In this document: positions 1 through 64,000 of the stretch, piece by piece
Layout: every line of letters begins with the position of its first letter
How positions within the stretch are numbered: position 1 is the first letter of the stretch
Source: a virus
DNA: 64,000 nucleotides
Virus record (IMG/VR): IMGVR_UViG_3300002448_000161
Reading direction: 5' to 3' (one strand)
Notes under the pieces: generated by a model
The model's database searches: none
What the model was told of the DNA's origin: nothing
What the model saw: the letters and a program-made list of their open reading frames with translations, nothing else
Position numbers and translations under genes: made by a program

Positions 1-114
1 GTCTCCGTTGGAGCCCATACAGGCTGTTGCCAGCGTGAGCAGCGTTGCCAGGATAGCGGCCGTTGCTGCCGCGTATAGTCCTCTTGCCTGATCAGTTTTG
101 GTTCGGGTATTCAC
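1..114 (-). CDS. Lipoprotein, N-terminal part only (runs off the left end)
   Basis: Read by hand, not in the ORF track. GTG at 114 follows an AGAGAGG RBS and gives MNTRTKTDQARGLYAAATAAILATLLTLATA-C-MGSNGD, a signal peptide with a lipobox. Confidence 0.6.
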   Translation of the reverse strand, partial: MNTRTKTDQARGLYAAATAAILATLLTLATACMGSNGD

Positions 115-337
115 TGGCGTCGCCTCTCTTGGTCTCCTGCAGAGCCCGGTGTAATGGGTGGTTGGTTGGCTGGTACAGGCTCCACCTCAGGCTGTGGATT
201 ATTTTTGCCCTCTGGGTTGTAGGTCGAGAGGCCAGCTCTGCCTTGAGGTCGGGCCAGGTTCCTGCGCCTCTTTCGCCGGTTACCGGATTGGTCCAGATGG
301 CCCACTTTTCCTCTTCAGGCTGGGGTGTGTGTTGCAT
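92..337 (-). CDS. Hypothetical protein (~81 aa)
   Basis: 3' part of track ORF 92..547. Probable start MQHTPQ at 337, just after the DUF488 stop. Confidence 0.5.
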   Translation of the reverse strand: MQHTPQPEEEKWAIWTNPVTGERGAGTWPDLKAELASRPTTQRAKIIHSLRWSLYQPTNHPLHRALQETKRGDASEYPNQN

Positions 338-348
338 GTTCCACCGCC

Positions 349-921
349 TTATCTTCGGTAGGCTATGGCTCGGCCCTGGGTCTCCAGTGCTTTTTCGCCT
401 AGCTTGGCGGTCAGGGTCTGCACCAGGTCGGAGTGTCGGACAGTTACCTTCCTCGGTTTTATGTGGACGGTTTCGTGTCCGAGTATCCGGAGCTTCTCCG
501 CGATGAGCAGGCTTCTGTGGCATTTTTCCGGATCCTTTTCTGTGCACATGAATGCGGTTAGTTGGTCAGCTGCGCTGAGCAGGATCTGGTTCAGCGTGGT
601 GATGAACGGAGTCTCCTGGGCCATCAGTCCGTAGTCGGCCACCCCGTTGCGGTACAGCCGCTCCGTCGTGGGCCTCCCGCCCAGGTTTTGTCCCTCATAC
701 TGGTAGTCGATGCCCTTTCCGGTCAGGAAGGTCTCCAGCTCTTTTCGGTTGAAGTGGGGCACGTAGTTGGATTTCGGGTGGCTTCTTACGTCGATTACCC
801 TGGCGATCCCGTGCTGGTTCAGCATGTTGAGGAAGCCCGCGGCTGTGTGGTTGGAGTGGCCTATCGAATAGAGCACGGCCTGACCCTCCTTTTCCTCGGG
901 TTCCTGTGACTTCTGGTTCAT
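349..921 (-). CDS. DUF488 family protein
   Basis: Motifs YSIGHSNH, VIDVRSHP, LGGRP and FMCTEKDPEKCHRSLLI. Confidence 0.85.
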   Translation of the reverse strand: MNQKSQEPEEKEGQAVLYSIGHSNHTAAGFLNMLNQHGIARVIDVRSHPKSNYVPHFNRKELETFLTGKGIDYQYEGQNLGGRPTTERLYRNGVADYGLMAQETPFITTLNQILLSAADQLTAFMCTEKDPEKCHRSLLIAEKLRILGHETVHIKPRKVTVRHSDLVQTLTAKLGEKALETQGRAIAYRR

Positions 922-950
922 AGTTCAGTTTTCCTTTTCGGTCGCTGGTC

Positions 951-1457
951 TCAGCATTTTATGTAGCGCGGGGGTCCGGTTGGGTCCAGGTTCTCGCCGG
1001 CCCGGTCTTCGAGGGCCTGGTGTACGCCTTTGATCGTTCTGACCAGGTATGCCGCCGCCCGGTGCATCAGGTCCGGTTCTTCGGGGTCCTCGTACAGGAT
1101 CACCGTCCTCTTTCCGGTGGCGATGGCGTATCCGAGTTCCAGGTGGGCGGACCGGCTGCAGGGCAGCACGCAGATGACCGCTGTGGCTTCTTTTAGCGCG
1201 GTCATGTCCCGTTCGAATGTTTTGACGCTGTCCTGGTCTTCGAGCATTTGAATCACTTGCTCAAAGTCGATGCTTCGGCCGTGTTCTCCCTGCCCGTTGC
1301 TGTTCAGCTGCGCCCAGGCCCCTGGCTGATTCTCCTCGGTGAAGTTGAAGACGGTGTGTCCGTTCTCTCTCAGGCTTTTCGTCAGCTCTGTCAGGCGCCG
1401 ATTGCGGCTGCTGCTTGCGATGTAAATCTGGTGTTGGTTGGGCGAGTTTTCTGTCAT
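951..1457 (-). CDS. Nucleoside 2-deoxyribosyltransferase-like (NDT fold) protein
   Basis: IYIASS at the N-terminus, D...LKEATAVICVLP, and SAHLELGYAIATGK (catalytic-Glu motif of NDT/Rcl hydrolases). Confidence 0.7.
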   Translation of the reverse strand: MTENSPNQHQIYIASSSRNRRLTELTKSLRENGHTVFNFTEENQPGAWAQLNSNGQGEHGRSIDFEQVIQMLEDQDSVKTFERDMTALKEATAVICVLPCSRSAHLELGYAIATGKRTVILYEDPEEPDLMHRAAAYLVRTIKGVHQALEDRAGENLDPTGPPRYIKC

Positions 1458-3136
1458 GGCTGGGAATCTCCTTTATCTGCTGGCAGGCCATAGTACCATT
1501 GGAGGGTGTCAGCGTGGTTTTTGATTTCGGGAAATTCCGCGATGAGGGCTCCTATCGCGCTCTGGGGGTCGTGGGCCCGTATTCTTTTCATTCCGTCGTA
1601 GAAGGGCTGGGCTCCGGCCTGATCTCTGATCTTTGCCAGCAACGCGGTTCCGAGCCGATAGTGGCACTGGGTTGTTGCGTTGTACCTGGGCCTTTGGGCC
1701 AGGGGCATTTCTTCGGCGCAGCTCGCGGCCTCTTTCCAGAAAGTGCCGTGCTGCTCGGACCCGGCGATCAGTTCAGCCATTCCTTCGGCCAGCCAGACCT
1801 CGGCGCCGTGCCAGTAATGGTGGGCGATTTCGTGGAAGAGTATTCTTTTCAGTTCCGCCCGGTCGGGCTGGTGTACAGCTCCCTGCTCGTCGTATCTCCG
1901 GTTGATCACGGTCGCCGTGTCGTAATTTATTCCTCCCACCGTTGGGTGACCGGTGTCTCCCATGACCAGTATTACTGTCTGGTCCGGCAGGGGCTCCTGG
2001 TTGACCAGCTCGTTGTGGGCCACGGCTTTCTTGAGGTACTCCATGGTCTCGCTGCGTCCCCGGCCGTAGGGTCTCACTATGTGCAGGGTTATCCGGCCGC
2101 TGTGCGCTGTTTCGATTGTCGTGCTTTCAACCGTCGTATTCTCCGGCTTCAGCATTTCGTGGAGGCGGGCCGGCTCGTGTCTGGATGCCGCGTACGCTGC
2201 CGCTATTACCGGGGTCCATGCATCGGATATGCCCGTGTCCTGGAACGTGGGGTGGTCCAGGACCTCTTTCAGGTCCTCCGGACTCCTGTGGTATAGCTGC
2301 GCGAGGGTTTTGACCGCGCTGCGGTCCTCCGGTTGCCAGGTCTGCAGGAAGGGCATTGACGCTATGCCTCCCGGCTCTTCGTTGTCATGCCGGCTTTCCA
2401 GCCCGGTTACGATGTCTACTGTTTCTCTTTGCAGGGCGTTGAGCTCCCGCCCGGTCCACGGCAGCTGAAGCGGCCTGATTATGGTTGCCGTGCCCGGCGC
2501 CCAGCCGTCGCTGTCCGGTTTCGTCGTATCTTGCTGCCTTTCTTCAGCGGTGTGGCTGTGGCTGTGCTCCGCGATCCGTGGATTGGTGGCGATATGCTCT
2601 GGAAGTTGCCACTCGAATCTTTCGCTCGAGGCAAAGGCTTCGGATCTCAGGTCGTTCATTCGCTGGCGCAGCTTCTCGGTCCGTTTCGGGTTAGCTCCGC
2701 TTTTGTCGGCGTGCCAGACGGCGTGGTGCATGCTCGTGAGTGCGGCCTTGGTCTCTCCCGCGAGGGCCTGGCAGTATCCGATGAGTTCGTGGCTTCTTGA
2801 GGATTCTGCGGCGTAGCCGTGTCCAAGCTTGAGCCTTGCGATGTGGTCTCTCGCTGCGTCGATGGCGCCCTGGCAATCGCCGCTTTCGGCCCTGTCTACG
2901 GCCGTCGTGAGTCGGCTGACGGTCCGGTCATAACCCTGTGGGGTCTCCGGTTCGGTGGCTTCCTGCTGTGGGGGAGGGCTCTTCAGGCTGGTCTGCGTCG
3001 GCGTCTCCAGGTGATCTGGGTTGTTGTTATCCTGGCCGGTATTTATGGTTATGCAAGCGGCCTGCGCGACAGCCGCTGTCAGCAGGGCGGCCAGCAGAAT
3101 GGTGGTTGTTCGCCTATTTTTCATGTTAAGACCCAA
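1454..3136 (-). CDS. Secreted/lipoprotein zinc metallopeptidase (gluzincin-like C-terminal domain)
   Basis: Signal peptide ending QAA-C, a helical TPR-like N-region, and HEIAHHYW...WLAEGMAE (HExxH plus downstream Glu). Confidence 0.7.
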   Translation of the reverse strand: MGLNMKNRRTTTILLAALLTAAVAQAACITINTGQDNNNPDHLETPTQTSLKSPPPQQEATEPETPQGYDRTVSRLTTAVDRAESGDCQGAIDAARDHIARLKLGHGYAAESSRSHELIGYCQALAGETKAALTSMHHAVWHADKSGANPKRTEKLRQRMNDLRSEAFASSERFEWQLPEHIATNPRIAEHSHSHTAEERQQDTTKPDSDGWAPGTATIIRPLQLPWTGRELNALQRETVDIVTGLESRHDNEEPGGIASMPFLQTWQPEDRSAVKTLAQLYHRSPEDLKEVLDHPTFQDTGISDAWTPVIAAAYAASRHEPARLHEMLKPENTTVESTTIETAHSGRITLHIVRPYGRGRSETMEYLKKAVAHNELVNQEPLPDQTVILVMGDTGHPTVGGINYDTATVINRRYDEQGAVHQPDRAELKRILFHEIAHHYWHGAEVWLAEGMAELIAGSEQHGTFWKEAASCAEEMPLAQRPRYNATTQCHYRLGTALLAKIRDQAGAQPFYDGMKRIRAHDPQSAIGALIAEFPEIKNHADTLQWYYGLPADKGDSQP

Positions 3137-3638
3137 CCTTCAGGGCCAGGTTGGTCGTACGGCCGGGTGCTCTGCGCCGGCTTCCCTGAACGTGCAGCTC
3201 TCTTTGCACCTGGTCCAGGTACTTTGCGTCCTCGGCCTTCCGGTTGGCCTCAAGTCCGGCTTTTATTTCCGCTGTGGTCATTCCGCTTTCCGACATCGTA
3301 GCCCGGTAACGGTTGAAGGTCTCTTCCAGGGCGTGCTCCCCCTCTTCCAGGGTCTTGAAGTTCCTGATGCCGCGGATCGGCGAGCGGGGCAGGTCTCCGA
3401 TGCAGCACCATCCCCTTGCTGAGGGCAGCTGTGACGGTCGCCGAGCCAGTTCTCCGTCGGGATGGTACTGGTCGCTCTTGTAGAGCGTAGCGTCGAAGTC
3501 GGGCCCGATGTATTCCACTATTCCGGGTTGAACCTGGATCCAGTTCTGGCTTTTCATTTTCCACACCTCGTTGAGCAGGTTGCGCGTTCTTCCGCTTACC
3601 TTCCGGCCTCGCTGCTCTGGCGCGAGGCTCTTCCCCAC
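3126..3638 (-). CDS. Hypothetical protein
   Basis: Open frame in operon position. The start may be MKSQNW at 3557. Confidence 0.45.
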   Translation of the reverse strand: MGKSLAPEQRGRKVSGRTRNLLNEVWKMKSQNWIQVQPGIVEYIGPDFDATLYKSDQYHPDGELARRPSQLPSARGWCCIGDLPRSPIRGIRNFKTLEEGEHALEETFNRYRATMSESGMTTAEIKAGLEANRKAEDAKYLDQVQRELHVQGSRRRAPGRTTNLALKVGS

Positions 3639-3705
3639 GGGGTTTGGTGGCCCTGTTGGCCGCTGTTTCTCGCCGGCCAGGCTTCACGGCGTCCTGGTGT
3701 CAGGA

Positions 3706-3714
3706 TGGTATGAT
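3706..3714 (+). promoter_or_regulatory. Candidate extended -10 promoter upstream of parA
   Basis: TG-g-TATGAT in the divergent intergenic region. Confidence 0.35.
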
Positions 3715-3878
3715 GGCAAAGCGCCCGGGTGACTTCCCGTCCTGGCCGCTCTCCTGTTGCAAGTCGTGGAGACTTGCCGGAAAACTGCTTTACCCGCCCA
3801 CCGTTCTTCTGTTAAGGTTCTCTAACATCCTGGCGGCGAGCCGTCACGGCCTGTCGTCGATTTGGGGGGGTTGCAGTT

Positions 3879-4544
3879 ATGTCTCTGTTCGTTGGGTTTG
3901 TGGGGTTCAAGGGCGGGACCGGCAAGACTATTCTCTGCTTTCAGATGGCGGAGCGGGCGCTGGCCGCCGGGCTCAAGGTCTGTGTCGTCGATCTCGACCC
4001 GGAGCTGTCGTCCCGTGATCATTTCCTCTGGCGTTCCCAGCGGGAGCTTTCTACCTGGGACCTGGAGGTCAAGGACGTCAGTCGTGCGCCGGAGCGGGAG
4101 ATGTTTGACGGATCCTTGGATTCCTACGACATCGTCTTCTGCGATTTCCCGGGCTTTAACTCCGACCGGGTGCGTGAGTATATGGACCGCATGGACCTTA
4201 TGCTTGCTCCTATCTCTGCCAGCCCGCAGGACCGGACGGTGAATACCTCTCTCGGCTTTCTTGGCCAGCGACGCTCGTGGCCACTTTATTTTGTCGTCAA
4301 CCACGTTGCGGTCAGCAGCAAGCGGGCGCGGTCCCTGCTGGAGGACCTTTTCGCCGGCGAGTTCAAGATCTGTCCGGTCATGGTCTCCCGCTGGGTACTT
4401 TTCCACGAGTCGTCCGAATGGGGTTACGGGGTGTGTGAATACGCTCCTGAGTCCCGCGCTGCGGCTCAGGTGGGCCGCCTGTGGTCCTGGTTGGATGAAA
4501 CCCTTGGTACTCTCGTTGAATCGCGGCTTGCGGCCGCAGTTTGA
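3879..4544 (+). CDS. parA: ParA family partition ATPase (short, type Ib)
   Basis: Deviant Walker A KGGTGKT, VVDLDP, and FCDFPG. No N-terminal HTH. Confidence 0.9.
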   Translation: MSLFVGFVGFKGGTGKTILCFQMAERALAAGLKVCVVDLDPELSSRDHFLWRSQRELSTWDLEVKDVSRAPEREMFDGSLDSYDIVFCDFPGFNSDRVREYMDRMDLMLAPISASPQDRTVNTSLGFLGQRRSWPLYFVVNHVAVSSKRARSLLEDLFAGEFKICPVMVSRWVLFHESSEWGYGVCEYAPESRAAAQVGRLWSWLDETLGTLVESRLAAAV

Positions 4545-4554
4545 GGTGATGTTT

Positions 4555-4875
4555 ATGAGTTCCCAGTCTTCAAAGCCCTCCGTGCCCCTTTCGGGTCGCT
4601 CGCACATCGAGGCTGCCCGCGAGCGCGACGTCAGCCGACAGCTGGCGGATTCTCCTCCGGAGAACGGTTCTGGTTCTTCGGATGCGGCCGAGTCCAGATG
4701 GTCCAACGTGGTTGCCAAGCCCCGCGCTAACGGCAAGGTCAAGACGACCATTCATATATTGGCCGAGCGTCAGGCCTTTCTCCGTCGCGCGAATTACATC
4801 ACCGAGCGTAGCGTTTCCGACCTGGTGGACCAGGCTATTGAGCTGCTTGAGAAGGAGCTCGCCCTCGATGACTAG
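4555..4875 (+). CDS. Putative ribbon-helix-helix partition adaptor (ParG-like)
   Basis: Follows parA with a GAGGTG RBS. Disordered N-terminus, then KTTIHI (strand) and two helices (SVSDLVDQAIELL). Confidence 0.6.
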   Translation: MSSQSSKPSVPLSGRSHIEAARERDVSRQLADSPPENGSGSSDAAESRWSNVVAKPRANGKVKTTIHILAERQAFLRRANYITERSVSDLVDQAIELLEKELALDD

Positions 4876-5480
4876 GGCTGTCCTGAAAGCCTGGCGTTGG
4901 TGGGCCCCCGCTGGTTCTGGTAATGGCTTCCGAGTTCCGGATGGCCATAGGGCCGCCGGGCTGGCTTGTCCATCATCATCAGCGCCATCTGCCCGATCTT
5001 CATACCTGGCCGGAGCCTTATGATGTGCCTGGCCAGGTTGCTTATTTCCAGCGTTAGATCTCCGCTGAACCCTGGGTCTATGAATCCGGCCGTCGCGTGT
5101 ATTGCCAGCGCCACCCGGCCCAGGGTGCTTTTGCCTTCTATCCTGCCGACAATGTAGTCCGGCAGGCTTATGATCTCCATCGTGCTGCCCAGTACGAAGT
5201 CTCCTGGAAGGAGGAGGTATCCTTCCGGTCCTATGTCGACCTCTGTGGTGGGTACGTTGGTTCCTTCCTCTACGTCCACGATCCGTGACGGTGTCTCGTC
5301 GAATGTTCTCAGCTGGCCTGCCAGGTGGAGCTCCACGCTGGCGGCTTGCAGGTCGCGCTCGGTGAAGCCGCTTATTTTGATCTCGCCATCGTCGATCAGC
5401 TTTTTTATCGTCTGGTCGCTCAGCATCAGTCCTCCGGTTGGAGTATCTTCATGGGGCGTCCGGCCTGTCTTTTCCAACAT
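4872..5480 (-). CDS. dcd: dCTP deaminase, probably the dUMP-forming bifunctional type
   Basis: Motifs GRIEGKSTLGR, AGFIDPGFSG.LTLEISN, PGMKIGQ and YQNQRGPT, which resemble the actinobacterial Dcd type. Confidence 0.92.
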   Translation of the reverse strand: MLEKTGRTPHEDTPTGGLMLSDQTIKKLIDDGEIKISGFTERDLQAASVELHLAGQLRTFDETPSRIVDVEEGTNVPTTEVDIGPEGYLLLPGDFVLGSTMEIISLPDYIVGRIEGKSTLGRVALAIHATAGFIDPGFSGDLTLEISNLARHIIRLRPGMKIGQMALMMMDKPARRPYGHPELGSHYQNQRGPTNARLSGQP

Positions 5481-5493
5481 GGTATATGTCCTC

Positions 5494-6921
5494 TCAGCCC
5501 TGGCTTCGGTAGACTTCTTCCTGGAAAAGGCTGGGGTGCAGGCTGGCCAGTTTGTCCGTTGCCTCTTTTATCGGACGCCTGATTGAAGCGTGGGCTTTCT
5601 CCGATGTCCTCAGTCGCAGCAGGTGGTAGCACTCGCGCAGGTTTACCGTGGTGATCATCCGCTGGATGTGCGTGTGGGTTACCAGGTAGGCGGCCGCTGG
5701 CGGGCAGTATTCGGCGATTTTCTGGTGCGCCCTCGCGGCCTGTTCCAGCGCCTCGTCGAACTCGTCGGCTGCGCCGGCTTCCTCTATCAGGTCCGGCATG
5801 GTCCGTCCCAGCGAGATGGTGGGCTGCTGGGGCAGCAGTGATTGGATCCGGTGGCGCCGGAACTCCCGCAGGGCTCCGTAGTCCATGGCCAGCTCCAGTG
5901 TGAAGTGGATCTGTTCCAGCTCCCTGGGCCCCGGGTCGTGGGGCCCCATCCTCTTCAGGTAGCTTGCGATCAGCTCTGCTCTTTCCTCTTCTCCGAGCGC
6001 CTGGGCGGTGTTCCTCGCCTGCTGGTAGCTTGTGTTATGTCGGTGGAAAAGGTAGGCGGCGGCGAGCCTTTCCTCGGCGTCCCGGTCGTCCTGTATTACC
6101 CGGGCCGCCGGCCCCTTATTTTTGTTTCGCGCCGATGCTCCGATGGTCATCTGCACCGGTCGGTTCAAGTCCTTCTGCAGGTAGTCGGAGGCTTCGGCGT
6201 ACTTAACCAGCGAGGGGCAGATTTTGAGCGCTTCCTGCTTTAGTTTCTGTCCCAGCTCTCTCTCCTCGTCGAGGGGCGCTGACAGCAGCTTGCTGATGGC
6301 GTGTTCCATCGTCCTGGCGTTGGCGGTTAGGCCTACGTTTGTTGTTGTGGCCGCAGGCAGCAGGCCTCTGCTGGAGTCCATGGCTATACGTTCCAGGCGG
6401 CTGGTGAAAGCCCTTTCGGTCTCGCCAGCATTTTTGTCTGTGGTGGTTTTCAGGTGCGTTACGCACTGGGCGGTTATGGTCTCGTAGCTTTGCATCAGCT
6501 GGTTTGCCGCCTCCTTGAAGGCGGCGATTAGCTGCGGTTTCCCGGCCAGCTCGGCCGGTGTATGAAAGTTTCCTGGGATGATGGCCTGGTATCTGGAGGA
6601 TTTTTCGGTGTAGGAGCCGAGCCGGTTATCCTCCAGCCGGTCCACGGCGAGCCTGGAGAAGTTTTCCACCGCGATGTGGAGGACTGCGTGTTCTGCCACT
6701 GACGCGTGGCCGTACCCCAGCACCCACTTTTCGTTGAACTCCTCTGCCCTGGTTGCGGTCACCTGTCTGGCGATGGCGTCGAAGGCTTCCGGGTTGCGGG
6801 AGGTCATTGCAAAGGTTACGGCTATTTCTTCTTCGGTGGTCTCCCTGTGGTTCAGCGCGTAGACCCGGGTTACCGGGTTGTCAATTTCCGGCAGCCGGCT
6901 TTGTGTCATTGGTTTCTCCAT
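5494..6921 (-). CDS. thyX: FAD-dependent thymidylate synthase, tandem-domain type
   Basis: First domain has GHASVAEH and RLGSYTEKSSRY. Second domain has EFRRHR and NLRECYHLLRLR. Confidence 0.85.
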   Translation of the reverse strand: MEKPMTQSRLPEIDNPVTRVYALNHRETTEEEIAVTFAMTSRNPEAFDAIARQVTATRAEEFNEKWVLGYGHASVAEHAVLHIAVENFSRLAVDRLEDNRLGSYTEKSSRYQAIIPGNFHTPAELAGKPQLIAAFKEAANQLMQSYETITAQCVTHLKTTTDKNAGETERAFTSRLERIAMDSSRGLLPAATTTNVGLTANARTMEHAISKLLSAPLDEERELGQKLKQEALKICPSLVKYAEASDYLQKDLNRPVQMTIGASARNKNKGPAARVIQDDRDAEERLAAAYLFHRHNTSYQQARNTAQALGEEERAELIASYLKRMGPHDPGPRELEQIHFTLELAMDYGALREFRRHRIQSLLPQQPTISLGRTMPDLIEEAGAADEFDEALEQAARAHQKIAEYCPPAAAYLVTHTHIQRMITTVNLRECYHLLRLRTSEKAHASIRRPIKEATDKLASLHPSLFQEEVYRSQG

Positions 6922-7420
6922 TCCTTCGCGGGGTACCGGCGGCGGTTTTCGTTCCCGTTTCCGGCGCCATTTTTCGTCGGTCTCGTGCTTCCGTTGCTGC
7001 TTTCAGCGTGGGCAGTCGGCAGGCGGTGACCTGCACCCGTTTCTGGGCCGCGTTGCTGTCCCATTTGTTCTCCCTCGCCCAGGCGTATTCCAGGCAGGCC
7101 CGCAGGTAACGGACGTTGCGGGTCTCCTCCATCCTGTAGGGGCCGGAGCACTCGCTCTGCCAGGGCCCGGCGGCTGGTGTAGAGTGAACCTCCCTGCCCT
7201 GCAGTTTCATTCGGGCCTTCCAGGTTTTCCTCCATCTGTCGATGGCTATCTGTATGTTGTGGAATCCCGCCTGGGCGTTGGGGTGGTCGTGGAAGTCCCC
7301 GCGCCCCTTCCTCATCTGGTGGTCGAGCCTCAGCTCCCGGTAGTTCCGGCCCTTGCGGAGCAGGTCCGTTACGGCCCTTGCTTCATCTTGTTTGCCGCTT
7401 CTGGCCGGCGGCGCCGTCAT
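6881..7420 (-). CDS. Hypothetical basic protein
   Basis: Fills the gap between the DUF1937 gene and thyX with abutting ends. No motif recognised. Confidence 0.4.
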   Translation of the reverse strand: MTAPPARSGKQDEARAVTDLLRKGRNYRELRLDHQMRKGRGDFHDHPNAQAGFHNIQIAIDRWRKTWKARMKLQGREVHSTPAAGPWQSECSGPYRMEETRNVRYLRACLEYAWARENKWDSNAAQKRVQVTACRLPTLKAATEARDRRKMAPETGTKTAAGTPRRNGETNDTKPAAGN

Positions 7421-7915
7421 TCAGCTGCACCCTTTGGTTTGATTCCAGATGGTTCTCATCATCTCGAGTTGGTCGGCGCCGATGGCCTCTTCCATTTCCC
7501 TGTGGTCTACTACCGCGATCGGGGTCGCTTTTCCTCTTGCGAAGCCCAGTTCCGTGAGGACTCCCTTGCTCTCCTCCCAGCCGGGCAGGCAGAGCAGGAC
7601 AACCCCGGCCGCCGCGGCCAGGAAGCTCATGTCAAGGGTGTACCATCCGTCCGGGTGGTGGATCCCGTCTTCCTCCAGTTTCACGGTGTAGGCTATTGGG
7701 GAAAATACTGCGTTGCCCTGTCCGATGATCGCCTTTGCCATTTTGGCGATTGCCTCGCGTCTCAGCGCCATCAGCTTCTTGTTTTCGCTGTAGTAGGGCG
7801 CTGCCAGGTAAACGTAGCCGGGTATCGGCCGGTTCAGGCCCTGCATGTAACGGTTGAAGTCGCCGTTGGGGCCTTCGATGTCCGGGGGAGTGTTGGGCAG
7901 TCCTTTTCCTGTCAT
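7421..7915 (-). CDS. DUF1937 / NDT-fold nucleotide hydrolase-like protein
   Basis: Motifs YVYLAAPY, AVFSPI and LCLPGWEESKGVLTELGFA. Confidence 0.75.
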   Translation of the reverse strand: MTGKGLPNTPPDIEGPNGDFNRYMQGLNRPIPGYVYLAAPYYSENKKLMALRREAIAKMAKAIIGQGNAVFSPIAYTVKLEEDGIHHPDGWYTLDMSFLAAAAGVVLLCLPGWEESKGVLTELGFARGKATPIAVVDHREMEEAIGADQLEMMRTIWNQTKGCS

Positions 7916-7955
7916 TGGAAGCTTCTCCTGGTCCGTGGCTTCTTTTTTGGTGTGG

Positions 7956-10900
7956 TCAGCACTTGCTCCAGCCGCAGTAGTTGTCGACGCAGGAGAGGCA
8001 GCCCTCCTTGTAAATCACCTTGCCGTTGCAGTCGGGGCATTTGTTCTGCACTTCGTTCTCTACCGTGGTGAACATGGCTTCCAGCCCCATCTGGATGGCC
8101 TCCGGCGCCTTGACCTCTACCTGGTTGGTGGCCTGGTTTATCAAGGCCCGGGCCACCGCGTCGGGCGCCGACCGGATCTGGATGCCGTTGTCCCACGCGG
8201 GGCAGCAGGTTATTCCCAGCAGGTTGCTTATGATCTCGGTCTCGCATACGCCGGCCCGCAGGGCCATGGAGGCCAGCCGGCAGATGGCCTCCAGCTGCGC
8301 CGAGTCGCATCCACCGGCCTTTCCCAGGTTGGCAAATACCTCGAAGGGCTTGCCCTTCTCGTCGTCGTTGATGGTGATGTACATGGAGCCGTGACCGGTG
8401 TGGAAGCGTTCCGTTTTTCCCGACGTTATGCGGGGACGGTTCCGCGCGTAGAGCACAACGTTGTCTTCGTCAACGTCGGACTCGGCGGTGCCGGTGGCCC
8501 CGGTGCTCAGGACCTGGTTCTCCTTGCTGCCGTCCCGGTAGACCGTAATCCCCTTGCAGCCGGTCTCGTAGGCCCGCAGGTAGGCTTCCATTACGTCCTC
8601 GCGGGTGGCTTCGTTGGGGAAGTTGATCGTTTTTGACACCGAGTTGTCGGTGTATTTCTGGAAGGCGGCCTGCATCCTTACGTGCCAGTCGGGCGATATG
8701 TCGTGGGAGGTCCTGAATATCTCCTTGGCCCAGTCCGGGGCTTCCAGTTCCTGCAGCGTTCCCTTCTGGCTCAGCTGTTCCATCAGCTCGGCGCTGTAGA
8801 AGCCGTGGTGCCTGGCGACGGCCTCAAAGTAGGAATAGCCTTCGTACAGCTTGGTGTTGTCCATGACGTTTCGGACGTAGGATAGCGCGAACAGGGGTTC
8901 AATGCCGCTGGAGGCGTCGGCGATTATGCTGATGGTCCCCGTTGGCGCGATGGTTACCGGCGCCGAGTTGCGCATCTGGCGGGGGTTATCCCCGCTGTTG
9001 TAGAGGGAGTGGTCCCATTCCGGGAAGGTGCCGCGTTCGCTGGCCAGCTCGTGGCTGGCCTCGTGGGTCATGCGCTGGATGGCGCTCATCACGTCCTCGG
9101 CTATCTGCAGTCCCTCCTCGGAGTCGTAACGGATTCCGAGCTGCACCAGAAGGTCGGAGAATCCCATGATACCGACCCCGATGCGCCGGGTGCGGCGGGT
9201 CATATCCTCGATCTCCTTCAGCGGGTAGTTGTTCATGTCGATGACGTTGTCGAGCATTCTGACCGCTATGCGGGTGGTCTCCTCCAGTTTTTCGTAGTCG
9301 ATCTCGGCTCCTGTTTCCGTGTAGCGGACCATCCTGGCCAGGTTGATGGAGCCCAGGTTGCAGGACTCGTAGGGCGCCAACGGCTGTTCTCCGCAGTTGT
9401 GCAGCACGAACCCGTTGCCGTCGAAGGCGTTCGCGCCGGGTATCTGGACGTCGTATACCTCCTGCGTTCCTGCTTCCACTATTGCTGTTACTGTGGTGAA
9501 CCTGGGGGCGTGGAAGGCCGTTGGGGATAGCCCGTCGGCTATTTCCACCGCTTTGACGGCGCACTCGTTGTAAGCCTCTTCGTTCCAACGGGACACCTGG
9601 TGTAGCCAGGCCTCCAGTTCTGTGCTTCTGGACGTCCTGATCAGGATTTCCTTCGTCGCTACGTGATTGGCGTTGGTTCTGTCCAGCAGGACCGTTGCGG
9701 CCTGGGCTGGCAGTCTCTGGTCCCAGGAGGTCTCTTCGCTGCTGTTGTGTTCGTTGACTGCTAGAACGGCGTGGGAGAGCAGGTCTTCCAGTCGGTTGCC
9801 CCAGAACGGGGCTCTGTCTCTGGCCTGTTCCACTGCTGCTTGGCCGATGGCCCTTGGATCTTCCTGGTGTGCCAGCTCGTGGTTGTTCAGCTCGAGCTTG
9901 TCTCCGGGCCGTATTTCTCCGGCCGGTATCCATTCGGTGTGCCCGTTGCTGATTCTGCGTACCAGGTGGTCCCTGGTCAACGTGATTGCCGGTGTTCCTG
10001 GGTTCGGCGTTCCGACGATTTGTATGACTTCTTTGGCGCCGGTGGCGAAGAAGCCGTTGGGTCCCGACGGGTAGGGGGCGCCGTGGAGCAGCGCGTCAAA
10101 GTGGACGTCGACCAGCTCTCTGACCGGAATGGGTCCCTCGGTTGTCATAACCAGCGTGTCTCCGGTGACGCAGGGGTTGGTGCTTTCGATCCTGCCGATC
10201 TGGGGGTTGGGGTTGTCCCGGTTTATCCGGTCCAGGAAGACCAGCCCCGGGTCGCCGGTGGCCCACGCGTTGTCCACTATCAGGTCGAAAATTTCCCGGG
10301 CGTTCGCTTTTCCGGTGACCTCGCGGGTCGCCGGATTGATCAGGTCGTAGTCTTCGCCGGCCAGTGCGGCCGCTATGAAGTCCTCGCTTACGCCCACGGA
10401 GATATTGAAGTTCTGCAGGAACTCGCCGGTATTCTTGGCCTCTATGAATTCTCGGATGTCCGGGTGGGATATGTCCAGGATTCCCATATTGGCTCCGCGG
10501 CGGGTCCCGCCCTGCTTCACCACCTCGGTTGCGGTGTCGAATACCCGTATGAAGCTCACGGGCCCTGAGGCTACGCCGCCGGTGGTTCCCACCCGGTCTC
10601 CGGCTGGGCGGATTCTGGAGAAGGAGAAGCCGGTGCCGCCGCCTGACTTGTGGATGATGGCGGTGTCCTTGGCGCTCGTGAATATCGACTCAATAGAGTC
10701 GTTCACGGGCAACACGAAGCATGCTGAGAGCTGCTGGAGCTCGCGGCCGGCGTTCATGAGCGTCGGCGAATTGGGCAGGAAGTCGTGGCGGCTCATCACG
10801 TCGAAGAACTGGCCTTTCACGGCCCGTCGGTCCTCCTCGCTGGCGTTGTAGAACAGCTCGGCCTGGGCCAGGTTGTCGGCCACCCTTTCGTACATGTGGT

Positions 10901-11069
10901 TGGGCTGTTCGATGGCCTCGCCTTGGTTGTTTTTCCTGAGGTACCTGCGCTTGAGCACCACTACGGAGTTTTCCGAGGTATGGGCCTGGCCCATGTTTAT
11001 CCGCTGGGCTATGCCGGCGGCCGTCATCGCGTCGGCTATTCGTTTCCGGTTCGTTATGGTGTCGTTCAT
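7956..11069 (-). CDS. nrdJ: Class II (B12-dependent) ribonucleotide reductase with intein, TSCPD and Zn-ribbon C-terminus
   Basis: Motifs FLPNSPTLMNAG, QLSACFV, NP[intein]CGEQPL, ESCNLGSINL, IAPTGTIS and GCKGITVYRDGS. C-terminal CPDC...CLSCV..CGWSKC. Confidence 0.95.
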   Translation of the reverse strand: MNDTITNRKRIADAMTAAGIAQRINMGQAHTSENSVVVLKRRYLRKNNQGEAIEQPNHMYERVADNLAQAELFYNASEEDRRAVKGQFFDVMSRHDFLPNSPTLMNAGRELQQLSACFVLPVNDSIESIFTSAKDTAIIHKSGGGTGFSFSRIRPAGDRVGTTGGVASGPVSFIRVFDTATEVVKQGGTRRGANMGILDISHPDIREFIEAKNTGEFLQNFNISVGVSEDFIAAALAGEDYDLINPATREVTGKANAREIFDLIVDNAWATGDPGLVFLDRINRDNPNPQIGRIESTNPCVTGDTLVMTTEGPIPVRELVDVHFDALLHGAPYPSGPNGFFATGAKEVIQIVGTPNPGTPAITLTRDHLVRRISNGHTEWIPAGEIRPGDKLELNNHELAHQEDPRAIGQAAVEQARDRAPFWGNRLEDLLSHAVLAVNEHNSSEETSWDQRLPAQAATVLLDRTNANHVATKEILIRTSRSTELEAWLHQVSRWNEEAYNECAVKAVEIADGLSPTAFHAPRFTTVTAIVEAGTQEVYDVQIPGANAFDGNGFVLHNCGEQPLAPYESCNLGSINLARMVRYTETGAEIDYEKLEETTRIAVRMLDNVIDMNNYPLKEIEDMTRRTRRIGVGIMGFSDLLVQLGIRYDSEEGLQIAEDVMSAIQRMTHEASHELASERGTFPEWDHSLYNSGDNPRQMRNSAPVTIAPTGTISIIADASSGIEPLFALSYVRNVMDNTKLYEGYSYFEAVARHHGFYSAELMEQLSQKGTLQELEAPDWAKEIFRTSHDISPDWHVRMQAAFQKYTDNSVSKTINFPNEATREDVMEAYLRAYETGCKGITVYRDGSKENQVLSTGATGTAESDVDEDNVVLYARNRPRITSGKTERFHTGHGSMYITINDDEKGKPFEVFANLGKAGGCDSAQLEAICRLASMALRAGVCETEIISNLLGITCCPAWDNGIQIRSAPDAVARALINQATNQVEVKAPEAIQMGLEAMFTTVENEVQNKCPDCNGKVIYKEGCLSCVDNYCGWSKC
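9396..10172 (-). mobile_element. Intein (259 aa) in the NrdJ active-site motif
   Basis: Starts CVTGDTLV, has block B ITLTRDHLV, and ends VYDVQI...NGFVLHN followed by extein Cys. It splits NP|CGEQ. Confidence 0.93.
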
Positions 11070-11100
11070 GGTCCTGCGGGCTCCTTTACTTGTTTGGTTT

Positions 11101-11832
11101 TCAGATCAGGGTCGGCTGCCTGTCTTCGTCGTTGGGCGGCTTTCTGGGGGTTCTGACCTTCGGGTTTTCCTCGGCCGGAGGCTCGCTTCTTGCCTGCTCC
11201 AGTATGGCGGGCAGTCTCAGGAAGTCTTCCTTGGCCCATTCGTGGAAGTCTCCTCTCCTCAGCGCTGCGGCCGGGTGTATTACCGGATACACCAGCTGTC
11301 CGCCTACGTTGCGTAGCCGTCCCCGGGCTTTGCCGATGGGTTCCCCCGGCAGGAAGTGGGAGAGGGCGAACTGGCCCATGGTTACGACTAGAAGCGGTTC
11401 AAGCGTCGTCAGCTGCATTCTAAGGAAGCGGCTGCATGCTTCCTGCTCCTCCGGCAGCGGGTCCCGGTTTCCCGGGGCGCGGCATTTGATTATGTTGGTT
11501 ATGTAGATGTCCTGCTTCGTCATTTCGACTGACGCAAGCAGCTCGTCCAGCAGTTTGCCGGCCCGGCCGACGAAGGGCTTGCCCTCCTCGTCCTCGTTCT
11601 TGCCGGGGCCCTCGCCCAGCATGAATATCTCTGCCGATTCGGGCCCGGTGCCGGGGACGGCGTGAATCCGCTCCCTGTGGAGCGGGCAGCGGTCGCAGTG
11701 GTGGATCAGGTTGTGGATCAGTTCCAACCTTGTCTCGGGCACCTTGGCCTCCGGCTCGTAGTCAACTCTTCTTTTCAGCATGGGTAGCCTCCTTTCGCCG
11801 TCATCGTCGGCTGTTACGGGTGCTTGGTCCAT
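11101..11832 (-). CDS. udg: Uracil-DNA glycosylase family 4
   Basis: CDRCPLH, GEGPG, GKPFVGRAG, TNIIKCR, C.RFL and HPAAAL, including the Fe-S cysteines. Confidence 0.92.
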   Translation of the reverse strand: MDQAPVTADDDGERRLPMLKRRVDYEPEAKVPETRLELIHNLIHHCDRCPLHRERIHAVPGTGPESAEIFMLGEGPGKNEDEEGKPFVGRAGKLLDELLASVEMTKQDIYITNIIKCRAPGNRDPLPEEQEACSRFLRMQLTTLEPLLVVTMGQFALSHFLPGEPIGKARGRLRNVGGQLVYPVIHPAAALRRGDFHEWAKEDFLRLPAILEQARSEPPAEENPKVRTPRKPPNDEDRQPTLI

Positions 11833-11954
11833 GCCTGTCCGCGCTGTGGTGGTTGTGGGTAGCCTATCCTAGCATGGAGCCTTTCTTTTCTTGTCGGGCT
11901 TGGCCTTTGTCGGCCTCGCCGGTTTTTCGTGCCGTTGGAATGCTTTTTGCCCTG

Positions 11955-12560
11955 TCACGCTCCGCTCCCCTTTCTTGCTTGGCTGTTGTAGTGCTCGACC
12001 CACTCGTTGAGCTGGGTTTTCAGGTTCCGGTAGGACGTCCATTCGATTATGTGGCCGTCCACGGCCAGCGTTGGTGTCCCCCTTGCGCCTATCCGCCGGG
12101 CCTCGTCCCGGTCTGCTTCCACGGTTGCCTGGTGGCGTTGGTCCCGTAGACAGTCTTCGAAGTCCTCCTGGTCCAGCTGCGTGTCTTCCGTTATTGCCAT
12201 CAGGCCTTGCAGGTCCGTACTCAGGGTCCCGTGGGCCGCATTTGTATATAGGCTGTCATGGTACTCATCGAAGGCGTCCTGTTCGCGGGCGCATTCCGCA
12301 GCGTTGGCCGCGGCCCATGACCCGGGCCCCAGTATGGGTAAGTGCTTGTACTCGAATCTCATCAGTCCGGTGTCCAGGAACTCCGTTTTAATTTCGGGCA
12401 TTATCAGCAGGGCGAAGGCGGCGCAGTAGCTGCATTGGAAGTCCCCGTATTCGGTCAGTGTTGGCGTCGGTTCCGATGGTCCCGGCCGTCGGGCGGCCTC
12501 TTCTTCCTGGCACGCCATTAGCGCTGCGGCCAGCATGATCAGGGTCGTGGGCCCGAGCAT
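11955..12560 (-). CDS. DsbA/BdbD-type thioredoxin-fold lipoprotein
   Basis: Lipobox LMA-C, EYGDFQCSYC (CxxC) and GARGTPT (cis-Pro). The track starts at 12635, but 12560 is the more likely start. Confidence 0.85.
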   Translation of the reverse strand: MLGPTTLIMLAAALMACQEEEAARRPGPSEPTPTLTEYGDFQCSYCAAFALLIMPEIKTEFLDTGLMRFEYKHLPILGPGSWAAANAAECAREQDAFDEYHDSLYTNAAHGTLSTDLQGLMAITEDTQLDQEDFEDCLRDQRHQATVEADRDEARRIGARGTPTLAVDGHIIEWTSYRNLKTQLNEWVEHYNSQARKGSGA

Positions 12561-12608
12561 TTTTTTAAGTCGTTTTGTGAAAGTCACGTTCATGGCCCTG
12601 ATGTTATC

Positions 12609-12662
12609 CTTTTTTGGGCCGGTCCTGCCTTTCATTTCCGGTTCTATCTTTTTTGGGCCGGT
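12609..12662. repeat. 15-bp perfect direct repeat, two copies
   Basis: CTTTTTTGGGCCGGT at 12609-12623 and 12648-12662 (39-bp period), in the dsbA/AIM24 divergent region. Confidence 0.7.
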
Positions 12663-12685
12663 GGCCCTTGAACAGGGGGGTTAGC

Positions 12686-13363
12686 GTGCGTACTGAACAT
12701 TCGGAGCAGGGTGGATTCCCGATGGTCACTGTGTGGCTCGATCCGGAGGAGGCGCTCATGGCGGAGCCTGGCGCCATGGTCTCCTGTCAGGGAGTCCGTA
12801 TGAGTAGCGGTAAGGGTGGCTTTTTAAGCGGTTTGGAGCGGAAGCTCACCGGCGAATCCTTCTTTCTCAATTCCTTTTCCGGTGGTCCGTCCGGCGGCTG
12901 GGTGGCGTTGTCGCCCCCGGTCCCGGGTTCCGTTGCCGAGCTGTGGGTTGAGCCCTATCAGGAGGTGCTCCTTCAAGCTGGCGCGTTGCTTGCTTATACC
13001 GGCGATCTGAAGCCGGACGCTGACTTCCAGGGTCTGGGTTCCATGTTCTCGGGGGAGTCCGCGTTCTTTACCCGCATGCGGGCTGCCGGTGGCGGAGGCT
13101 TCGTCTGGTGCGGGGCTTACGGCGGTATTACTGAGGTCCGCGTTAGTGAGGCCGGCGGTGAGCTGGTCGTTGATACCGGGCACCTGGTCGCCTTTGACGG
13201 CGGCGTGGATTACAGCATCGGTAAGATGCCTGGTCTGGCCACTCTGTTGCTTGGCGGAGAGGGTGTTGTCCTCAAGTTTGCAGGCTCGGGCTCCGTTTGG
13301 GTGCAGGCTGGCAACTTGGACTTGCTGGAGCGGTTGGTCCGGAAGTTTGTTCCGACGGGCTGA
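12686..13363 (+). CDS. AIM24 / TIGR00266 family protein
   Basis: AEPGAMV, LTGESFF.N, SGES.F, YGGI..V and VVDTGHLVAF...Y. GTG start at 12686. Confidence 0.85.
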   Translation: MRTEHSEQGGFPMVTVWLDPEEALMAEPGAMVSCQGVRMSSGKGGFLSGLERKLTGESFFLNSFSGGPSGGWVALSPPVPGSVAELWVEPYQEVLLQAGALLAYTGDLKPDADFQGLGSMFSGESAFFTRMRAAGGGGFVWCGAYGGITEVRVSEAGGELVVDTGHLVAFDGGVDYSIGKMPGLATLLLGGEGVVLKFAGSGSVWVQAGNLDLLERLVRKFVPTG

Positions 13364-13445
13364 GCTGTCTCCGGTATTTGCCCCTGGTTGGAGTCTCTCT
13401 GGCTCTGCTGCTTTTCCTAATCTGTCTTATCGCGGAGGTCTATCT

Positions 13446-13814
13446 ATGGGTGTTGCGGTCCCTTTCCGTTACCCTTTGGTTTTAAGCATAGCCGTCGTCA
13501 CTTTGTGTCTCTCGCTTCTGGTAATGGGATGCGGGATTGTGGTCAGTCAGGACGACGGGAGTTCGTCGCTGCCCAGCGCTTCTTCGATCATCCGGGAGGC
13601 GGACCGCCAGGGTGTCGATCCCTACGAGTTGCTTGCCCGGTATCGTGACGCCCGGGAGGACTCCCTGGAGGAACGGGCCTCCCGTCTTCGGGAGCGTGCT
13701 CCAGAGAATCAGAAGCGGAAGTATGATATTGAGCTTGAGCGCGATCTGTCGCTTTTGGAGCTTGAGTACGAGGAACGTACGGTTCAGCTGGACCGCAGGC
13801 TTTCTCCCAGTTAG
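13446..13814 (+). CDS. Small lipoprotein with helical C-terminus
   Basis: GGAGG RBS and ATG at 13446. Hydrophobic stretch ending VMG-C. Confidence 0.55.
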   Translation: MGVAVPFRYPLVLSIAVVTLCLSLLVMGCGIVVSQDDGSSSLPSASSIIREADRQGVDPYELLARYRDAREDSLEERASRLRERAPENQKRKYDIELERDLSLLELEYEERTVQLDRRLSPS

Positions 13815-14836
13815 CTTTTTTTCTGGCGTATCCAGAAGGCGCCCCGGTCCGGCGGGCCTTCATTCACGCAGGTTCTCAGGATGTCCAGGGGCACCTTTTC
13901 CTCCAGCTGCTGGCTGTCGTACTTGGGCCGGTTTCTTGGTTCGAAGTAACCGGCCAGCACTTCACCGGCGGCCACGGTCCTGCCGTCCAGGTTATCCGAG
14001 GTCTGTTGCAGCACCGCCTTGGCGTGCTCTGTTGAGGGCCTCGCCTCCAGCCATTCGGCGGCGGCGTCCAGCACCAGCTTTTCGTCGCTCTCTATTGGAG
14101 CCATTGCCGCCGTCCTCGGCGGCCTCTTTCCGCGGCACAGCGTTCTGAATTCGCACATGTTGCATTCGGTGGACCCCGCGTGGAAGGGCCGGTCTGGGAG
14201 ATCACCGCTGTCGGCGGTCGCTGCGGCCTTGGCCGCCTTCTCCAGCGCCTTCTGTGCTGTGTCCGCCTTCCAGGTTGCCCGGTCTGGCGGCAGGCTGTTT
14301 CCGTCCCGGTCCATTAATCCGAACACGCCGTGGTGAGGATGCTCGGTCAATCCCATGCGGTGCAGTTCCTGGGCGTACAGGGCTATCTGTACGATATACC
14401 CGGGGTAATGGACCTTAACGCCGTGGGCCCTGACCTCCGCGCCGCGGCGTACTCCCATCGATTTACATTCCAGGTTGAGCCAGGCGTTTCGCGTGTAGAT
14501 CTTGTGGCGGCACAGGCCGTCCGGGTGGCCGGGGATATATGTCTCGCCGTCAGGGAGGGGTATTTTGACTTCCAGCTGTCCTTCCGGCGAGCAGATCGTG
14601 TGTTTTGTTTCCCAGCCTGCGTCCTCCATATTCTTGATTATGAGGATCTCGGCCATGTTTCCCAGGGCCATCTTGTTGTAGTCGTCCTGCTCTGGCGGGT
14701 CGCTGACCGGAGTACCTCTGTGGATGTAAGCCAGCGCTCTGATGCAGTGGTGGAGTCCCGATGCTCTGAGGTGCTGCGGCTGCTCTGGTTCCCTCAGTTC
14801 CCCCATTACCATTTCCTGCCAGCTCTTCTCGGCCAT
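13811..14836 (-). CDS. Cas4-like PD-(D/E)xK nuclease with 4Fe-4S cysteines (copy A)
   Basis: RASGLHHC, GHPDG, LECK, QIALY and CNMCEFRTLC. Confidence 0.8.
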   Translation of the reverse strand: MAEKSWQEMVMGELREPEQPQHLRASGLHHCIRALAYIHRGTPVSDPPEQDDYNKMALGNMAEILIIKNMEDAGWETKHTICSPEGQLEVKIPLPDGETYIPGHPDGLCRHKIYTRNAWLNLECKSMGVRRGAEVRAHGVKVHYPGYIVQIALYAQELHRMGLTEHPHHGVFGLMDRDGNSLPPDRATWKADTAQKALEKAAKAAATADSGDLPDRPFHAGSTECNMCEFRTLCRGKRPPRTAAMAPIESDEKLVLDAAAEWLEARPSTEHAKAVLQQTSDNLDGRTVAAGEVLAGYFEPRNRPKYDSQQLEEKVPLDILRTCVNEGPPDRGAFWIRQKKS

Positions 14837-14885
14837 TTTTATGTTGTCCTCCGCTATTTTGGTTGGCCCTGGGAAAGCTTCCTTC

Positions 14886-15716
14886 CTAGTTCTGGCTCCA
14901 TTCCATTTCGGACGGGTCTCCGTGGTACTCCTCTGCTTGCGGTGCTTCTGGCCCGCTTGGCAGCGCTGCGGCGCCGTTGGCGCTGGCTGGCTCCGCCTGG
15001 GCCTTTGCCTCCCTCTCTTCCGGCTCGGCCACCGGCAGATTTTCCATAAACCCCGCCGGTGAGTCGTCGTCTTCGGGTATCACCAGGATGTCCTCTTCGG
15101 AGCTGGTTTCAGCGGCCTCTTGGCTGTTGGCCACCGCCTCGTCCACGGTTTCGGGGACGGCGATGGGCTCCTCGTAGAGAGGCTGCGCTTTGTCCAGCTG
15201 CTGGTCGCCCTGCCCTGCCTGGTTCAGTATGCCCTCTTCGATCCAGTCGGCGAACCTTCCGGCCGTGGCCAGGATCTGTTCCTCGGTAGGGTCCTTGATG
15301 ACGGCATGCACGTGCTTCATGGCCAGCTTGAGGGCCGTCTGCCGCTGTATGCTCAGGTGCCGGTAAACCTCGTTGGGGCTCATTCCGGCGGGTCCGGTCA
15401 TCCGGACGTCCGCCCTTTTGACCGGCGGATTCTTGACGTAGTATTCTTCCTTTTCCTCGTCGCTGGCCAGGCGGACGAACTGCCAGTTCCAGTTTTCCTG
15501 GAGGTCGGCCGACTTGCCGTGCTTCAGTGACCGAGCCAGCATCAGCATTACGCGCGTCTGGTTCAGTGGGAGCATGTGCTGCTGTTCCGGGTTCATCCGG
15601 TAGACGGTAATGGGGAACGTTACGCCCCATCTGGGGATGTCGAAGCGGGTGTAATCTGCTCCGTGCTCCAGGGGGGTTGCCTCCACTATCCGCATGTGGT
15701 TGTCTTTTTCTACCAT
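14886..15716 (-). CDS. Hypothetical protein, possibly ssDNA-binding/annealing, with acidic tail
   Basis: Beta-rich N-domain, a SIQRQTALKLA segment and a long acidic disordered tail. Lies between two nucleases. Confidence 0.5.
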   Translation of the reverse strand: MVEKDNHMRIVEATPLEHGADYTRFDIPRWGVTFPITVYRMNPEQQHMLPLNQTRVMLMLARSLKHGKSADLQENWNWQFVRLASDEEKEEYYVKNPPVKRADVRMTGPAGMSPNEVYRHLSIQRQTALKLAMKHVHAVIKDPTEEQILATAGRFADWIEEGILNQAGQGDQQLDKAQPLYEEPIAVPETVDEAVANSQEAAETSSEEDILVIPEDDDSPAGFMENLPVAEPEEREAKAQAEPASANGAAALPSGPEAPQAEEYHGDPSEMEWSQN

Positions 15717-15756
15717 ATCGTGGGACTCCTTCGCTTTTTATTTTAGCGCACGCCGG

Positions 15757-16800
15757 TCAGCTGACCCGCACGTAGCTGATTTCCTTTTCGGTTACGAACT
15801 CCTCCTTTTGCTCGTCAGTGAGGAGCTCCCTGACAGCTTTGTCGCTGACCTGGTATGACGGGTAGCTGACCCGGCTGATGGTCCTTGCCTTCTTGTGGCC
15901 CTGCAGCTTCATCTTGCCCTGCTCCGTGGACTCGTACCAGGCGGCAATGACGGCCATGCTGGCTGCTTTCTTTTCGGTCTGTTCGTCGATGGCCACTGCC
16001 GCGTCCTCGTAGTCCAGGAGCGCCTGGGTGGCGTCCTCAATGTTCACTGTGTGGCGGGTTCCCTGGGGCTCAGCCTCCTTTTTCTCGCTGGCGTAGCACT
16101 CCGTCTGGAACGGGCAGTTTTGGCACTGGTAGTTCTTCATTGTGAAGTCGCGGCCCGGGGGCAGCTTCGCTTCCGGGCCGCTGGCCTTCAGCCGTTCGTG
16201 AAGCGGCGCGAGCCAGGCTACTGTGTCGTACATGGCGGCCTTCAGCCGGGCGTTGGCGATCTGCTCGGTGTCCCATTCCATTGTCTCCCGGTTCATGGTG
16301 GCTATGACCAGGTCTCCGGTCGGGTCCATCTGCCAGACGTAGATGGCGCCCTGGGATACTGCGTCCGGGGTGGCCAGCGCCGCTCCCCTTATGCTCCAGT
16401 TGTTGTACTGGGCGTTGCCCCGGACCTTTACCTCGATTACCGAGTCAGTGGCCGGTTTTTGGCCCTCCGGCGCCCGGCCGAAGGCGTCCCACGTTCCGGT
16501 GACGTATACGCCGGGCATCATCTTTATGCGGCAGGTCTCCGGCTGCAGCTGGCTGTTGTGCCTTATGTTCCAGCCCTCTTCCCTCATCAGTTCGATGAGC
16601 ACCGGTTCCATCATCTTGCCGGATTCCATTCGGGCCCGGTCCTGGCGCGTGGGCGGGTCGGTGATTTTCACCCCGGTCACGGTGTACCACAGGGCGCGTC
16701 GGCAGCTTCGTGCTGCGGATGCTCTTATCTCCAGGTCGCCTTCTGCGTTGATGGTTGCGTTCGGCCGGTCGTACCACGGGTGGTTGGCGTTTTCGGTCAT
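15757..16800 (-). CDS. Cas4-like PD-(D/E)xK nuclease with 4Fe-4S cysteines (copy B)
   Basis: RASAARSC, GTWDA, IEVK, QGAIY and CQNCPFQTEC. Confidence 0.8.
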   Translation of the reverse strand: MTENANHPWYDRPNATINAEGDLEIRASAARSCRRALWYTVTGVKITDPPTRQDRARMESGKMMEPVLIELMREEGWNIRHNSQLQPETCRIKMMPGVYVTGTWDAFGRAPEGQKPATDSVIEVKVRGNAQYNNWSIRGAALATPDAVSQGAIYVWQMDPTGDLVIATMNRETMEWDTEQIANARLKAAMYDTVAWLAPLHERLKASGPEAKLPPGRDFTMKNYQCQNCPFQTECYASEKKEAEPQGTRHTVNIEDATQALLDYEDAAVAIDEQTEKKAASMAVIAAWYESTEQGKMKLQGHKKARTISRVSYPSYQVSDKAVRELLTDEQKEEFVTEKEISYVRVS

Positions 16801-16906
16801 TCCTCTCCTTTCTTTCTTCAGCAGGTGGTCTGCCGCCTTTTTCCGGGCGTGTTGTGTCGCCCCGGCCTTGCGGCCGGGGTCTTTCTTCTCTTGGTGGCTT
16901 GTTATT

Positions 16907-17941
16907 TCAGGCTGCCTGGCGGCTGCGGTACTCGACCAGTGGCCCTCTGGTCAGCTCCTCGGCCAGGTTGTCCAGGCCCCGGTTCATGTGGTGGTCGTTG
17001 GCGTCTCCGGGTTCGGGGCTTTGCCACCAGGTCAGCCCGATGCTTCGGGCGAACCTCTGGCCGGTGGGCGGTATGCCTTCGTGGCCGCATTCGGGGCACG
17101 GCGGCCTTGGCTCCCAGGTCTCCTGGTCCCATTTATGGCCGCAGTCCGGGTATCGGCAGATGTACAGGTCGTGGTCCGCCACCACGATACCCTCCTGGGC
17201 TATTTTCAGCAGGTTTCCGGCCGAGAAGGCGACTATGATCAGGTCGTTGTCGCGTCCCATGACGTCCAGCGCCGCGCTTATTGAAAGGGCGGTGGCGTAG
17301 CCCTCGCAGTTCCAGGTTATCTCGGGCCTCTCTCTCTGTTCTAGGTGCATGCTTGAGCCGCTGCTCCGGCAGTAGGGCGGCTCGAAGAGCTTGGTACCGT
17401 CTTCTCTGATGCTCTGCACGGCGGTTATTGAATCAGCGAAATTGCTGTCGCCGGGTCTCGCCGACATCGGGAGTATGATCCGGCTGTTGAGCACTCGGGT
17501 TATCAGTTCCGGGAACCCTTTTTTCTCCAGGTAAGGGTGGGTCTCGGGTCTGGCGCTGCGGTATCTGGCCTGGGCTGTCCGCGCGGCGTTCCGCGCCCTT
17601 TTCTCGTTGAGCTCCTCGTGCTGGCGGCGCCGTTCCGCGATCTCTTCCTGACGGTTTTCGAACCGTATTGAGGCCGTGTTCTGAGGCCTCCAGCCGTTGT
17701 CTCTTGCGGTCCGGAAGAGGTGCCGCAGGTCGACGACCCCGTTGTCCTTGACCGACCGCCAGCAGGTCTGGGCCGCTTTTTCGCTGAATTTCGGGGACGT
17801 TCTGCTCCAGTCCATCCAGATGGCCATAGCCACGTCGCCGAAGTGTCTCTTGAGTGCGAATGCCATTCGTACCCAGGTCTCCCGGTCGTCGGCTGGGATG
17901 TGTCGGAGGGCCTCCTCTGCGCGTGTCAGCTCGTCCTGCAT
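16907..17941 (-). CDS. PriCT-2 + Toprim primase-like protein
   Basis: N-terminal ALRHIPADDRETWVRMAFALK...W.DWS (PriCT-2). Toprim motifs CEGYATALS, VVADHD and GDAND. Confidence 0.8.
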   Translation of the reverse strand: MQDELTRAEEALRHIPADDRETWVRMAFALKRHFGDVAMAIWMDWSRTSPKFSEKAAQTCWRSVKDNGVVDLRHLFRTARDNGWRPQNTASIRFENRQEEIAERRRQHEELNEKRARNAARTAQARYRSARPETHPYLEKKGFPELITRVLNSRIILPMSARPGDSNFADSITAVQSIREDGTKLFEPPYCRSSGSSMHLEQRERPEITWNCEGYATALSISAALDVMGRDNDLIIVAFSAGNLLKIAQEGIVVADHDLYICRYPDCGHKWDQETWEPRPPCPECGHEGIPPTGQRFARSIGLTWWQSPEPGDANDHHMNRGLDNLAEELTRGPLVEYRSRQAA

Positions 17942-17962
17942 TTTCTACACCTCTGGCCGCCT

Positions 17963-18350
17963 TCAGTTGAGTATTGCTTCTCGGAGCGATTGGCGTCGGC
18001 CGGTGGCCATGTGTTCCACGAACCATTGGCCGTCTTCGATCCAGTAGTGCCAGTCATATTTTGACGAGATTTCGTCCCGGTAGTGCCGGTGACTTTCGTG
18101 CGGTCTTCCGCCAGCGTGCGCTGTCCCTTCTTCCATCTTCAGAATTTCGGCTATCTCGCCGGTCAGGCCGTCAGGCTCTCTGAGCAGGCGCCAGCCTGCT
18201 CCCTTGGGGTATCCTTCGTCGGTCAGCACCAGCCCTTCCTCGCAGTATTGTGCGGTGCTTATCAGGGCTGATTCTCTTCGTGCGGTTGTGATTGGGTCCT
18301 CTCTGTGGGATCCCCTCCCTTGTGCCTCTGTGGAGGGGCTCTGGTTATCT
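17963..18350 (-). CDS. Hypothetical protein, start uncertain
   Basis: 3' part of track ORF 17963..18580, which fills the gap between the radical SAM gene and the primase. Confidence 0.3.
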
Positions 18351-18351
18351 T

Positions 18352-19281
18352 TTAGAAGGGCGGCGCGAATCCCGGCTTGCCGACACCCAGTTGCGGCAGC
18401 ATGCCCGCCAGCGTCGCCTTGCTGGCGAAGTATTCCTGCCGGTACGCTTTCAGCGCCTCGCTGTGCTCCAGGCCGTAATGCCTCTCCAGGTGTTCCGGCG
18501 CCCTGGCATCCGTCCCTCGGACGAATCTCACTCCCGGCTTTGCTGGGGCGTGGAAGTCCTGGATTATGAATCGCCGGCACCCCGTGTCCAGCAGTTGTTG
18601 GCCGAAGGCGGCGGCGTTCCTGAGGGGCAGGAGCGGCGTCATGGTGATGCAGGTCTGCACGCCCTGCCTGGTCAGGCTGGCGACGGATTTCAGTCTGGCC
18701 GGATTGCTGGGACAGCCTGGCTCGAAGTCCTTCCTGACTTCCTCGTCGTCGGTGGTCACCGTCATGTTTATCTGCAGGCGGCCGCCGCCTTGTACCAGCT
18801 CCTGGAAGAGGTCGATGTCTCTTTCCACCAGGGGGCTTCTGGTTTGAATCACCATTTTTACCCTTGGCTGGTTATCCACCAGGCATTCCATGACGACCCG
18901 GGTTGCCAGGGCCTGCCGCTCCAGCGGCTGGTAAGGATCTGTTGCGGTCGCCATGTAGATTGTCTTGCCGTTCAGGCTGCCCTTGGGCAATTTGTCGATC
19001 TGCTGGTAGATGTTAGTTTTGGCCGTCACCCACGAGCCCCATTCTTTCTGCATGGTCTCTGAGCTGGCGAAGTTGCTGGCGTAACAATAGGTACATCCGA
19101 AGGAGCAGCCGATGAAGGGGTTGATCACCCCGTCGTACCGGTCTACGAAGCCGGAGCCTCTGGTTATCAGCGTTTTTGGCTGAGCCCTTCCGACCGTGGT
19201 CCTGCCGATCCGGTCCGGTATGTGGATTTCCTGGGTCATTTTTCCTCCCGCGTGGCTTGCCTCATTTTTGTCTGAATCCAT
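18352..19281 (-). CDS. Radical SAM protein, spore-photoproduct-lyase-like family
   Basis: NPFIGCSFGCTYCYA (CxxxCxxC), TDPYQPLE, IQTRS and FEP. Confidence 0.85.
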   Translation of the reverse strand: MDSDKNEASHAGGKMTQEIHIPDRIGRTTVGRAQPKTLITRGSGFVDRYDGVINPFIGCSFGCTYCYASNFASSETMQKEWGSWVTAKTNIYQQIDKLPKGSLNGKTIYMATATDPYQPLERQALATRVVMECLVDNQPRVKMVIQTRSPLVERDIDLFQELVQGGGRLQINMTVTTDDEEVRKDFEPGCPSNPARLKSVASLTRQGVQTCITMTPLLPLRNAAAFGQQLLDTGCRRFIIQDFHAPAKPGVRFVRGTDARAPEHLERHYGLEHSEALKAYRQEYFASKATLAGMLPQLGVGKPGFAPPF

Positions 19282-19320
19282 GCAGGGGTCCGGCCTGGTC
19301 AGGGCCGGACTGATGACGTT

Positions 19321-21822
19321 CTATCTGGTGATGGTCACTCCGAATATATCTTCCCAGCTTGCCTTCGTTTCTTCCGGGGTCTGATTTTCCGGCGGGGCTC
19401 CGATTCGGTTTACGACGATCTCCTGGTACTGGTGGGTATTGGTCCATTCCTGGTCGGTTATGAACCCCTCGTCCTCCGTGTCCTGGCGCTTTGCGTTCTC
19501 GAAGATGGTCTCCAGGTCGCCGACCGTCTCGGCCCCGTCCAGCACCGATTTGGCCAGCGCCATTATCAGGTTGTCGCTCTCGTCCTGCTCAAGCTGTGCC
19601 AGGCCGTCTTCCGGGAGCTGGCCCTCGACCATCATTGACTGGTTCATTTTCTGCGAAATCAGGCGCATGGCCGCCTCCTGCATGGTGCCCCGGTACGCCA
19701 TCATGTATACGGTCACGTTCTGGTCCTGTCCGATCCGGAAGGAGCGCCTGGAGGCCTGCCGTGTCAGGTAGATGGAGTAGTTCATCTCATACCAGATTAT
19801 TACCGGGAACTGGGTCAGGTTCAGGCCGGTGGCCACCAGCTGCGGGTTGCAGATAAGTACGTCGATGCCCTGGGAAAGTTTCTGCTTGATCCAGGTTTCC
19901 CGGTGCTGGGCGCCGCCGCCGTCTCCGGTCCGCATGCTGGCGCTATGGATGCCGGCGTCCCTCAGAACCCGCTCCAGTCTGGGGATTATATCCCGACGGT
20001 TTGTGTGCGTGACGTACACCAACGCCCTTCTTCCCGCCGCGCGTTCCTGTTTTATGGTCTTGATCAGGGCTTCCTCTTTCGGATAGAGCTTGTCTGCGTC
20101 CATCGGGGGCGCCACGATGTCCATGTGGACGTAGGTCCCGGTGTCCTCGTTGAGCTTGACCGGCAGGTGCAGGTTCTCGCCCTGGGTGCAGAGGTCCGGG
20201 TAGGTCAGCAGGGACTGGACGTAGGTTGATACAACCTTGGACATCAGCCTGGTAAACCGGGTCTTTACTATTGCCTTGAAGAGCATTTTCTGCAGGTTCT
20301 GGTAGTTTGACTCCTGGCTGCCGTTCGGGTCGAATCCCTCGGTGTGGACTTCGTCCTCGTACTGGTCGTCGTCGAGGTCCTCGACCTCCTGCCCGTCGAT
20401 GCTGGCTCCCTCATTTTCCTGAACGTCTGTGTCTTCGGTTGATGCATCATGGTCCGCTTGGCCGCTGTCGCTGTCGGCGCTGGGATTCGTTTGGTCTTCC
20501 TGGCTTTCTAATTTGAGGTCCTCGTCGCTCTCCATGGGGACCAGGACCAGCTTTTCCTCGTACGGCGGCAGGTCGTCGGCGACGTCGTGCAGCCTTATGA
20601 AGACCGTGTTCGGGAGGATGTGGAGTATGGCGTCCGGGACCAGGCCTGGTTTTTCCTTGGGCGGCAGTTCCCGGTTGGACTGGCGCTTGCTCATGCGGCC
20701 GTCCCTCGCGTCTCCCTGTTCTTTTCTGATCGTCTGTTCGACGAAGCCGTAATTCTCGACCCAGCGGGGCATATCGTGGAAGCCGAAGTCGGTTTTTATC
20801 TGGCGGTTGAACCGGTACAGCAGGAAGAACAGGGTGCTTGAGTAACCTCCCATCAGGGTTCCGGTGAGCGTTATGCAGCTCTGGCAGACGCTGGCCAGGT
20901 TTCCGGCCGCTATGCCTTGAGCGGTCTTGCCCCCTTTGTATTCGTGGATCTCATCCACGATGATCATGTCGAACCAACGCTTCATCCTCTTGGTGATGTA
21001 GTCGGCGGTGGCTTCCTTGCGCTCGCCGTTGCGGTCTGCGCTCCATAGAGCGCCCTTGCACTTCAGGCAGTAGAGCCTGTTCGCCTCGAGTTCCGGAATT
21101 GTCCTGGCGTTGCCGTTGGCCTTGGTGACCGGCGCGTAGCATTCCGGGCAGGTGGCCCGGTAGTAGCCCGTTCCGATTCTGTCTCCCTCGGTGTTGAAGG
21201 TCCTCTCCTGCCGGGTTATGTAGGCCGCCTTCCAGCGGTAGTTTCGCTTGGCCACCTCCCGGCTCAGGATGAAGTATGCCGGCCGGTCGGGGGTTGTTCT
21301 CTGGAGGATATCCACCCTTTCGACGGTCCGCTTCAGGTCGCGGGTGTCCCTCACGATATGGCAGTAGGGATGGGGCAGCGTCTGGCGGATTTCTCGTTCC
21401 CAGTTCTCGACCAGGTGGGGCGGGCACAGCACCAGGACCCGTTTTTTCCCGAGGTACTCGGTGGCTGCTATGCTTATAATCGTCTTACCTATTCCCATTT
21501 CACCAACTACGTTGGCGCTGCCGTAGGTGTTTACGGCGTGGGATATGGCCTTGATGGCGTGGCCCTGCCCTCCTTTGGGCGTTCTCAACAGACCGGGCAG
21601 CAGCACTTCCCGGAAGTCCTGGGGCCGGTAGGTTGGCGGATAGCTGTTCAGGACCTTCTCCGTTATGCTGTTCCGGTAGGTGGTGACCCATTCGCCTACC
21701 TTTTCTGTCCGGTACTCCGGTTCCCCGATGTCATCCGGTTCTGCGTCCTGGGCCTCTTCTTCGTCATCGTCGACCCCAATGACGACGTCCAGGTCGTCTT
21801 TGTAGCGTGTCGTAGCCACCAT
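19321..21822 (-). CDS. SNF2-like SF2 helicase of conjugative elements
   Basis: GEMGIGKT, DEIHE, LTGTLMGGY, TGLNL and QASRRSFRIGQ, with an internal CPEC/CLKC Zn finger and an acidic insert. Confidence 0.85.
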   Translation of the reverse strand: MVATTRYKDDLDVVIGVDDDEEEAQDAEPDDIGEPEYRTEKVGEWVTTYRNSITEKVLNSYPPTYRPQDFREVLLPGLLRTPKGGQGHAIKAISHAVNTYGSANVVGEMGIGKTIISIAATEYLGKKRVLVLCPPHLVENWEREIRQTLPHPYCHIVRDTRDLKRTVERVDILQRTTPDRPAYFILSREVAKRNYRWKAAYITRQERTFNTEGDRIGTGYYRATCPECYAPVTKANGNARTIPELEANRLYCLKCKGALWSADRNGERKEATADYITKRMKRWFDMIIVDEIHEYKGGKTAQGIAAGNLASVCQSCITLTGTLMGGYSSTLFFLLYRFNRQIKTDFGFHDMPRWVENYGFVEQTIRKEQGDARDGRMSKRQSNRELPPKEKPGLVPDAILHILPNTVFIRLHDVADDLPPYEEKLVLVPMESDEDLKLESQEDQTNPSADSDSGQADHDASTEDTDVQENEGASIDGQEVEDLDDDQYEDEVHTEGFDPNGSQESNYQNLQKMLFKAIVKTRFTRLMSKVVSTYVQSLLTYPDLCTQGENLHLPVKLNEDTGTYVHMDIVAPPMDADKLYPKEEALIKTIKQERAAGRRALVYVTHTNRRDIIPRLERVLRDAGIHSASMRTGDGGGAQHRETWIKQKLSQGIDVLICNPQLVATGLNLTQFPVIIWYEMNYSIYLTRQASRRSFRIGQDQNVTVYMMAYRGTMQEAAMRLISQKMNQSMMVEGQLPEDGLAQLEQDESDNLIMALAKSVLDGAETVGDLETIFENAKRQDTEDEGFITDQEWTNTHQYQEIVVNRIGAPPENQTPEETKASWEDIFGVTITR

Positions 21823-21858
21823 TCTTTTTCGCTCCTAGTCTCGCTTTCGTGCCGGCTC

Positions 21859-22905
21859 CTAGCCTTCGACTTTGACCAGTTCCCCGGTCCTCAGGTTGAT
21901 GTACATAATCGTTTTTTCGAGGCGTTCGCGGATGACGGTTTCCTGGGCATTGTCCACCTCGACCACCTTTTTCTTGCTGCTTTTGCCCTTGACCAGGATC
22001 TCCTGGTCCTCGTGTTCCAGCTTCATGTTGTTCAGCAGTCCGGCTGCTATGAGCGACACGAGGTGGCCCTTTCGCAGCGGCATCAGCGGCATGCTTTGGT
22101 GCTCAACTGCGCTGGTCATCAGCGCTGCGAACTCCCGGCTGGTGAGCACTCCGCGGTCGCGCGCTTCCTCCATCGCTGTGCCCTGGTCTATCTGGGTTAC
22201 CTTCATTCCGATGGGGACCGGCGCCGCCGGCGTGATGTAGTAGTTTTCCCCGCTCTCACCGTCAAGCATGGGAGGCCTTAGGGTCGCGTAGCCTTGCAGT
22301 TCCCTCTCCTTCGTCGCGTCGAGACCGGGCTGGGTTCTCCTCGTCCCCATTACTATTACCTGCTTGAAGGTGGCGTACTCCGGGTCCTGCATGCTCCAGG
22401 TCTGGATCTGGCTGTAGTTCTCCGCCAGGGTATGGGCGGTCAGCTCCAGCTGTTGCTGCGGTATCAGGTAGACCAGCAGCCCGTTGGGCTTGAGGTATCG
22501 GTGGCACCGTTCCAGGAACGCTAGCTCTGCTCTCTTGCTCTCCGGGTCGAAGTCGTACGGAGGATTGAGGAAAAGTATGTCGAAAGCCTCGTTGGTTATG
22601 GCGCTGCCGAAGATGTCGGATGCCAGCACGTGGTTCATCCGCGTCGCGGCGTCCTTGGCTCGCCCGTAGTTGAGTTCGATGCCGTAGAGTAGCGTTGCGT
22701 CCCGGTTTCCGGCCAGCTGGGCCAGCTGGTCGACCGCCTTGCCCTGCCCGCAGCAGGGATCGAAGATGGTTATCTTTTCCCGGCCGGTGGCGTCGTCTTT
22801 GTCCTGGTCAGGCCAGGCAATGTCCACTTTGTCCGCGATTAGCTCGATGGTCCGCGGCGGCGTGGGGTAATACTGGCCGATGGCCTGTGAGGCTAGTCTG
22901 GGCAT
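21859..22905 (-). CDS. N6-adenine DNA methyltransferase (DUF6094-like)
   Basis: QYYPTP, FDPCCGQG (motif I), YGIEL and FLNPPY (motif IV). Sits directly upstream of the SNF2 helicase. Confidence 0.85.
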   Translation of the reverse strand: MPRLASQAIGQYYPTPPRTIELIADKVDIAWPDQDKDDATGREKITIFDPCCGQGKAVDQLAQLAGNRDATLLYGIELNYGRAKDAATRMNHVLASDIFGSAITNEAFDILFLNPPYDFDPESKRAELAFLERCHRYLKPNGLLVYLIPQQQLELTAHTLAENYSQIQTWSMQDPEYATFKQVIVMGTRRTQPGLDATKERELQGYATLRPPMLDGESGENYYITPAAPVPIGMKVTQIDQGTAMEEARDRGVLTSREFAALMTSAVEHQSMPLMPLRKGHLVSLIAAGLLNNMKLEHEDQEILVKGKSSKKKVVEVDNAQETVIRERLEKTIMYINLRTGELVKVEG

Positions 22906-22908
22906 GCC

Positions 22909-23511
22909 TTAATCCTCCTTCACCGTCAGCTGTTTATTGGCGACCGCAGCGGAGATGTCTCTTGCCAGGTAACCGGGCTTGTAGGTGGCCTTGTAGGCCT
23001 TGATGTTGATTGTATGCAACTCCTCGATTTCCCGCATTTCACGGGCTCGCTTCCACAGCCAGTGGCTCCAGCTCTTGTGCAGCGGGAGGTGCGTGATCCT
23101 GGTGAGAAGCCGGTAGTAGAGTTCCTCTTCTGGCTCTTCGCTGTTCATCAGCATGAGCATCTCGTTTCCGGAGACGCTGCGCTCTTCCGCTATTCTCGGG
23201 TACATGACCATGTGGTAGCTGCCGGTGGCCGGCAGCTTTTTCATGATGCGGCGCCAGGTAGTCTTCTGCTTCAGCTCCGGCTGGCTTGCGGTGATGCTGA
23301 ATCTGTAAAGCCCCTGGCCGTTCTGGTCCAGGGGCGTTATGATCGCCGGTTTGGGCGGCGAGTTTACCATTGCGGCCGATATGGCCTTGACCGCTATCTG
23401 CGGTCCGATCATCGAGAGGTAATATAGATGGTTCTCCTCGTCGAGCGCGTAGTCCTCCACGCCGGCTATGAACTCGTTGGCTTCTACCTGGTAGAACTGG
23501 GTGTCGTCCAT
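22909..23511 (-). CDS. Conserved-looking hypothetical protein in the methyltransferase-helicase module
   Basis: Tightly coupled ORF with a globular sequence containing LPLHKSWSHWLW. Confidence 0.6.
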   Translation of the reverse strand: MDDTQFYQVEANEFIAGVEDYALDEENHLYYLSMIGPQIAVKAISAAMVNSPPKPAIITPLDQNGQGLYRFSITASQPELKQKTTWRRIMKKLPATGSYHMVMYPRIAEERSVSGNEMLMLMNSEEPEEELYYRLLTRITHLPLHKSWSHWLWKRAREMREIEELHTINIKAYKATYKPGYLARDISAAVANKQLTVKED

Positions 23512-23559
23512 ATTTGGGTTCAGCTCTCCGTTAGTGGGGTTTGGTGGGCGTCCTGCCTC

Positions 23560-24522
23560 TCAGGCTGCTGCCAGCGCCGGCTCTCTGTCGGCGGTCGCCA
23601 TGATTTTGTCGTCCTCGGCTTCCGTGTCATCGTTGGCCGGTCCGTCGGGCGGCGCGTTTGTGATCCAGTTGTACGCCTTCTGGGCCCTTTGGGCCGCGGT
23701 TATCAGGATCCCTGGATCCTCCCTTATCGTGTCTGCCCATGCGTGGATATAGGCTGCATTTCGCGTTATCGTCTCCCTGGGGAGGCCGCAGGCGTTCGAC
23801 AGCATGGCGGAGGTCATCGCCGCTATCATTTCCTCGATGCCCCGGTCGTGAAGCTCAAATCTGCTGCTGTCGAATCGGTGCAGGCGCTTGGGGGCTCCGG
23901 TGGCGTGGGCCAGCTCGTGGAACCTGGTGTCGTAGTAGGATTCCATCCGGTTGTAGCGCGAGGTCTCCGGCAGGAATACCTGGTCTGTGGACGGGCGGTA
24001 GTGGGGAGCGTGGTCCGCCGTCGCGTAGTGGATGATTTCAGGCGGGTCGGCCATCTCGGCGGTGATCAGCTCTGCGGCGGCTATCGGATCGTGATCGACC
24101 GGTAGCGCTCTCTGGAGCTCCTTGAGGCGGCAGCCGGTGGTCTGCTCTACGTTGAAGACGCGGTAAGGCTTGCATATCGGCCCTCTCCGGTTTTGGCGCC
24201 TGGTTTCTTCGCCGTTGTCGGCGGCGTCGTCGCCTGCGTCGATTATGGGGTCGCTGTCGCGGCTCTCTGCCTTCGGGCTGTTGGGAAACTGCCAGAAAAC
24301 GATGGTTGTGGACTTCTCACCCTTGATTACTTGGCCGCCAAGATTGTTGGCCTGCTTGAGGGTGATCCACCTGGGGTCCTGGTAGTTGTGGAGCATCTGG
24401 GACGCCATGGTGATCCAGATGTTGATGCCCCGGTACGGCTTATTGGTCTTGGCGTTGAGGGGCATTAGCCCGCTGCTGTTCCAGTCCTTCTCCCAGGGGG
24501 CGAGTCCGCCCTCCTCTATCAT
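23560..24522 (-). CDS. ardC: ArdC antirestriction / ssDNA-binding zincin-like protein
   Basis: PWEKDW, YRGIN, W.TLKQ...LGG.V.KGEK, VFNVEQ, HELAHATG and EEMIA. Confidence 0.9.
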   Translation of the reverse strand: MIEEGGLAPWEKDWNSSGLMPLNAKTNKPYRGINIWITMASQMLHNYQDPRWITLKQANNLGGQVIKGEKSTTIVFWQFPNSPKAESRDSDPIIDAGDDAADNGEETRRQNRRGPICKPYRVFNVEQTTGCRLKELQRALPVDHDPIAAAELITAEMADPPEIIHYATADHAPHYRPSTDQVFLPETSRYNRMESYYDTRFHELAHATGAPKRLHRFDSSRFELHDRGIEEMIAAMTSAMLSNACGLPRETITRNAAYIHAWADTIREDPGILITAAQRAQKAYNWITNAPPDGPANDDTEAEDDKIMATADREPALAAA

Positions 24523-24594
24523 CTGCAGGATCTGGCTGGCGATGTTTTCCGCTAGATTTTTTTCACCATCGGCGAGTGCTACTCCTTGTTTGTT

Positions 24595-26244
24595 TTATTC
24601 GTCCTCGGATACTCCGTCTTCTTCCTCGGGCCACAGGTCCACTGCGAATATGGATATCTGTTTTCCGATTACCAGCTTCTTCTTGGCGCGCGTCATGGCC
24701 ACGTAGAACTGCCGGTAGAGTCCGTTCCGGTCCTCCTCGTTCTTGCTGATCCATTCCTGGTAGCCCTTGCGGCTCAGGTCGGGGAAGAGGTACACCACAT
24801 CGGTTTCGGCGCCCTTTACGGAGTGGATTGTTCCCACGATTACCGGCGGCCGGTCGTTAAGCGCTCCGATGCCGCTCTTCTCCACGACGCGTAGCGGGTA
24901 TTCCAGGCTGGCCTTCTTCGATGGCATCAGGTTTTCCTTCAGCCAGTCGAGGTCGCCGGTGAGTCCCGCCTCTATGGCGGCCGGATTTATCAGTCTCTCG
25001 ACGTCTTCCCAGTCGACGAAACCGTCGTCGCCGTTTTCCAGCTCTTTCAGCAATTCCCTGCCCTTGCGGGGCAGCACGTTTTTGACCGGCATTAACGCCG
25101 TCCAGTTGGCCAGGTCCTGGGCCGTCCACCCTCCCTCCGTGGAGAGACCCATGAAGGCGGTCAGCCGGTCGGCGGCCGTGACCTGGTTGGGTCTCTTCAC
25201 TAGGGGGTTCCAGCCCCCGTTGGTTGTGGCCAGCGGGTTGTGGTATGGGACTCCCTTTTCTTTGAGCTCTGCGATCAGCGGGTCGAGCATGTAGGCGCAG
25301 GTGGTCAGGTACATCACCTGGTCGCCGTCGATCATGTGCGAGAAGGCTTTTTCTACCAGCTTCTCCTTATCATGGAAGGTTATTTCTTCGTAGGTTACCT
25401 CCCCCTCGGCGTCAGTCGGCGCGTATGAGATCCGGCGCCGGTTGGTGGCCTGGTTAATCCAGTCCATGGCCTTCTGGTGGACCTGTCTGGGCAACCGGTA
25501 GCTCTGGTTCAGGACCCGGATGTTCTCTTCCGGGATATTGGAGTTGGTGAACGCGTTGGGGTCTGCCCCGCGCCAGGTGTATATTGTCTGGTCAGGGTCT
25601 CCGACCAATACCAGGCAGCCGGCCTCTTCTCCCCACTGACGTAGCAGGGTTAGTTGCAGGAGGTCCAGGTCCTGCGCTTCGTCCACGAAAATTATGTTGG
25701 CGCCGTTGGGCGGCGGTATTTTTCTGAGAAGGACTTCCTCGACCATGTCCATGTAGTCGAGCAGGTTGTTCTTGGTCTTCCAGGCCTTCCACATCTGTCC
25801 GAATGTCTCGGCGTAAGCCTTGGGCGGTTCCATTCTGGCCCTGGCCCTCATGAATTCCGCCATCATGCGCTCTGCGCCGTCGCCCTGCGGTATATCGGCG
25901 GCGTTGCTGTCCAGGTTCCCCCGGGACGCTCTCGCGTTTAGCTGGTACCGTTCGGTGTGGGTTTCGTTCCAATCGGCAATCTGGAGTTCGGCAATCATTG
26001 GTCGGTCGAGCAGCCGGTGGCAGAAACTGTGGAGCGTTGCGATTTGTCCAGTGTCCAGGGGAAGTTCCCTGCCGATTACTTCCTGTACCGATGCCCGGCT
26101 GTAGCAGACTATTATGGGGTTTGCGCCTTCCTCAACCAGCCGGTTGACCTGGCTCGTGATCCAGGTTGTTTTGCCGGTCCCCGGTGGCCCGATGGTTTGG
26201 TATTCGTAGCTGTTTGCTTGGTCTGATTGTTCTGTGGGTTCCAT
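24595..26244 (-). CDS. UvrD/Rep-like SF1 helicase
   Basis: GPPGTGKT, DEAQD, GDPDQTIY, QSYR, TIHSVKGAE and YVAMTRA. Confidence 0.9.
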   Translation of the reverse strand: MEPTEQSDQANSYEYQTIGPPGTGKTTWITSQVNRLVEEGANPIIVCYSRASVQEVIGRELPLDTGQIATLHSFCHRLLDRPMIAELQIADWNETHTERYQLNARASRGNLDSNAADIPQGDGAERMMAEFMRARARMEPPKAYAETFGQMWKAWKTKNNLLDYMDMVEEVLLRKIPPPNGANIIFVDEAQDLDLLQLTLLRQWGEEAGCLVLVGDPDQTIYTWRGADPNAFTNSNIPEENIRVLNQSYRLPRQVHQKAMDWINQATNRRRISYAPTDAEGEVTYEEITFHDKEKLVEKAFSHMIDGDQVMYLTTCAYMLDPLIAELKEKGVPYHNPLATTNGGWNPLVKRPNQVTAADRLTAFMGLSTEGGWTAQDLANWTALMPVKNVLPRKGRELLKELENGDDGFVDWEDVERLINPAAIEAGLTGDLDWLKENLMPSKKASLEYPLRVVEKSGIGALNDRPPVIVGTIHSVKGAETDVVYLFPDLSRKGYQEWISKNEEDRNGLYRQFYVAMTRAKKKLVIGKQISIFAVDLWPEEEDGVSEDE

Positions 26245-26333
26245 TCTTACCTGCCTGGAACAGTCGGGGGCCGGTCACCTGCTTTGCAGCGGCGCCCGGC
26301 CCCTTTTGGGTCTGTGGTCCTTACCTGGAAATT

Positions 26334-27653
26334 CTACTGGAAAAGGGAGGGCGATTGCTCTGCCGGTTGGGCCTGTGGCCCGCCTTGGAACGGTTCACCC
26401 GGCGGGTTGGGGCTGTCTTCGTCCTCGGTCGAGACGTATTCGCGGGCGAAGACCTCGTCGTTGTGGTCCAGCATGCTGTCCCCGAAGGGGTCGTCCACGA
26501 CCTTCGCCGGTTCGGCGGCGGGTGTTTCCGGCTGGCCAGCCGATGGCTGGGCTGACTCTTCGGTGGGAGCGTTATCGCCCAGCTGTTCCCAGGTTACGTC
26601 TTGGTTCTGGCTGCCTGCGGCCGGGATGGTTTCATTGGCCTGGGCCGCTTCCGGCGCACCTGGGGCGGTGGGCACCTGGACGCTCTCCACCGGCCTGTCT
26701 TCCTGTGGTGCAGGCTGGTGTTCGATGATCTTGTCCTGGCCTACTTGGCCAGGCTCCAGCTCCTTCCGGGCCGTGGCGGGTATTTCGCCCGGGGGTACCG
26801 GACCGTTCTGGCCTTGGCCTTCAGTCAGCGCCGCAGGCTCTTCCAGGTTTCCGCTCAGCAACTGGCGTTTCTGGTCGGCCTCCAGGTAACTGTTCAGCTC
26901 TTTGAGGCAGTAGTCCTCGTAGCGGCTCATGCCGATCTTTTCAAGATCGTTGAGCTCACCGACCTTGAGGAAGGTTGCTCGGGTGTACGGGTCTCCGGTG
27001 TCGTTCTCGTCGGCCTCTAGGCTGATGGCGGTTACGACGCGGCTCAGTCTTTTGAAGTCGGTGAAGAGCCGGGTCTTGTACGTGTTGAAGTTCGTGATCG
27101 ACGTTACCGGCAGCTGTATGATCACCGGCATCATGCTGTTCTCGGTCAGGAGGAAGAGGGTTCTCTTTTCTGGACAGCGTTTGCTGCGTGATTCAGGCCG
27201 TTCCGGGTTGCTTCCCGGCTGGTTGAACTTGCAGCTGAAGCAGTCGGCGCCCGGTTCTCCCTTTTCAGGAACCGTTCCGGGAGGTTGGTGCCGGTAATTG
27301 CCTTTCTCGCCGTCCAGCGAGTAGCAATCCGGTGGTCGTGCGGGTTCCCCGTGCTTGCGCCGCTCGAACCACATGGCCCGCGGTCGGTTGTACTGCAGGA
27401 TGATTCCCTTTATCGTTTCCGGGTGGGTAGTGCCCTCTGCGTTGGTCACCGTCCACACTGTGGTCCCGCCCGCCGGGAGCCGGATGCGTTCCAGGCTCCT
27501 TTCGTTGAACTCATCGTTGCCGATGTCCTCGCGGAAAACGTGCTCGATTTCCTTGAGGTCAGCCTCGCTGAGCTTCAGCGCGTCGAATCTGGCTTCCTCG
27601 AAGCCTTGGTCGACGGCCGTGGGCTCGTCTTTCACCGCTTGTTCCATGCTCAT
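26334..27653 (-). CDS. Phage-like putative ssDNA-binding protein with Cys motif and long acidic/Pro tail
   Basis: RIRLPAGG, CYSLDG...CFSC...C and IQLPVTS, a pattern recalled from phage replication modules. Disordered C-terminus ending SLFQ. Confidence 0.5.
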   Translation of the reverse strand: MSMEQAVKDEPTAVDQGFEEARFDALKLSEADLKEIEHVFREDIGNDEFNERSLERIRLPAGGTTVWTVTNAEGTTHPETIKGIILQYNRPRAMWFERRKHGEPARPPDCYSLDGEKGNYRHQPPGTVPEKGEPGADCFSCKFNQPGSNPERPESRSKRCPEKRTLFLLTENSMMPVIIQLPVTSITNFNTYKTRLFTDFKRLSRVVTAISLEADENDTGDPYTRATFLKVGELNDLEKIGMSRYEDYCLKELNSYLEADQKRQLLSGNLEEPAALTEGQGQNGPVPPGEIPATARKELEPGQVGQDKIIEHQPAPQEDRPVESVQVPTAPGAPEAAQANETIPAAGSQNQDVTWEQLGDNAPTEESAQPSAGQPETPAAEPAKVVDDPFGDSMLDHNDEVFAREYVSTEDEDSPNPPGEPFQGGPQAQPAEQSPSLFQ

Positions 27654-27797
27654 ACGTTGTACCTACTTTTCAGTCGTTTTGTCTTTTTTCAGGCTGGTTG
27701 CTTAACTTAATTTGGCGGTTGTTGGCCGGGTTTCCGCCTGCCCGGTGGCGCCGGAGCCTTTTTCCGGACCGTTGGTTGCTTCTCCTGCATGGGCCGG

Positions 27798-28211
27798 TCA
27801 GCCCTTCTCGCTGTCCCGGAACCTGAGACGAATCACCTCCTCGATTTTTATGTAGTTTGATGCGGGATGTGGCATGCAGGCGCCCTTTTTAAGCAGCTGC
27901 CGGCCTAGTTCTTTCAGCTTGTTTCCGTCGATCTGGCTTCGCAGGACGGTTTCCAGCTTGCTGGCTCTTAGGGCCCGCTGGGCCTGGTCGGTGTTACCGT
28001 CCTCGCCGTGCTTTACGTGGGCTACGACCTCTCTCTGCATGTACAGCAGGTTGTCGCCGACTCGTAGTTGCCGGGTTTCGGCGTCGATCATCCGCTCTAT
28101 CAGCTCCGTTTCCGACACTCCCAGTGCCGTGTTGACCTGGTGGAGCTCGTTCTCCAGTTGTCTCTTCCGTCGGACTAATTCCATGTGATAGGCCACCCTT
28201 GCGGGGTTCAT
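27798..28211 (-). CDS. Hypothetical coiled-coil protein
   Basis: First gene of the uvrD operon. N-terminal coiled coil. Confidence 0.6.
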   Translation of the reverse strand: MNPARVAYHMELVRRKRQLENELHQVNTALGVSETELIERMIDAETRQLRVGDNLLYMQREVVAHVKHGEDGNTDQAQRALRASKLETVLRSQIDGNKLKELGRQLLKKGACMPHPASNYIKIEEVIRLRFRDSEKG

Positions 28212-28490
28212 TCTGTCCTCTCAGTCTGTTATTGCGCCTAGGTGGCCGCGCGGTTCCCAGCGGCCTGATAGTGTTTTGCTACCGTCAGTTAATTTTCTTG
28301 GGAGCCATAATATACCGGTATTTTAATACACTAACGGAAGCGGCCTGCAGGGTGCGTTATGACAGGTATTCTCTACTTTTTGAAGTATAATTTTCCGGTT
28401 CGATTACTTGCAATGAGGAAATGTCAGTAGTCTGAAAAACTTTCGTTTGTGAAAGTCATTACCCCGCTTGTTTGCGGTAGGCTTGGTTCT

Positions 28491-29129
28491 ATGGATCAAA
28501 TACTTGACCTTTTGGGCAATGCGACTACGGTCATGGTGGCCATCGGCGCCGCTCTCGGCGGCGTGTTCATTGTTTACTGCGGCTACCTTTTTATGAGTTC
28601 CCTGGGGGACCCGCACAAGGTGGCCCAGGCGCGAGGCGCGGGCGTCGGCGTGGTGATCGGTCTGGTCATTATGGGAATGTCATTCCTGATTCCCACTTTT
28701 GTCTCTGACACCATTGTTGAGCCGGCGGGCGGCGTTTCCGTTCAGTCCCGGAATTCTGTTGATTGTGATGAGCTCTTTCGGGATTTGCTTGTTGGCAATT
28801 CCACTATTAATACGCCTGCGCGTATGAATAATGCTATTGGCCAGATTCGCGCTTCTAACGATCAGTGTCCTCAGGAGCTCTGGGATCCTGATGTTTCTGA
28901 TTCCGTGGTGGCGGGTGCTGAGTGCCAGGACAGCACTGGTGTGTTGAATGGCGTGACTATACCTACCTCCCTGCGGGAGGGCGGTCCTACCGGTGAGGTT
29001 AACAATGACACTTATCGCAGCCGTGGCGGAATGGTGATTTACTTCGGTCCCCTGAAGCGGCCTTCGGATGGCGCTCCCTGTTGGGTTTACATTGCTCGCC
29101 TTCGGACGTGGTTGAGTCATTACCGCTGA
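28491..29129 (+). CDS. TrbC/VirB2-like pilin fused to a 4-Cys extracellular domain (copy 1)
   Basis: Two hydrophobic helices around GDPHKVAQAR, then VVIGLVI. C-terminal domain shared with three other copies. Confidence 0.7.
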   Translation: MDQILDLLGNATTVMVAIGAALGGVFIVYCGYLFMSSLGDPHKVAQARGAGVGVVIGLVIMGMSFLIPTFVSDTIVEPAGGVSVQSRNSVDCDELFRDLLVGNSTINTPARMNNAIGQIRASNDQCPQELWDPDVSDSVVAGAECQDSTGVLNGVTIPTSLREGGPTGEVNNDTYRSRGGMVIYFGPLKRPSDGAPCWVYIARLRTWLSHYR

Positions 29130-29185
29130 TTTTGGGGCCGGTTCGGGCCCGGTCTGTTTAAAACCTTTAAGGAGGAGGAATTTCA

Positions 29186-29890
29186 ATGGATGAATTTGTC
29201 ACTGCGATCGGCGGGCTGACCCGTCTTTTGCTCATCTGCGGCGGCAGCATTTCCGGCGTCGCCGTCGTGTTTGTCGGTTATAACTTCATGCTGGGCCAAG
29301 GGGATCCCAGCAAGATGGCCCAGGCGAAGATGGGTCTGATCGGCGTCGTTGTCGGTTTGATCGTGATGGGCATGGCCTTCATTTTGCCGAACGTCGTTTC
29401 CGAGGCGGTCCTTGAGCCGGTTGGCGGCGTTGCTCTTACGACCGATTCAGGCACCAGTTGCGACGGTATTTTGCAGAACCAGTTGGTGTTCCAGCGCGGC
29501 GCTTCCAATGCCTCTAGGATAAAGCAGGTCATCTCGCAGATACAGGTTCAGCGGGGCGAGTGTGCTCGCGAGGTCTGGAACCCTGTCGTCATGACGACGG
29601 GTGTTAGTTCTACAGACGTCACTAAGTCGGAACGGAACCTTAGTAACTGCTTTGCCGCGGGTGATGAAACTGCCGCTCCGTCTGGGACTTTGAAGGTGGG
29701 TGATAATACTGTTCCGTCAGGGCTTCGATTGGAGAATGACCTTTCTAAGTGGCCGCGCCGCGCTTCTGGTCGTGACGGAGCAAATAATATCATTGTATAT
29801 TGGTCTACTGATGCTGAAGAGAAACCGTCTGACGGCTCTCTCTGCTGGATGTATGTTGCCCGTCTCGGGGTTTGGTCACAGAGCTATTAG
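29186..29890 (+). CDS. TrbC/VirB2-like pilin fused to a 4-Cys extracellular domain (copy 2)
   Basis: AAGGAGGAGG RBS, GDPSKMAQAK..LIGVVVGLIV. Paralog of the upstream gene. Confidence 0.72.
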   Translation: MDEFVTAIGGLTRLLLICGGSISGVAVVFVGYNFMLGQGDPSKMAQAKMGLIGVVVGLIVMGMAFILPNVVSEAVLEPVGGVALTTDSGTSCDGILQNQLVFQRGASNASRIKQVISQIQVQRGECAREVWNPVVMTTGVSSTDVTKSERNLSNCFAAGDETAAPSGTLKVGDNTVPSGLRLENDLSKWPRRASGRDGANNIIVYWSTDAEEKPSDGSLCWMYVARLGVWSQSY

Positions 29891-29901
29891 TCCATGTAAG
29901 G

Positions 29902-29932
29902 CGGCCCGGGACTTCACCCGGGCCGTTTCTTT
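29902..29932 (+). terminator. Intrinsic terminator after the pilin pair
   Basis: CGGCCCGGG-acttca-CCCGGGCCG followed by TTTCTTT. Confidence 0.8.
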
Positions 29933-32553
29933 CAGTCGATGCGGACCCGCTCGTATCGGTTGTCCGCTGGCATCCATAGTTGCCAGTCAGCCGGTCTTAT
30001 CGGCTGCAGCGCGTCCTCGCCCACGGGTTCAAGCTCTATCTGCCCTTCCTTATTCCTCAGTATGTACTTAATCCCTTCCTGCCAGATCGGCTCCTCGGTG
30101 GTCCCCTCGTCGAGGGCTTTCTTTCTTGGGCTGTAGTATCTTATCCTCGTGCCAGGCTGGAGTACCCGCCACCAGCTGGTCTGTTCGTCCTGGCTCGTTG
30201 GAGCCTGTTGTTGCCTCTCGTCGAGCCATTGCAGGAAGAGCCGAGCGGTCTTCCTTTCTATGCGCTCCAGCTTTGTTTTCTCGTCGGTCGCAGACCTGAG
30301 CAGGCTGTCGGCGTAATCCCTCAGGTTTTCGAACAGGTGGTTCGTTAGCCCGAGCCCGCCGATCACATCGTCGTAAACGACTAGGGAGTTTTCGCTCAGC
30401 ATGCAGCCTTTGGCGCTTTTCAGGAAGATGTTGTCGGCCACGAAGTCGATGTCGCCGCTGGCTATGCTTCTGCGGTAGCACAGATGGCTCTTGAGCGTCT
30501 TGGCGAGCTGTACCCGGTTGGCCCAACCCTGGCTGTCGTTACCCTGAAACCACTCGCTGTCAATGGTGATGTGCAGTCCGGTCGTCCCGTAGGTCCGTTG
30601 TTTGCGGCTCTTGCCCGGGTCTATGCGGGACAGGTTTTCGTACAGGACCGGAGGGTCTCCCGTTTTAACGAATCCTTCCACCGATTGGATAATGTTCATG
30701 GCGGTTCTCTGGTAGAACCCCCTTTCTTTCTCCTTCAGGTCCTGGCTGTTTCTGGTCTGGTCCAGGTCAATAACGGCGAGCTGCCGTTCCAGGCTATGTG
30801 TTCTCTCTCGGACCGAAGGGATTTGCTGCATCTTTATGCGCCCCTCTTTGCTGCTGCGGTTTCGGGCCCATTCCTGAACCTCGTAGCACTTCCCGTAATG
30901 TCGGTAGATGGCGCCGGGGTAAGCCTCGTTCATGGCGTAGGGAAGGCTTATCGTTCCCACTTTCCGCTGTTCCGGCTGGCTCTGTCCGTGCCCTTGGTCT
31001 ACAGCCATCAGCTGCAGTTCTTCTTCTCCTGTACTTCTCATGGTGTGATTGAGCTGCGGCGGTCCGCTGGCCGGGGGCCTTATTGAATTGAGCCTTGGCG
31101 TTCGGCTGTGGGCTTCCCTCATCAGTTGCTGGAATCCATCCGGCCAGCGGCAGTTTTCCGGTGGAATCATGGCGTTGGCGCCCCTCGTTTCCAGTTCCTG
31201 TTTCAGGCACCTGGCCTGGTGGTATCCGATGTGTTCGTTGTTAATGTACAGGTTGGTCGCCTCGACGCTTTCGCGAATGTAATCCTCCATTGAGTCGCCG
31301 TAGGCTTCGAACTGGCTGCTGGGAGCGACTATTATGAACGTCCCCGGGCTGGTCCTGCCGATTCGGCCCAATCTCTGATGCAGCTGCTTGCGCGTCGTTG
31401 GGAGTCCCACGTTAAGGCCGTAGCTCAGGTCCGGCATGTCAATGCCCATTTCGAGGGCGGAGGTGCTTACCACGCCCCTTATGGCCCCTCGGCGGAGCTG
31501 GTCTTCGATGTCCTTTCTCTCGCTTCCCAGGTAGCCTGAACGGTACGGGACTATGTCGTCGGGTCTTCCGGCATACTGCACAATTCTTTCTACGCCTTGG
31601 CGTGAGTCATGGAAAGTGATGATTTGGGCGCTTGGGTCCGCGTTGATGATTGCGTTCATCAACCTGGCGGTGGTTTGTTCCAGGACGTGGCTGCCTCCGT
31701 CGGCGGGAACGTGGTGGATTTCCCTCGCCTGGCGCGGGGCGCCGCACATCTCCTGTGCAACGCTTTCGAAGTCCTGGCCGGTCAGGTTTTTCATGTGCTG
31801 CGCCGGTTCTAGTATTGTGGCCGTGGCAGCTATAAACTGGACATTCTTCCTGTGGGTCTCGGCCATTGCGGCGCTGATTAGCCTTCGGAACATGTACGCC
31901 GCGTTGGATCCGAACACTGAGTCGTAGGTGTGTGCTTCGTCAATGATTACCAGCTTCAGTTTTGCCAGGAATCTGGCCTGGGCTGACTGTCCCTGGGTTC
32001 GCAGCAGCCATGCGTGGCACACGTCCGGTGTCATCGCTACCACCTTTGCCCGGTCCAGGATGGCCGTCCGGTGCTGCATCTGGGTATCGCCGTCTATGCG
32101 GCCTATGGCGTTTCCGGGCAAACCGGCTGCCTGCGCGGCCTCCCTCCATTTTTCAGCCTGGTCATTCCCCAGCGCCTTGATCGGGTAGAGTACCAGCGCT
32201 GTTGCGTCCGTTTCCGTTGTTACCTGCATGGCATGGCTTTGGAAGATCAGCGTCTTTCCTGACGCCGTCGCCGTTGAGACTACCAGGTTGGCGCCGGTGC
32301 CCAGGATTTCCAGCGAGAGCGCCTGGTGGCTCCATATCTTTCCTTGGGCGTCAACCCTGTGGATCAGGGTTCCTGCGGCCCCATGCTGGTATTTATCGGG
32401 CGCGGCGCTCCGCTTTTCGGGCTCGGCCGGTACGGTCAGCGATTCCAGCGCCGCGCAGCCGATGCACAGGCTGAGACTCCCGTTAGGGTCCGTTCTGGCG
32501 GCTGTGGCCGGCTGGTGACACCTTGAACATTTTAGTCCTGTCGAGCTGGTCAT
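29932..32553 (-). CDS. DEAH-box SF2 helicase, MrfA/YprA/Hrq1-like
   Basis: TATASGKT, YPIKALGNDQ, DEAHTY, STSALEMGID, QRLGRIGR, and the DUF1998-like YDDVIGGLG. N-terminal CxxC..CxxC. Confidence 0.85.
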   Translation of the reverse strand: MTSSTGLKCSRCHQPATAARTDPNGSLSLCIGCAALESLTVPAEPEKRSAAPDKYQHGAAGTLIHRVDAQGKIWSHQALSLEILGTGANLVVSTATASGKTLIFQSHAMQVTTETDATALVLYPIKALGNDQAEKWREAAQAAGLPGNAIGRIDGDTQMQHRTAILDRAKVVAMTPDVCHAWLLRTQGQSAQARFLAKLKLVIIDEAHTYDSVFGSNAAYMFRRLISAAMAETHRKNVQFIAATATILEPAQHMKNLTGQDFESVAQEMCGAPRQAREIHHVPADGGSHVLEQTTARLMNAIINADPSAQIITFHDSRQGVERIVQYAGRPDDIVPYRSGYLGSERKDIEDQLRRGAIRGVVSTSALEMGIDMPDLSYGLNVGLPTTRKQLHQRLGRIGRTSPGTFIIVAPSSQFEAYGDSMEDYIRESVEATNLYINNEHIGYHQARCLKQELETRGANAMIPPENCRWPDGFQQLMREAHSRTPRLNSIRPPASGPPQLNHTMRSTGEEELQLMAVDQGHGQSQPEQRKVGTISLPYAMNEAYPGAIYRHYGKCYEVQEWARNRSSKEGRIKMQQIPSVRERTHSLERQLAVIDLDQTRNSQDLKEKERGFYQRTAMNIIQSVEGFVKTGDPPVLYENLSRIDPGKSRKQRTYGTTGLHITIDSEWFQGNDSQGWANRVQLAKTLKSHLCYRRSIASGDIDFVADNIFLKSAKGCMLSENSLVVYDDVIGGLGLTNHLFENLRDYADSLLRSATDEKTKLERIERKTARLFLQWLDERQQQAPTSQDEQTSWWRVLQPGTRIRYYSPRKKALDEGTTEEPIWQEGIKYILRNKEGQIELEPVGEDALQPIRPADWQLWMPADNRYERVRID

Positions 32554-32596
32554 CGGCGATATCCCCTTTGGTCTGTCGGTTTGCTCCTCTGGTTGA

Positions 32597-33061
32597 TCAA
32601 CGTCGTTGGACTGGAGGTTCCAGGAGAATTATCGTGCATTGTTCCAACCCGCTTAATCTGGTTTCTATCTCTGCGCGGACCGCGTTCCAGGGCAGTCCGC
32701 CGAGCCCGCAGCCCAGTGGCGGGATGGCAATTGATGCTATTGCCCTCTTGGTCAGCTCTTCGGCCAGGGTGTCCAGTCCTTCCTGGATGTATTCCAGTCT
32801 GCTGGGACGGCGGTAGTCGTTCTTGGTTGGGAAGTTAACTATCCACTCCGGGGTCTCCCGGCCGGTGTTGAACCAGTTGAGGCGCCCTGGCTTGATCAGC
32901 CCCTGGGCGCATTCCCTGCGGTATTGCGCCGTGTTGGCCGGGTAGCGGCGGCTGAATTGCTTCGCCAGTCCTGCTCCCATCGGTCCCAGGCAATTGGTGG
33001 GATTCACGATGGCCTGAGCCTCGGACTCGAAGATGTTCCCGGTGTGGTAGGCCAGCATCAC
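32597..33061 (-). CDS. Macrodomain ADP-ribose glycohydrolase (DarG/TARG-like)
   Basis: GNIF, IVNPTNC.G.MGAGLA.QF, NFPTK and SIAIPPLGCGLGGL.W. Confidence 0.9.
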   Translation of the reverse strand: MMLAYHTGNIFESEAQAIVNPTNCLGPMGAGLAKQFSRRYPANTAQYRRECAQGLIKPGRLNWFNTGRETPEWIVNFPTKNDYRRPSRLEYIQEGLDTLAEELTKRAIASIAIPPLGCGLGGLPWNAVRAEIETRLSGLEQCTIILLEPPVQRR

Positions 33062-33067
33062 CGCCTC

Positions 33068-33571
33068 CTAAAGCAGTTTGGGTCCTGACTGGGTTGTCGC
33101 CGTGTTCTTGGGCCGCGGCGCTGGCGGCGGCTTCTTGGTCGTGGTTGTAGCGGCCAGTGTACCCGCTGGCGGAGACGGCTTGGTCTTTGATTTCTTCGCG
33201 TCGTACTTGTTCAGCTGAGGCTGCTTGTCCCACTGGTCCTTCGCCTTGCGCACCAACCCGGCGATGGGCTCGCCCAGCGCTTCGATCTCACTTTCTTCCA
33301 ACGTGTAGAAGACCGGGTAGGTCTCCTTGCCCTGTATTCCCACCGTGATCTTCTCGTCAAGCCGTATCACGATCTTCAGCTCCGGTTTGTCCGGCTGGGG
33401 GGTCTCTGATGCGGTAGCTTCTCCTTTTGGTTCCGCCTTTTCCCCTGGCGCTGTGCTGCCCTCTTCGCCTTCTTCCGCGTTCTCGTCGTCTTCGGTAAGT
33501 TCTACGGGTTCGGTTTCGTCCTCTTCTTCGGACAGGTCTATGATCCTGGTTTCGTCATTTTCCTGCGTCAT
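33068..33571 (-). CDS. Acidic/Lys-Pro-rich hypothetical protein in the PRTRC cassette (possibly protein E-like)
   Basis: Acidic N-terminus, small central domain and basic low-complexity tail. Adjacent to E1. Confidence 0.5.
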   Translation of the reverse strand: MTQENDETRIIDLSEEEDETEPVELTEDDENAEEGEEGSTAPGEKAEPKGEATASETPQPDKPELKIVIRLDEKITVGIQGKETYPVFYTLEESEIEALGEPIAGLVRKAKDQWDKQPQLNKYDAKKSKTKPSPPAGTLAATTTTKKPPPAPRPKNTATTQSGPKLL

Positions 33572-33590
33572 GCCGTTGCGGTTCCTTCTT

Positions 33591-34385
33591 TCAGGATATT
33601 ACTTTCTTGATGTTTTCCGGCGTTGCTGCGATTGTCGTGAGATTACCGAACTCCAGGTTCAGGTATTGGGCCATGTGGTTGCACCGGCCGGTCACCAACC
33701 GGTAGACCGTGTTGTTGGCCAGCGTGGCCATAGCGTCGTTAATGGCCGGGTCCTGTTCCTGCAGCATCACTGCCATGGCGCAGTCCCGGTCGGGGTTGTA
33801 TTCTTCGACCGCGTCGATCAGCAGCCCTGGCTGCTGGGTTCCTGGCGTTGGCAGCTTTTGGATCAGGTTAATTCCTTCCACCTCGCGGTAATAGTCCGTG
33901 ACGGGCTTTTTGCTATCCGCCGTGGCGTTCCCGATCAGCAGCTGCCCGGTGTTTTCGCTGTTCCCGACATCGATGTACCAGCCGTGGCCTCTCGGTAGTC
34001 CCGACCGGTCCGGCTTGTATAGCTCATCGAGCGTTCTTCTGGCCTTGGCGTTGTCGACGCAGCCTATGATTAACTCCGCTCGGTTGAGGTTGTGCGCTGA
34101 AGCCTTTTCGGGGATGGCCGTTACCTTTCTTCGGAAGTTCCTGGCCAGCCTCTCGGCCAGCGTCAGGGCTTTATTTTTGCCCAGGTCCTTCTCGTAGAAG
34201 CCTTGACGGAGCAGGTTGTGTGGTTCCACCTCGTCGTGGTCGATCAGGATCAGGTCCACGGTTGTTCCGGTGAGCAGTCTCATCAGCTTTTCGGCGAGCA
34301 GGCTTCCTGTGCCGCCGCAGCCGACTATTGCGACTTTGTGGACCTTTGGGCAGCTGACTTTGCTTTCTAACGATGCCATTTTCAT
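33591..34385 (-). CDS. E1 / ThiF-family adenylase (PRTRC ThiF)
   Basis: VGCGGTG, DHDEVEPHNLLRQ and IGCVDN, with a candidate catalytic Cys in DRDCA. Confidence 0.9.
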   Translation of the reverse strand: MKMASLESKVSCPKVHKVAIVGCGGTGSLLAEKLMRLLTGTTVDLILIDHDEVEPHNLLRQGFYEKDLGKNKALTLAERLARNFRRKVTAIPEKASAHNLNRAELIIGCVDNAKARRTLDELYKPDRSGLPRGHGWYIDVGNSENTGQLLIGNATADSKKPVTDYYREVEGINLIQKLPTPGTQQPGLLIDAVEEYNPDRDCAMAVMLQEQDPAINDAMATLANNTVYRLVTGRCNHMAQYLNLEFGNLTTIAATPENIKKVIS

Positions 34386-34999
34386 TCCTCGGCTATTTCA
34401 GTCAGTTTAATTCTTCGGAATACCCCGTAGATCCCCAGGCGGAGCTGGAACGCGTTGTGCGTTCCCGCTGCGGTCTTGCGGGTACCCGCGACGCCGTAGA
34501 TCCTGAATCCCTGCTCGTCGGCGTTGTCGGTGCTCGAGAAGAACGGCTGTGACCTTCCGTGGGAGTGCAGTTCCAGCACAGCATTTTGCTGTTTGTCGTA
34601 TTCCAGCGCGGTCGCCGTGCCACTTTGGCCCGGTCTGGCGGCTTTGTATGTCCCGGTCTCAGGATCCCATGTGATGCTGAACAGCCGTTCGGTGTCCAGG
34701 TCTTCCATGGTCCACAGGATTTGCTCTCTGATGGCTTTGGCCGGCAGCTTCCCGTTGGGCAGCGTTATACTTTCCTGCTCTTCATCGAGGCCTCTGATGG
34801 CCACGTCTGAGGGGGCTACCAGAGTCGTTGCCTCCAGTGATTCGCTGCTTGCAGTGATGAAGATCCCGTTGGCCGCGGTGATGTATGTGTAGGCCCGTCC
34901 TCTTGCACCTGAGTAACCGTTGCGGTTCTTGAAGACGTAGCCGGCGGGCAGGTCTGCCAGCTCCAGCTCACCTATTGTAGGTTTCGTTGAAGGTCCCAT
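34382..34999 (-). CDS. JAB/MPN metallopeptidase (PRTRC protein A-like)
   Basis: ELHSHG...FFSSTDNADE (HxH..S..D). Confidence 0.9.
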   Translation of the reverse strand: MGPSTKPTIGELELADLPAGYVFKNRNGYSGARGRAYTYITAANGIFITASSESLEATTLVAPSDVAIRGLDEEQESITLPNGKLPAKAIREQILWTMEDLDTERLFSITWDPETGTYKAARPGQSGTATALEYDKQQNAVLELHSHGRSQPFFSSTDNADEQGFRIYGVAGTRKTAAGTHNAFQLRLGIYGVFRRIKLTEIAEE

Positions 35000-35639
35000 G
35001 GTATCTCAAGGACTCCTTGGGGAATTTTCGTTTGCCGTCGATGTCGCGCCACAGGCTGAGTATGCTGTCCTGGTGGCTGGCGAGCATGCCGGTGCCCTGG
35101 TGGGGACTGAACCGGCTCTCGAAGAAGGACGCCGGGATTTTGTCCGGCTGGGACGGGAATATGTGGTTTCCCGGGCACGATGTGCCGTTCTCGAAGCAGT
35201 TCAGCAGTGGGGCTTTATAGACGGCTTCGTCGCCTGTTTTCGGCCTGGCCAGGGCCGCGAAGATTACCGGCGGCCGGTTCGCTGAGCAGGTGAACAGCAG
35301 CCCCGGCAGGGGAATCTTTAATTGCTCGGGCTTGGTCGCGGCGCCGGTGACCAGTGTTACCGGCCAGGTCCTGGGCGGAACCCAGATCGTGAATTCCGGG
35401 CCGGCCTTGGTGTTCCGGTAGTGGACGGTTCCCTCTGGCAGCAGTGGCGTGCTGCTCTGCAGGTTTCTCTGAATCACGCGCAACAGGGCGTCTCCGTCCA
35501 CGTGCGTTAGGGTGATACCATTGTCCAGGTACCTGGTCAGCACCAGGCCGCTCTCGTAGCAGTCCAGCCGGTGGGTTAGCTTTCCTTCGTCGGTCTGGAA
35601 GTCCAGCTTGTCGGGGTCGAATTCCAGTCCTGCTATCAC
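34968..35639 (-). CDS. Prokaryotic E2-like protein (PRTRC protein B-like)
   Basis: IPLPGLLF and YKAPLLNCFENG.SC.G, the conserved Cys motif of prokaryotic E2 family D. Confidence 0.8.
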   Translation of the reverse strand: MIAGLEFDPDKLDFQTDEGKLTHRLDCYESGLVLTRYLDNGITLTHVDGDALLRVIQRNLQSSTPLLPEGTVHYRNTKAGPEFTIWVPPRTWPVTLVTGAATKPEQLKIPLPGLLFTCSANRPPVIFAALARPKTGDEAVYKAPLLNCFENGTSCPGNHIFPSQPDKIPASFFESRFSPHQGTGMLASHQDSILSLWRDIDGKRKFPKESLRYHGTFNETYNR

Positions 35640-36478
35640 GTTTGCATCTCCTCGGGTGGTCCCTCCTGCTTTTCTCGGTAGTCTATGAGAAGTTTCAGAA
35701 TTCGGGCCATCTGCTTCTCAAGAACGGGTTCCCACGTTAAGCCCGCGTTGTGGGCCCGTCTCTGCAGCCGTTCTCCCTCTTTCCATTCCGCCGTGAGGCG
35801 CTGGACGTTTTCCCACGTCCACGGTCCGTTGTCGGCTAGTTCGAACCGGTTTTCAGTGTTCTTTCGGACGAATATGTTGTCGGGTATTGCCATGGCGTAC
35901 TCGACAACCTCGGTGAATCGCTGGAATCTGGTTCCCGTAAGGGCCCCTCTGATTTCCTGAAGCTTGAAGGGTTTTTGGGGTATATCCTCGATTATCTCTC
36001 CGAGGTTGTCTCCCATTTCGAGCTCCTCGCTGTGCATGGCGCGCAGGGTACCTGCGTAGCTTTCTTCTATGATCTCGCCTGCGAACTCGGTGACGTCGCC
36101 CAGGATGTACGCGTAGGAGAAGATGCTGTGCTGCCCCTGTGTCGTGTACATGGCGTGTTCGGGATGGACTCCCATTGGAGCTATCCGTATGTGTTCGAAG
36201 TATTCCATCGTGAACTCGTTGTCTTCGTCGGTACCGTCCTCCATTGACTCGTCGAGGATGGTTCCCAGCTCCAGCGGAAAGAATCGCCGGTAGAACCCGG
36301 CCGCCAGCGTATACATGGCGCCCTGGTTCCGTATGCTGCCTTCCAGGCCCGGGAGGAACTCCCGTATCAGGCGGGTAACCCGGTTATTTACCTTGGTGGC
36401 GCTTAGCGCCTCGGCCAGGTGGTCGATTCGAATTAACATGGGTTCAAGCTTTTGGCACAGGTCCTGGAGCTTCAGCAT
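35636..36478 (-). CDS. Hypothetical protein in the PRTRC protein F position
   Basis: Lies between Ubl and E2 with overlapping stop/start codons, at a similar size. Positional inference only. Confidence 0.55.
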   Translation of the reverse strand: MLKLQDLCQKLEPMLIRIDHLAEALSATKVNNRVTRLIREFLPGLEGSIRNQGAMYTLAAGFYRRFFPLELGTILDESMEDGTDEDNEFTMEYFEHIRIAPMGVHPEHAMYTTQGQHSIFSYAYILGDVTEFAGEIIEESYAGTLRAMHSEELEMGDNLGEIIEDIPQKPFKLQEIRGALTGTRFQRFTEVVEYAMAIPDNIFVRKNTENRFELADNGPWTWENVQRLTAEWKEGERLQRRAHNAGLTWEPVLEKQMARILKLLIDYREKQEGPPEEMQT

Positions 36479-36481
36479 TTG

Positions 36482-36877
36482 CTAACCTATGGTGTCGTTG
36501 ATCATGGAGGCGACGTGCTGAGCCGATTTCAGCAGCGCGTCCGCTTCTGCGCTTGCCTCGGCAAGCCGTCCCTGGTCCAGGGCGTCGTAGACGTCTTCTC
36601 CCGAGACGTCAATCTCGGCCAACATCTTCAGGATCTTTGGACGGCAGGGCTTCAACTCATCGAGCGTTGCGGCAATGACTTCGGTCCCGTTCAGGCCCTT
36701 TGTTCCCACCTTTACGGTGAATTCGTAGACGGTTTCCAGCCCTTGGCTCTTCTCGGCGACGGTTGCGTTGGCCAGTTCGGGCATGAATTCGGCTAGGTGG
36801 CTCTTGACCTCCTCAACGCTCATGTTGGGGTCCGGGTCCGGGTACTCTGTTCCGTTGTAAAGAAAGACTCTGTTCAT
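36482..36877 (-). CDS. Ubiquitin-like protein (PRTRC protein C-like) with C-terminal extension
   Basis: RVFLYNG..YPDPDP.MS.EEV......PEL.NAT...YEF..KVGTKG, followed by 70 more residues. Confidence 0.85.
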   Translation of the reverse strand: MNRVFLYNGTEYPDPDPNMSVEEVKSHLAEFMPELANATVAEKSQGLETVYEFTVKVGTKGLNGTEVIAATLDELKPCRPKILKMLAEIDVSGEDVYDALDQGRLAEASAEADALLKSAQHVASMINDTIG

Positions 36878-36978
36878 GCCTCTCTCCTTTGATGTGCAAG
36901 TGCCCGGGCCTTCACTGTAGGTCCGGGCATTGATTGTTCTTTTCGTAGTCCGCTGTTCTGTCCTGCGGCGGCGCTGAT

Positions 36979-38370
36979 TTAGCCTTCGGCGCTGCCGGCG
37001 GCCATTTGTTCCTTCTCCGCTTCCTCGAAGTCTTCACTGTTGGTGGGTTCGGAGAATGGGTCCTCCGGATTGGCGTTGCTCCTTTCGAATTCGTTCTCCT
37101 CGTCCGGTTCGACACTTGCGGCTGGCTCCGGGGACTCGTTAGTGTCTTCCACCTGGATGACGTCGTCGTCTTCGCCGGCCGTTGGCTGGCTTGGCGCAGG
37201 ACCGTTTGCGGTTACCATAATTGGTCCCTCGTCCGGCCAGCTCGTGAACATGGGCATGATGACCCTGTGGTAATGTTCACTTCCCGGTATTCCTATGACG
37301 ACCGGCGTGTCCGTGCGGTCTATTCGGATTTCCACGTCGTCGCCGGCGACGTCTCCTATTTCCAGCATGTAGTCGCCGTTCAGGGCAACCTTGGCGTTGT
37401 CGCCCTCGTATTCCTTCACCCGGAAGGTGATCGAGGTCTCGCCTATCTGGTCTGAGCGGCCGGTCAACTGACCTACACCCGGGTCGGCCAGGCCTTCGGT
37501 CTTCTGCGTTCTCATTCGGATAATTTTGCTGTCGTCCTTGGCAAACAGGGCGGCGGTCTTCGCGGCCCGGTTGAAGTCCTTGGTGGCCACCACCATTCGG
37601 GCGCTGTAGGTTGTAGGTATCAGCTTTTCGGTGTTGGGAAAGGCTTGGTCAATGAGCTGGGTGAAGATCTTCAATCTTCCGATCATGAAGAGCGCCTGGT
37701 GCCGTTCGGGAACCATCAGGAAGCGCACCGGTTCGGTGGCGCCCTGGGCGTTCCGGATTATCTCGTGGATGGTGTTGGCTTTGATGATCACGTCCAGGTC
37801 TTCGGCCGGAGGTTCCAGCAGGTCGCCCTGGTCCACTGCCAGCTGGAACCCGTCGGCGGCTGCCACCTTGAAGGCGGGGCCGCTGGTCCTGATGTTGACT
37901 CCGGTCAGTGCCGGTCGGCTTTCTTCCTTGGCGGTGGCGCCTACGACCCGGTTGAGTGCTCTGCCGAATTCCTCGGCCTCTACGCTGCCGGCGATTCCCT
38001 CGTTGACCGTGGGCCGCGGGGGATAGTCCTCGGGGTTGGCTCCGTGGATCGTGGCGGTGTGGCCGCCGGCAGTGAAGATGGTGTATGCCTTTTCCTCTGG
38101 CGAGTCCAGGTTGATCGTCTCCTCTGCTATGGTTCCAATGTATTCGGCGAACAGCCGGTTGGGCAGGGTCACGCTGCCCTCCCGGTCGATGACCGCTGGA
38201 ATTCTTGTCATGATCGTGGTTTCCAGGTTGGTGCCGGTGAGGAGTATCTGGTTGTCCTGGGCCTCCAGCAATATGTTGTCGCAGATTGGCAGCGTGTTGC
38301 GGTTGTTTATGGCGCGCCGGACCGTGGCGACTCCCTGGCGCAGGTTGTCTTTGGAGCAGGTAAGCTTCAT
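36979..38370 (-). CDS. dnaN: DNA polymerase III beta sliding clamp with acidic tail
   Basis: MKLTCSK..L, LPICDNILL, TGTNLE, SRPALTGV, AAADGFQL, FPNTEKLIP and VIMPM. Confidence 0.93.
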   Translation of the reverse strand: MKLTCSKDNLRQGVATVRRAINNRNTLPICDNILLEAQDNQILLTGTNLETTIMTRIPAVIDREGSVTLPNRLFAEYIGTIAEETINLDSPEEKAYTIFTAGGHTATIHGANPEDYPPRPTVNEGIAGSVEAEEFGRALNRVVGATAKEESRPALTGVNIRTSGPAFKVAAADGFQLAVDQGDLLEPPAEDLDVIIKANTIHEIIRNAQGATEPVRFLMVPERHQALFMIGRLKIFTQLIDQAFPNTEKLIPTTYSARMVVATKDFNRAAKTAALFAKDDSKIIRMRTQKTEGLADPGVGQLTGRSDQIGETSITFRVKEYEGDNAKVALNGDYMLEIGDVAGDDVEIRIDRTDTPVVIGIPGSEHYHRVIMPMFTSWPDEGPIMVTANGPAPSQPTAGEDDDVIQVEDTNESPEPAASVEPDEENEFERSNANPEDPFSEPTNSEDFEEAEKEQMAAGSAEG

Positions 38371-38401
38371 GTTTCTCTCCTTTCGGTTTTAATTGGCATC
38401 C

Positions 38402-38430
38402 AAAAAACGGGCGCCTGTTCAGCGCCCGTT
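38402..38430 (-). terminator. Intrinsic terminator-like hairpin about 30 nt upstream of dnaN
   Basis: Minus strand AACGGGCGC-tgaacag-GCGCCCGTT followed by a U-tract. Confidence 0.7.
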
Positions 38431-38460
38431 ATCTTCCCCGTCTTGTCCCGGCTGTCCGGG

Positions 38461-38979
38461 TCATTGGTGCCCCGTGAGTATTTTTGTGCGGCGGTACTCG
38501 CCGCCCTCTGCTTGCTCGTAGAGGGCGAAGGTATTCGCCGGGATTCCGGCCGTCCCGTTGATCGCGGGTATGTGGACTCTGTGACTGTCCGGAGGGCATT
38601 GCTTTTCCTTTATCCACTCCCTGTTAGCCGTTGACGGCATGTGGCTCAGTCCTCCTGGTCCCACCTCCGGCGGCGTGTTGCCCTGGCACGTTGGACACTG
38701 GTCCCAGGTGGCGCCGCAGTTTGTGCAGGCCATTGCTGTCGCCTGGCTTTTTGTGCCGGCTTCAGCTTTGATTATTGCCCAGCTGTGGCGGCAAGTGGCC
38801 GCTAACGCCCCTGAGAGCCCGATTGCGGGATTTCGGGTGTTGGGAGACCTGAAGGGTCTCTTTTTCTTCCCTTTTTGTGGCGGCTTGGCTTCATTGTCGA
38901 ACAGGCTCAGTATGAGGTTGCCTCCCTCGCGGGTCTGCGCGCCCTTTTGTGGTTTCGTACCGGCGCCGGTCCTGGTCAT
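38461..38979 (-). CDS. Hypothetical Zn-finger-like protein
   Basis: CRH..CTNC..CPTC pattern. Confidence 0.45.
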   Translation of the reverse strand: MTRTGAGTKPQKGAQTREGGNLILSLFDNEAKPPQKGKKKRPFRSPNTRNPAIGLSGALAATCRHSWAIIKAEAGTKSQATAMACTNCGATWDQCPTCQGNTPPEVGPGGLSHMPSTANREWIKEKQCPPDSHRVHIPAINGTAGIPANTFALYEQAEGGEYRRTKILTGHQ

Positions 38980-39193
38980 GGGACCCTCTTGAGGGTCTCC
39001 CGGTTTACATAAAGGGTATTATGCGAACCAACCTTGGGGCCGGCTTGTTTTCGGTGATTCAGGGGAGCTGCCGGGGATTCTCTGGCCAGTTAGGGACTAG
39101 GTGAATGGGGTTTAGTGGACTTCCATCTTACCCGGCGGTCCCACCTCTTGTCTTTTGTCTACCGTACGGGTTTTGACCGGTTTTCCAGTGTTG

Positions 39194-39604
39194 TTATTCC
39201 GGTCCCTCCGGCTGGTATTCGCCCTCGGGAAAGGCCTCCCACGCCTCGGTGTAGCTCCGTAGGATAATCTGCAGCCTCATGATCTCCCTGGCGAGGGTTT
39301 CGATGACCATGTAGCGTGGTAGCGCTATCTTCTGTTCCGTCGGGTTCAGCGAATTGTAGGCCTCCTGCCCTATCAGGTTCTCCACGTAGCTTTTAATGTT
39401 GTCCCGGTTGCTCCGGCCGAAGTAGTCGGTGAGGATCTGGTTATGGTCCTCCTCCCCGCAGGTCTCAATGAAGGCGACCTGCAGGTTTTGCTGGGCTTGG
39501 GCCAGGTCGTCGCTGTCGCTGTGGTGACACAGGAGGAGCGACGGCATGATCGTTTCCAGTTCCGGGGATTTCAGGCAGAAGCATTCTCCGTAGGGTGATT
39601 TCAT
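39194..39604 (-). CDS. Hypothetical protein
   Basis: Abuts the upstream ORF. Confidence 0.55.
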   Translation of the reverse strand: MKSPYGECFCLKSPELETIMPSLLLCHHSDSDDLAQAQQNLQVAFIETCGEEDHNQILTDYFGRSNRDNIKSYVENLIGQEAYNSLNPTEQKIALPRYMVIETLAREIMRLQIILRSYTEAWEAFPEGEYQPEGPE

Positions 39605-39990
39605 TACTTGCTCCCGCAGGTCTCCTGCTGCAGCTCCTTGATGGCTTGGCTCAGTTTGCGGCCCTCGTCTACCGCCTCGGTGACTCTCAGGTTGATTGAC
39701 GATGAGCCTGGGAACTTGGGCGTGCGGTCCAGCTGGGCCTGCCAGGCCTCCTCGAGGTCCTTGACTTGGATGTCGATGAGGTACTGGTTTTCATTTACCC
39801 GGGCGATCTCACCGGTCTGGTTGTCAACTTCTACCAGCTGGTTGACGAGGTTCACCGCGGTGCTCAGTTCGGTCATGGTCCTGCGGTTGTTGTCGACCAG
39901 TGCTTTGCAGCTGATTATTGCCATGTGGAGCATGGCACCGTGGAACCTGATCCTCATGGGCAGGTCCATTTTTGTGGTCTTTATGTCCAT
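39604..39990 (-). CDS. Hypothetical helical protein
   Basis: GGAGG RBS before the ATG. Confidence 0.6.
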   Translation of the reverse strand: MDIKTTKMDLPMRIRFHGAMLHMAIISCKALVDNNRRTMTELSTAVNLVNQLVEVDNQTGEIARVNENQYLIDIQVKDLEEAWQAQLDRTPKFPGSSSINLRVTEAVDEGRKLSQAIKELQQETCGSK

Positions 39991-40066
39991 CTCTCCTCCC
40001 CTCCATTTGGGGTATTTTACACTGTTATGAAAGGCGCATGTCTTTCGTTTCGTTGTACTCTGTTTC

Positions 40067-40750
40067 TTGAGAGGTGCGCTCTTGGATTATAAGAAGATCG
40101 CGATTGCCGTTTGTATCGTCGCCGCCTTGGTGGGCGTTGGGTGGGCAGCCTTTGGGCTGATTTTTGGCGGCGACGCCGAGCTTGGTCTTATTGACTTCGG
40201 TGACGATCCTGTCGAGGAGTACGATTACTCATCTTCAGCTTCCAATGTGGCGTCTGAGTTGGACGCCTTTTATGAGATTCCTGACCAGGTCCTAATCGAG
40301 GTTGATTACATGTTTGCCCATCAGATTTACCTTGCTTTGTTGGTTCGTTTGAACCAGGACCTGCTGACTCTCACCTCCTATAAGTCGGAGTCCGAGGTTG
40401 ATCTTGACTGGGTAATTGACGTCCACGACGCCACCTTGGAGGCTGAGGAGGTCTTTGCCCTTTTGGCGGACGTGCCTCTGCCTGGGACCAACCGTGAGCA
40501 GTATTTGCGTTACAAGCTTGGCATGCTTGAGTCTCTGCAGATCTCCGCTGAAGGGGCTACCCGTTTGCTGGCCGCGTCCATTCTCATCGGCCCGTCGGGC
40601 CGCGGCCTTCCGAATCTCTCGGTGGACGAGCGGGTTCAGTTTGATGGTCTGCTCAGGCAGGCGGCCTTCTATTTTGACCAGGCGGATACTTATCTTGAGG
40701 AAGAGCAGGAGGTTGTTTCTTCTGCGGTTTCCACCATATCTTTGAGGTAG
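40067..40750 (+). CDS. Membrane-anchored acidic helical protein
   Basis: N-terminal TM segment. First gene of a 4-gene overlapping operon. Confidence 0.65.
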   Translation: MRGALLDYKKIAIAVCIVAALVGVGWAAFGLIFGGDAELGLIDFGDDPVEEYDYSSSASNVASELDAFYEIPDQVLIEVDYMFAHQIYLALLVRLNQDLLTLTSYKSESEVDLDWVIDVHDATLEAEEVFALLADVPLPGTNREQYLRYKLGMLESLQISAEGATRLLAASILIGPSGRGLPNLSVDERVQFDGLLRQAAFYFDQADTYLEEEQEVVSSAVSTISLR

Positions 40751-40756
40751 TCACGC

Positions 40757-41569
40757 ATGCTTGATTCGGTTAAATCTGTGGTTCCTTCTGACCTGCTTCG
40801 CAACCGGCGTGTCCTTCTCGCTCTGGCTGGATGCTTTGGGTTGGTGTTCCTGGTCAGCATCTTCTGCGCAGTTACCGGCGGGGATTCGGGCGAGGCGGCC
40901 GACGGAGAGGAAGCTCCCGTTGTGATGCTTCCCGAGACGGATGTACGCCGATTCGTCGAGGCAACCATTGTGGCGTACATTCCGACCCCGATTCCCACCG
41001 CCACGCCTAATGTGCCCGCCACTATTTCGGCCGATTTGGCTGCCCAGCGGGTTACTGCCGAGCGTGTCGTTTCCGTCAATCCCCTGGCTTTGGATTCCAG
41101 CCGGAATCCTTTTTTGACTGTTCCTGAGATGGAACATCTCAACTCCATGGGCCCTTCTATCTGGCTGAATGTCCGTCTCTGGCTGGTTCTCCGGGATCTG
41201 CTGGTCCAGCCGGGGTTAATTTGGGAGCGTGACGACCTTCTGGATGTCTCTCTGAATTTGCAGGAGCTGATGGATGAGCAGGAGCGGTTTCGGTTGGACC
41301 GGCTCAGCACCGACGTTGGCGATACGGTTCGGGCCTACACTACTGAGTACGAATCGGTCGTGGCTGATCTACACCGTGGGGCTACCGGAGTGCTGCGCAT
41401 GCGGGCTCTGACCGCTTCTCTTGACGGTCGTCAGCTCGATCCGGAGGAGCTGGATAATCTTCTTGGTTATCAGACCGATGTCAACCAGGGCGTTCGTGTC
41501 TTCCATGAGTTTATGTCCAATTACGGATGCTCCATCTGTGGTGAGCTATTCCGGACCGTCGAGCCGTGA
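40757..41569 (+). CDS. Membrane-anchored protein with PTPIPTATP linker
   Basis: TM helix, Pro/Thr linker and a C-terminal CSIC. Confidence 0.65.
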   Translation: MLDSVKSVVPSDLLRNRRVLLALAGCFGLVFLVSIFCAVTGGDSGEAADGEEAPVVMLPETDVRRFVEATIVAYIPTPIPTATPNVPATISADLAAQRVTAERVVSVNPLALDSSRNPFLTVPEMEHLNSMGPSIWLNVRLWLVLRDLLVQPGLIWERDDLLDVSLNLQELMDEQERFRLDRLSTDVGDTVRAYTTEYESVVADLHRGATGVLRMRALTASLDGRQLDPEELDNLLGYQTDVNQGVRVFHEFMSNYGCSICGELFRTVEP

Positions 41570-42600
41570 CCTTGTTCGGCCGGCGGCTTGACGGTTCACC
41601 GTCCGATTCTGTACCGGATATCCTTTCGACGGAACGGCGCCGGTTCTGGCGGCGGACTGCCCTTGGGCGTCTCCTTTACTCTCGCTGGTCCTTCACCGGT
41701 GTGGTTATGGCAATCTTCGCCCTATTGCTTATTCCGCTTTGGCTTGGGGGCGGTTCCGAAGCTTCGCCCTCTTATTCTCCCGCGGAGCCGGTGTCTGATT
41801 CGGGCCGTGCTCTCAATCCCTCTGAGGTAAGGGTCGCTTCCTATTTTGGCTCCCCGGTGGCCTTGGGAGATACGGGCCGGCCCGTCGTTCGGCATGCCGT
41901 TACGGGCGAGGTTCGCGAGCTGACTGATTTTGAGCTGGCGTGGGATAGCGGCGCTGTTTCTCGTTTTACTGATGTTGAGAACATCGTGGAGGCCCCGGGC
42001 CCGCGGGGCCACGGCGTTTGGTGGCGCGACCAGGCTTCCCGCCGGGAGGCTATGAGCTTCCACGCCTTCGGTCGTCACGATTGGCGCGCCCGAGAGCAGG
42101 AGGAGCTGTCGTTTATGGCCGACACTCTTTTTGAGGCTTATGACGTCTTGTGGGCGTGGCATGGGGGTCCGGTCGCGGTCTCTTTCTCTGACCGCCTGGC
42201 CCAGGTTCTTGATCCTCTGCAGCAGCGGTATCCTTTCGTGCGGCGCGACAGCGCCTGGCCGCAGGTCCCTGGCCGCTGGCGATGCGATATTGTTACTGAG
42301 ACTCAGCTGTCCCAGGGCGTTACGCCCGGGTGTCCTACTCCGGCGTACCTGGCTTTATTGGAGGAATCCTGGTCGTCGATGGGTCTCCTGCTGGCTGATA
42401 TATACGAAGCACGGCTGATTCTCGATGCCATGGACCCTCTCGATTCTCATGCGCTTGCCGGGTCGGGATTTCTTCCCCAGTACCGGCTTGCTCTTCTGGA
42501 CGTTGCCCGCTCCAGGGATCGTGTCCAGGCTGTCCTGAAGGGCCTGTGGGCCCGTTCCTTAGCTGAGGATCTTGTCATCTTCGTGGAGACGTCGCCATGA
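41566..42600 (+). CDS. Membrane-anchored hypothetical protein
   Basis: One TM segment. GTGA/ATGA overlaps at both ends. Confidence 0.65.
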   Translation: MTLFGRRLDGSPSDSVPDILSTERRRFWRRTALGRLLYSRWSFTGVVMAIFALLLIPLWLGGGSEASPSYSPAEPVSDSGRALNPSEVRVASYFGSPVALGDTGRPVVRHAVTGEVRELTDFELAWDSGAVSRFTDVENIVEAPGPRGHGVWWRDQASRREAMSFHAFGRHDWRAREQEELSFMADTLFEAYDVLWAWHGGPVAVSFSDRLAQVLDPLQQRYPFVRRDSAWPQVPGRWRCDIVTETQLSQGVTPGCPTPAYLALLEESWSSMGLLLADIYEARLILDAMDPLDSHALAGSGFLPQYRLALLDVARSRDRVQAVLKGLWARSLAEDLVIFVETSP

Positions 42601-43400
42601 TTCAGCGAATTCTTTTAGCCACCTTTTTGCTGTCTGTTTCCGCCTTTCTGGTGGCCTGTGGCTCCGCGGACGAGGTGGAACCTGTTCTTGGTGGAGACAC
42701 CGCTGATGTCGCTGACTCTTCTCCTCTTTTGGAGGAGGACCTTATTGACGCGGGTCGTCTGGCCCAGCTGCAGTTAGATGAGCTGGGGCGGGTCCGCGAG
42801 CAGCATGCCTCTTTGATTCGTTCTATTCCCACGCCCACTTCGGAGCCTGGTCCTTCCGGCTCATCGGAGGTCGCTGAGGAGGCTGTCAGCCGTGTGGTTG
42901 CCTGGTCCGATGGCTTCCCTGTCCCTCCGCCTGCGGACGAATTCTGGTTCGACCCGGCCGAGGGCTTAACTTTCCTCAGACTTGACGGTGGGGATTGGAC
43001 GTCGCGGAGCTTGCGGGCTTCGCACAGCCACCGGCACCTTTTTTACCGTTCTGACTCTCCGGAGGGGATCGTCTCCTTTGCTGACGGCAGCTTGCAGCGC
43101 GCTATCGCTTCTCGTTTAGCCTTCGGCGCCGCTGAATTCATGCCCATCTTGGGCAGCCCAACACCCCAGGTTATTGAGCTCTTTTCTCGCCGGTTCGGCT
43201 GGGAGATCCGCCACGCCGACGGTCCAGTGGTCAATGTCTGGACCGTCTATGACTTTCATGACGGTGACGCCGTCCAGACTTTTGCCGTGGGCGGCGTAAT
43301 GGTCCTCCAGGTTAAGACCACTTCCCGCACCGGTTCCGTGGTCCATTACCTGGCCCCTGGTCATTGGCTTGGCTCTGTTGTGGTGGAGCGCTTGCGCTGA
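42597..43400 (+). CDS. Lipoprotein
   Basis: Lipobox LVA-C and a PTPT linker. Confidence 0.7.
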   Translation: MIQRILLATFLLSVSAFLVACGSADEVEPVLGGDTADVADSSPLLEEDLIDAGRLAQLQLDELGRVREQHASLIRSIPTPTSEPGPSGSSEVAEEAVSRVVAWSDGFPVPPPADEFWFDPAEGLTFLRLDGGDWTSRSLRASHSHRHLFYRSDSPEGIVSFADGSLQRAIASRLAFGAAEFMPILGSPTPQVIELFSRRFGWEIRHADGPVVNVWTVYDFHDGDAVQTFAVGGVMVLQVKTTSRTGSVVHYLAPGHWLGSVVVERLR

Positions 43401-43403
43401 GCC

Positions 43404-44486
43404 TCATCTCTGTTGGTCCAGGGCCACGGCTACTATGTATCGGCCTCCTATGTTCACCCCGTTGGGGCTGCACCCGTCTGCTTCCTGCTGCCAGTCCTTC
43501 CACGTCCCGTTCTGCCACTCGCTAACGAAGAGTATGATTTTAGAGCAGTCCACGTGGGCCGGCAGCCTTGGCTTGTAGTGTATTCCCTGGCCGTTGGCCG
43601 TGTTCAGCGTTGTTTCCTTCTCGCTGTTTGGCTCGTAGAACCGGACGTCGGTGTAGTGGCTTGCCCGATATACCTCGGAGGGGAACATGTGGGGCACGTA
43701 GCCGGGGATTATCCCTCTGCCTTCGTCGGCTCCTTCCAGGCGCTTGAACCCTACGACTTTTCCGGTGTCATTGGAGTCCAGGTTGAACACGAAGGCCTGG
43801 CCGTGGGATGCCAGCGGCAACCCGTTCGGGTAGGGTTGCAGGACCCATTCTAGTTCCGTTTGGCTGCGGTTGATTGCCGTCTGCTGAAAGGGCTGGAATC
43901 TCACGTCGGGCGCCGGCCATTTCTCGACCGCTGCCGTGTAGGCTTCGGTGTGCTCCCTTACTGCGGCTTTCAGCTCGTCGACGGTATCGCGGTAGATTGT
44001 TTCTTCCTGTTCGATTTTTACCTGTACCAGCTCAGCGATCTGGCTTTCCAGTTCCGTTATGTACTGGTGGGTCAGGTTACTGAGCTCGATCTCGATCTCG
44101 TTGAGCAGCTCCTCTTTCTCCGTGGACTGCCTGGAGTCGATCTCGTCGACGTCCCTGCGCAGGTCCTGCAGCGCGGCGTCCAGGTCGCTGATGTCGAACT
44201 GGATGGTTGCCAGGGCAGTTTCTATGCGGGCGAAGGTGTCGGTGCCGCTCGCCGTGGGTTCCGTTGGGGCGGCGCTCGGCGCCGGCTCAGGCTCTGGCGG
44301 AGGCTGGGTTGGGATTGGTGTCGCCAGTGGCGGGAGGCTGTTCTCGGCCGCTGCCGCCGGCAACGGCTCGCTGAAGTCGACTAGCAGGTCCTGGTTGTTT
44401 TCGTCTTCGGCGCCGCACGCGGCGAGTGTTGCGGTTAGCAGCAGGGTGATCGTGAGGGTTCTTAGAAGTTTTTTCAATTGCTCCAC
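43404..44486 (-). CDS. Lipoprotein with long coiled coil and beta-rich C-domain
   Basis: Lipobox LAA-C, Pro linker and heptad repeats. Confidence 0.7.
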   Translation of the reverse strand: MEQLKKLLRTLTITLLLTATLAACGAEDENNQDLLVDFSEPLPAAAAENSLPPLATPIPTQPPPEPEPAPSAAPTEPTASGTDTFARIETALATIQFDISDLDAALQDLRRDVDEIDSRQSTEKEELLNEIEIELSNLTHQYITELESQIAELVQVKIEQEETIYRDTVDELKAAVREHTEAYTAAVEKWPAPDVRFQPFQQTAINRSQTELEWVLQPYPNGLPLASHGQAFVFNLDSNDTGKVVGFKRLEGADEGRGIIPGYVPHMFPSEVYRASHYTDVRFYEPNSEKETTLNTANGQGIHYKPRLPAHVDCSKIILFVSEWQNGTWKDWQQEADGCSPNGVNIGGRYIVAVALDQQR

Positions 44487-44565
44487 CTCAGTAATGTTCG
44501 TCCAGGGCCCGGGGACGGGCCCTGGCCTTTATTTTATGTGGTGGAGCCGCCTTCCCGCCTTTCGT

Positions 44566-46368
44566 TTAATCCCATTCCGGGCTGAGGCCGTATTGTTCCC
44601 AGATGTTTGTCCCCGGTCCGGTCTCCCTGTTGGCCATGACATGGCCGGGTAATGGGAATCCGGGGTTGGGTGATTCCAGGTACGGTCTCATCTGGATGAA
44701 ATCATAGATCGTGGTTGTCTCTGGGTTTTCTGGTGTCGTCAATTGCTCTTTGCTCAGGATTGGCCCGGGGGCAGGCCAGTGGTTGACTCTCGGCACTGCC
44801 GAGTAGGTGCCGGCGGCTAGTACGGTAGAGTCGTGGACAGTCAGGACCACGGGTCCTATCAGCGAGTGCTGCATGTAGTCGCTGGAGTGCCAGTAATTGG
44901 GCCAGTCTTCTTCCATCTCCGGGTCGAACGCGCCGTGCTTCTTTTCCCAAAAGCAGTTGCCTTTGTTGCATGGCAGGAGTTCCTGCCATATGTCTAGGTT
45001 GTCGTCGGGCGCTGACTCTACGTCCGGAAAGGGTTGGAGGTCCTCACCAAACCTGATGGCCCACCGGTTCGGGTCGTCAAAACTGGTCCAGCGATTCTGG
45101 AAAGCTATCACGAAGGCTACGCTGTAATGTGTCTTTTCAAAGAGGACCATTTTTCCGAGATATTCGTCTCGTCTACTGTCTGGTGTCTCGAGTGGCAGTA
45201 TGTCGCTCACGTTGACGTGCACTTTCACGATCGGCAGGTCCGGGTCTACGAAGTCCCATTGTGCAATGGGCAACGTGTATGCTCCTCTGGTCAGTAATGG
45301 CTGCCTGGTTTCGCTTGTCAGGTTGACGAAGGGTCTTTTTATATAGCTCTCCAGCGAGTCCGGGTTGGTCAGCTCGCCTGTCAGCGGGATGGGCCTTCTT
45401 CCCTGTATGTCCCGGTCTGATTTCCATACGAGCTCTGCCGGGGTCGTTTCCGGCAGCTTGGCCTGGTCCAGCAACGCTCCTACGGTTTCCGCCAGGACTT
45501 CGCGTAGGCTGTCCTTCCCGAAGTAGGGGGGTGTCACGTCGGTTACGTCTCTATAGTATTCTTCAAAGACCCCCATGGTTCTTTGTTCCGTTCGTGACAA
45601 CTCTTCTCCGGTCATTGGGTCGAACCAGGGGTGAGCGAGGAACTGTTCGATGCCATAGTTCTTCATTGCGCGGACGTCGTTTTCCGTTTCTCTGTAAATG
45701 TAGCCCGTTTCGTTGTACAGGTGGTGGGTGAAGGTCTTGGGGTGGCTGTCGCCGCTTTCGTCGGCCCTTGCCTGTACATCATCGATATGGGTCTCCAGCG
45801 CCGGGAACAGGTGCAGGTACGGGTGGTCCCGGTATTCCTCGAACGGTCTGTCAACCAGTCCGCCGGTCGGTCTCTGTACGGCTTCGTTGGGATTGAGCGC
45901 GTACCGGCTCGTGTCCAGTCCGGCGTAGATTTCCTGCAGCGTCGGCCCTTCCGAGAGTTGCGGGTTGGCCGGTCTTTCGTCGCTCGCCTGCGGCGTTGCT
46001 GTTGGCTCCGCTGGTGCTGGGTCAGTTGTGGTCCTTTGAATCGCTTGGGCCTCCGGCGCGTTCGTGACAATCGGTGTTCTCATTTCCTCTCCGCCGCTTT
46101 CGGCCCGCATAGCGGCTATTTCTTCCTGGCTGAACAGGCGGAAGGGCGTTGGCTTCGGCTCTGCAAGTCCTGCGGCAACGTCCCTTGTGCCTGTGCCCTG
46201 TTCTTCTTGATTTGGCTCGCTATTGGGTAATTGAGGTTGGGCTAACTGGCCCTGAAGCGTTGGCAGCGGTCCGTTGTCATCTGCAGTCTCTGCTGTCTCT
46301 TCGCCGCCGCTGCAGCCTATCAGCAGCGTTGCCATAATCAACGCTATCCAGTAATGGAACTTTTTCAT
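44566..46368 (-). CDS. Large lipoprotein (600 aa), unknown function
   Basis: Lipobox LIG-C, disordered linker and an aromatic-rich globular domain. Confidence 0.7.
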   Translation of the reverse strand: MKKFHYWIALIMATLLIGCSGGEETAETADDNGPLPTLQGQLAQPQLPNSEPNQEEQGTGTRDVAAGLAEPKPTPFRLFSQEEIAAMRAESGGEEMRTPIVTNAPEAQAIQRTTTDPAPAEPTATPQASDERPANPQLSEGPTLQEIYAGLDTSRYALNPNEAVQRPTGGLVDRPFEEYRDHPYLHLFPALETHIDDVQARADESGDSHPKTFTHHLYNETGYIYRETENDVRAMKNYGIEQFLAHPWFDPMTGEELSRTEQRTMGVFEEYYRDVTDVTPPYFGKDSLREVLAETVGALLDQAKLPETTPAELVWKSDRDIQGRRPIPLTGELTNPDSLESYIKRPFVNLTSETRQPLLTRGAYTLPIAQWDFVDPDLPIVKVHVNVSDILPLETPDSRRDEYLGKMVLFEKTHYSVAFVIAFQNRWTSFDDPNRWAIRFGEDLQPFPDVESAPDDNLDIWQELLPCNKGNCFWEKKHGAFDPEMEEDWPNYWHSSDYMQHSLIGPVVLTVHDSTVLAAGTYSAVPRVNHWPAPGPILSKEQLTTPENPETTTIYDFIQMRPYLESPNPGFPLPGHVMANRETGPGTNIWEQYGLSPEWD

Positions 46369-46422
46369 TTTTGGTCTCCTTCTTATTACTTCACTTCGTG
46401 AAAGTGGTTATTCGATTTGCGG

Positions 46423-46431
46423 TGCTATAAT
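46423..46431 (+). promoter_or_regulatory. Extended -10 promoter of the T4SS operon (possibly leaderless)
   Basis: TG-c-TATAAT ending 7 nt before the ATG at 46439, with no RBS in between. Confidence 0.6.
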
Positions 46432-46438
46432 TTCCGCC

Positions 46439-49400
46439 ATGGGTAACTTTTTAAGGTTCTTTTGTGCCTTTTGGCCGCCGCGGCGCTGGTATATCTGTGC
46501 CGTGGCTTGCCTCCTTTTAATTATTTTCGTTCTCGTGCCGTCATCGACAGTGACGGCTGATACCGGTTCTACCTGGATGTGCTGGACGTCTCAGTGGGGT
46601 GACCCTTCGATGGTCTATGCCATTGATGAGCAGGATTACCTTCCGTATCTTCCAGGTGGCTCTGGGCCTGCGGTCACTCTTCCTGACAACAAACCTTGGG
46701 TCGATTTTGCTGGCAAGCACCCTCAGTCGCGTGCGGTAGCCCCTTTTGGCTCGATTGCGGAGCTGATTGACGTTGGCCATTACTTCCGGTTTGACACGGC
46801 TGGGGCGGACTTGAAGATCCTCTGTAATTATGACGCCCTGGCTCACCGCATGCGTCATCTCTTGACTAATCTTGACCCTTGTCAGCCAGGCGCAGATCCG
46901 TCGATTCTCAAGTCAGTGGGATCTGACGACTATTTCCCTCGTACTCCTTGGCATAAGACTAATGGCAATACGCAGGCTCATCGTGATCTTTATAACGCGT
47001 ATCGGCGTGTTGGTCCGCAGAAGCCCCCGGATCCTGCTGCGGGTGACGCCAGCCGTCTTACTTCTTTCAACGGTCAGTGGCTGGACGTTGATAACCCGAG
47101 CGGTGGGGTGCAGCGTGACGACGCCCAGTTCCTCCATGATCTGGTTGCTGGTATTGCGGATATTACTATCGCCTCCCGGACTGCTGCTCATGGCGGAGGG
47201 CGCCGCATTACGCTCGTTGGCACTTTTCCAACGATTACCATCAGCAGCAGCACCACGGTTACCTGTGTTTATAATGGCGGTTCCTGTTCATCGTCAACCG
47301 TGACCCGGTCGGAGCCGGACTCGGTTGATCTTCACTTTGAGGGGACCGATATAAATAATGGGGAGTTTTTCGACACTACTTTTGTGGCCAGCAGCCAGGG
47401 GCGTGAAATACAGGTTCCGGTAGGTGATGGCACTTATACCCGGAATGTTATACCGGTTGACGTGAGTTACATCGGTAGCTCGACGCTTCAGGGCCGTGTC
47501 GGCAGCCTGGGGGCGGGTTACTCGTTTCTGAGCCAGCGCCAGGTTCCTGGGGGAGATGAGTTGCATGTCAACTTGACTCTGGATCCGACCCATCGCTCTG
47601 ATTTTGGCTGGTACTTTGGGTCCATCGGCCCCGATCTGGCTGTGCTCCCAGCCTTTGGTACGAAACCGTGGTCTTATACCCAGCATGACCGTACTCTTCC
47701 TGGGCGGTACCGCGATAATCTTCCTGTGTCGGAGGGTCCTCACCGGGGCTTCCGCCGTCCGGTTCTTGATACCGTTTACCCTGAGTCTCAGTCGGGTTCT
47801 ACCCATCAGGATCCGGCGCTCACCCGGGTACGCTGGCCTGCCAATTTCGAGGACTTGTCCTGGCAGATCTTCTCCCTTCCGGAGATCCAGTCAAACTCTC
47901 CGGATGATCAGCACTGGCTCCTGTTTAATTCTCCCCAGGGGTCTCAGGAGCTGGTCAACTCTGGGTTTACCACTCAAGGCGAGCCTGGTCAGCTGGCTAC
48001 CAACTGCGGGTATAAGGGTTCTGGAGCGTCGCGGACCGATATTACCTGTGAGAATCTTGCTGGCGGCAATTTCTTTCCTTTCCAGCGGGCTGGCGGGGGG
48101 GCCGGATTCTCTTTCGCTTCGCTTCTCCTGGTCTCGGCTGGCGTTGCCTCCCCTTCCGATAATAACTCCGGGTCGCTGCGTTCCCTGAATGAGTTCAGTT
48201 TTGTTGTCAAGGAGAGTCGCGTCTTCTCTGATACCTTGGCCTCTTCGTCGGATCCGATTGCTGCTGACCGGCTTGGCGTCCCTCAACATCCTGAGGCTCG
48301 CGCCGATTATACCTCCAGCTGGCCGTGTGTTGAGACAACAGGTCTCTGTGCTTCTACTCCTGAGGATTCGGATCTTGATCCCAATGCTCCTTACCTGCTG
48401 GTGGTTGCTTTCTACGAGTCCCGGAGTCCTTTCACCTACGAAGACTCATCTCTTGATCTCACTTTCGACGGTCCGGCCGGAGGTTCGAACTTTTTCACTG
48501 TCCCGAAACGTCAGGTTCGCCGGGTTGTCTGCCGCCTTGCCGTGTTGCCCGTCTTCTATGCCGGTGCGGTGGATTCTGAGACCAATACTTTTGTTGACGC
48601 TCTGAAGAAGGTAGGTTCTGCCGTCGGCGCCGTCGCCTCGATTCCTGGTGCTGTGGCTGGCGCTGTGGGCGGCGCCATCGGCGAGGGTTTGGGGGTGCTG
48701 CTGTCCGGCATTTTCAAGGCATTTGCCCAGGGTGGCTCTGATGCGCCTCCGGCTGCTACCAAGGAGGTCTCCAAGGCCGCCTGTGGTGGCCTGGACGAGC
48801 TGGCCCGGGCCACCAACGGCGGTCCGGTCGAGTATGAGCCCCCGGTCACCGTAGAGGGCGATGTTCTTCATCATAATGCCGTGGCTGACAGTGTTGCCTC
48901 TGGCGTTGAGACCTGTCAGAAGGTTCGTGTCGAGGAACCTGTTGCTTGCTCCCCCAGTTCAGGTGTTGTCTATGGGTCTTCGTGTGTCACCCTTCCCTCG
49001 CTGGAGCTTCGCGTTGCCGATGTGGATTTCGTAAGTCTTGAGGGTGGTCGGGGCGATCTTCCGGCCGACTTGGTGCCTCTCGATCCGGCAGAGCGTGAGG
49101 GGCCGTCAGTCAATAACAAGCTTGATTGGTATAGCTTTCCGAGAAGTACGGAGGGTGATGATGACGTAGTTAACCGTCTAAGATTTGATCTCAATCGGCC
49201 CTTTCTCGGGGCCTCTTTTGGACAGGGTTCGTCAGAGTCCCTGGCTCAGGCTTATTCGTATGCGGATGCTGTAGGTGCGGATAATCGTGATCCTGGCAAG
49301 GTTGAAAATGCTGTCTTTGAGGAGGTTGTTGGAACGCCGGCCGATACGGAATTGCCGGAAGGTTTTAACCCGCATGCCTTTAATTCGGGTCTCTCGTTGG

Positions 49401-52400
49401 TTCGCGTCGAGTGGGACTACCGCTGGCATCAGGATGTTAGCCGCGACGTCTATGAGTCCATTGACGGGGTTAAGGTTTCTATTGCCGCCGGCACTCGTAC
49501 TTCTCCCTCTGCCGGATCCGAGATTGCGGAGTTCTTTTTGCCCCGCGAATATACGGTCAAGTCTCTCCGTGGTGGCGATGACCACAATAAAACGTACATT
49601 TATGATCTTGACGGCTTTTGGTTCGGGTCCATGGGGATGCTTCCTGTTGACGGCGGTGTCAATCAGGAGTTGGATGGTGCAATTTACCGTTTCCCTCATT
49701 CTTTTGAGGCTGCTGAGCCTGGGGACCTTCCCAGTCAAGCTTTTTTTGAGCTGAAGGCCCCTGCTTCTACTGCGCGTTATGTCGATGGCGACCATCTGGG
49801 TCTTAATCAGCACGTTCTGGATATGCCCGTCGCTGACGGTTTCAATTATCGGATATGGGTTACCCCGTACGTCGGAACTCCTGGTAAGGAGGGAGATCCT
49901 CCCCGACCCGGGACTGCGTCGCAGCCTCTTCCCATTAAGGGCGCGACCATGGCCTGTTTGGCCCGCGATGAGAACGGCGAGTTTGAGGACCGCAGGATTC
50001 CTCTTCTCTATGAATGTCAGGACGGCGCAGCCGGGGCTTCGTATGCTCCCCCTGCCGATGTGCTTGCTGAGGCGTTTTCTGGCCTCACCTTGTTGAATTT
50101 AACCGGCACCGCCATTTGCACTGATTTTCTCACCGCGACTCCTTCAGCTCTGACCTGGGACAATAGTATCGTGCGCTCCATGTGGGGCTTTATGTGGATT
50201 CTTGCCGGTGCCGTTTTCTTTGTTCTTCTGGTCTGGCAGGGTCTCAGGATGACTTATGACTTTGGCCTTGATCCCCGTTCTTCGGTGGGTCTCCGTGAGT
50301 TCATTCCCCGGGCGCTGTTGGGTCTCATTCTGGCTGCCTCCAGTCTTTACATCATTCAGATGGTCCTTATCCTCGCCGGTGATCTTACCTGTCTGGTCGG
50401 TCAGTATACCGGCATGAGCCTGTGGGGGATCTGGGGAAATGTGTTCGGCCTCCTGCTGGACGCGCTGATTGCTTTTTTCCAGCACTCTGTCTCCAGTACC
50501 CAGGCCTTCGGAGATGCCATTGGGCTTGCGGTTGCCGGCTTCATTTTGGGCAAGATCACCCTGATGGCCATTCTTATCGTCGTTCTCTTCATTTTCATCT
50601 TCATTCTTTATGTTTTCGGAAAGGTAGTCTTTGGACTGTTGATTCGTCTGGCTCTGCTTGCTGTTCTCATAGTCTTCGCGCCGCTGGCCTTCGTCTTCTA
50701 CAGCTCTCCTAATACCAGTCATTGGACCAACAAGTGGGTCACCATGTTCCTTGGCACGGTGTTCCAGCAGGTTGTCGTTGTAATAGTTCTGTTTGTAGGT
50801 CTGTACTTCGCCGAGGGTTATTTCAACAGCACCAACGCCGACTCGTTGATGGACTTCGTTATCGCTGTTGTCATGGCGTTCGCCATCTTTTTCCTGGCCG
50901 GGAAGGTGCCTGACATCGTTAACCCGGGTTCCAAGGGTGTCTTTGACGGATTTGGCAGTCTCCTTATGATGGCTGGGGCCGCGGCACTCACGGTTGCCTC
51001 CGCTGGCGTTGGCTTTGCGGCCGGATTCGCCGGCGCTGGCGGCTCGTCCTCTTCGGGGATGATGGGCATGGTTCGAGGGGGCGGGGGCATGCGGCCCCCT
51101 GGCGGCGGCGTCCGTGCGCCGGGCGGCGGTGGCGGTGGCGGTGATGATCCGCCAGGCGGCGGTTCGGTCAATAATGGCGGCGGTTCGGAGGGACAGTCTG
51201 GGAACGTCAGCACTACCGGTCGCCGGTCCTTCAGCCCATTTTCCTCGGTCCGCTCGGCTGGATTCAACCTAGGCCGCCGTATGGGAGGCAGCGTATCGTC
51301 TGAGCAGCCTCAGCAGCAGTCGGTTTCTTCCCACCCTGAGTCTGCTCAGGCAGAGTCCGGCGTGGTCGCCGGGCAGTCGATGCAGACACCTTCTGGCGAG
51401 ACCGCGGGGCAGGTCAGCGGCGGTGAGCCTACCGCCCAGGCCGCTGTGGTGGCTCCTCCCCGCCCGGGGGCTCCTGTTACTGGAGGTCAGCAGCCTCCGG
51501 CAGTGGGCCGACCTGATGAGAGATCTGGTCAACAGGTGGCTCCTGGGCGCCGCAGCGCGCCTTTGCCCGGTCAGCGTGATCCGGGCTCTTCTCCGCCGCC
51601 CGTTGGCGGCGGCCCTGCTTCCGGCCGAGCCGGCCAGGTTCCGGAGGGTTCCGTCTCTCAGTCCGGGGCGTTGCCCGGCGCCTATGCTGGTGTGCCGGTG
51701 CCCGTGCAGGGCGAGTTGCCGGGCTATCCTGGCGGCCCGGAAGGGCCTCCTGCTCCTGTGGCGATGGGTCAGGATGTTGGCAACATTGGGTTCAGGTCCG
51801 CGAACCGTTTGTATCCGGACTCTGGCGACCGGAGGGGACGTCTGCTGGCTCAGCCTTCGTCTCTGGCCGGCCTTCCCGGCGCTCCTTACGGCCCGCATGG
51901 GCCCCCGGCGCCTGGTATGCCTGGGGGACCTGAGGGTCGCGGCCCTGACGGGTTGAATCGCACTCCGCCTGGTCGTATGACTCGTATGCATTCGATTGGC
52001 TTGGGTCTGAATCGCGACCGACTCGGTCTCTCTGATTCGGAGGGTCGTGTCAATCAGCCCTTTGATAACAACGCTAATGTTGATACCGCCCGTCAGCTCA
52101 TGACAGGAGGTATCCCTGGCGCGTCTACCCGTGGCGCGTGGTCTGTTATGCGAAGTCCTGGCGAGTTTGGCGCGCTTAACCGCACCGTTGTCGCGGGGCG
52201 TCCTCTTACTTCTTCTGGGGCTCCTGTCTCCGGTGTTGGCCCGCGCGGCGGCATTGCTTCGGCTTCTGGTGTGCCTGATCAGGGTGTGGGTCCGAGCGGC
52301 GCTGTTGTTCCTCCACCTGCTGGGTCTCCTGCTGCGGGTCAGGTAACCGGCTCTGGTCCTGGTGCGAATCGTCCTTCTGGCGTAGTGGGCCGTGGTCAAG

Positions 52401-52918
52401 CGCAGCGCCCAGGTTCTCCCCGTAATGTTGTGTCCGGGGGTCCTGAGTCCGGCCGTGGGCGTGTAGGCCCTGCCTCTCCTGGTGATCAGTCGCCTTCTGG
52501 CATGGTCTCCGGCTTTCGTCCGGCGCTGCCCCCGGACGGTGGTGCGGATTCTCCTTCCGGCTCCGAGTCGGAGACCCCTTCTGCTGGCGAGCCTCGCGGT
52601 ACTTTTGGCCGTAGGCCTGGCCCCAGCCTTTCTGATCGCTTCAACGCCGGGATGGCCGGCGGTCGTGCCGGTATAAGACGCTCCCAGGAGGTTAATGGTC
52701 GCATTCGTTCGTTGCTCAGTGGCAATTTTGCCTATCCTTCCCGTTCCCCGGGTGGCTCGGGCGGTCAGGGTGAGGGCGGCGGCCAGGAGCGACGTGGCCA
52801 GTCCTACCGCGGCGCACAGCAGCAGCGCCCCGATGCTGATTCCGAGCGCACCCGGGCCTTGACCAATCAGATGGAACAGATGAATGAGACTCTCAACAAG
52901 ATTCTCGATTCCATGTAA
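46439..52918 (+). CDS. Giant TrbL/VirB6-like conjugation protein (2159 aa)
   Basis: Signal peptide, about 1200 aa extracellular region, multi-TM core (LIRLALLAVLIVFAPLAF...W...FL..VFQQ) and about 600 aa Gly/Pro-rich tail. Confidence 0.7.
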   Translation: MGNFLRFFCAFWPPRRWYICAVACLLLIIFVLVPSSTVTADTGSTWMCWTSQWGDPSMVYAIDEQDYLPYLPGGSGPAVTLPDNKPWVDFAGKHPQSRAVAPFGSIAELIDVGHYFRFDTAGADLKILCNYDALAHRMRHLLTNLDPCQPGADPSILKSVGSDDYFPRTPWHKTNGNTQAHRDLYNAYRRVGPQKPPDPAAGDASRLTSFNGQWLDVDNPSGGVQRDDAQFLHDLVAGIADITIASRTAAHGGGRRITLVGTFPTITISSSTTVTCVYNGGSCSSSTVTRSEPDSVDLHFEGTDINNGEFFDTTFVASSQGREIQVPVGDGTYTRNVIPVDVSYIGSSTLQGRVGSLGAGYSFLSQRQVPGGDELHVNLTLDPTHRSDFGWYFGSIGPDLAVLPAFGTKPWSYTQHDRTLPGRYRDNLPVSEGPHRGFRRPVLDTVYPESQSGSTHQDPALTRVRWPANFEDLSWQIFSLPEIQSNSPDDQHWLLFNSPQGSQELVNSGFTTQGEPGQLATNCGYKGSGASRTDITCENLAGGNFFPFQRAGGGAGFSFASLLLVSAGVASPSDNNSGSLRSLNEFSFVVKESRVFSDTLASSSDPIAADRLGVPQHPEARADYTSSWPCVETTGLCASTPEDSDLDPNAPYLLVVAFYESRSPFTYEDSSLDLTFDGPAGGSNFFTVPKRQVRRVVCRLAVLPVFYAGAVDSETNTFVDALKKVGSAVGAVASIPGAVAGAVGGAIGEGLGVLLSGIFKAFAQGGSDAPPAATKEVSKAACGGLDELARATNGGPVEYEPPVTVEGDVLHHNAVADSVASGVETCQKVRVEEPVACSPSSGVVYGSSCVTLPSLELRVADVDFVSLEGGRGDLPADLVPLDPAEREGPSVNNKLDWYSFPRSTEGDDDVVNRLRFDLNRPFLGASFGQGSSESLAQAYSYADAVGADNRDPGKVENAVFEEVVGTPADTELPEGFNPHAFNSGLSLVRVEWDYRWHQDVSRDVYESIDGVKVSIAAGTRTSPSAGSEIAEFFLPREYTVKSLRGGDDHNKTYIYDLDGFWFGSMGMLPVDGGVNQELDGAIYRFPHSFEAAEPGDLPSQAFFELKAPASTARYVDGDHLGLNQHVLDMPVADGFNYRIWVTPYVGTPGKEGDPPRPGTASQPLPIKGATMACLARDENGEFEDRRIPLLYECQDGAAGASYAPPADVLAEAFSGLTLLNLTGTAICTDFLTATPSALTWDNSIVRSMWGFMWILAGAVFFVLLVWQGLRMTYDFGLDPRSSVGLREFIPRALLGLILAASSLYIIQMVLILAGDLTCLVGQYTGMSLWGIWGNVFGLLLDALIAFFQHSVSSTQAFGDAIGLAVAGFILGKITLMAILIVVLFIFIFILYVFGKVVFGLLIRLALLAVLIVFAPLAFVFYSSPNTSHWTNKWVTMFLGTVFQQVVVVIVLFVGLYFAEGYFNSTNADSLMDFVIAVVMAFAIFFLAGKVPDIVNPGSKGVFDGFGSLLMMAGAAALTVASAGVGFAAGFAGAGGSSSSGMMGMVRGGGGMRPPGGGVRAPGGGGGGGDDPPGGGSVNNGGGSEGQSGNVSTTGRRSFSPFSSVRSAGFNLGRRMGGSVSSEQPQQQSVSSHPESAQAESGVVAGQSMQTPSGETAGQVSGGEPTAQAAVVAPPRPGAPVTGGQQPPAVGRPDERSGQQVAPGRRSAPLPGQRDPGSSPPPVGGGPASGRAGQVPEGSVSQSGALPGAYAGVPVPVQGELPGYPGGPEGPPAPVAMGQDVGNIGFRSANRLYPDSGDRRGRLLAQPSSLAGLPGAPYGPHGPPAPGMPGGPEGRGPDGLNRTPPGRMTRMHSIGLGLNRDRLGLSDSEGRVNQPFDNNANVDTARQLMTGGIPGASTRGAWSVMRSPGEFGALNRTVVAGRPLTSSGAPVSGVGPRGGIASASGVPDQGVGPSGAVVPPPAGSPAAGQVTGSGPGANRPSGVVGRGQAQRPGSPRNVVSGGPESGRGRVGPASPGDQSPSGMVSGFRPALPPDGGADSPSGSESETPSAGEPRGTFGRRPGPSLSDRFNAGMAGGRAGIRRSQEVNGRIRSLLSGNFAYPSRSPGGSGGQGEGGGQERRGQSYRGAQQQRPDADSERTRALTNQMEQMNETLNKILDSM

Positions 52919-52942
52919 TCCTGTTTAACTTGAGGTTTTCTG

Positions 52943-53458
52943 ATGCCCCTCGACAGTTACGACAGCCCTACTTTTCTTGGTTCCAAGGACAAGTATCTTT
53001 TGGGCCTGTCCCTCCCGGAGCTATTTACTGTCATCGCCGTGTCTTTGATCTGGCTGGTTATCTCGTTGATGTTCCCCTACGGTACCGTGGTTCGCCTGGC
53101 AATTGCCGGCGTTGCCACGTTGATAACCTCGATTCTGCTCTTTGCCCGCCTCTACGGGCTCAGCCTGCCGGCCTGCCTTTTTTATCTCGTTAAAGGCTTG
53201 TTTGTTAAGCCCTCGTATGAGGAAATGGCCGAGCTTCTCGTCGGGGGTAACCTGGTCTGGCTGGAACAGCAGGGGCGTTCTTCGAAGTGGTATCAGTTGG
53301 GATTCTTCCGGTCGAAGAAGGCCGAATATATTGACAGCGAGCAGGGCCAGGCGGTCCGGATGGAGGTCCAGGCGGAGGTTAGCCGGTCGGTTAACGACGG
53401 CGCCGTAGCGGTGGAACGGGGTTTTAAGGACGCGTTCAAGGCTATTTTCGGCCGGTGA
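52943..53458 (+). CDS. PrgI / VirB3-like protein
   Basis: KYLLGLSL.EL, two TM segments, upstream of VirB4. Confidence 0.65.
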   Translation: MPLDSYDSPTFLGSKDKYLLGLSLPELFTVIAVSLIWLVISLMFPYGTVVRLAIAGVATLITSILLFARLYGLSLPACLFYLVKGLFVKPSYEEMAELLVGGNLVWLEQQGRSSKWYQLGFFRSKKAEYIDSEQGQAVRMEVQAEVSRSVNDGAVAVERGFKDAFKAIFGR

Positions 53459-54123
53459 CGGGGATGGGCTTTCTCCTGCGCTTTGCAATTGTGTTGTTCG
53501 CGGTCGCGTCGGTTTTGTTGCCGGGGGATCCCGTCTCGGCGCAGGGTGTCGCTGATGAGTTGACACTCAAGTGGCTTGGCGCTACTTGCCGTGATAATCC
53601 GGACAGCGAGGTCTGCATCTGCGCTCCTGTGGCGGCGCAAACTGCCGTTCCAAGGGGCCAAATAATAGAGTATAGGGATTTCGGTGGCGTCTCAGTGCCT
53701 TTCCGTGCTGAGAAACGTGACGGAGTTGCTGTCGGTGGACCTGAGTTCGATGTGGAAGAGAGGCGGTGGTATGGAGTGCCTGAGGATCTTCAGGTCGTTG
53801 AGAATACCTGGTTCAAGCGCCACTGTGCTCTCGCTTTCTTTCGCGAGGATCTTACCCGTGCCTGGTACTTCGCTGTCGCACTGGGGGCCGGGTTCCTGTC
53901 TCTCAGTTTTGTTTTTGCCGGCGTCGTTTATATGCAGGAGTCCGCGGCAGGGTCCGACCTCGCTGCCAGCAGGTCTCGAATCTATCGGATCATCATCGGG
54001 ATGATCATTCTCGGCATGGCCTACGTTCTTTATGAGGGTACCGTCACAGTAATATTCAACGCCACTGATGCCTGGAGTGGCGACCGCGCTATCTTTTATG
54101 AAGCTTTGGAGCGGGGCGGCTGA
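53455..54123 (+). CDS. Secreted protein with C-terminal VirB2/pilin-like helices
   Basis: Signal peptide, Cys-containing N-domain, then AGVVYM...SRSRIYRIIIGMII. Confidence 0.55.
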   Translation: MTGMGFLLRFAIVLFAVASVLLPGDPVSAQGVADELTLKWLGATCRDNPDSEVCICAPVAAQTAVPRGQIIEYRDFGGVSVPFRAEKRDGVAVGGPEFDVEERRWYGVPEDLQVVENTWFKRHCALAFFREDLTRAWYFAVALGAGFLSLSFVFAGVVYMQESAAGSDLAASRSRIYRIIIGMIILGMAYVLYEGTVTVIFNATDAWSGDRAIFYEALERGG

Positions 54124-54125
54124 TT

Positions 54126-54341
54126 ATGGAACTCTTTTTGCAACTGCTCGTGATTGTTCTCATCCTGGTAGCGGTTTTTTTCATTGTGCGGCGTCTCGCC
54201 GGCCTTGTTTTTTCGATTATTGCCTTGGTCGTCGCCGTGGCGCTGGTGGCCTACCTGGTCCAATACTTTTCACCGGAGCTCGCGGATCGACTTGTTCTTT
54301 ACTTTGGTGGCTTGCTCCGTATGGTTGGCATTGTTGTTTAG
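54126..54341 (+). CDS. Small membrane protein
   Basis: 71 aa, almost entirely hydrophobic, within the operon. Confidence 0.6.
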   Translation: MELFLQLLVIVLILVAVFFIVRRLAGLVFSIIALVVAVALVAYLVQYFSPELADRLVLYFGGLLRMVGIVV

Positions 54342-54385
54342 GGCTCCGGTGAATTTTTAATTTCACAATTCTAGGAGGTGTCTTC

Positions 54386-57013
54386 TTGCCTGGTTTAGGC
54401 TCAGCCGTTGTTGATTTCTTCAAGAAGAAGCCCGAGTCTCCTTCGGAAGTTGTTGGACCGGAGGATGTACCGGCCTTTGATGATTTTGAGTCCTTGGGCC
54501 AGTTTTCCGACTTCGGGGCTTTTTCGGACCCGGAGGATTATCAGTATTTTGAGTCGGGCTATTATCCTCCGGACCCTGAACCTCCTTCCGAGTCAGTTTT
54601 CGACCTGTCTCTTCCGGATCGCAGCCGTGGGTTTCTCGGCCGTCTCGTTCCCCGCCGGTTTCGTCGGGAGTCGGCGTTGCCTTCCATTAACATGCTGGTC
54701 CAAGTGCGGCGCGTCGTCGACGGCACTTTTGAAGACCTCTCCGGGCACCGCTTTGTGGTCTGGGAGGTCCAGGGCCGTGATTCCACGTCGGATAACGTCA
54801 TGGCCGGCTGGATTGCCATGCTGAACAACATGGAGTTTCCGGTTCAGGTTCTGATCCGCCAGCATGCTCCGGATTATTCTGATGTTCGGCGCCAGTGGCG
54901 TGAGGCCCGTCCGGAGCATATGAAGGACGGTCCTATCAACCGGGTGGCCAACTCTCTGCTGGACTTTACCGAGGAACTCGAGACCTGTGGCCTGGTGGTT
55001 TCCCGTAAGTGGTATGTCTCGTGCGCTGCCGACCGTGAGATGGAGATGCAATCGGCTCTCACCCAGGCCCAGCTCAACGCGGACCGCATGGGTGATGAGG
55101 AGCTGTCGCTCCTTTTTCAGGCCTGTGTCAGCGGCATGGGGTACGGGTACCGCCAGGATTTCTACCAGGCCCGGGCTGAGAGTTCTTATCTTGAGCTCAA
55201 CCGGCGCTATGTCTCCTTCCTTGAAGTCGACAAGTGGCCTAGGCAGATTTCACTGGATCTCATTGAAGGGCTGCTCCGGACCGGTGAAGAGCTGGACTTG
55301 TCCCTGTGGATATTTCCGATTTCCCAGCGGGAGTCTCACAGCCGTCTGCAGATGCAGCGGAGCCGCTTCGAGGGCGCTCGTATCGCGGCCCATCAGAGCG
55401 GCAAACTTGTTTCTCCGGAGGTCGAAACCGCCATCGATGATGCCACTCGGATTGCGGAGCAGGTGTCCAGGGGCGTCTCACGGCTTTACCGGCGGACCAT
55501 TATGGTCGGCGTCTATTCTCCTGACCGGGACGGTCTACGGGTTTCGCTTGAGCGTGTCAGCTCCCATTTTCGCTCGCTGATGGCCTCGTCGCGTCTTTTG
55601 AAGTTCCGGCAGGGGGCGGCTTTTTCACGGATGTTTCCTCTCTGTCGTGCCGGTTTTACCGTCTCCGACTTCACCGACTCAGAGAGCATGCTCCGGCTTT
55701 TCCCATTTACTCCCCATGATCTGGATCGACGCGCCGGCACTTTGTTTGGAATGGACTTGCGCAGCCGTACTCCGGTCATGTTTGATCCTTTCGATGACCG
55801 AGCTATGAACGCTCACATGTGCATCATGGCTCGCTCTGGCGGCGGCAAGTCCTTCGTTACGAAGGCGATTGTTTCCCGGGAGGCGGAGCGGGATATTCCT
55901 ATTTACATCATCGACCCTGAGGGTGAGTATGGCGTGATTACTGAGTCCCTTGGCGGCCGTGTCTTCGTGCCTGGCAGTCCCGGTTACGGGCTTAATCCGT
56001 TCGTCATTGGCTATTCTGATCCTGGGGATTTGGCCACCCGTATTTCGGGTCTCTGTTCATTGATCGGCGTTATGCTTGAGGGGCAGGTAAAGCCTGCTTT
56101 GAAGGCTTCCATCGACCGTTGTATGACGGCTTTTTATGAACAGGAGCTTGAGCGGAAGGGTCCCTATGCCCTTCTGGGCACCGGCGGTATTGCCGATTTT
56201 CATAAGTTCCTGTTGACCGACGAAGCCCGGGAAATGGGGGGTGTCGAGCTCCATCATCTTCTTTCGCCTTTTGCCACCGGCTCGGCCCAGTATCTTATGT
56301 GCGGCGACGCTCCTGATCTTATGACTGGGGAAGCTCCGGTAACGTCTTTCAACCTGAAGAATCTCGCTGGTCCTCTCAAGCCGGTGGCTATTGCTGTCTG
56401 TGCCCAGGTCGTCTGGGCGCTTGCGGTTACCAACCGGCGGCCCCGTCGCCTGATTGTGGACGAGTGCTGGACGGTTCTGGCCACCCCCAGCGGGGCTGAG
56501 TCTCTCCTAACTATTGTTAAGCGGGCTCGGAAGCATCAGCTCGGCCTTATTACCATCACGCAGGATGTGCAGGACTTCCTCGCTGAGGATACGTCCGCCG
56601 GTGTAATTACCGGCCATGCGGGTCTCGCCCTTTTGCAAAACAGCGCCACCAAGCTTGCATTGTCTCAGGATCCGGCCGCTCTCGATCAGGTGGCCACGGC
56701 TCTTGCCTTGGGTCGTGACATCAGGGGCTTCCTTTCCACCGCCATTCGTGGCCAGGGTGTCTTTATTGACCAGGATGGTGGGGCCTTTCCCCTGGAGGTC
56801 GTCTCCACGCCTGAGGAGCGTGAGCTGCTTCTTGACCAGTCGTGGCGGTTCCATGGTGAGAGTGATGCCACCCTCGCTGCTGAATTTGCCAATATGCAGG
56901 AGCGGTCTGGCGATGAGGGTCTTAGCATTGGCGCTGAGCTGTTGGCCGCTCGTCTGGCGGCCAGCGTTGAGCAGGAGCGTCGTATTGATGAGGTCTCTGC
57001 TGTTGTCAATTAG
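54386..57013 (+). CDS. virB4: VirB4-like conjugative transfer ATPase
   Basis: NAHMCIMARSGGGKS (Walker A), IIDPEGEY, LIVDECW (Walker B), KRARKH.LG...ITQD and NSATKL.L.QD. Confidence 0.92.
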   Translation: MPGLGSAVVDFFKKKPESPSEVVGPEDVPAFDDFESLGQFSDFGAFSDPEDYQYFESGYYPPDPEPPSESVFDLSLPDRSRGFLGRLVPRRFRRESALPSINMLVQVRRVVDGTFEDLSGHRFVVWEVQGRDSTSDNVMAGWIAMLNNMEFPVQVLIRQHAPDYSDVRRQWREARPEHMKDGPINRVANSLLDFTEELETCGLVVSRKWYVSCAADREMEMQSALTQAQLNADRMGDEELSLLFQACVSGMGYGYRQDFYQARAESSYLELNRRYVSFLEVDKWPRQISLDLIEGLLRTGEELDLSLWIFPISQRESHSRLQMQRSRFEGARIAAHQSGKLVSPEVETAIDDATRIAEQVSRGVSRLYRRTIMVGVYSPDRDGLRVSLERVSSHFRSLMASSRLLKFRQGAAFSRMFPLCRAGFTVSDFTDSESMLRLFPFTPHDLDRRAGTLFGMDLRSRTPVMFDPFDDRAMNAHMCIMARSGGGKSFVTKAIVSREAERDIPIYIIDPEGEYGVITESLGGRVFVPGSPGYGLNPFVIGYSDPGDLATRISGLCSLIGVMLEGQVKPALKASIDRCMTAFYEQELERKGPYALLGTGGIADFHKFLLTDEAREMGGVELHHLLSPFATGSAQYLMCGDAPDLMTGEAPVTSFNLKNLAGPLKPVAIAVCAQVVWALAVTNRRPRRLIVDECWTVLATPSGAESLLTIVKRARKHQLGLITITQDVQDFLAEDTSAGVITGHAGLALLQNSATKLALSQDPAALDQVATALALGRDIRGFLSTAIRGQGVFIDQDGGAFPLEVVSTPEERELLLDQSWRFHGESDATLAAEFANMQERSGDEGLSIGAELLAARLAASVEQERRIDEVSAVVN

Positions 57014-58019
57014 GATTCTTGTGTGTCTCTCCTTCCTGGCTGCGCTCGTCGTTGGCTGTGGCTCATCGGCGTCTGGCGCTGGTGGCGGTCCTGACGGGGA
57101 ATCCGTCGGTTTTGGTGTTGAGGTTGCGGCTCTGCCTGCTCCTGATGACTTTCGTGTCAGCGCGTCGGCTGATCGGCTCGATTTTGACGGGATCGTGGTT
57201 CCTACTCCGTCGGTGTCCATTTCGTCGCGAGCTTTGCGGCAGCGTCAGACCCAGGTTCCAACCAGTACCCCGGTTCCTCGGCTAAGTTCGGTCCAGTCGG
57301 ATCTCGATTCGTCCGCGGGGTGCGAGGCTTTGTTTCGCAGTCTCATTGTTTCCTTACCGGCCGAGCCGCTTTTTGGCGCTGAGGTTGTCTCAGCTGCAGT
57401 TGATACCTTCGCCCTGGAGTCACCTTCGTGCTTGGCTGAAGGGTGGGACCCTGTGGTTGGGCTTCAGCGGGTATGTCATGGCCTTCGGGTTGGTGGCTTG
57501 TTGCTGCCCGAGGGGTTAACGACCCTTCCCGAGTTTGGCGGTCAACGTTCCGCCGGTGTTACCGGCCGGGATGAGTCAGGCAATCTGCTTATTCATTTCG
57601 ACGCTGTTCCCTTTGAATCGTTGTCCGGCTGTTGGTTTTACGATTCTTCTCGCGAAATCTGGGGCTGGTCCCTGTCGGACGGCCGCGAGGGCATCGACCG
57701 CGTCGTTCAATCTTCGTGTGATGAGGAGCTCCGGCGGTTGATTCTTCAACTTGACGTCGTAGATGCGGAGTTGGTCTCTGAGGTTATGCTCTCTATCCGT
57801 CAGGCGTATCCGCTCGATTGCGATGCCCGCGCCTGGTCTCAGTTTCCTTCTCTGTTCTCCAATCGTGATTGCCGCCATGATGGAGTGACCGGCCGCTTTG
57901 AGGACGGTTCCATTCTGATTAACTGGCTTCCTGGGTACCTGGCGTCTGATGGTTCAGTATGCTGGTATTGGGATCCGGAGGATGACCTTTGGCTCTTTTC
58001 GTTCGAACCTTCGTCCTGA
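56988..58019 (+). CDS. Lipoprotein with two tandem copies of the 4-Cys domain
   Basis: ATG at 56988 after a GGAG RBS, in frame with track ORF 56616. Lipobox VVG-C, PTP linker and two domain copies. Confidence 0.75.
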   Translation: MRSLLLSIRILVCLSFLAALVVGCGSSASGAGGGPDGESVGFGVEVAALPAPDDFRVSASADRLDFDGIVVPTPSVSISSRALRQRQTQVPTSTPVPRLSSVQSDLDSSAGCEALFRSLIVSLPAEPLFGAEVVSAAVDTFALESPSCLAEGWDPVVGLQRVCHGLRVGGLLLPEGLTTLPEFGGQRSAGVTGRDESGNLLIHFDAVPFESLSGCWFYDSSREIWGWSLSDGREGIDRVVQSSCDEELRRLILQLDVVDAELVSEVMLSIRQAYPLDCDARAWSQFPSLFSNRDCRHDGVTGRFEDGSILINWLPGYLASDGSVCWYWDPEDDLWLFSFEPSS

Positions 58020-58867
58020 GCGTCGTAGGTGGTTTGGTTCTCTTGGGTTGTGGCGGCGGCGCCGTTGAGCCTTCCGCGCCTGCTCTGCAGGTTCTGGCTG
58101 ACGGGGATTCGCCCGTTGTGAGGGCGTCTGTTCCAACGCCGTGGCCCACTTTTACCCCGTTGCCGGTTCCGACGGCGTTGCCGGTTGTCGCCCCGGTTCT
58201 GGCTACTGCTCAGGCCGAGCCCACGCCTGTCTTGTACCCTACTCTGGTTCCAGCCGTACTGGCCCCTCCCGCGGTCCGTGTTCCGACTGCGGTCCCGGCG
58301 CCGACCCTGGCCGTGGTGGTTCCAACTGCTACTTCTGTCTCTGTGGAGACCTTCCAGCCTGTCGTCGTTGATGTGGTGGTTACCCTTGAGGCGCCCACGC
58401 CCACGCCTACTCTCGACAGTGATGGTTTTGAGGATCCGCCGGCCGGTGGCATCCTTTTATATCGTGACGGCGCCGCTTTCCAGAGGCAGTCTGTCTTTGT
58501 GATGCAGCAGGCCGAGCTTCCCGACTACCTGCAGGAGGGTGATCTCTCACGCCTTCCCCCGACCTCGGAGCGGATTCCCCACACAGCTCCTTTTATCTTC
58601 TGGTTTGTCGGATTCGATATGAGTCAGGCGGTGTCCGATTTTGAGATGGAGGTGACCCTCCGGTGGATGAGCCTTGGCCCTGAGGGTGTTGGCCTTGAGG
58701 GATTGGAGATGTATTCTGACAGCCGTGTTCTCACCCACGTTGAACCGTATTTTTACAGTGGCATTGGAGCGCCGGTAGGCGGGGTCTGGCCGCTGGGCGG
58801 GTATCGCCTGGAACTCTTGGACGACCGTGGGGAGCTCATCGGTTCTTGGGGGTTTTTCGTCATATGA
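57989..58867 (+). CDS. Lipoprotein with long Pro/Thr linker and Ig-like C-domain
   Basis: Lipobox LLG-C, PTP repeats, and a C-terminal W..G.Y.LE......IG...F.V motif. Confidence 0.7.
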   Translation: MALFVRTFVLSVVGGLVLLGCGGGAVEPSAPALQVLADGDSPVVRASVPTPWPTFTPLPVPTALPVVAPVLATAQAEPTPVLYPTLVPAVLAPPAVRVPTAVPAPTLAVVVPTATSVSVETFQPVVVDVVVTLEAPTPTPTLDSDGFEDPPAGGILLYRDGAAFQRQSVFVMQQAELPDYLQEGDLSRLPPTSERIPHTAPFIFWFVGFDMSQAVSDFEMEVTLRWMSLGPEGVGLEGLEMYSDSRVLTHVEPYFYSGIGAPVGGVWPLGGYRLELLDDRGELIGSWGFFVI

Positions 58868-60369
58868 AAGTACGTCGTAACTGGCTGAAATTTCTTCTCT
58901 GTGGGTGTGCCGTTGCCGGAGTCTTCGCTCTATTCGCGATTTTCGGCTCTTTTGTGGGGCGGGTTCATGCCGAGCCTTTCTATCCTGATCAACGCAGTAA
59001 CTGTTCCCAGAATACGTGTGGGTCCTTCTGCTTCTGGGCTATCTGTACTCTTTGTGCCCAGCGGTGCGGGACGTGTCCTATCTCTGGGCCGTCGCGGTGT
59101 CCTCAGTTTGGGACTGGTTGACGCGAGGTTAACGAGCCACCGGAGGTGGAGCGAATTGTCTGCAACGACTGCGCTGGGCAGCTGGTGTGCCAGTGTCCGC
59201 CGTGTCTTCGTTGGTGGTATCACCTTTACGGCATTACCAGCAGTCGTACCGGCTTCATAGAAAATTACGTCGGCCCCCATCCGGCGCGCCGCAACTGGAA
59301 TTATTCCACTCCCCGGGTTAGCCAGGCCGTGGACTTCGCCCTGCGGCTTCCGTTGGATGACATTGTATGTACCGAATCCCGGTCATTGCGGAATGTTCAG
59401 ATTAATGTTCCGGCTCCAACTGCCTGGCCGCATCGAGTGTTCGTTGGCCCAGCGGCTGTTCCTGCACCGACTGTTTTTGCGCCCCGTAGCAGTGCCTGGA
59501 GCCACGCGGAGGGCATTCAGCCGGAGTTTAATGCCCTGGGGCCCCTGCACGGCCAGGAGGACCGGGATTTTGACCGCTATCCGCATGCTGCTGATATGGC
59601 TGTCCCGGTAGTCTATCCCGCGCCTGGCCTGGGTGGTCCCAGCATTAATTCTGTCCAGGTCCATCCGGTTACCGGGCGTATCCGCTTGGACTATTCCGGT
59701 GTTGCCGCAGGGCGGTCAGTTCATGTGCGGTACTGGCATGTTTCGGGACTGTCTCCCAGCGCTCCTGAGGCCGATTTCCGGCCCTATGGTGGGGGGTGGA
59801 TCACCCCGCCCCGTTCGGGGTTTTACGAGTTTCAGCTCGCTGCGGTTCTTGACGGCTTTGACCCGTTGGTGTCCAACAGTATCCAGAGCTGGTATCGTGT
59901 TGAGGAAGTCTTCCACCGGCCGTTCGCCGAATCTAGGGCAAGGGTTCCTCCCTTGTTGGTGGCTCCGCCGACAACTACTCCGTTGCCTGTTGTTCCCGGC
60001 GTTCAACGGCCCGCCCGGCCTGTCATCAGCGTTCTCTCCCAGGACTATACGGAGGATGCCCCGGCCATCCGCGTTGTCGTGCCTTCGTCCCCCGCCGGGG
60101 CTTTGGAGTATCGGTATTGGCGCCACACCGGCCACCTGGTCCCGGAGGATCTAACGGTTTGGCACAGAACCTCTTCGAGGTCCTTTGTAATCAGGGACTT
60201 ACCTGCTTTGGTGGTACCCTCTGAATGTTTTAGGGATGGCGCGCCTGCGGTGGTCCCCTGCCCTCTCCGGGTCCCGGTATTTTGGGATGTTCAGGTCCGG
60301 GTTACTTCAGGTGCCGTCAGCGACTTGTCGCCGGCCCGTTCGGTGCTTCTTCATAGCGTTGGCCCCTGA
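58864..60369 (+). other. Cys-rich secreted protein interrupted by one in-frame TGA (readthrough, Sec or nonsense mutation)
   Basis: Track ORFs 58846..59121 and 59146..60369 are in the same frame, separated only by TGA at 59119-59121. The signal peptide is in the first part and FN3-like domains are in the second. Confidence 0.6.
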
Positions 60370-60371
60370 CC

Positions 60372-60680
60372 TTATATAGCCTCGTCCAGGATCACTACGG
60401 TGTTCTCGGTTTCTTCTTCGGGAATCTCGTCTGTTGGGTCGTCAAATATAAGAGGCAGCTCCATCGTGAGCTGCCTCTCTTGTGTGGGTACCGTCCCGGC
60501 CCTGAATATGCTACGCCATCGGCGGGGTCTTCGGCGCCTGGTAAACGCCTCGTTTGCCATTTCCTGTCGGATTTTTTCCGGTGTCAGCGGTCCCCTCTGG
60601 CATCCGTGGTTGGCTCCTCCGCAGATGCACGTGCATTTGTGTCGCTGCGCGGTGTGGCAGCGGGAGTCGCATCTTCTCAT
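60372..60680 (-). CDS. Small Cys/His-rich protein
   Basis: CDSRC...CTCICGGANHG motif. Confidence 0.6.
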   Translation of the reverse strand: MRRCDSRCHTAQRHKCTCICGGANHGCQRGPLTPEKIRQEMANEAFTRRRRPRRWRSIFRAGTVPTQERQLTMELPLIFDDPTDEIPEEETENTVVILDEAI

Positions 60681-60697
60681 TTCTTGCGGTTTACCTT

Positions 60698-61309
60698 TTA
60701 TTTTTTCAGGAGTGCCAGCGCCAGCTCGAGCATCTCGGTTACGACGGCTTCTGGAGGTTGTGTCCCGTCGATTACTTTTATCTTGTCTTTATTTGCGGCC
60801 GCCTGGTCCAGGTAGCCTGCTCTCACCTTTTCGTAGAAGGTGTTGCTTCTCGTTTCGAAGGCGTCTTTTGAGGTTCCCCGGTCGCGGGCTATCTGTATTG
60901 GGACGTCTATGATCAGCGTCAGGTCCGGTTCGAGGCCGCCGGTTGCCAACTGGTTCAGGTTGGCGATTACGTCCAGCGGTACTCCGCCCGCGTACCCTTG
61001 GTAGGCTGTAGTTGAGGTCGTGTACCTGATGCTGATTACGTTGGTGCCCTTGGCCAGCGCTGGTTTGATTCGCGTTTCCACCATCTCGTGCCTGGCTGCT
61101 TCAAACAGCAGCGCCTCCGTGAGGGGCTGCATTCGATTCTCCTCGGTGAAGGCTTGCTTGACGTGGTTTCCGGTTTTGGTTGAGCCCGGGTCTTGTACCA
61201 ATGCTATTGGTACATCCAGCGCCAGGAGTTTCTGCATCAGCTTTAATGCCGCTGTGCTCTTTCCCGACTTGTCGGTCCCCTCGACTGCCATGAAAAAGGG
61301 GTCTGGCAT
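60698..61309 (-). CDS. tmk: Thymidylate kinase
   Basis: VEGTDKSGKST, LLFEAAR, RY..ST.AYQG, PDLTLIIDV and IDG. Confidence 0.93.
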   Translation of the reverse strand: MPDPFFMAVEGTDKSGKSTAALKLMQKLLALDVPIALVQDPGSTKTGNHVKQAFTEENRMQPLTEALLFEAARHEMVETRIKPALAKGTNVISIRYTTSTTAYQGYAGGVPLDVIANLNQLATGGLEPDLTLIIDVPIQIARDRGTSKDAFETRSNTFYEKVRAGYLDQAAANKDKIKVIDGTQPPEAVVTEMLELALALLKK

Positions 61310-61310
61310 T

Positions 61311-62741
61311 TCATGCCTCCTTTCTGAGAGATTCGATTATCCTACCTGCAACGTCGGCGCAGCAGTTGCCCCATGTGGGGCCGTGGTCTGTTCCTCCGTC
61401 GGCTTCGGAGTGCCCCAGTTCGTGGACGATGATGGCGATCTGCTCTGCTCCTCTCCCTTGAAAGAAGTCATCGTCCAGGTGGTGGGTATTGAACCTCATT
61501 GTCGGGTTCCGGGAGTTCATTGTGCAGCATGCCAGTCGTTTGGCGCCGCTGTCCCTGACGTATTCAACCGTAACGCTAAATCCGGCCGCACTGGCCAGTT
61601 GCTTTGCCCACTTGGTGAAGCCTATTCTGGCGGGGTTTCCCTCCTCACTTTCCATTATTGCCGGCTCGTTGTTGGTCCGGTCTGAGAAGAGTGCGTGCGA
61701 GCTTTGCAGGCCGCCCTTTTGCCTCAGGTTTTTGAGTTCGTTCTGGGAAAGGGAACGCGGGTGGATTACCTGGTAGCCCTTGTCCAGTGCATCCATGTTT
61801 GATTGCGTATTGGAAGACCAGGTGACTACTTTGTCGCCGTAACGACTTTTGATCGTGGTCTTCACCGCGTCTTCGGTGATCTCCGGATCTTCGATTGCCT
61901 CGCGTACCCACGTTTCACTGAAGGATTCGGCTTCCATGTCCTCGTGGACCTGCGCCAGCACCAGGCTGTAGACCTTCTTCAGGTATGCGTCGCTGACTGT
62001 GTCCCGGTTGGGGGGCATGGGAACTTTCTGCAGGATGTTGACATCGTAAGGTACGTCGATTTCCTGAATGGGTATGCCCATCTCGTAGATGTGGGCGACG
62101 TCGGCGACGCGGTCGCTGATCTGCAGGTCTGTCATCCGGCGGGTTGTTTTCATCGGCCCGCCGTCCTCTTCCTGGACGATGGTGGGGAGCCTGGCCCGGG
62201 CTATGTGCTTCACCGGCGGTTTCGCCGGCTCCTTTCCATTTATGGTGAACGTGATGTGTTCGGGGGCCTTGAAGTAGGTCAGCCTCTGGGCCAGTTGTTC
62301 CGCGTCGCGGGTGTCCCAGGGCATTACTGCCTGGATTTGGGTTCCCTTTTTCCTCCGGTTCGGGGCTATTTCCCGCCCGCCTTCGGCGGGGAAATGGATG
62401 GTTGTCCCAACCGTTTCTATCTTGGCCTCGATGGCCACCGATATTACTTCCTTCTCACCGAGGTTGAATCGGCCCCTCTTGGTGGGGTCTCTTCTCTTGG
62501 CGGTCTCTCCCATGATCGTGTAGGCGTCGGCAACGTCTGCAAAACCGGCGCCGTCGTCGGTTACGGTCACCCTGATTCCGGCCAGGTCGGGCTCTATTTT
62601 GACCTCGCACTTGGTCGCTGTGTCCTCGTCGAAGACGTTTTGAATTAGCTCCTTGATGAGCTCGTGGGGTCTGCGGTCCGCGTGGAGGCTCCGCATTCCA
62701 TTGCTGTCGACGTCGAATCGCTGGCTTGCTTTTGTGGTCAA
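61311..62741 (-). CDS. GHKL (HATPase) protein with C-terminal HExxH domain
   Basis: ELIQNVFD, DDGAGF, GRFNLGEK and IVHELGH. TTG start at 62741 after an AGGAG RBS, overlapping the upstream stop. Confidence 0.75.
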   Translation of the reverse strand: MTTKASQRFDVDSNGMRSLHADRRPHELIKELIQNVFDEDTATKCEVKIEPDLAGIRVTVTDDGAGFADVADAYTIMGETAKRRDPTKRGRFNLGEKEVISVAIEAKIETVGTTIHFPAEGGREIAPNRRKKGTQIQAVMPWDTRDAEQLAQRLTYFKAPEHITFTINGKEPAKPPVKHIARARLPTIVQEEDGGPMKTTRRMTDLQISDRVADVAHIYEMGIPIQEIDVPYDVNILQKVPMPPNRDTVSDAYLKKVYSLVLAQVHEDMEAESFSETWVREAIEDPEITEDAVKTTIKSRYGDKVVTWSSNTQSNMDALDKGYQVIHPRSLSQNELKNLRQKGGLQSSHALFSDRTNNEPAIMESEEGNPARIGFTKWAKQLASAAGFSVTVEYVRDSGAKRLACCTMNSRNPTMRFNTHHLDDDFFQGRGAEQIAIIVHELGHSEADGGTDHGPTWGNCCADVAGRIIESLRKEA

Positions 62742-63280
62742 ATCTTTGCTCCTGTTCTTGCTGTTGTTGGTGTTGGTGCGCGGCTTTTCCATTTTAGCAG
62801 CGCCGTGTGGCCCAGCAGTCCTGCGCAGGCTGTAATCATCAGTAGCAGCCCGGCCTGGGGAATTGGTATGAGCCCGAGCCGCTTTATGTTCTGGTCGAAG
62901 ATCGGGGTCTCGGCCGTCGCAATTACTAAGAACGGCATGACGATCAGGAAGATCTGGTGGGCTGTGGCTTCCCTGCCCTGGAGTGTCCTCCACGCCATCG
63001 TCAGAGTTACGGTTATCATCAGGGCCCCGAACGCCACGAAGAGGATTGTTCCCAGGGGGTTGGCCCCCATCCATTGTCCGAGCTCGGGGGAGGTTATGCC
63101 GTAGGTCAGCAACTGGCTTCCTGACATTCGGCCTTTCTCCCCTATGGGGAGCCATGGCAGCAGTATGGCGACTGCTGCTGCAGTCGCCACTATCATCCTT
63201 GTCCTATGGTGCCAGGCTTCCTGCTCGGCTTGGTCCCATTTTGTTCGCAGGTTGTCTGCGAACTCTTTTATTCGGTTCAT
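62738..63280 (-). CDS. Membrane protein (about 4 TM)
   Basis: Start MNRIKEF at 63280, with several hydrophobic helices. Confidence 0.65.
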   Translation of the reverse strand: MNRIKEFADNLRTKWDQAEQEAWHHRTRMIVATAAAVAILLPWLPIGEKGRMSGSQLLTYGITSPELGQWMGANPLGTILFVAFGALMITVTLTMAWRTLQGREATAHQIFLIVMPFLVIATAETPIFDQNIKRLGLIPIPQAGLLLMITACAGLLGHTALLKWKSRAPTPTTARTGAKI

Positions 63281-63282
63281 TT

Positions 63283-64000
63283 TTACCCCCGGTTGAACTG
63301 GTTTTCGAGCTGTTCCGACCTCTGCCTGAAGAGGTCCAGCTCGGTATGGAGCGTGGATATGGCGGCCGGTATTTGGTGAAATTCCTGGTACAGCGTGGCG
63401 AAGTCTGCGGAAAGCGTCTGCTTGGTGATTTCCAGGTTGAGCTGGCGCAGCTCCAGCATGATGATGTTTGACTGGCCCAGTATGTCGTGGGCCTGGACTT
63501 GCCATTCGGTATAGAGCTCGCGCTCTTCCTGGTCTTTGGCCTGGTAATGGGCTTTTCGCGTTGCGTTGGGCATCCTGCTCGTCAGGTCGGTCTGCGTCCT
63601 GAAGTATTCGCCCGCCCTGCGGTCCGCCTGTTCTAGGCGCCAGCGGAAGCGTCTGTGTTGCGCTGTGGCCTCCTGGTACCTGGCGGTCCATTCGTTGTAA
63701 AAGGTTTCGACCGCGGCTGCGTATTCGCTGTCCTGGGCCTCCAGGTTGGCTCTCTGCTCTCGGCTTGTTCTCACTGCCTCCAGCGCGGCTTGGTCAGCGG
63801 GGTTTGTGTTAGTCTCATAGGGCGCTGGTGGCGGTGTGCTTTCTTCTACCGGAATCTCGCTGTCTGTGTAGGTACCTGGCGGTGGCGGTTCCCCTGGTGG
63901 TGACTCGTCAACCTCGGGCTGGTCTGGTTCCGGGTTAGCGGCCGCCGGGCTTTGGAGCCCTGGGGGAGCGGGAGGCATTATGTTGGTGTAGGTCCGGTCA
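63283..64000 (-). CDS. Pro-rich/coiled-coil protein, probably truncated by the window end
   Basis: The frame stays open upstream of track ATG 63978 to the window edge. Confidence 0.55.
   Translation of the reverse strand, partial: DRTYTNIMPPAPPGLQSPAAANPEPDQPEVDESPPGEPPPPGTYTDSEIPVEESTPPPAPYETNTNPADQAALEAVRTSREQRANLEAQDSEYAAAVETFYNEWTARYQEATAQHRRFRWRLEQADRRAGEYFRTQTDLTSRMPNATRKAHYQAKDQEERELYTEWQVQAHDILGQSNIIMLELRQLNLEITKQTLSADFATLYQEFHQIPAAISTLHTELDLFRQRSEQLENQFNRG

Follow-up and report, generated by a model that had tools for sequence, protein, structure and literature searches.

The DNA analysed here, a window of 64,000 nt, carries a real compositional skew that is tied to the DNA strand, extends to silent and non-coding sites and is independent of sequence context. 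The window belongs to a large conjugative element whose host is a sponge-type Dehalococcoidia bacterium, and the mutation pressure on this element is strong and specific both to the element and to one of its DNA strands. The skew is common to the relatives of the element, with a polarity that is fixed relative to the type IV secretion system (T4SS) genes. Weighing the evidence below, we lean slightly towards the explanation that copying of the circular element always proceeds one way, starting at a single site near the transfer genes, and treats the two strands differently.

Strand composition of the window

The + strand of the window contains 13.5% A and 27.6% T (8640 vs 17674 nucleotides; binomial z = 55.7), giving an AT skew of -0.34 over the 64,000 nt, with a GC skew of just about +0.04. 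T exceeds A in all 128 bins of 500 bp and in 629 of the 640 bins of 100 bp, and the AT skew of every 2-kb bin lies between -0.26 and -0.41. The window is part of contig C23, which is skewed along all of its 102.5 kb. A first-pass annotation had noted an excess of T from hand counts, all of which proved exact (A8/T19 at 181-240, A7/T17 at 25021-25080, A3/T12 at 51661-51720 and A6/T23 at 55621-55680). Its statement that the excess holds regardless of gene orientation is borne out at four-fold degenerate sites and in non-ORF DNA, and the switch point that it had failed to see is absent from the window and from the whole 102.5-kb contig.

Four-fold sites were counted, in the + strand frame, in ORFs that we called ourselves, namely the longest non-overlapping ones of 120 aa or more in which GC3>GC2. 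Genes on the + strand show A and T fractions of.063 and.334 at these sites (AT skew -0.68, n=3965), and genes on the - strand fractions of.057 and.187 (AT skew -0.53, n=6122); the AT skew of non-ORF DNA is -0.43. At four-fold sites, where the first-pass annotation had expected its reading to be decided, the skew neither vanishes nor tracks the coding strand. Partitioning the window skew assigns about -0.61 to the DNA strand and about -0.08 to the coding strand; for host contig C16 the corresponding terms are -0.02 and -0.12, with an intergenic skew of -0.005. The DNA-strand component extends to every codon position, to four-fold sites and to DNA outside ORFs.

The fraction of A at four-fold sites of the T-rich strand falls to 4-8% whichever the 5' or 3' neighbour. 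Since this depletion is equal in all neighbour contexts, a motif-specific process is ruled out, and a sequence-specific deaminase or motif avoidance was rejected accordingly. Compared with the host, the net change in the element is from A to T, with G and C unchanged and purines on the T-rich strand reduced by about 0.1. Deamination of cytosine or adenine produces transitions and therefore cannot alone generate a net change from A to T together with purine loss, so that a model of pure deamination was rejected for this element. Because the bias is present at four-fold and non-coding sites and is independent of sequence context, we regard it as mutational.

Gene content and orientation

The first-pass annotation had also noted that gene function partitions by strand, and Pfam matches confirm this division (Table 1), with the T4SS pilin, VirB6-like protein and VirB4 on the + strand, and dcd, thyX, nrdJ, UDG, helicase, ArdC, PRTRC and dnaN on the - strand. 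In the four-fold boxes of the T4SS operon, A-ending codons make up 3-9% and T-ending codons 30-37%. Protein composition in the window also differs by strand (Lys 4.5% vs 1.3%; Val 4.8% vs 9.4%). The A/C-rich strand encodes 64-72% of ORFs in the window, in C23, in the related replicons G001:C1 and G002:C2 and in the G003 island; most ORFs thus do not lie on the G-rich strand, where ordinary two-replichore replication, with that strand leading, would have them.

Table 1. Compositional and gene features of the window.
Feature	Coordinates	Strand	Details
Uniform strand asymmetry, + strand T-rich/A-poor	1..64000	.	AT skew -0.34, GC skew +0.04
A-rich-strand gene block	349..28211	-	T-ending codons 3-9% of four-fold boxes; DUF488, two nucleoside-deoxyribosyltransferase-like genes, dcd, thyX, nrdJ, UDG, PriCT_2 primase-like, radical SAM, SNF2-like helicase, DUF6094 methyltransferase, ArdC, UvrD-like helicase
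T4SS pilin gene	29186..29890	+	T-rich strand; family match
DEAD helicase, macro domain, PRTRC cassette (ThiF/E1, JAB, E2, Ub-like), dnaN sliding clamp	29932..39990	-	A-rich coding strand
Four co-oriented ORFs without family match	40067..43400	+	T-rich coding strand
T4SS operon	46439..60369	+	T-rich coding strand; 2159-aa VirB6/TrbL-like protein, VirB4 (54386-57013), unknown ORFs
Genes including a 614-aa HATPase_c protein	60698..63978	-	A-rich coding strand

The element in its host genome

The 4.4-Mb host genome (G000) was assembled from short reads, and its contig ends overlap by 127 bp. Its skewed contigs are only C23, C28, C56, C34 and C29 (about 285 kb together), over which the element is spread, for at least 285 kb in all. 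These contigs carry T4SS genes, a coupling protein, dnaN, nrdJ, thyX and dcd. Each of them is single-signed, with no sign switch in C23, C28 or C56, and C28 adjoins C23 by synteny. The 182 host windows of 20 kb have a median |AT skew| of 0.024 and never exceed 0.162, whereas the element never falls below 0.22. With an element skew 10-20 times that of the host, a match to the ordinary replichore skew of the host, the alternative raised in the first-pass annotation, is ruled out.

Paralogues shared with the chromosome have a four-fold T fraction on the A-rich strand of.043 in the element copies and.159 in the host copies; at the DNA level, nrdJ, thyX and dcd of the element share about 72% identity with genes on host-genus chromosomes. 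As the shift is restricted to the element copies, we conclude that the composition was acquired on the element. IS-like copies common to element and chromosome (86-96% identity) so far lack the skew, which fits a slow pressure acting in place. The shared IS-like and paralogous copies yielded no polarised mutation spectrum, as they are too recent and of the same composition, with weak asymmetries. Searches for near-identical DNA in plasmid and phage collections, and a metagenome scan with the VirB4 protein for near-identical strains, returned no match.

Related elements

Among close VirB4 relatives in Dehalococcoidia MAGs, VirB4 lies on the T-rich strand in 10 of 10 cases; 66 of 70 VirB4 loci from distant clades are unskewed (|AT skew| <=0.08). 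Homologues shared by the element and its relative G001:C1 fall on the same compositional strand in 55 of 58 pairs. In long-read MAGs, skewed integrated copies sit inside 3.8-Mb chromosomal contigs with unskewed flanks. The relative in G003 is integrated, forming a sharply bounded island of about 135 kb in which the asymmetry is mostly one of G and C (GC4 -0.35 to -0.55). As this island keeps a one-sign skew, we ascribe the skew to the life cycle of the element rather than to the host replication fork. One relative is filed under an 'Acidimicrobiales' MAG. Literature searches on element-wide AT skew and on sponge Chloroflexota megaplasmids found nothing relevant.

G001:C1 is a complete circle of 643,545 bp, with about 45% protein identity to the element in the window; its circularity follows from a well-formed tRNA-Thr gene spanning the end/start junction. 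A exceeds T on one strand in 642 of its 643 1-kb bins, so that this complete circle has no switch point and lacks the sign changes expected of an origin and terminus, and a gene-strand bias of about 72% persists around the whole circle. It carries 12 tRNAs, nine of them with U34, reading A-ending codons. Plotted round G001:C1, the four-fold GC skew of 375 genes describes a sawtooth (rho -0.44, a value that none of 200 block permutations attained, p<0.005); the profile is irregular and in places proceeds by steps. Its reset, near 170 kb, lies close to the transfer genes, in 2.1 kb of non-coding DNA that contains 12-nt tandem repeats, and GC skew rises abruptly there from -0.4 to approximately 0. 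The genes for the coupling protein and the T4SS occupy 198-237 kb. This polarity is that expected if the G+T-rich strand were peeled off from the reset, with the coupling protein and T4SS genes displaced last. The AT skew of - strand genes trends in the opposite direction round the circle, without reaching significance (block permutation p = 0.06-0.08). The 22 repeat pairs of 400 bp or longer in G001:C1 are all direct, with no inverted paralogues or multi-copy IS among them, and Pfam searches on the genes flanking the break were uninformative. In C28, no clear origin-like discontinuity matching that of G001:C1 was found.

Transfer and replication genes

The transfer genes of the window encode a VirB4-family ATPase (TraG P-loop, AAA_10), a TrbL/VirB6 domain and a T4SS pilin. 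The coupling protein (T4CP; 1342 aa) is encoded outside the window, on the syntenic contig C28, and matches TrwB_AAD_bind and T4SS-DNA_transf just above cut-offs. Relaxase searches limited to the TraI_2 and Relaxase families gave no match in G000, G001, G002 or G003, and the neighbours of the T4CP gave no family match with NCBIfam or permissive Pfam searches; divergent relaxase or Rep families may have escaped both. The element encodes two UvrD/PcrA-type helicases. Parts typical of theta replication are also present, namely dnaN in the element and DnaE and ImuB/ImuC in G001:C1; no Pol III alpha gene was found on the assembled G000 element contigs. ArdC and an orphan methyltransferase, like about 70% of genes, have the T-rich strand as template. 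Early genes have been reported to take a particular orientation relative to the transferred strand (PMC11541004), and ArdC, the orphan methyltransferase and most other genes match the orientation reported.

Origin of the skew

The one-way copying towards which we lean could take the form of rolling-circle or strand-displacement replication, of conjugative single-strand transfer, or of both. The G+T-rich strand (the + strand of the window) would be repeatedly displaced or exported in single-stranded form and would steadily lose adenine, starting from a single site that probably lies near the transfer genes. The mutations could arise from damage specific to adenine, or from a bias in copying template A that is combined with C-to-T changes; it is the copying direction, the exposed strand, the origin site and this chemistry that we infer. 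The sawtooth in G001:C1 tends to support strand-displacement or rolling-circle copying over ordinary theta replication, and the UvrD/PcrA-type helicases count in the same direction, being of the class used by ICEBs1, which replicates unidirectionally by rolling circle from oriT with the NicK relaxase and the PcrA helicase (PMC3542172). Counting against this proposal are the failure to recognise a relaxase or Rep nickase in G000-G003, the theta-type parts, the opposite though non-significant AT-skew trend in the - strand genes of G001:C1, and the provenance of the sawtooth, which comes from a relative of about 45% identity and not from the fragmented G000 element. The near equality of G and C and the purine loss in the element of the window argue against simple single-stranded deamination, and under the proposed polarity ArdC and the core module would enter late rather than early. 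The first-pass annotation had attributed the skew to a replication-linked mutational bias over one long replichore, with unidirectional or strand-displacement replication and prolonged single-stranded exposure as a possible basis. The bias is indeed mutational, tied to the DNA strand, confined to the element and uniform over a single 'replichore', and strand-displacement or rolling-circle copying is favoured over ordinary theta by the sawtooth; the preference for replication over conjugative transfer as the asymmetric step, and prolonged exposure as the cause, do not follow from these results.

We consider it unlikely that the skew stems instead from unidirectional theta replication by a coupled replisome, in which fixed leading and lagging strands would differ in error and repair spectra without long-lived single strands. 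The polymerases could in that case be the element's own, given dnaN on the element and DnaE and the error-prone ImuB/ImuC cassette in G001:C1. Such replication is consistent with a complete circle devoid of a switch and with about 70-75% of genes lying on one strand, as in strongly co-oriented replicons, and net transversions arise more easily from polymerase misinsertion or lesion bypass than from deamination. However, the brief, uniform single-stranded exposure that it entails predicts no sawtooth, the assembled G000 element contigs show no gene for Pol III alpha, and the skew is kept in integrated copies. The majority gene strand would moreover be the leading strand, yet it is C-rich and A-rich, and G>C is usual on leading strands (SkewDB, PMC8941118). 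More improbable still is an asymmetry of nucleotide pools linked to conjugation, with the T-rich strand remade in donors equipped with the element dTTP pathway (nrdJ, dcd, thyX, tmk) and its complement in naive recipients whose pools are normal or poor in dTTP; T would then be over-inserted on one strand, or under-inserted opposite template A on the other. The element does carry nrdJ, dcd, thyX and UDG, what stays constant across contexts is that one strand is depleted of A and the other of T, and T is gained with GC content unchanged. This scheme is pure conjecture, though; vegetative replication would dilute its effect, and it neither predicts the GC-skew sawtooth nor explains relatives with mostly G/C asymmetry, such as the G003 island.

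Selection or transcription (codon adaptation to element tRNAs, purine loading of mRNA, transcription-coupled damage or selection on the transferred strand) would accord with the concentration of 70-75% of genes on one strand, the mostly U34 tRNAs of G001:C1 and the strand difference in protein composition. Minority-strand genes and non-ORF DNA nevertheless show the same skew in the DNA frame, and effects of transcription or codon choice would change sign with the direction of the gene, which is what happens on the host chromosome; a skew driven by either was rejected for want of such a change, reading the tRNA set as a result of the skew is simpler than reading it as the cause, and we regard the whole class as very improbable. 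Hardly credible at all is an artefact, be it strand-specific sequencing or assembly error or the binning of foreign contigs, for which the short-read origin and contig-end overlaps of G000 and the 'Acidimicrobiales' label of one relative could be cited. This was rejected because long ORFs are intact, with strong family matches, and the same skew recurs in long-read MAGs that were assembled independently, in some cases within 3.8-Mb chromosomal contigs. Contamination is further contradicted by the about 72% DNA identity of element genes to host-genus chromosomal genes and by IS-like sequences common to host contigs.

Implications

Strand skew is the main clue to the copying mode of a replicon that sequence alone affords, and a mitochondrion-like, one-sign skew on a 643-kb bacterial circle implies a mode of replication or transfer undocumented at that size. 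We know of no precedent for rolling-circle copying of a circle of 0.1-0.64 Mb. Only tentatively, and with more doubt than conviction, we propose that these circular conjugative elements of 0.1-0.64 Mb are by far the largest replicons with a one-directional, strand-displacing mode, one of their strands being chronically single-stranded and mutated. If so, this pressure would split the element proteome into two amino-acid and codon dialects, fix gene orientation over deep divergence and favour the carriage of tRNAs for A-ending codons. The system also offers a natural experiment, in which members of one gene family coexist in a cell and are distinguished only by replicon and strand, and element/host pairs allow the reach of mutation pressure on codon use and protein composition to be measured. 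As an annotation-free marker, the skew can be used on metagenomes to find the family, together with its integrated copies and the borders of these; it may also cause composition-based binning to misplace such elements, as the relative filed under Acidimicrobiales suggests.

Comparison with known systems

Like ICEBs1 with its rolling-circle replication (PMC3542172), the present family is conjugative, occurs in integrated and free forms, encodes UvrD/PcrA-type helicases and bears a one-directional signature with a discontinuity close to the coupling-protein/T4SS module. Unlike ICEBs1, it returned no relaxase in the TraI_2 and Relaxase searches. Its members are 5-30 times the size of ICEBs1, and the literature searched reports no skew of this kind in ICEBs1-type elements.

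Typical skew in bacterial chromosomes and plasmids is 'around 2.5%' (SkewDB, PMC8941118), whereas the AT skew of the window amounts to 34% overall and 53-68% at four-fold sites. As in the concordant pattern of most bacteria, T and G are in excess on the same strand, and third codon positions and non-coding DNA both display the skew. It differs from such replication skew in the lack of a sign switch on a circular replicon, in the location of most genes on the C/A-rich strand and in its confinement to a mobile element within an almost unskewed host.

Vertebrate mitochondrial DNA replicates by strand displacement and has a G+T-rich heavy strand and an A+C-rich light strand. The likeness to the present family extends to a skew of one sign round the circle (seen in G001:C1) that is independent of gene orientation, to the A+C-rich strand being the sense strand for most genes, and to a position-dependent silent-site skew that apparently resets at one site, here in G001:C1. 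Neither a displacement origin nor replication proteins of the mitochondrial kind were recognised. Unlike mitochondrial DNA, the replicons described here are bacterial and conjugative, have about 60% GC and are 6 to 40 times larger (0.1-0.64 Mb), and in the element of the window AT skew dominates, with GC skew near zero and a net loss of purines.

Strand-tied composition of the window

The + strand of the window comprises 13.5% A, 28.4% C, 30.5% G and 27.6% T, with AT skew between -0.26 and -0.41 in each 2-kb bin and GC skew of only about +0.04. T exceeds A in 128 of 128 500-bp bins and in 629 of 640 100-bp bins (z = 55.7), and the four hand counts of A and T reported in the first-pass annotation were all exact on recount. 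Four-fold degenerate sites were scored in the + strand frame for each class of ORF, using simple calls of our own (longest non-overlapping ORFs of at least 120 aa with GC3>GC2). A and T made up.063 and.334 of these sites in + genes (AT skew -0.68) and.057 and.187 in - genes (-0.53), while non-ORF DNA gave -0.43, confirming the claim that the T>A skew is independent of gene orientation. At four-fold sites these values resolve into a DNA-strand term of about -0.61 and a coding-strand term of about -0.08, against -0.02 and -0.12 in host contig C16, where intergenic DNA shows -0.005. A is depleted to 4-8% of the window's four-fold sites equally for every 5' and 3' neighbour.

Only five of the 58 contigs in the 4.39-Mb genome G000 are skewed (C23, 102.5 kb; C28, 91.7 kb; C56, 58.9 kb; C34, 15.0 kb; C29, 16.7 kb), with |AT skew| of 0.22-0.36 and a single sign along each. 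Across 182 20-kb host windows |AT skew| has a median of 0.024, a 95th percentile of 0.083 and a maximum of 0.162, below the minimum of 0.22 in the 11 windows of the element; host contig C16 displays an ordinary replichore-type change (GC skew about ±0.04, AT skew about ±0.02). The skew is thus distinct from that of the host replichores. Small unskewed or reverse-skewed patches occur within the element; the one on C56 shares 89% identity with host contig C43 and so resembles an IS-like sequence that inserted recently and still lacks the element's composition. Some host contigs, unskewed elsewhere, have isolated 5-kb bins in which |AT skew| is 0.16-0.30, and these may be element fragments or small integrated relatives.

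Coordinates of features in the skewed elements and their surroundings
Feature	Location	Strand	Remark
The window	G000:C23:2354-66353	-	
Nucleoside 2-deoxyribosyltransferase-like gene	window 951-1457	-	
Nucleoside 2-deoxyribosyltransferase-like gene	window 7421-7915	-	
497-aa protein	L157:8205-9698 = G000:C28:80205-81698	-	directly downstream of coupling-protein gene
Unskewed or reverse-skewed patch	G000:C28:58000-60000		
Unskewed or reverse-skewed patch	G000:C56:13766-15232		
Isolated skewed bins, host contigs of G000	C44 5-10 kb; C50 25-40 kb; C42 15-25 kb; C37 30-45 kb; C53 320-330 kb		
ORF-free repeat stretch	G001:C1:169.4-171.5 kb (L104:9400-11550)		2.1 kb
Coupling protein	G001:C1 198-202 kb		
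Type IV secretion system	G001:C1 220-237 kb		
Skewed island	G003:C2 225-360 kb		about 135 kb
Skewed segment	G003:C2:175000-210000 (L141-L143)		AT -0.17, no GC skew; adjoins the island, opposite orientation
Skewed patch	L163 (G001:C2:2.20-2.22 Mb)		AT -0.16, GC +0.23

Gene content of the element

Pfam matches bore out the first-pass proposal that function divides by strand. The T-rich coding strand of the window carries the type IV secretion system (T4SS) pilin, a 2159-aa TrbL/VirB6-like protein and VirB4. The A-rich coding strand carries nucleotide metabolism (dCTP deaminase, ThyX, class II ribonucleotide reductase, a UDG-family glycosylase, two nucleoside-deoxyribosyltransferase-like proteins and DUF488), replication and DNA handling (a PriCT_2 primase-like protein, SNF2, DEAD and UvrD helicases and the DnaN sliding clamp), anti-restriction candidates (DUF6094 methyltransferase and ArdC), a macro domain and a PRTRC ubiquitin-like cassette. 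The deoxyribosyltransferase-like genes, one of which also matches DUF1937, flank dcd-thyX-nrdJ, with the DUF488 and UDG-family genes close by, and together these look like a candidate nucleotide-salvage or base-modification kit.

The tail of C28 encodes a 1342-aa coupling-protein-like ORF, a DnaG-type zinc-ribbon protein and a second UvrD helicase, and synteny with a relative indicates that it joins the head of C23. No relaxase was found in G000 or the related genomes G001-G003 with the TraI_2 and Relaxase families, or with NCBIfam and permissive Pfam searches of the neighbours of the coupling protein (T4CP). The 497-aa C28 protein matched no family; a 29% identical protein also lies next to the coupling-protein gene in the circular relative G001:C1. 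Visual inspection suggests a weak wHTH at its N terminus and, at its C terminus, a 'PDG ... EYER' stretch resembling a PD-(D/E)xK nuclease motif. It is a candidate partner of the T4CP in DNA processing.

The element's nrdJ, thyX and dcd share about 72% DNA identity with chromosomal genes of the host genus (16 of 16 genomes), and about as much with the chromosomal copy in G000 itself. This kinship, together with IS-like copies common to element and host contigs (86-96% identity), indicates that the element is resident in this lineage rather than a stray contig. The G000 element is in fragments whose contig ends lie within repeats common to host contigs: the C23 head has exact 127-bp overlaps with C11, C27 and C33, and the C28 tail with C8, C9, C12, C19, C51 and C58. 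These overlaps are repeat nodes of a short-read assembly graph, compatible with either a free or an integrated element.

A family of skewed relatives

A search with VirB4 retrieved 115 related protein clusters (E <=0.001), many on long contigs; contigs of 0.51 Mb and 1.05 Mb carry members of the VirB4 cluster. In species-representative genomes, the relatives fall almost entirely in Dehalococcoidia MAGs. With VirB4 placed on the + strand, AT skew is negative (-0.07 to -0.34) in 10 of 10 loci of a close clade (56-62% identity), while 66 of 70 loci of a distant clade (35-38% identity) are unskewed (|AT skew| <=0.08), the exceptions being L018 and L032 (-0.16) and L056 and L078 (+0.10). Among the relatives, G001:C1, G002:C2 and G003:C2 were analysed whole or over long stretches. 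Contig G002:C2 (291,720 bp) is skewed over about 190 kb, with four-fold AT skew of -0.27 to -0.36 and GC skew of +0.12 to +0.15, and contains a 100-kb unskewed stretch. The 3.78-Mb chromosomal contig G003:C2 bears a sharp-edged island with two small unskewed inserts, normal flanks, and four-fold skews of -0.55 (+ genes) and -0.35 (- genes) for GC and +0.15 and +0.21 for AT. The segment adjoining this island and the patch at L163 are probably additional integrated family members.

The A-rich strand is also the C-rich strand in all four elements, with a varying split between AT and GC skew (0.36 and 0.03 in G000, 0.36 and 0.11 in G001, about 0.24 and 0.14 in G002, about 0.19 and 0.28 in G003). 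Homologues occupy the same compositional strand in 55 of 58 pairs between the G000 element and G001:C1, at a median protein identity of only about 37-40%.

A circular relative without a switch point

G001:C1 (OY282384.1; 643,545 bp) is circular, as its end/start junction falls within a canonical tRNA-Thr(UGU) gene. The record is assigned to an Acidimicrobiales MAG as 'chromosome 1', yet its relatives belong to Dehalococcoidia. AT skew is +0.36 overall and positive in 65 of 65 10-kb and 642 of 643 1-kb bins, with four-fold values of +0.56 in + genes and +0.62 in - genes, and a gene-strand bias of about 72% holds round the entire circle; the co-binned 2.55-Mb chromosome is unskewed in four of five samples. 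The replicon encodes a DnaE-type Pol III alpha (1450 aa), an ImuB-like/ImuC (DnaE2-like) error-prone polymerase pair and a protein with a Tad2-like anti-Thoeris domain (L158). All 22 of its repeat pairs of at least 400 bp are direct; no inverted pair of that length and no multi-copy IS was found in the 643 kb.

Per-gene four-fold GC skew in the 375 A-rich-strand genes of this distant relative, rather than of the fragmented G000 element, follows an uneven sawtooth that strengthens round the circle from a minimum just above 170 kb to a maximum just below it (Spearman rho -0.44, best break 170 kb). None of 300 simple permutations reached this rho, nor did any of 200 permutations in blocks of 10 or 25 genes. 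In 2-kb bins GC skew passes from -0.37 to -0.14 at 170 kb. The break sits in an ORF-free stretch with 12-nt tandem repeats (e.g. GGACAAACCACC, three copies, and CCACCAGGGAAG, about three), inside which GC skew changes near 170.5 kb from about -0.4 to roughly 0, making it a candidate origin or nick region. The AT trend of the - genes runs opposite to the GC sawtooth and is not significant under block permutation (p = 0.06-0.08).

Effects on proteins and codon usage

All three codon positions show the skew, which therefore reaches proteins. Between A-rich and T-rich coding strands of the window, Lys changes from 4.5% to 1.3%, Glu from 8.6% to 4.8%, Val from 4.8% to 9.4%, Gly from 6.7% to 10.7% and Phe from 2.6% to 4.7%. 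Membrane versus cytosolic function may account for part of these differences, an objection that does not touch four-fold sites. Nine of the 12 tRNA genes in G001:C1 have U34 anticodons for A-ending codons (Thr-UGU, Arg-UCG, Gly-UCC, two copies of Arg-UCU, Pro-UGG, Ser-UGA, Ala-UGC and Gln-UUG), and Gly-UCC and Arg-UCU tRNAs are found on C28 of G000. In A-rich-strand genes of G001:C1, AGA/(AGA+AGG) is.58 versus.28 in host contig C16 of G000, and CAA/(CAA+CAG).35 versus.20, consistent with, though not proof of, a tRNA set compensating for skew-driven codon use.

Origin of the skew

Two forks leaving one origin must produce a sign switch; the switchless circle thus leads us to infer an asymmetric process running one way. 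Passive copying by host forks is disfavoured by the integrated island, which keeps its skew up to sharp borders and so points to the element's own life cycle. The first-pass interpretation, a replication-linked bias over one long replichore, is partly supported: the bias is tied to the DNA strand at silent sites and the circle lacks a switch, while replication rather than conjugative transfer as the asymmetric step, and prolonged ssDNA exposure as its cause, stay proposals. Under one-way displacement, the G+T-rich strand of G001:C1 would be nicked in the repeat stretch and displaced 5' to 3', with skew greatest in the DNA that leaves first and least in the DNA that leaves last, which includes the coupling protein and T4SS. 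A gradient from such a nick is what time-dependent single-strand damage predicts, whereas a coupled theta fork predicts none.

Relative to the host, four-fold sites on the T-rich strand of the G000 element change by about -0.095 for A, +0.11 for T, -0.015 for G and -0.005 for C, a purine loss of about 0.1. Because transitions leave purine content unchanged, deamination of cytosine and adenine cannot by itself account for this element's pattern; transversions are needed, either A>T in one step or a route such as A>G and then G>T. Between host paralogues and element copies, T on the A-rich strand falls from.159 to.043, mostly in favour of C and G, equivalent to A>G and A>C on the T-rich strand. 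Only A depletion on one strand holds throughout, whatever the gene, orientation or context. Candidate causes would be adenine-specific damage on exposed single strands (deamination, N1-alkylation, or depurination after which A is placed opposite the gap), errors in copying template A, or a dTTP-pool asymmetry tied to the dTTP pathway that the element encodes. The inverse relation between AT and GC skew from one element to another would fit a common primary keto (G+T) bias with variable G>T turning G excess into T excess.

Comparison with known systems

The feature is notable for its strength, its confinement to a mobile element and the switchless 643-kb circle, which bears on how such large elements are copied. 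The closest analogue in form is vertebrate mitochondrial DNA, with its one-sign skew, A+C-rich sense strand for most genes and positional gradient. Ordinary two-replichore skew differs in two defining features, as the element lacks a switch and has most genes on the C-rich strand. Its magnitude is also far outside the 'around 2.5%' typical of bacteria (PMC8941118), and the papers searched contain no account of a comparable skew in conjugative elements or sponge Chloroflexota replicons. The proposed displacement order matches the classical layout in which transfer genes enter last. Plasmid early genes have a set orientation relative to the transferred strand (PMC11541004), which is matched by ArdC, the methyltransferase and about 70% of element genes, for which the T-rich strand is template; unlike early genes, however, the ArdC/methyltransferase module would enter late under the proposed nick site. 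In biology the nearest parallel is found in ICEs, whose rolling-circle replication starts at oriT, is unidirectional and uses a PcrA-type helicase (PMC3542172).

Follow-up and report, generated by a model that had tools for sequence, protein, structure and literature searches.

A divergent 6d/PRTRC-class ubiquitin-like conjugation cassette beside a sliding clamp gene on a conjugative element of a Dehalococcoidia bacterium

The DNA analyzed here, a stretch of 64,000 nt referred to below as the window, carries a putative ubiquitin-like conjugation cassette that, judging from its sequence, is a divergent, ParB-less relative of the "6d"/PRTRC class. It is borne on a conjugative element belonging to a sponge-associated Dehalococcoidia bacterium. 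The unit in this lineage comprises seven genes, encoding a ubiquitin-like protein (Ubl), a small protein Y, a helical protein X, an E2, a JAB protease, an E1, and an acidic protein (the "tail protein") that is a conserved seventh member of the cassette. This seven-gene unit is kept intact over hundreds of diverged copies. The explanation that is tentatively favored, with confidence slightly short of even, is that the cassette serves in the replication block of the element, and that its tail protein tethers tagging to sliding clamps. The presence of dnaN next door need not imply that the clamp itself is tagged.

Gene layout and cassette proteins

The first-pass annotation described dnaN, Ubl, X, E2, JAB, E1, an acidic protein, a macrodomain and a helicase, in that order and with intact catalytic motifs. 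This description holds, as all nine genes lie intact on the minus strand, with the catalytic residues of the cassette conserved in alignments with relatives. The features of the locus are as follows.

38406..38430, minus strand: terminator-like hairpin with a T-run after it, immediately upstream of dnaN
36979..38370, minus strand: element-encoded beta sliding clamp DnaN, 463 aa, with three clamp domains (residues 1-374)
36899..36931, minus strand: hairpin within the 101-nt gap between dnaN and Ubl
36695..36877, minus strand: ubiquitin-like domain, residues 1-61, ending V-G-T-K-G (Gly61 codon 36695-36697)
36482..36694, minus strand: Y, a 70-aa helical extension of the Ubl frame, assigned by comparison with relatives
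35636..36478, minus strand: X, 280 aa, mostly helical in the model, with a stop that overlaps the E2 start
34968..35639, minus strand: E2-like carrier, Prok-E2_D (Cys155 codon 35175-35177; His159 codon 35163-35165)
34382..34999, minus strand: JAB/JAMM metalloprotease with an N-terminal JAB-N domain (motif E143, H145-x-H147, S155, D158)
33591..34385, minus strand: E1-like adenylating enzyme of the ThiF family, 264 aa, with a single adenylation domain
33068..33571, minus strand: tail protein, 167 aa, with the C-terminus ...T-Q-S-G-P-K-L-L
32597..33061, minus strand: stand-alone DarG-like macrodomain, matching the N-terminal half of DarG at 190 bits
29932..32553, minus strand: DEAD/DEAH-box helicase, 873 aa, from domain matches

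The cassette belongs to the DNA-establishment and replication block of the conjugative element. Genes of this context within the window encode ArdC, a DUF6094 methylase, an SNF2 helicase, UvrD, PriCT-2, RNR and ThyX; type IV pilins are seen in a syntenic contig, and a GC-rich relative carries the same block. The host bin amounts to 4.39 Mb and is 97% complete.

The terminator-like hairpin upstream of dnaN likely marks the end of the preceding transcription unit, and dnaN therefore probably opens the operon. The hairpin in the gap of about 100 nt between dnaN and Ubl, placed at about 36901-36935 in the earlier reading, is real and lies at 36899-36931. Its sense RNA has a 7+3 bp stem and a fold z-score of only -1.85, no U-tract follows it in the sense direction, and the hairpin at 38430-38406 is the better terminator candidate of the two. 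A AGGAGAGAGG ribosome-binding site precedes the Ubl start codon.

The Ubl reading frame (36482-36877, minus strand) encodes 131 aa, of which residues 1-61 match both Prok_Ub (PF14454, 50.2 bits) and PRTRC_C (49.3 bits against a cut-off of 45.95). The VGTKG end is kept in 26 relatives, and in two of these the protein stops right at that point. Relatives carry 0-12 residues after this point, whereas the window's Ubl carries 70. This extension is a small neighboring gene fused in frame, both here and in two metagenome contigs (L072 and L073); in relatives, Y is a separate gene of about 75 aa sited between Ubl and X.

X has no Pfam or NCBIfam match and no known fold, and its family is large (705 representative clusters) and without a Pfam model. 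Identity to the L072 counterparts is 48% for X, 47% for the tail protein, 60% for both JAB and E1, and 74% for both E2 and dnaN; by such comparison, X appears to be the fastest-evolving enzyme or partner of the cassette. The E2 matches PF14460 at 50.3 bits (cut-off 25), and in alignments of 10 to 12 homologues its Cys155 never varies and its His159 hardly does. The JAB protein matches Prok-JAB (PF14464) at 27.8 bits (cut-off 25), and R69 of its JAB-N domain is invariant, with W96 found in 9 of 10 sequences. The E1 retains the motifs G22-C-G-G-T-G27, R60 and D111, along with invariant Cys202 and Cys235.

Ubl, E2, JAB and E1 occur together in 103 of 113 locus records. A tail-protein gene follows E1 on the same strand in each of 103 records, and 95 of these have it within 1.5 kb.

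Relationship to 6d and PRTRC cassettes

Operon type "6d" was defined by Iyer, Burroughs and Aravind in 2006 (Genome Biol 7:R60; PMC1779556), and the literature searched contained no experiments on any 6d cassette. As described, the type combines a small, Gly-terminated Ubl with a JAB that bears JAB-N, an E1 of short ThiF type, an E2 in which a His lies downstream of a conserved Cys, and a helical protein that diverges rapidly (PMC1779556). The window carries the E2 Cys and His, the terminal Gly of the Ubl, the JAMM motif and JAB-N domain, an E1 of the same short type, and a fast-diverging helical protein; the four Pfam models of the 6d type all pass their gathering thresholds, and both cassettes are borne on mobile elements. 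Three traits lie outside the 2006 description: a seventh gene with a clamp-motif-like C-terminus, a small gene Y, here fused to Ubl, and an adjacent element dnaN.

The first-pass annotation equated the cassette with PRTRC. The family resemblance, the gene order and the 6d-type domains uphold this in part, since PRTRC loci of Burkholderia and Methylomonas plasmids run in the order C (Ubl), a small ORF, the F-position protein, B (E2), A (JAB) and ThiF, and X corresponds to protein F (in position only). Strict membership fails against the NCBIfam models TIGR03734-03742. PRTRC_B (54.8 against 131.45), PRTRC_A (51.5 against 101.8) and PRTRC_ThiF (135.3 against 144.75) all score below cut-off, with the same behavior in relatives, and the ParB, E, F and D models are unmatched. 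X, Y and the tail protein gave no match to TIGR03739, TIGR03741 or TIGR03742 (PRTRC D/E/F) at E-values of up to 5. The absence of a ParB-like gene, reported earlier for the window, extends to the whole bin, as neither has a PF02195 (ParB_N) match; among 60 related genomes no ParB gene adjoins the cassette, the nearest being about 20 kb off.

The tail protein also differs from PRTRC_E in position, its gene following E1 where that of PRTRC_E precedes C. An hhalign comparison of the two families gave a probability of 0.07%, leaving homology unsupported. The PRTRC_E of Methylomonas pLM6 ends in SKSLFF, which counts toward a clamp link; other PRTRC_E tails (DLVSLLD, FSIGDHF) are not clamp-like and count against it.

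The clamp gene and the tail of the seventh protein

The element-encoded DnaN matches PF00712, PF02767 and PF02768, as well as TIGR00663 (215.4 bits against a cut-off of 137.65), and carries an acidic C-terminal tail of about 90 aa after its clamp domains. It is 35-39% identical to the chromosomal clamps of Dehalococcoidia, and the host has a separate chromosomal dnaN on contig C16. The alignment shows no variation at the hallmark columns G174, L177, P245 and M372-P373, which we take to correspond to the peptide cleft of the E. coli clamp.

Replication genes tend to cluster on plasmids in any case. A survey of 80 species-representative loci found dnaN adjacent to the cassette in two and within 10 kb in seven, so that the neighborhood is not a general one. 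It is not unique to this contig either, recurring in L072/L073, G025 and G035. Six of the seven loci with dnaN within 10 kb belong to one element family with extreme A/T strand skew, and because the adjacency is thus confined, it is by itself weak evidence of a clamp link. Within this family, a 13-kb synteny is repeated in L072 and L073 at 47-76% protein identity, with the gene order from dnaN to UvrD retained. Conversely, three of four sampled plasmid dnaN genes had no annotated cassette nearby.

A second line of evidence comes from the tail protein. Its N-terminal region is acidic and is followed by a domain of about 55 aa with a beta-beta-beta-alpha arrangement and by a basic, Pro-rich disordered linker. 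In relatives, a variable linker, predicted to be disordered, leads into the consensus Q-[PQ]-[EQ]-T-L-R-L-F. The ending L-x-L-F is found in 81 of 102 members (67 of the 84 distinct tails) against a background of 4 in 8287 frames (0.05%). The C-terminal form of the beta-clamp-binding motif has the consensus QL(S/D)LF (PMC9690074), and the host DinB ends in QQLVLPLF plus six residues; the tail of the relatives resembles both in sequence. The window's own tail, QSGPKLL, is degenerate, being without the first Leu and the final Phe, and the same is true of the tails in L072 (QSGPRLI) and L070 (QKPRLL). The docking motif is thus weakest precisely in the elements with a neighboring dnaN.

Nostocales plasmids provide a parallel, with 6d cassettes located 1-7 kb from dnaN and dnaX. 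These are conjugative plasmids on which Prok-E2_D, JAB and ThiF genes lie near a plasmid dnaN, as in the window. On Anabaena cylindrica pANACY.02, the cassette adjoins a gene for an acidic protein of 155 aa with the ending QLTLF, an ORF of ~144 aa occupies the expected Ubl site, and dnaN, dnaX and a polymerase gene follow 1-5 kb downstream. On Nostoc pCC7120beta, the E2-JAB-ThiF genes lie 6.5 kb from dnaN, dnaX and holA. The Nostocales systems differ in that they belong to another phylum, also encode dnaX, holA and a polymerase, and have the acidic protein upstream of Ubl.

Proposed mechanism and alternatives

From what is known of these protein families, JAB would be expected to cut the Ubl-Y precursor after Gly61, E1 to adenylate Gly61, and the Ubl to pass to Cys155 of E2 as a thioester before being joined to a lysine of the target; JAB could also undo the attachment. 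The tail protein, with its disordered linker and beta-clamp-binding-type peptide, may tether this machinery, or itself as a substrate, to loaded clamps on element DNA, whether these come from the host or, in this element family, are the element's own DnaN. The sites of tagging would then be element DNA that is being replicated or has just been transferred, and the effect would be to control how this DNA is replicated, repaired or established. On this proposal, dnaN lies next door because it and the cassette both belong to a replication/establishment module.

The suggestion made at first pass that the clamp or replisome could be the target is partly borne out: the tail motif, the proximity of Nostocales cassettes to dnaN and dnaX, and the QLTLF tail point toward the clamp, while the clamp as covalent target would be conjecture by analogy. 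The analogy is with the ubiquitylation and SUMOylation of eukaryotic PCNA (Rad6-Rad18, Ubc9-Siz1), in which a clamp-interaction peptide recruits a Ubl cascade to the clamp. It is an analogy only, as the targeting factors are not homologous and clamp modification in the window is conjectural. Even so, the clamp-docking-like peptide in related elements makes a bacterial counterpart of PCNA tagging testable.

A rather unlikely, albeit serious, alternative to clamp tethering is that the cassette is a generic mobile-element accessory that tags or regulates a partition, transfer or stability protein of the element or host. Here, dnaN would be nearby only since large conjugative elements cluster DNA-metabolism genes, in keeping with the restriction of the adjacency to one element family and with the different neighbors found at other loci (SNF2 helicase, RadC, UDG, HNH, LigA, ThyX, SSB). 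The linkage of canonical PRTRC to ParB, not dnaN, and the degenerate tail in the window favor the same view. The C-terminal motif could bind a partner other than the clamp, with the L-R-L-F peptide docking on E2, X, JAB, an SSB-type hub or a protease, for instance; one PRTRC_E tail has an E-D-I-P-F stretch that is nearer to the SSB tip than to the clamp motif. Set against this are the fit of the tail consensus to the published clamp motif and to the host DinB tail, and the recurrence in a distant phylum of a textbook QLTLF tail by a 6d cassette with replisome genes near. Less probable still is an anti-defense or establishment device, acting early after transfer to neutralize host defense or repair proteins by tagging, or to shield element proteins during conversion of the single strand to duplex. 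The cassette is embedded among genes for ArdC, an orphan DUF6094 methylase, an SNF2 helicase, RadC, DUF2958, SSB and a DarG-like macrodomain without DarT, and the fast X (48% identity versus 74% for E2 and dnaN) would fit an arms race. However, ThiF, JAB and macro genes go unmentioned in a survey of leading-region anti-defense genes (PMC11541004), and neither the oriT nor the relaxase was located, so that a leading-region position would be conjectural. Such a role does not compete with action at the clamp and could go along with it.

It is very doubtful that the cassette is cargo defending against phages or plasmids in the manner of Bil or CBASS-Cap2. The order Ubl-E2-JAB-E1 matches BilABCD of type I/II (PMC10557695), whose JAB trims the Ubl precursor, as proposed here, and whose E2 also has a Cys with a nearby His, and the E1 adenylation domain matches CBASS E1-E2 models. 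Bil, however, is a defense system that targets phage virions and is without X, Y and tail proteins. The E1 of the window is a single 264-aa adenylation domain, unlike the multidomain BilD with its inactive and active adenylation domains and Cys domain; Ubl, E2, JAB and X gave no match to PADLOC models, regulators of the CapW or CapH-CapP type are lacking, and the cassette consistently lies within conjugative-element backbones, not defense islands. A sulfur-carrier or cofactor pathway of the ThiS/MoaD-ThiF type, in place of protein conjugation, is highly improbable. Such a pathway would suit an E1 of the ThiF/MoeB family and a small, Gly-terminated beta-grasp Ubl. Against it, the cassette never lacks a JAB peptidase or an E2 with its invariant Cys, the C-terminal extensions of the Ubl need trimming, and thiamine and molybdopterin genes are absent nearby.

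Two further genes follow the cassette on the same strand. No DarT was recognized within the window to accompany the DarG-like macrodomain, and the macrodomain and helicase genes are syntenic only in L072 and L073. VirB4-like genes were also listed in the first reading of the sequence alone.

Gene order, catalytic residues and transcription

The window corresponds to the reverse strand of contig C23 (positions 2354-66353) of bin G000, an assembly of 58 contigs and 4.39 Mb that is 97% complete. Nine intact genes, all on the minus strand, lie between 29932 and 38370, and their order and catalytic residues are those described in the first-pass annotation, which was made from the sequence alone:

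DnaN, minus strand, 463 aa: three clamp domains (TIGR00663, 215 bits; cut-off 138) and an acidic tail of ~90 residues
36482-36877, minus strand, Ubl protein, 131 aa: residues 1-61 form a Prok_Ub/PRTRC_C domain
X, minus strand, 280 aa: without family match
E2, minus strand: Prok-E2_D protein
JAB, minus strand: Prok-JAB protease
E1, minus strand, 264 aa: ThiF-type
33068-33571, minus strand, acidic protein (the tail protein), 167 aa: seventh cassette gene
32597-33061, minus strand, macrodomain: stand-alone and DarG-like (scores 190 bits against the DarG model, over the N-terminal half alone)
Helicase, minus strand: DEAD/DEAH

In alignments with relatives, Cys155 of the E2 is invariant and His159 nearly so. 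The JAB protein has E143, H145-x-H147, S155 and D158 together with the JAB-N residues Arg69 and Trp96, while the E1 has G22-x-G-x-x-G27, Arg60 and Asp111 as well as invariant Cys202 and Cys235. The window has no DarT to pair with the macrodomain, whose position beside the cassette is common only to L072 and L073, two metagenome contigs syntenic with the window.

A hairpin in the gap between dnaN and Ubl had been thought capable of uncoupling their transcription. The hairpin exists (36899-36931); its stability hardly exceeds that of shuffled sequence (z = -1.85), and the sense RNA has no U-tract after it. At 38430-38406, immediately upstream of dnaN, there is a better terminator-like site, so that dnaN is probably the first gene of the transcription unit. 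The C-terminal tail of DnaN (residues ~381-463; 36979-37230, minus strand) is long, acidic and of low complexity, and is confined to the window and the L072 lineage. In these same elements the linker of the tail protein is unusually Lys-rich and basic, and, judged from composition, a charge-based contact between the two is conceivable.

Class, distribution and neighbors of the cassette

The components match those of operon type “6d” (Iyer, Burroughs and Aravind 2006, PMC1779556): the Ubl has a terminal Gly, the JAB protein carries a JAB-N domain, the E1 is short, the E2 combines a Cys with a His further downstream, and a helical protein diverges rapidly. Gene order also follows annotated PRTRC loci of Methylomonas and Burkholderia plasmids (ParB, E, C, small ORF, F, B, A, ThiF). 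The proposed match to PRTRC thus holds for order and parts but not for strict membership, as only PRTRC_C exceeds its NCBIfam cut-off; PRTRC_A (51.5 vs 101.8), PRTRC_B (54.8 vs 131.45) and PRTRC_ThiF (135.3 vs 144.75) fall below theirs, and the D, E and F models do not match X, the acidic protein or Y, a small helical gene of relatives. The reported lack of a ParB-like gene was borne out: ParB_N (PF02195; E ≤ 0.001) has no match in the window or in the whole 97%-complete bin, and none adjoins the cassette in any of 60 related genomes. Of 61 genomes of the order, bin G000 included, just 18 have a ParB_N match, so a canonical chromosomal ParB may be missing from many of these Dehalococcoidia.

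Other operon types have since been characterized, with 6b corresponding to CBASS Cap2/3, 6c to type II Bil and 6e to Bub. A literature search found no experimental or functional study of 6d/PRTRC. To our knowledge, it is the last large bacterial E1-E2-Ubl-JAB operon family without an experiment or a proposed target. The present cassette departs from the known class in its lack of ParB, its fused Ubl, the clamp as its neighbor, and a docking-type peptide in its family.

A scan of species-representative genomes yielded 306 related stretches, the best 80 of which are nearly all from MAGs of Dehalococcoidia and Chloroflexota. Within the same order, Prok-E2_D occurs in 21 of 61 genomes (G000 included), often in single-contig chromosomes, and the window DNA itself is present in sponge metagenomes. 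Ubl, E2, JAB and E1 occur together in 103 of 113 locus records, some loci being counted twice.

Adjacency to dnaN proved to be a trait of one element family and not of the cassette. Among the best 80 of the 306 stretches, dnaN lies within 10 kb in seven and directly upstream in two, in accord with an initial survey; the other 73 have an SNF2 helicase, a DUF6094 methylase and RadC as upstream neighbors. Six of the seven, along with the window and L072/L073, represent one kind of element with extreme A/T strand skew. The arrangement is not unique to this contig, since L072 and L073 retain the whole order from dnaN to UvrD at 47–76% protein identity, with nucleotide similarity no longer detectable. 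Elsewhere, the cassette is accompanied by UDG, HNH, SSB, Fic, LigA or ThyX.

Replisome genes occur repeatedly beside the cassette in two distant phyla. Outside this lineage, the signs of a clamp link are mixed. On Anabaena cylindrica pANACY.02, an acidic protein of 155 aa with the C-terminus Q-L-T-L-F adjoins the cassette, and dnaN, dnaX and a polymerase lie 1–5 kb downstream; in Nostoc pCC7120beta E2-JAB-ThiF lies 6.5 kb from dnaN, dnaX and holA. The PRTRC_E protein of pLM6 has the C-terminus S-K-S-L-F-F, but clamp-like ends are absent from other PRTRC_E tails, and no annotated cassette lies near the plasmid dnaN of Lysinibacillus, B. thuringiensis or C. botulinum. On a Burkholderia vietnamiensis plasmid, a 72-aa ORF between C and F of a canonical PRTRC locus (L156:6582-6800) ends in D-L-P-L-I-F, a hydrophobic C-terminal peptide reminiscent of clamp-binding motifs.

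In relatives, the Ubl ends in V-G-T-K-G plus 0–12 residues and is followed, before X, by the helical gene Y (~75 aa), a separate gene in most of them. Ubl and Y are fused in frame in the window (36482-36877, minus strand) and in L072/L073 (132 aa, 67% identical; L072:2271-2669). Because the fusion recurs in these independent metagenome contigs, the 70-residue extension of the Ubl is a gene fusion, and assembly error is ruled out as its source. The extension was matched to Y by its position, its length and residues that, judged by eye, follow a common pattern; tblastn with the extension alone found no significant match. Cleavage by JAB after Gly61 would free both Ubl and Y. The pANACY.02 cassette has a 144-aa ORF at the equivalent position.

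X belongs to a family of 705 representative clusters (E ≤ 0.001) that emerged only in an exhaustive profile search, a word-index search having returned X itself and nothing more. In the contexts sampled, X always lies between Prok_Ub and Prok-E2_D, the position of PRTRC_F in PRTRC loci. Its model is mostly helical (pLDDT 66). Fold searches gave no match in the PDB at E ≤ 0.001; in the AlphaFold DB, all they returned besides uncharacterized proteins was one entry labeled “Knr4/Smi1-like” and a PRTRC_F hit without significance. Neither X, Y nor the tail protein has an NCBIfam or Pfam match. An apparent fusion of X to a Cas12f/TnpB-type domain (P0104, 674 aa) on the 349-kb circular metagenome contig L070 (10001-12025) most likely arose when an IS inserted into X.

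The tail protein and possible roles of the cassette

All 103 records have the core domain of the tail protein downstream of E1 on the same strand, at a distance of no more than 1.5 kb in 95 of them. This core is a confidently modeled beta-beta-beta-alpha domain followed by a variable linker, predicted to be disordered, and a short C-terminal motif; GC-rich forms carry an additional N-terminal DUF2958 domain. The motif, L-x-L-F, forms the C-terminal end of 81 of 102 tail proteins (67 of 84 distinct tails), with the consensus Q-[PQ]-[EQ]-T-L-R-L-F-stop; of the 8287 long frames of this genome taken as background, 4 end this way. Variants include Q-S-L-T-L-F, M-A-R-L-F, T-L-S-M-F-D-D-L-E-S and T-M-S-M-F-D-E. 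For clamp-binding proteins of bacteria, the published C-terminal consensus is QL(S/D)LF (PMC9690074), and the host DinB ends in Q-Q-L-V-L-P-L-F plus six residues. The window's own tail, T-Q-S-G-P-K-L-L, is a degenerate form, as in L072 and L070, and, unlike the linker, it is conserved between the window and L072. The putative clamp link by a docking-type peptide is a feature of the window's family. A fold search with the domain returned uncharacterized proteins only. Homology of the tail family to PRTRC_E is not supported, given a profile comparison probability of only 0.07%.

The suggestion that the clamp or replisome is the target is partly supported: relatives conserve the docking-type tail, but the adjacency is limited to one family and the window's tail is degenerate. 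The best reading, held at a little under even confidence, is a cascade in which JAB would mature the Ubl, E1 would activate it, Cys155 of E2 would carry it, and the tail protein would bring the cascade to clamp-loaded element DNA. Its main rival, somewhat unlikely, is that motif and dnaN neighbor are both incidental; the degenerate tail and family-limited adjacency sit easily with it, and the match of the tail consensus to the published clamp motif and to the host DinB tail less so. A predicted complex of the window's DnaN (1-380) and tail protein (60-167), both supplied as alignments, scored 0.18, which is under the mark and counts neither way. An anti-defense role seems improbable, a Bil-like defense role a good deal more so, and sulfur transfer scarcely credible. 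PADLOC models find no match in Ubl, X, E2, JAB or the tail protein; E1 is recognized solely by generic CBASS E1-E2 adenylation models, and DarG and helicase models pick up the neighboring macrodomain and helicase.

A broader proposal, more doubtful than the best reading, extends the clamp-directed cascade to 6d/PRTRC-type cassettes as a whole. These would be Ubl systems of mobile elements in which a dedicated adaptor docks on the beta clamp via its C-terminal peptide. E1-E2 would then modify either the clamp or a replisome or repair factor bound to it, with JAB able to undo the tag, and in this way control replication or establishment of incoming conjugative DNA. If so, they would be a functional counterpart in bacteria of PCNA ubiquitylation and SUMOylation, Ubl control of the sliding clamp would not be a eukaryotic or archaeal invention, and conjugative elements would use protein tagging to manage their own replication in a new host. 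A clamp-binding-type peptide on a dedicated cassette protein is the first concrete handle on 6d/PRTRC, and turns “no known substrate” into a list that can be tested at the bench.

The host element and its A/T strand skew

The gene content points to a large conjugative element, with the cassette inside its DNA-establishment and replication block. Type IV secretion pilins are annotated in L072, and the element presumably carries VirB4-like genes. No terminal overlap, and so no sign of circularity, was found on contig C23. Other genes of the element, including its own nucleotide-metabolism genes (ThyX and ribonucleotide reductase), are:

5494-6921, minus strand, ThyX: tandem-domain
7956-11069, minus strand, ribonucleotide reductase: 1037 aa, TSCPD domain, class II-type
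ArdC
DUF6094 methylase
SNF2 and UvrD helicases
PriCT-2 primase-related protein

In L070, ThyX and an NAD-dependent DNA ligase lie beside the cassette.

The plus strand of the window (1-64000) contains 13.5% A and 27.6% T, with G and C nearly equal. This extreme asymmetry is independent of gene direction: its magnitude is 0.29–0.42 in every 5-kb bin of the 102.5-kb contig, and plus-strand A falls to ~3–9% at third codon positions in genes of both orientations. Five of the bin's 58 contigs are skewed (C23, C28, C56, C34 and C29). The same skew is seen in L050-L069, in L072/L073 and over the 22 kb examined of L070, and it marks sharply bounded islands of ~25–45 kb in complete chromosomes of relatives. 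One idea is that it results from selection or mutation acting on the single strand that is transferred. DarT toxins act on single-stranded DNA, where they modify thymidine, and the A/T-skewed element carries the orphan DarG-like macrodomain in addition to ThyX and ribonucleotide reductase.
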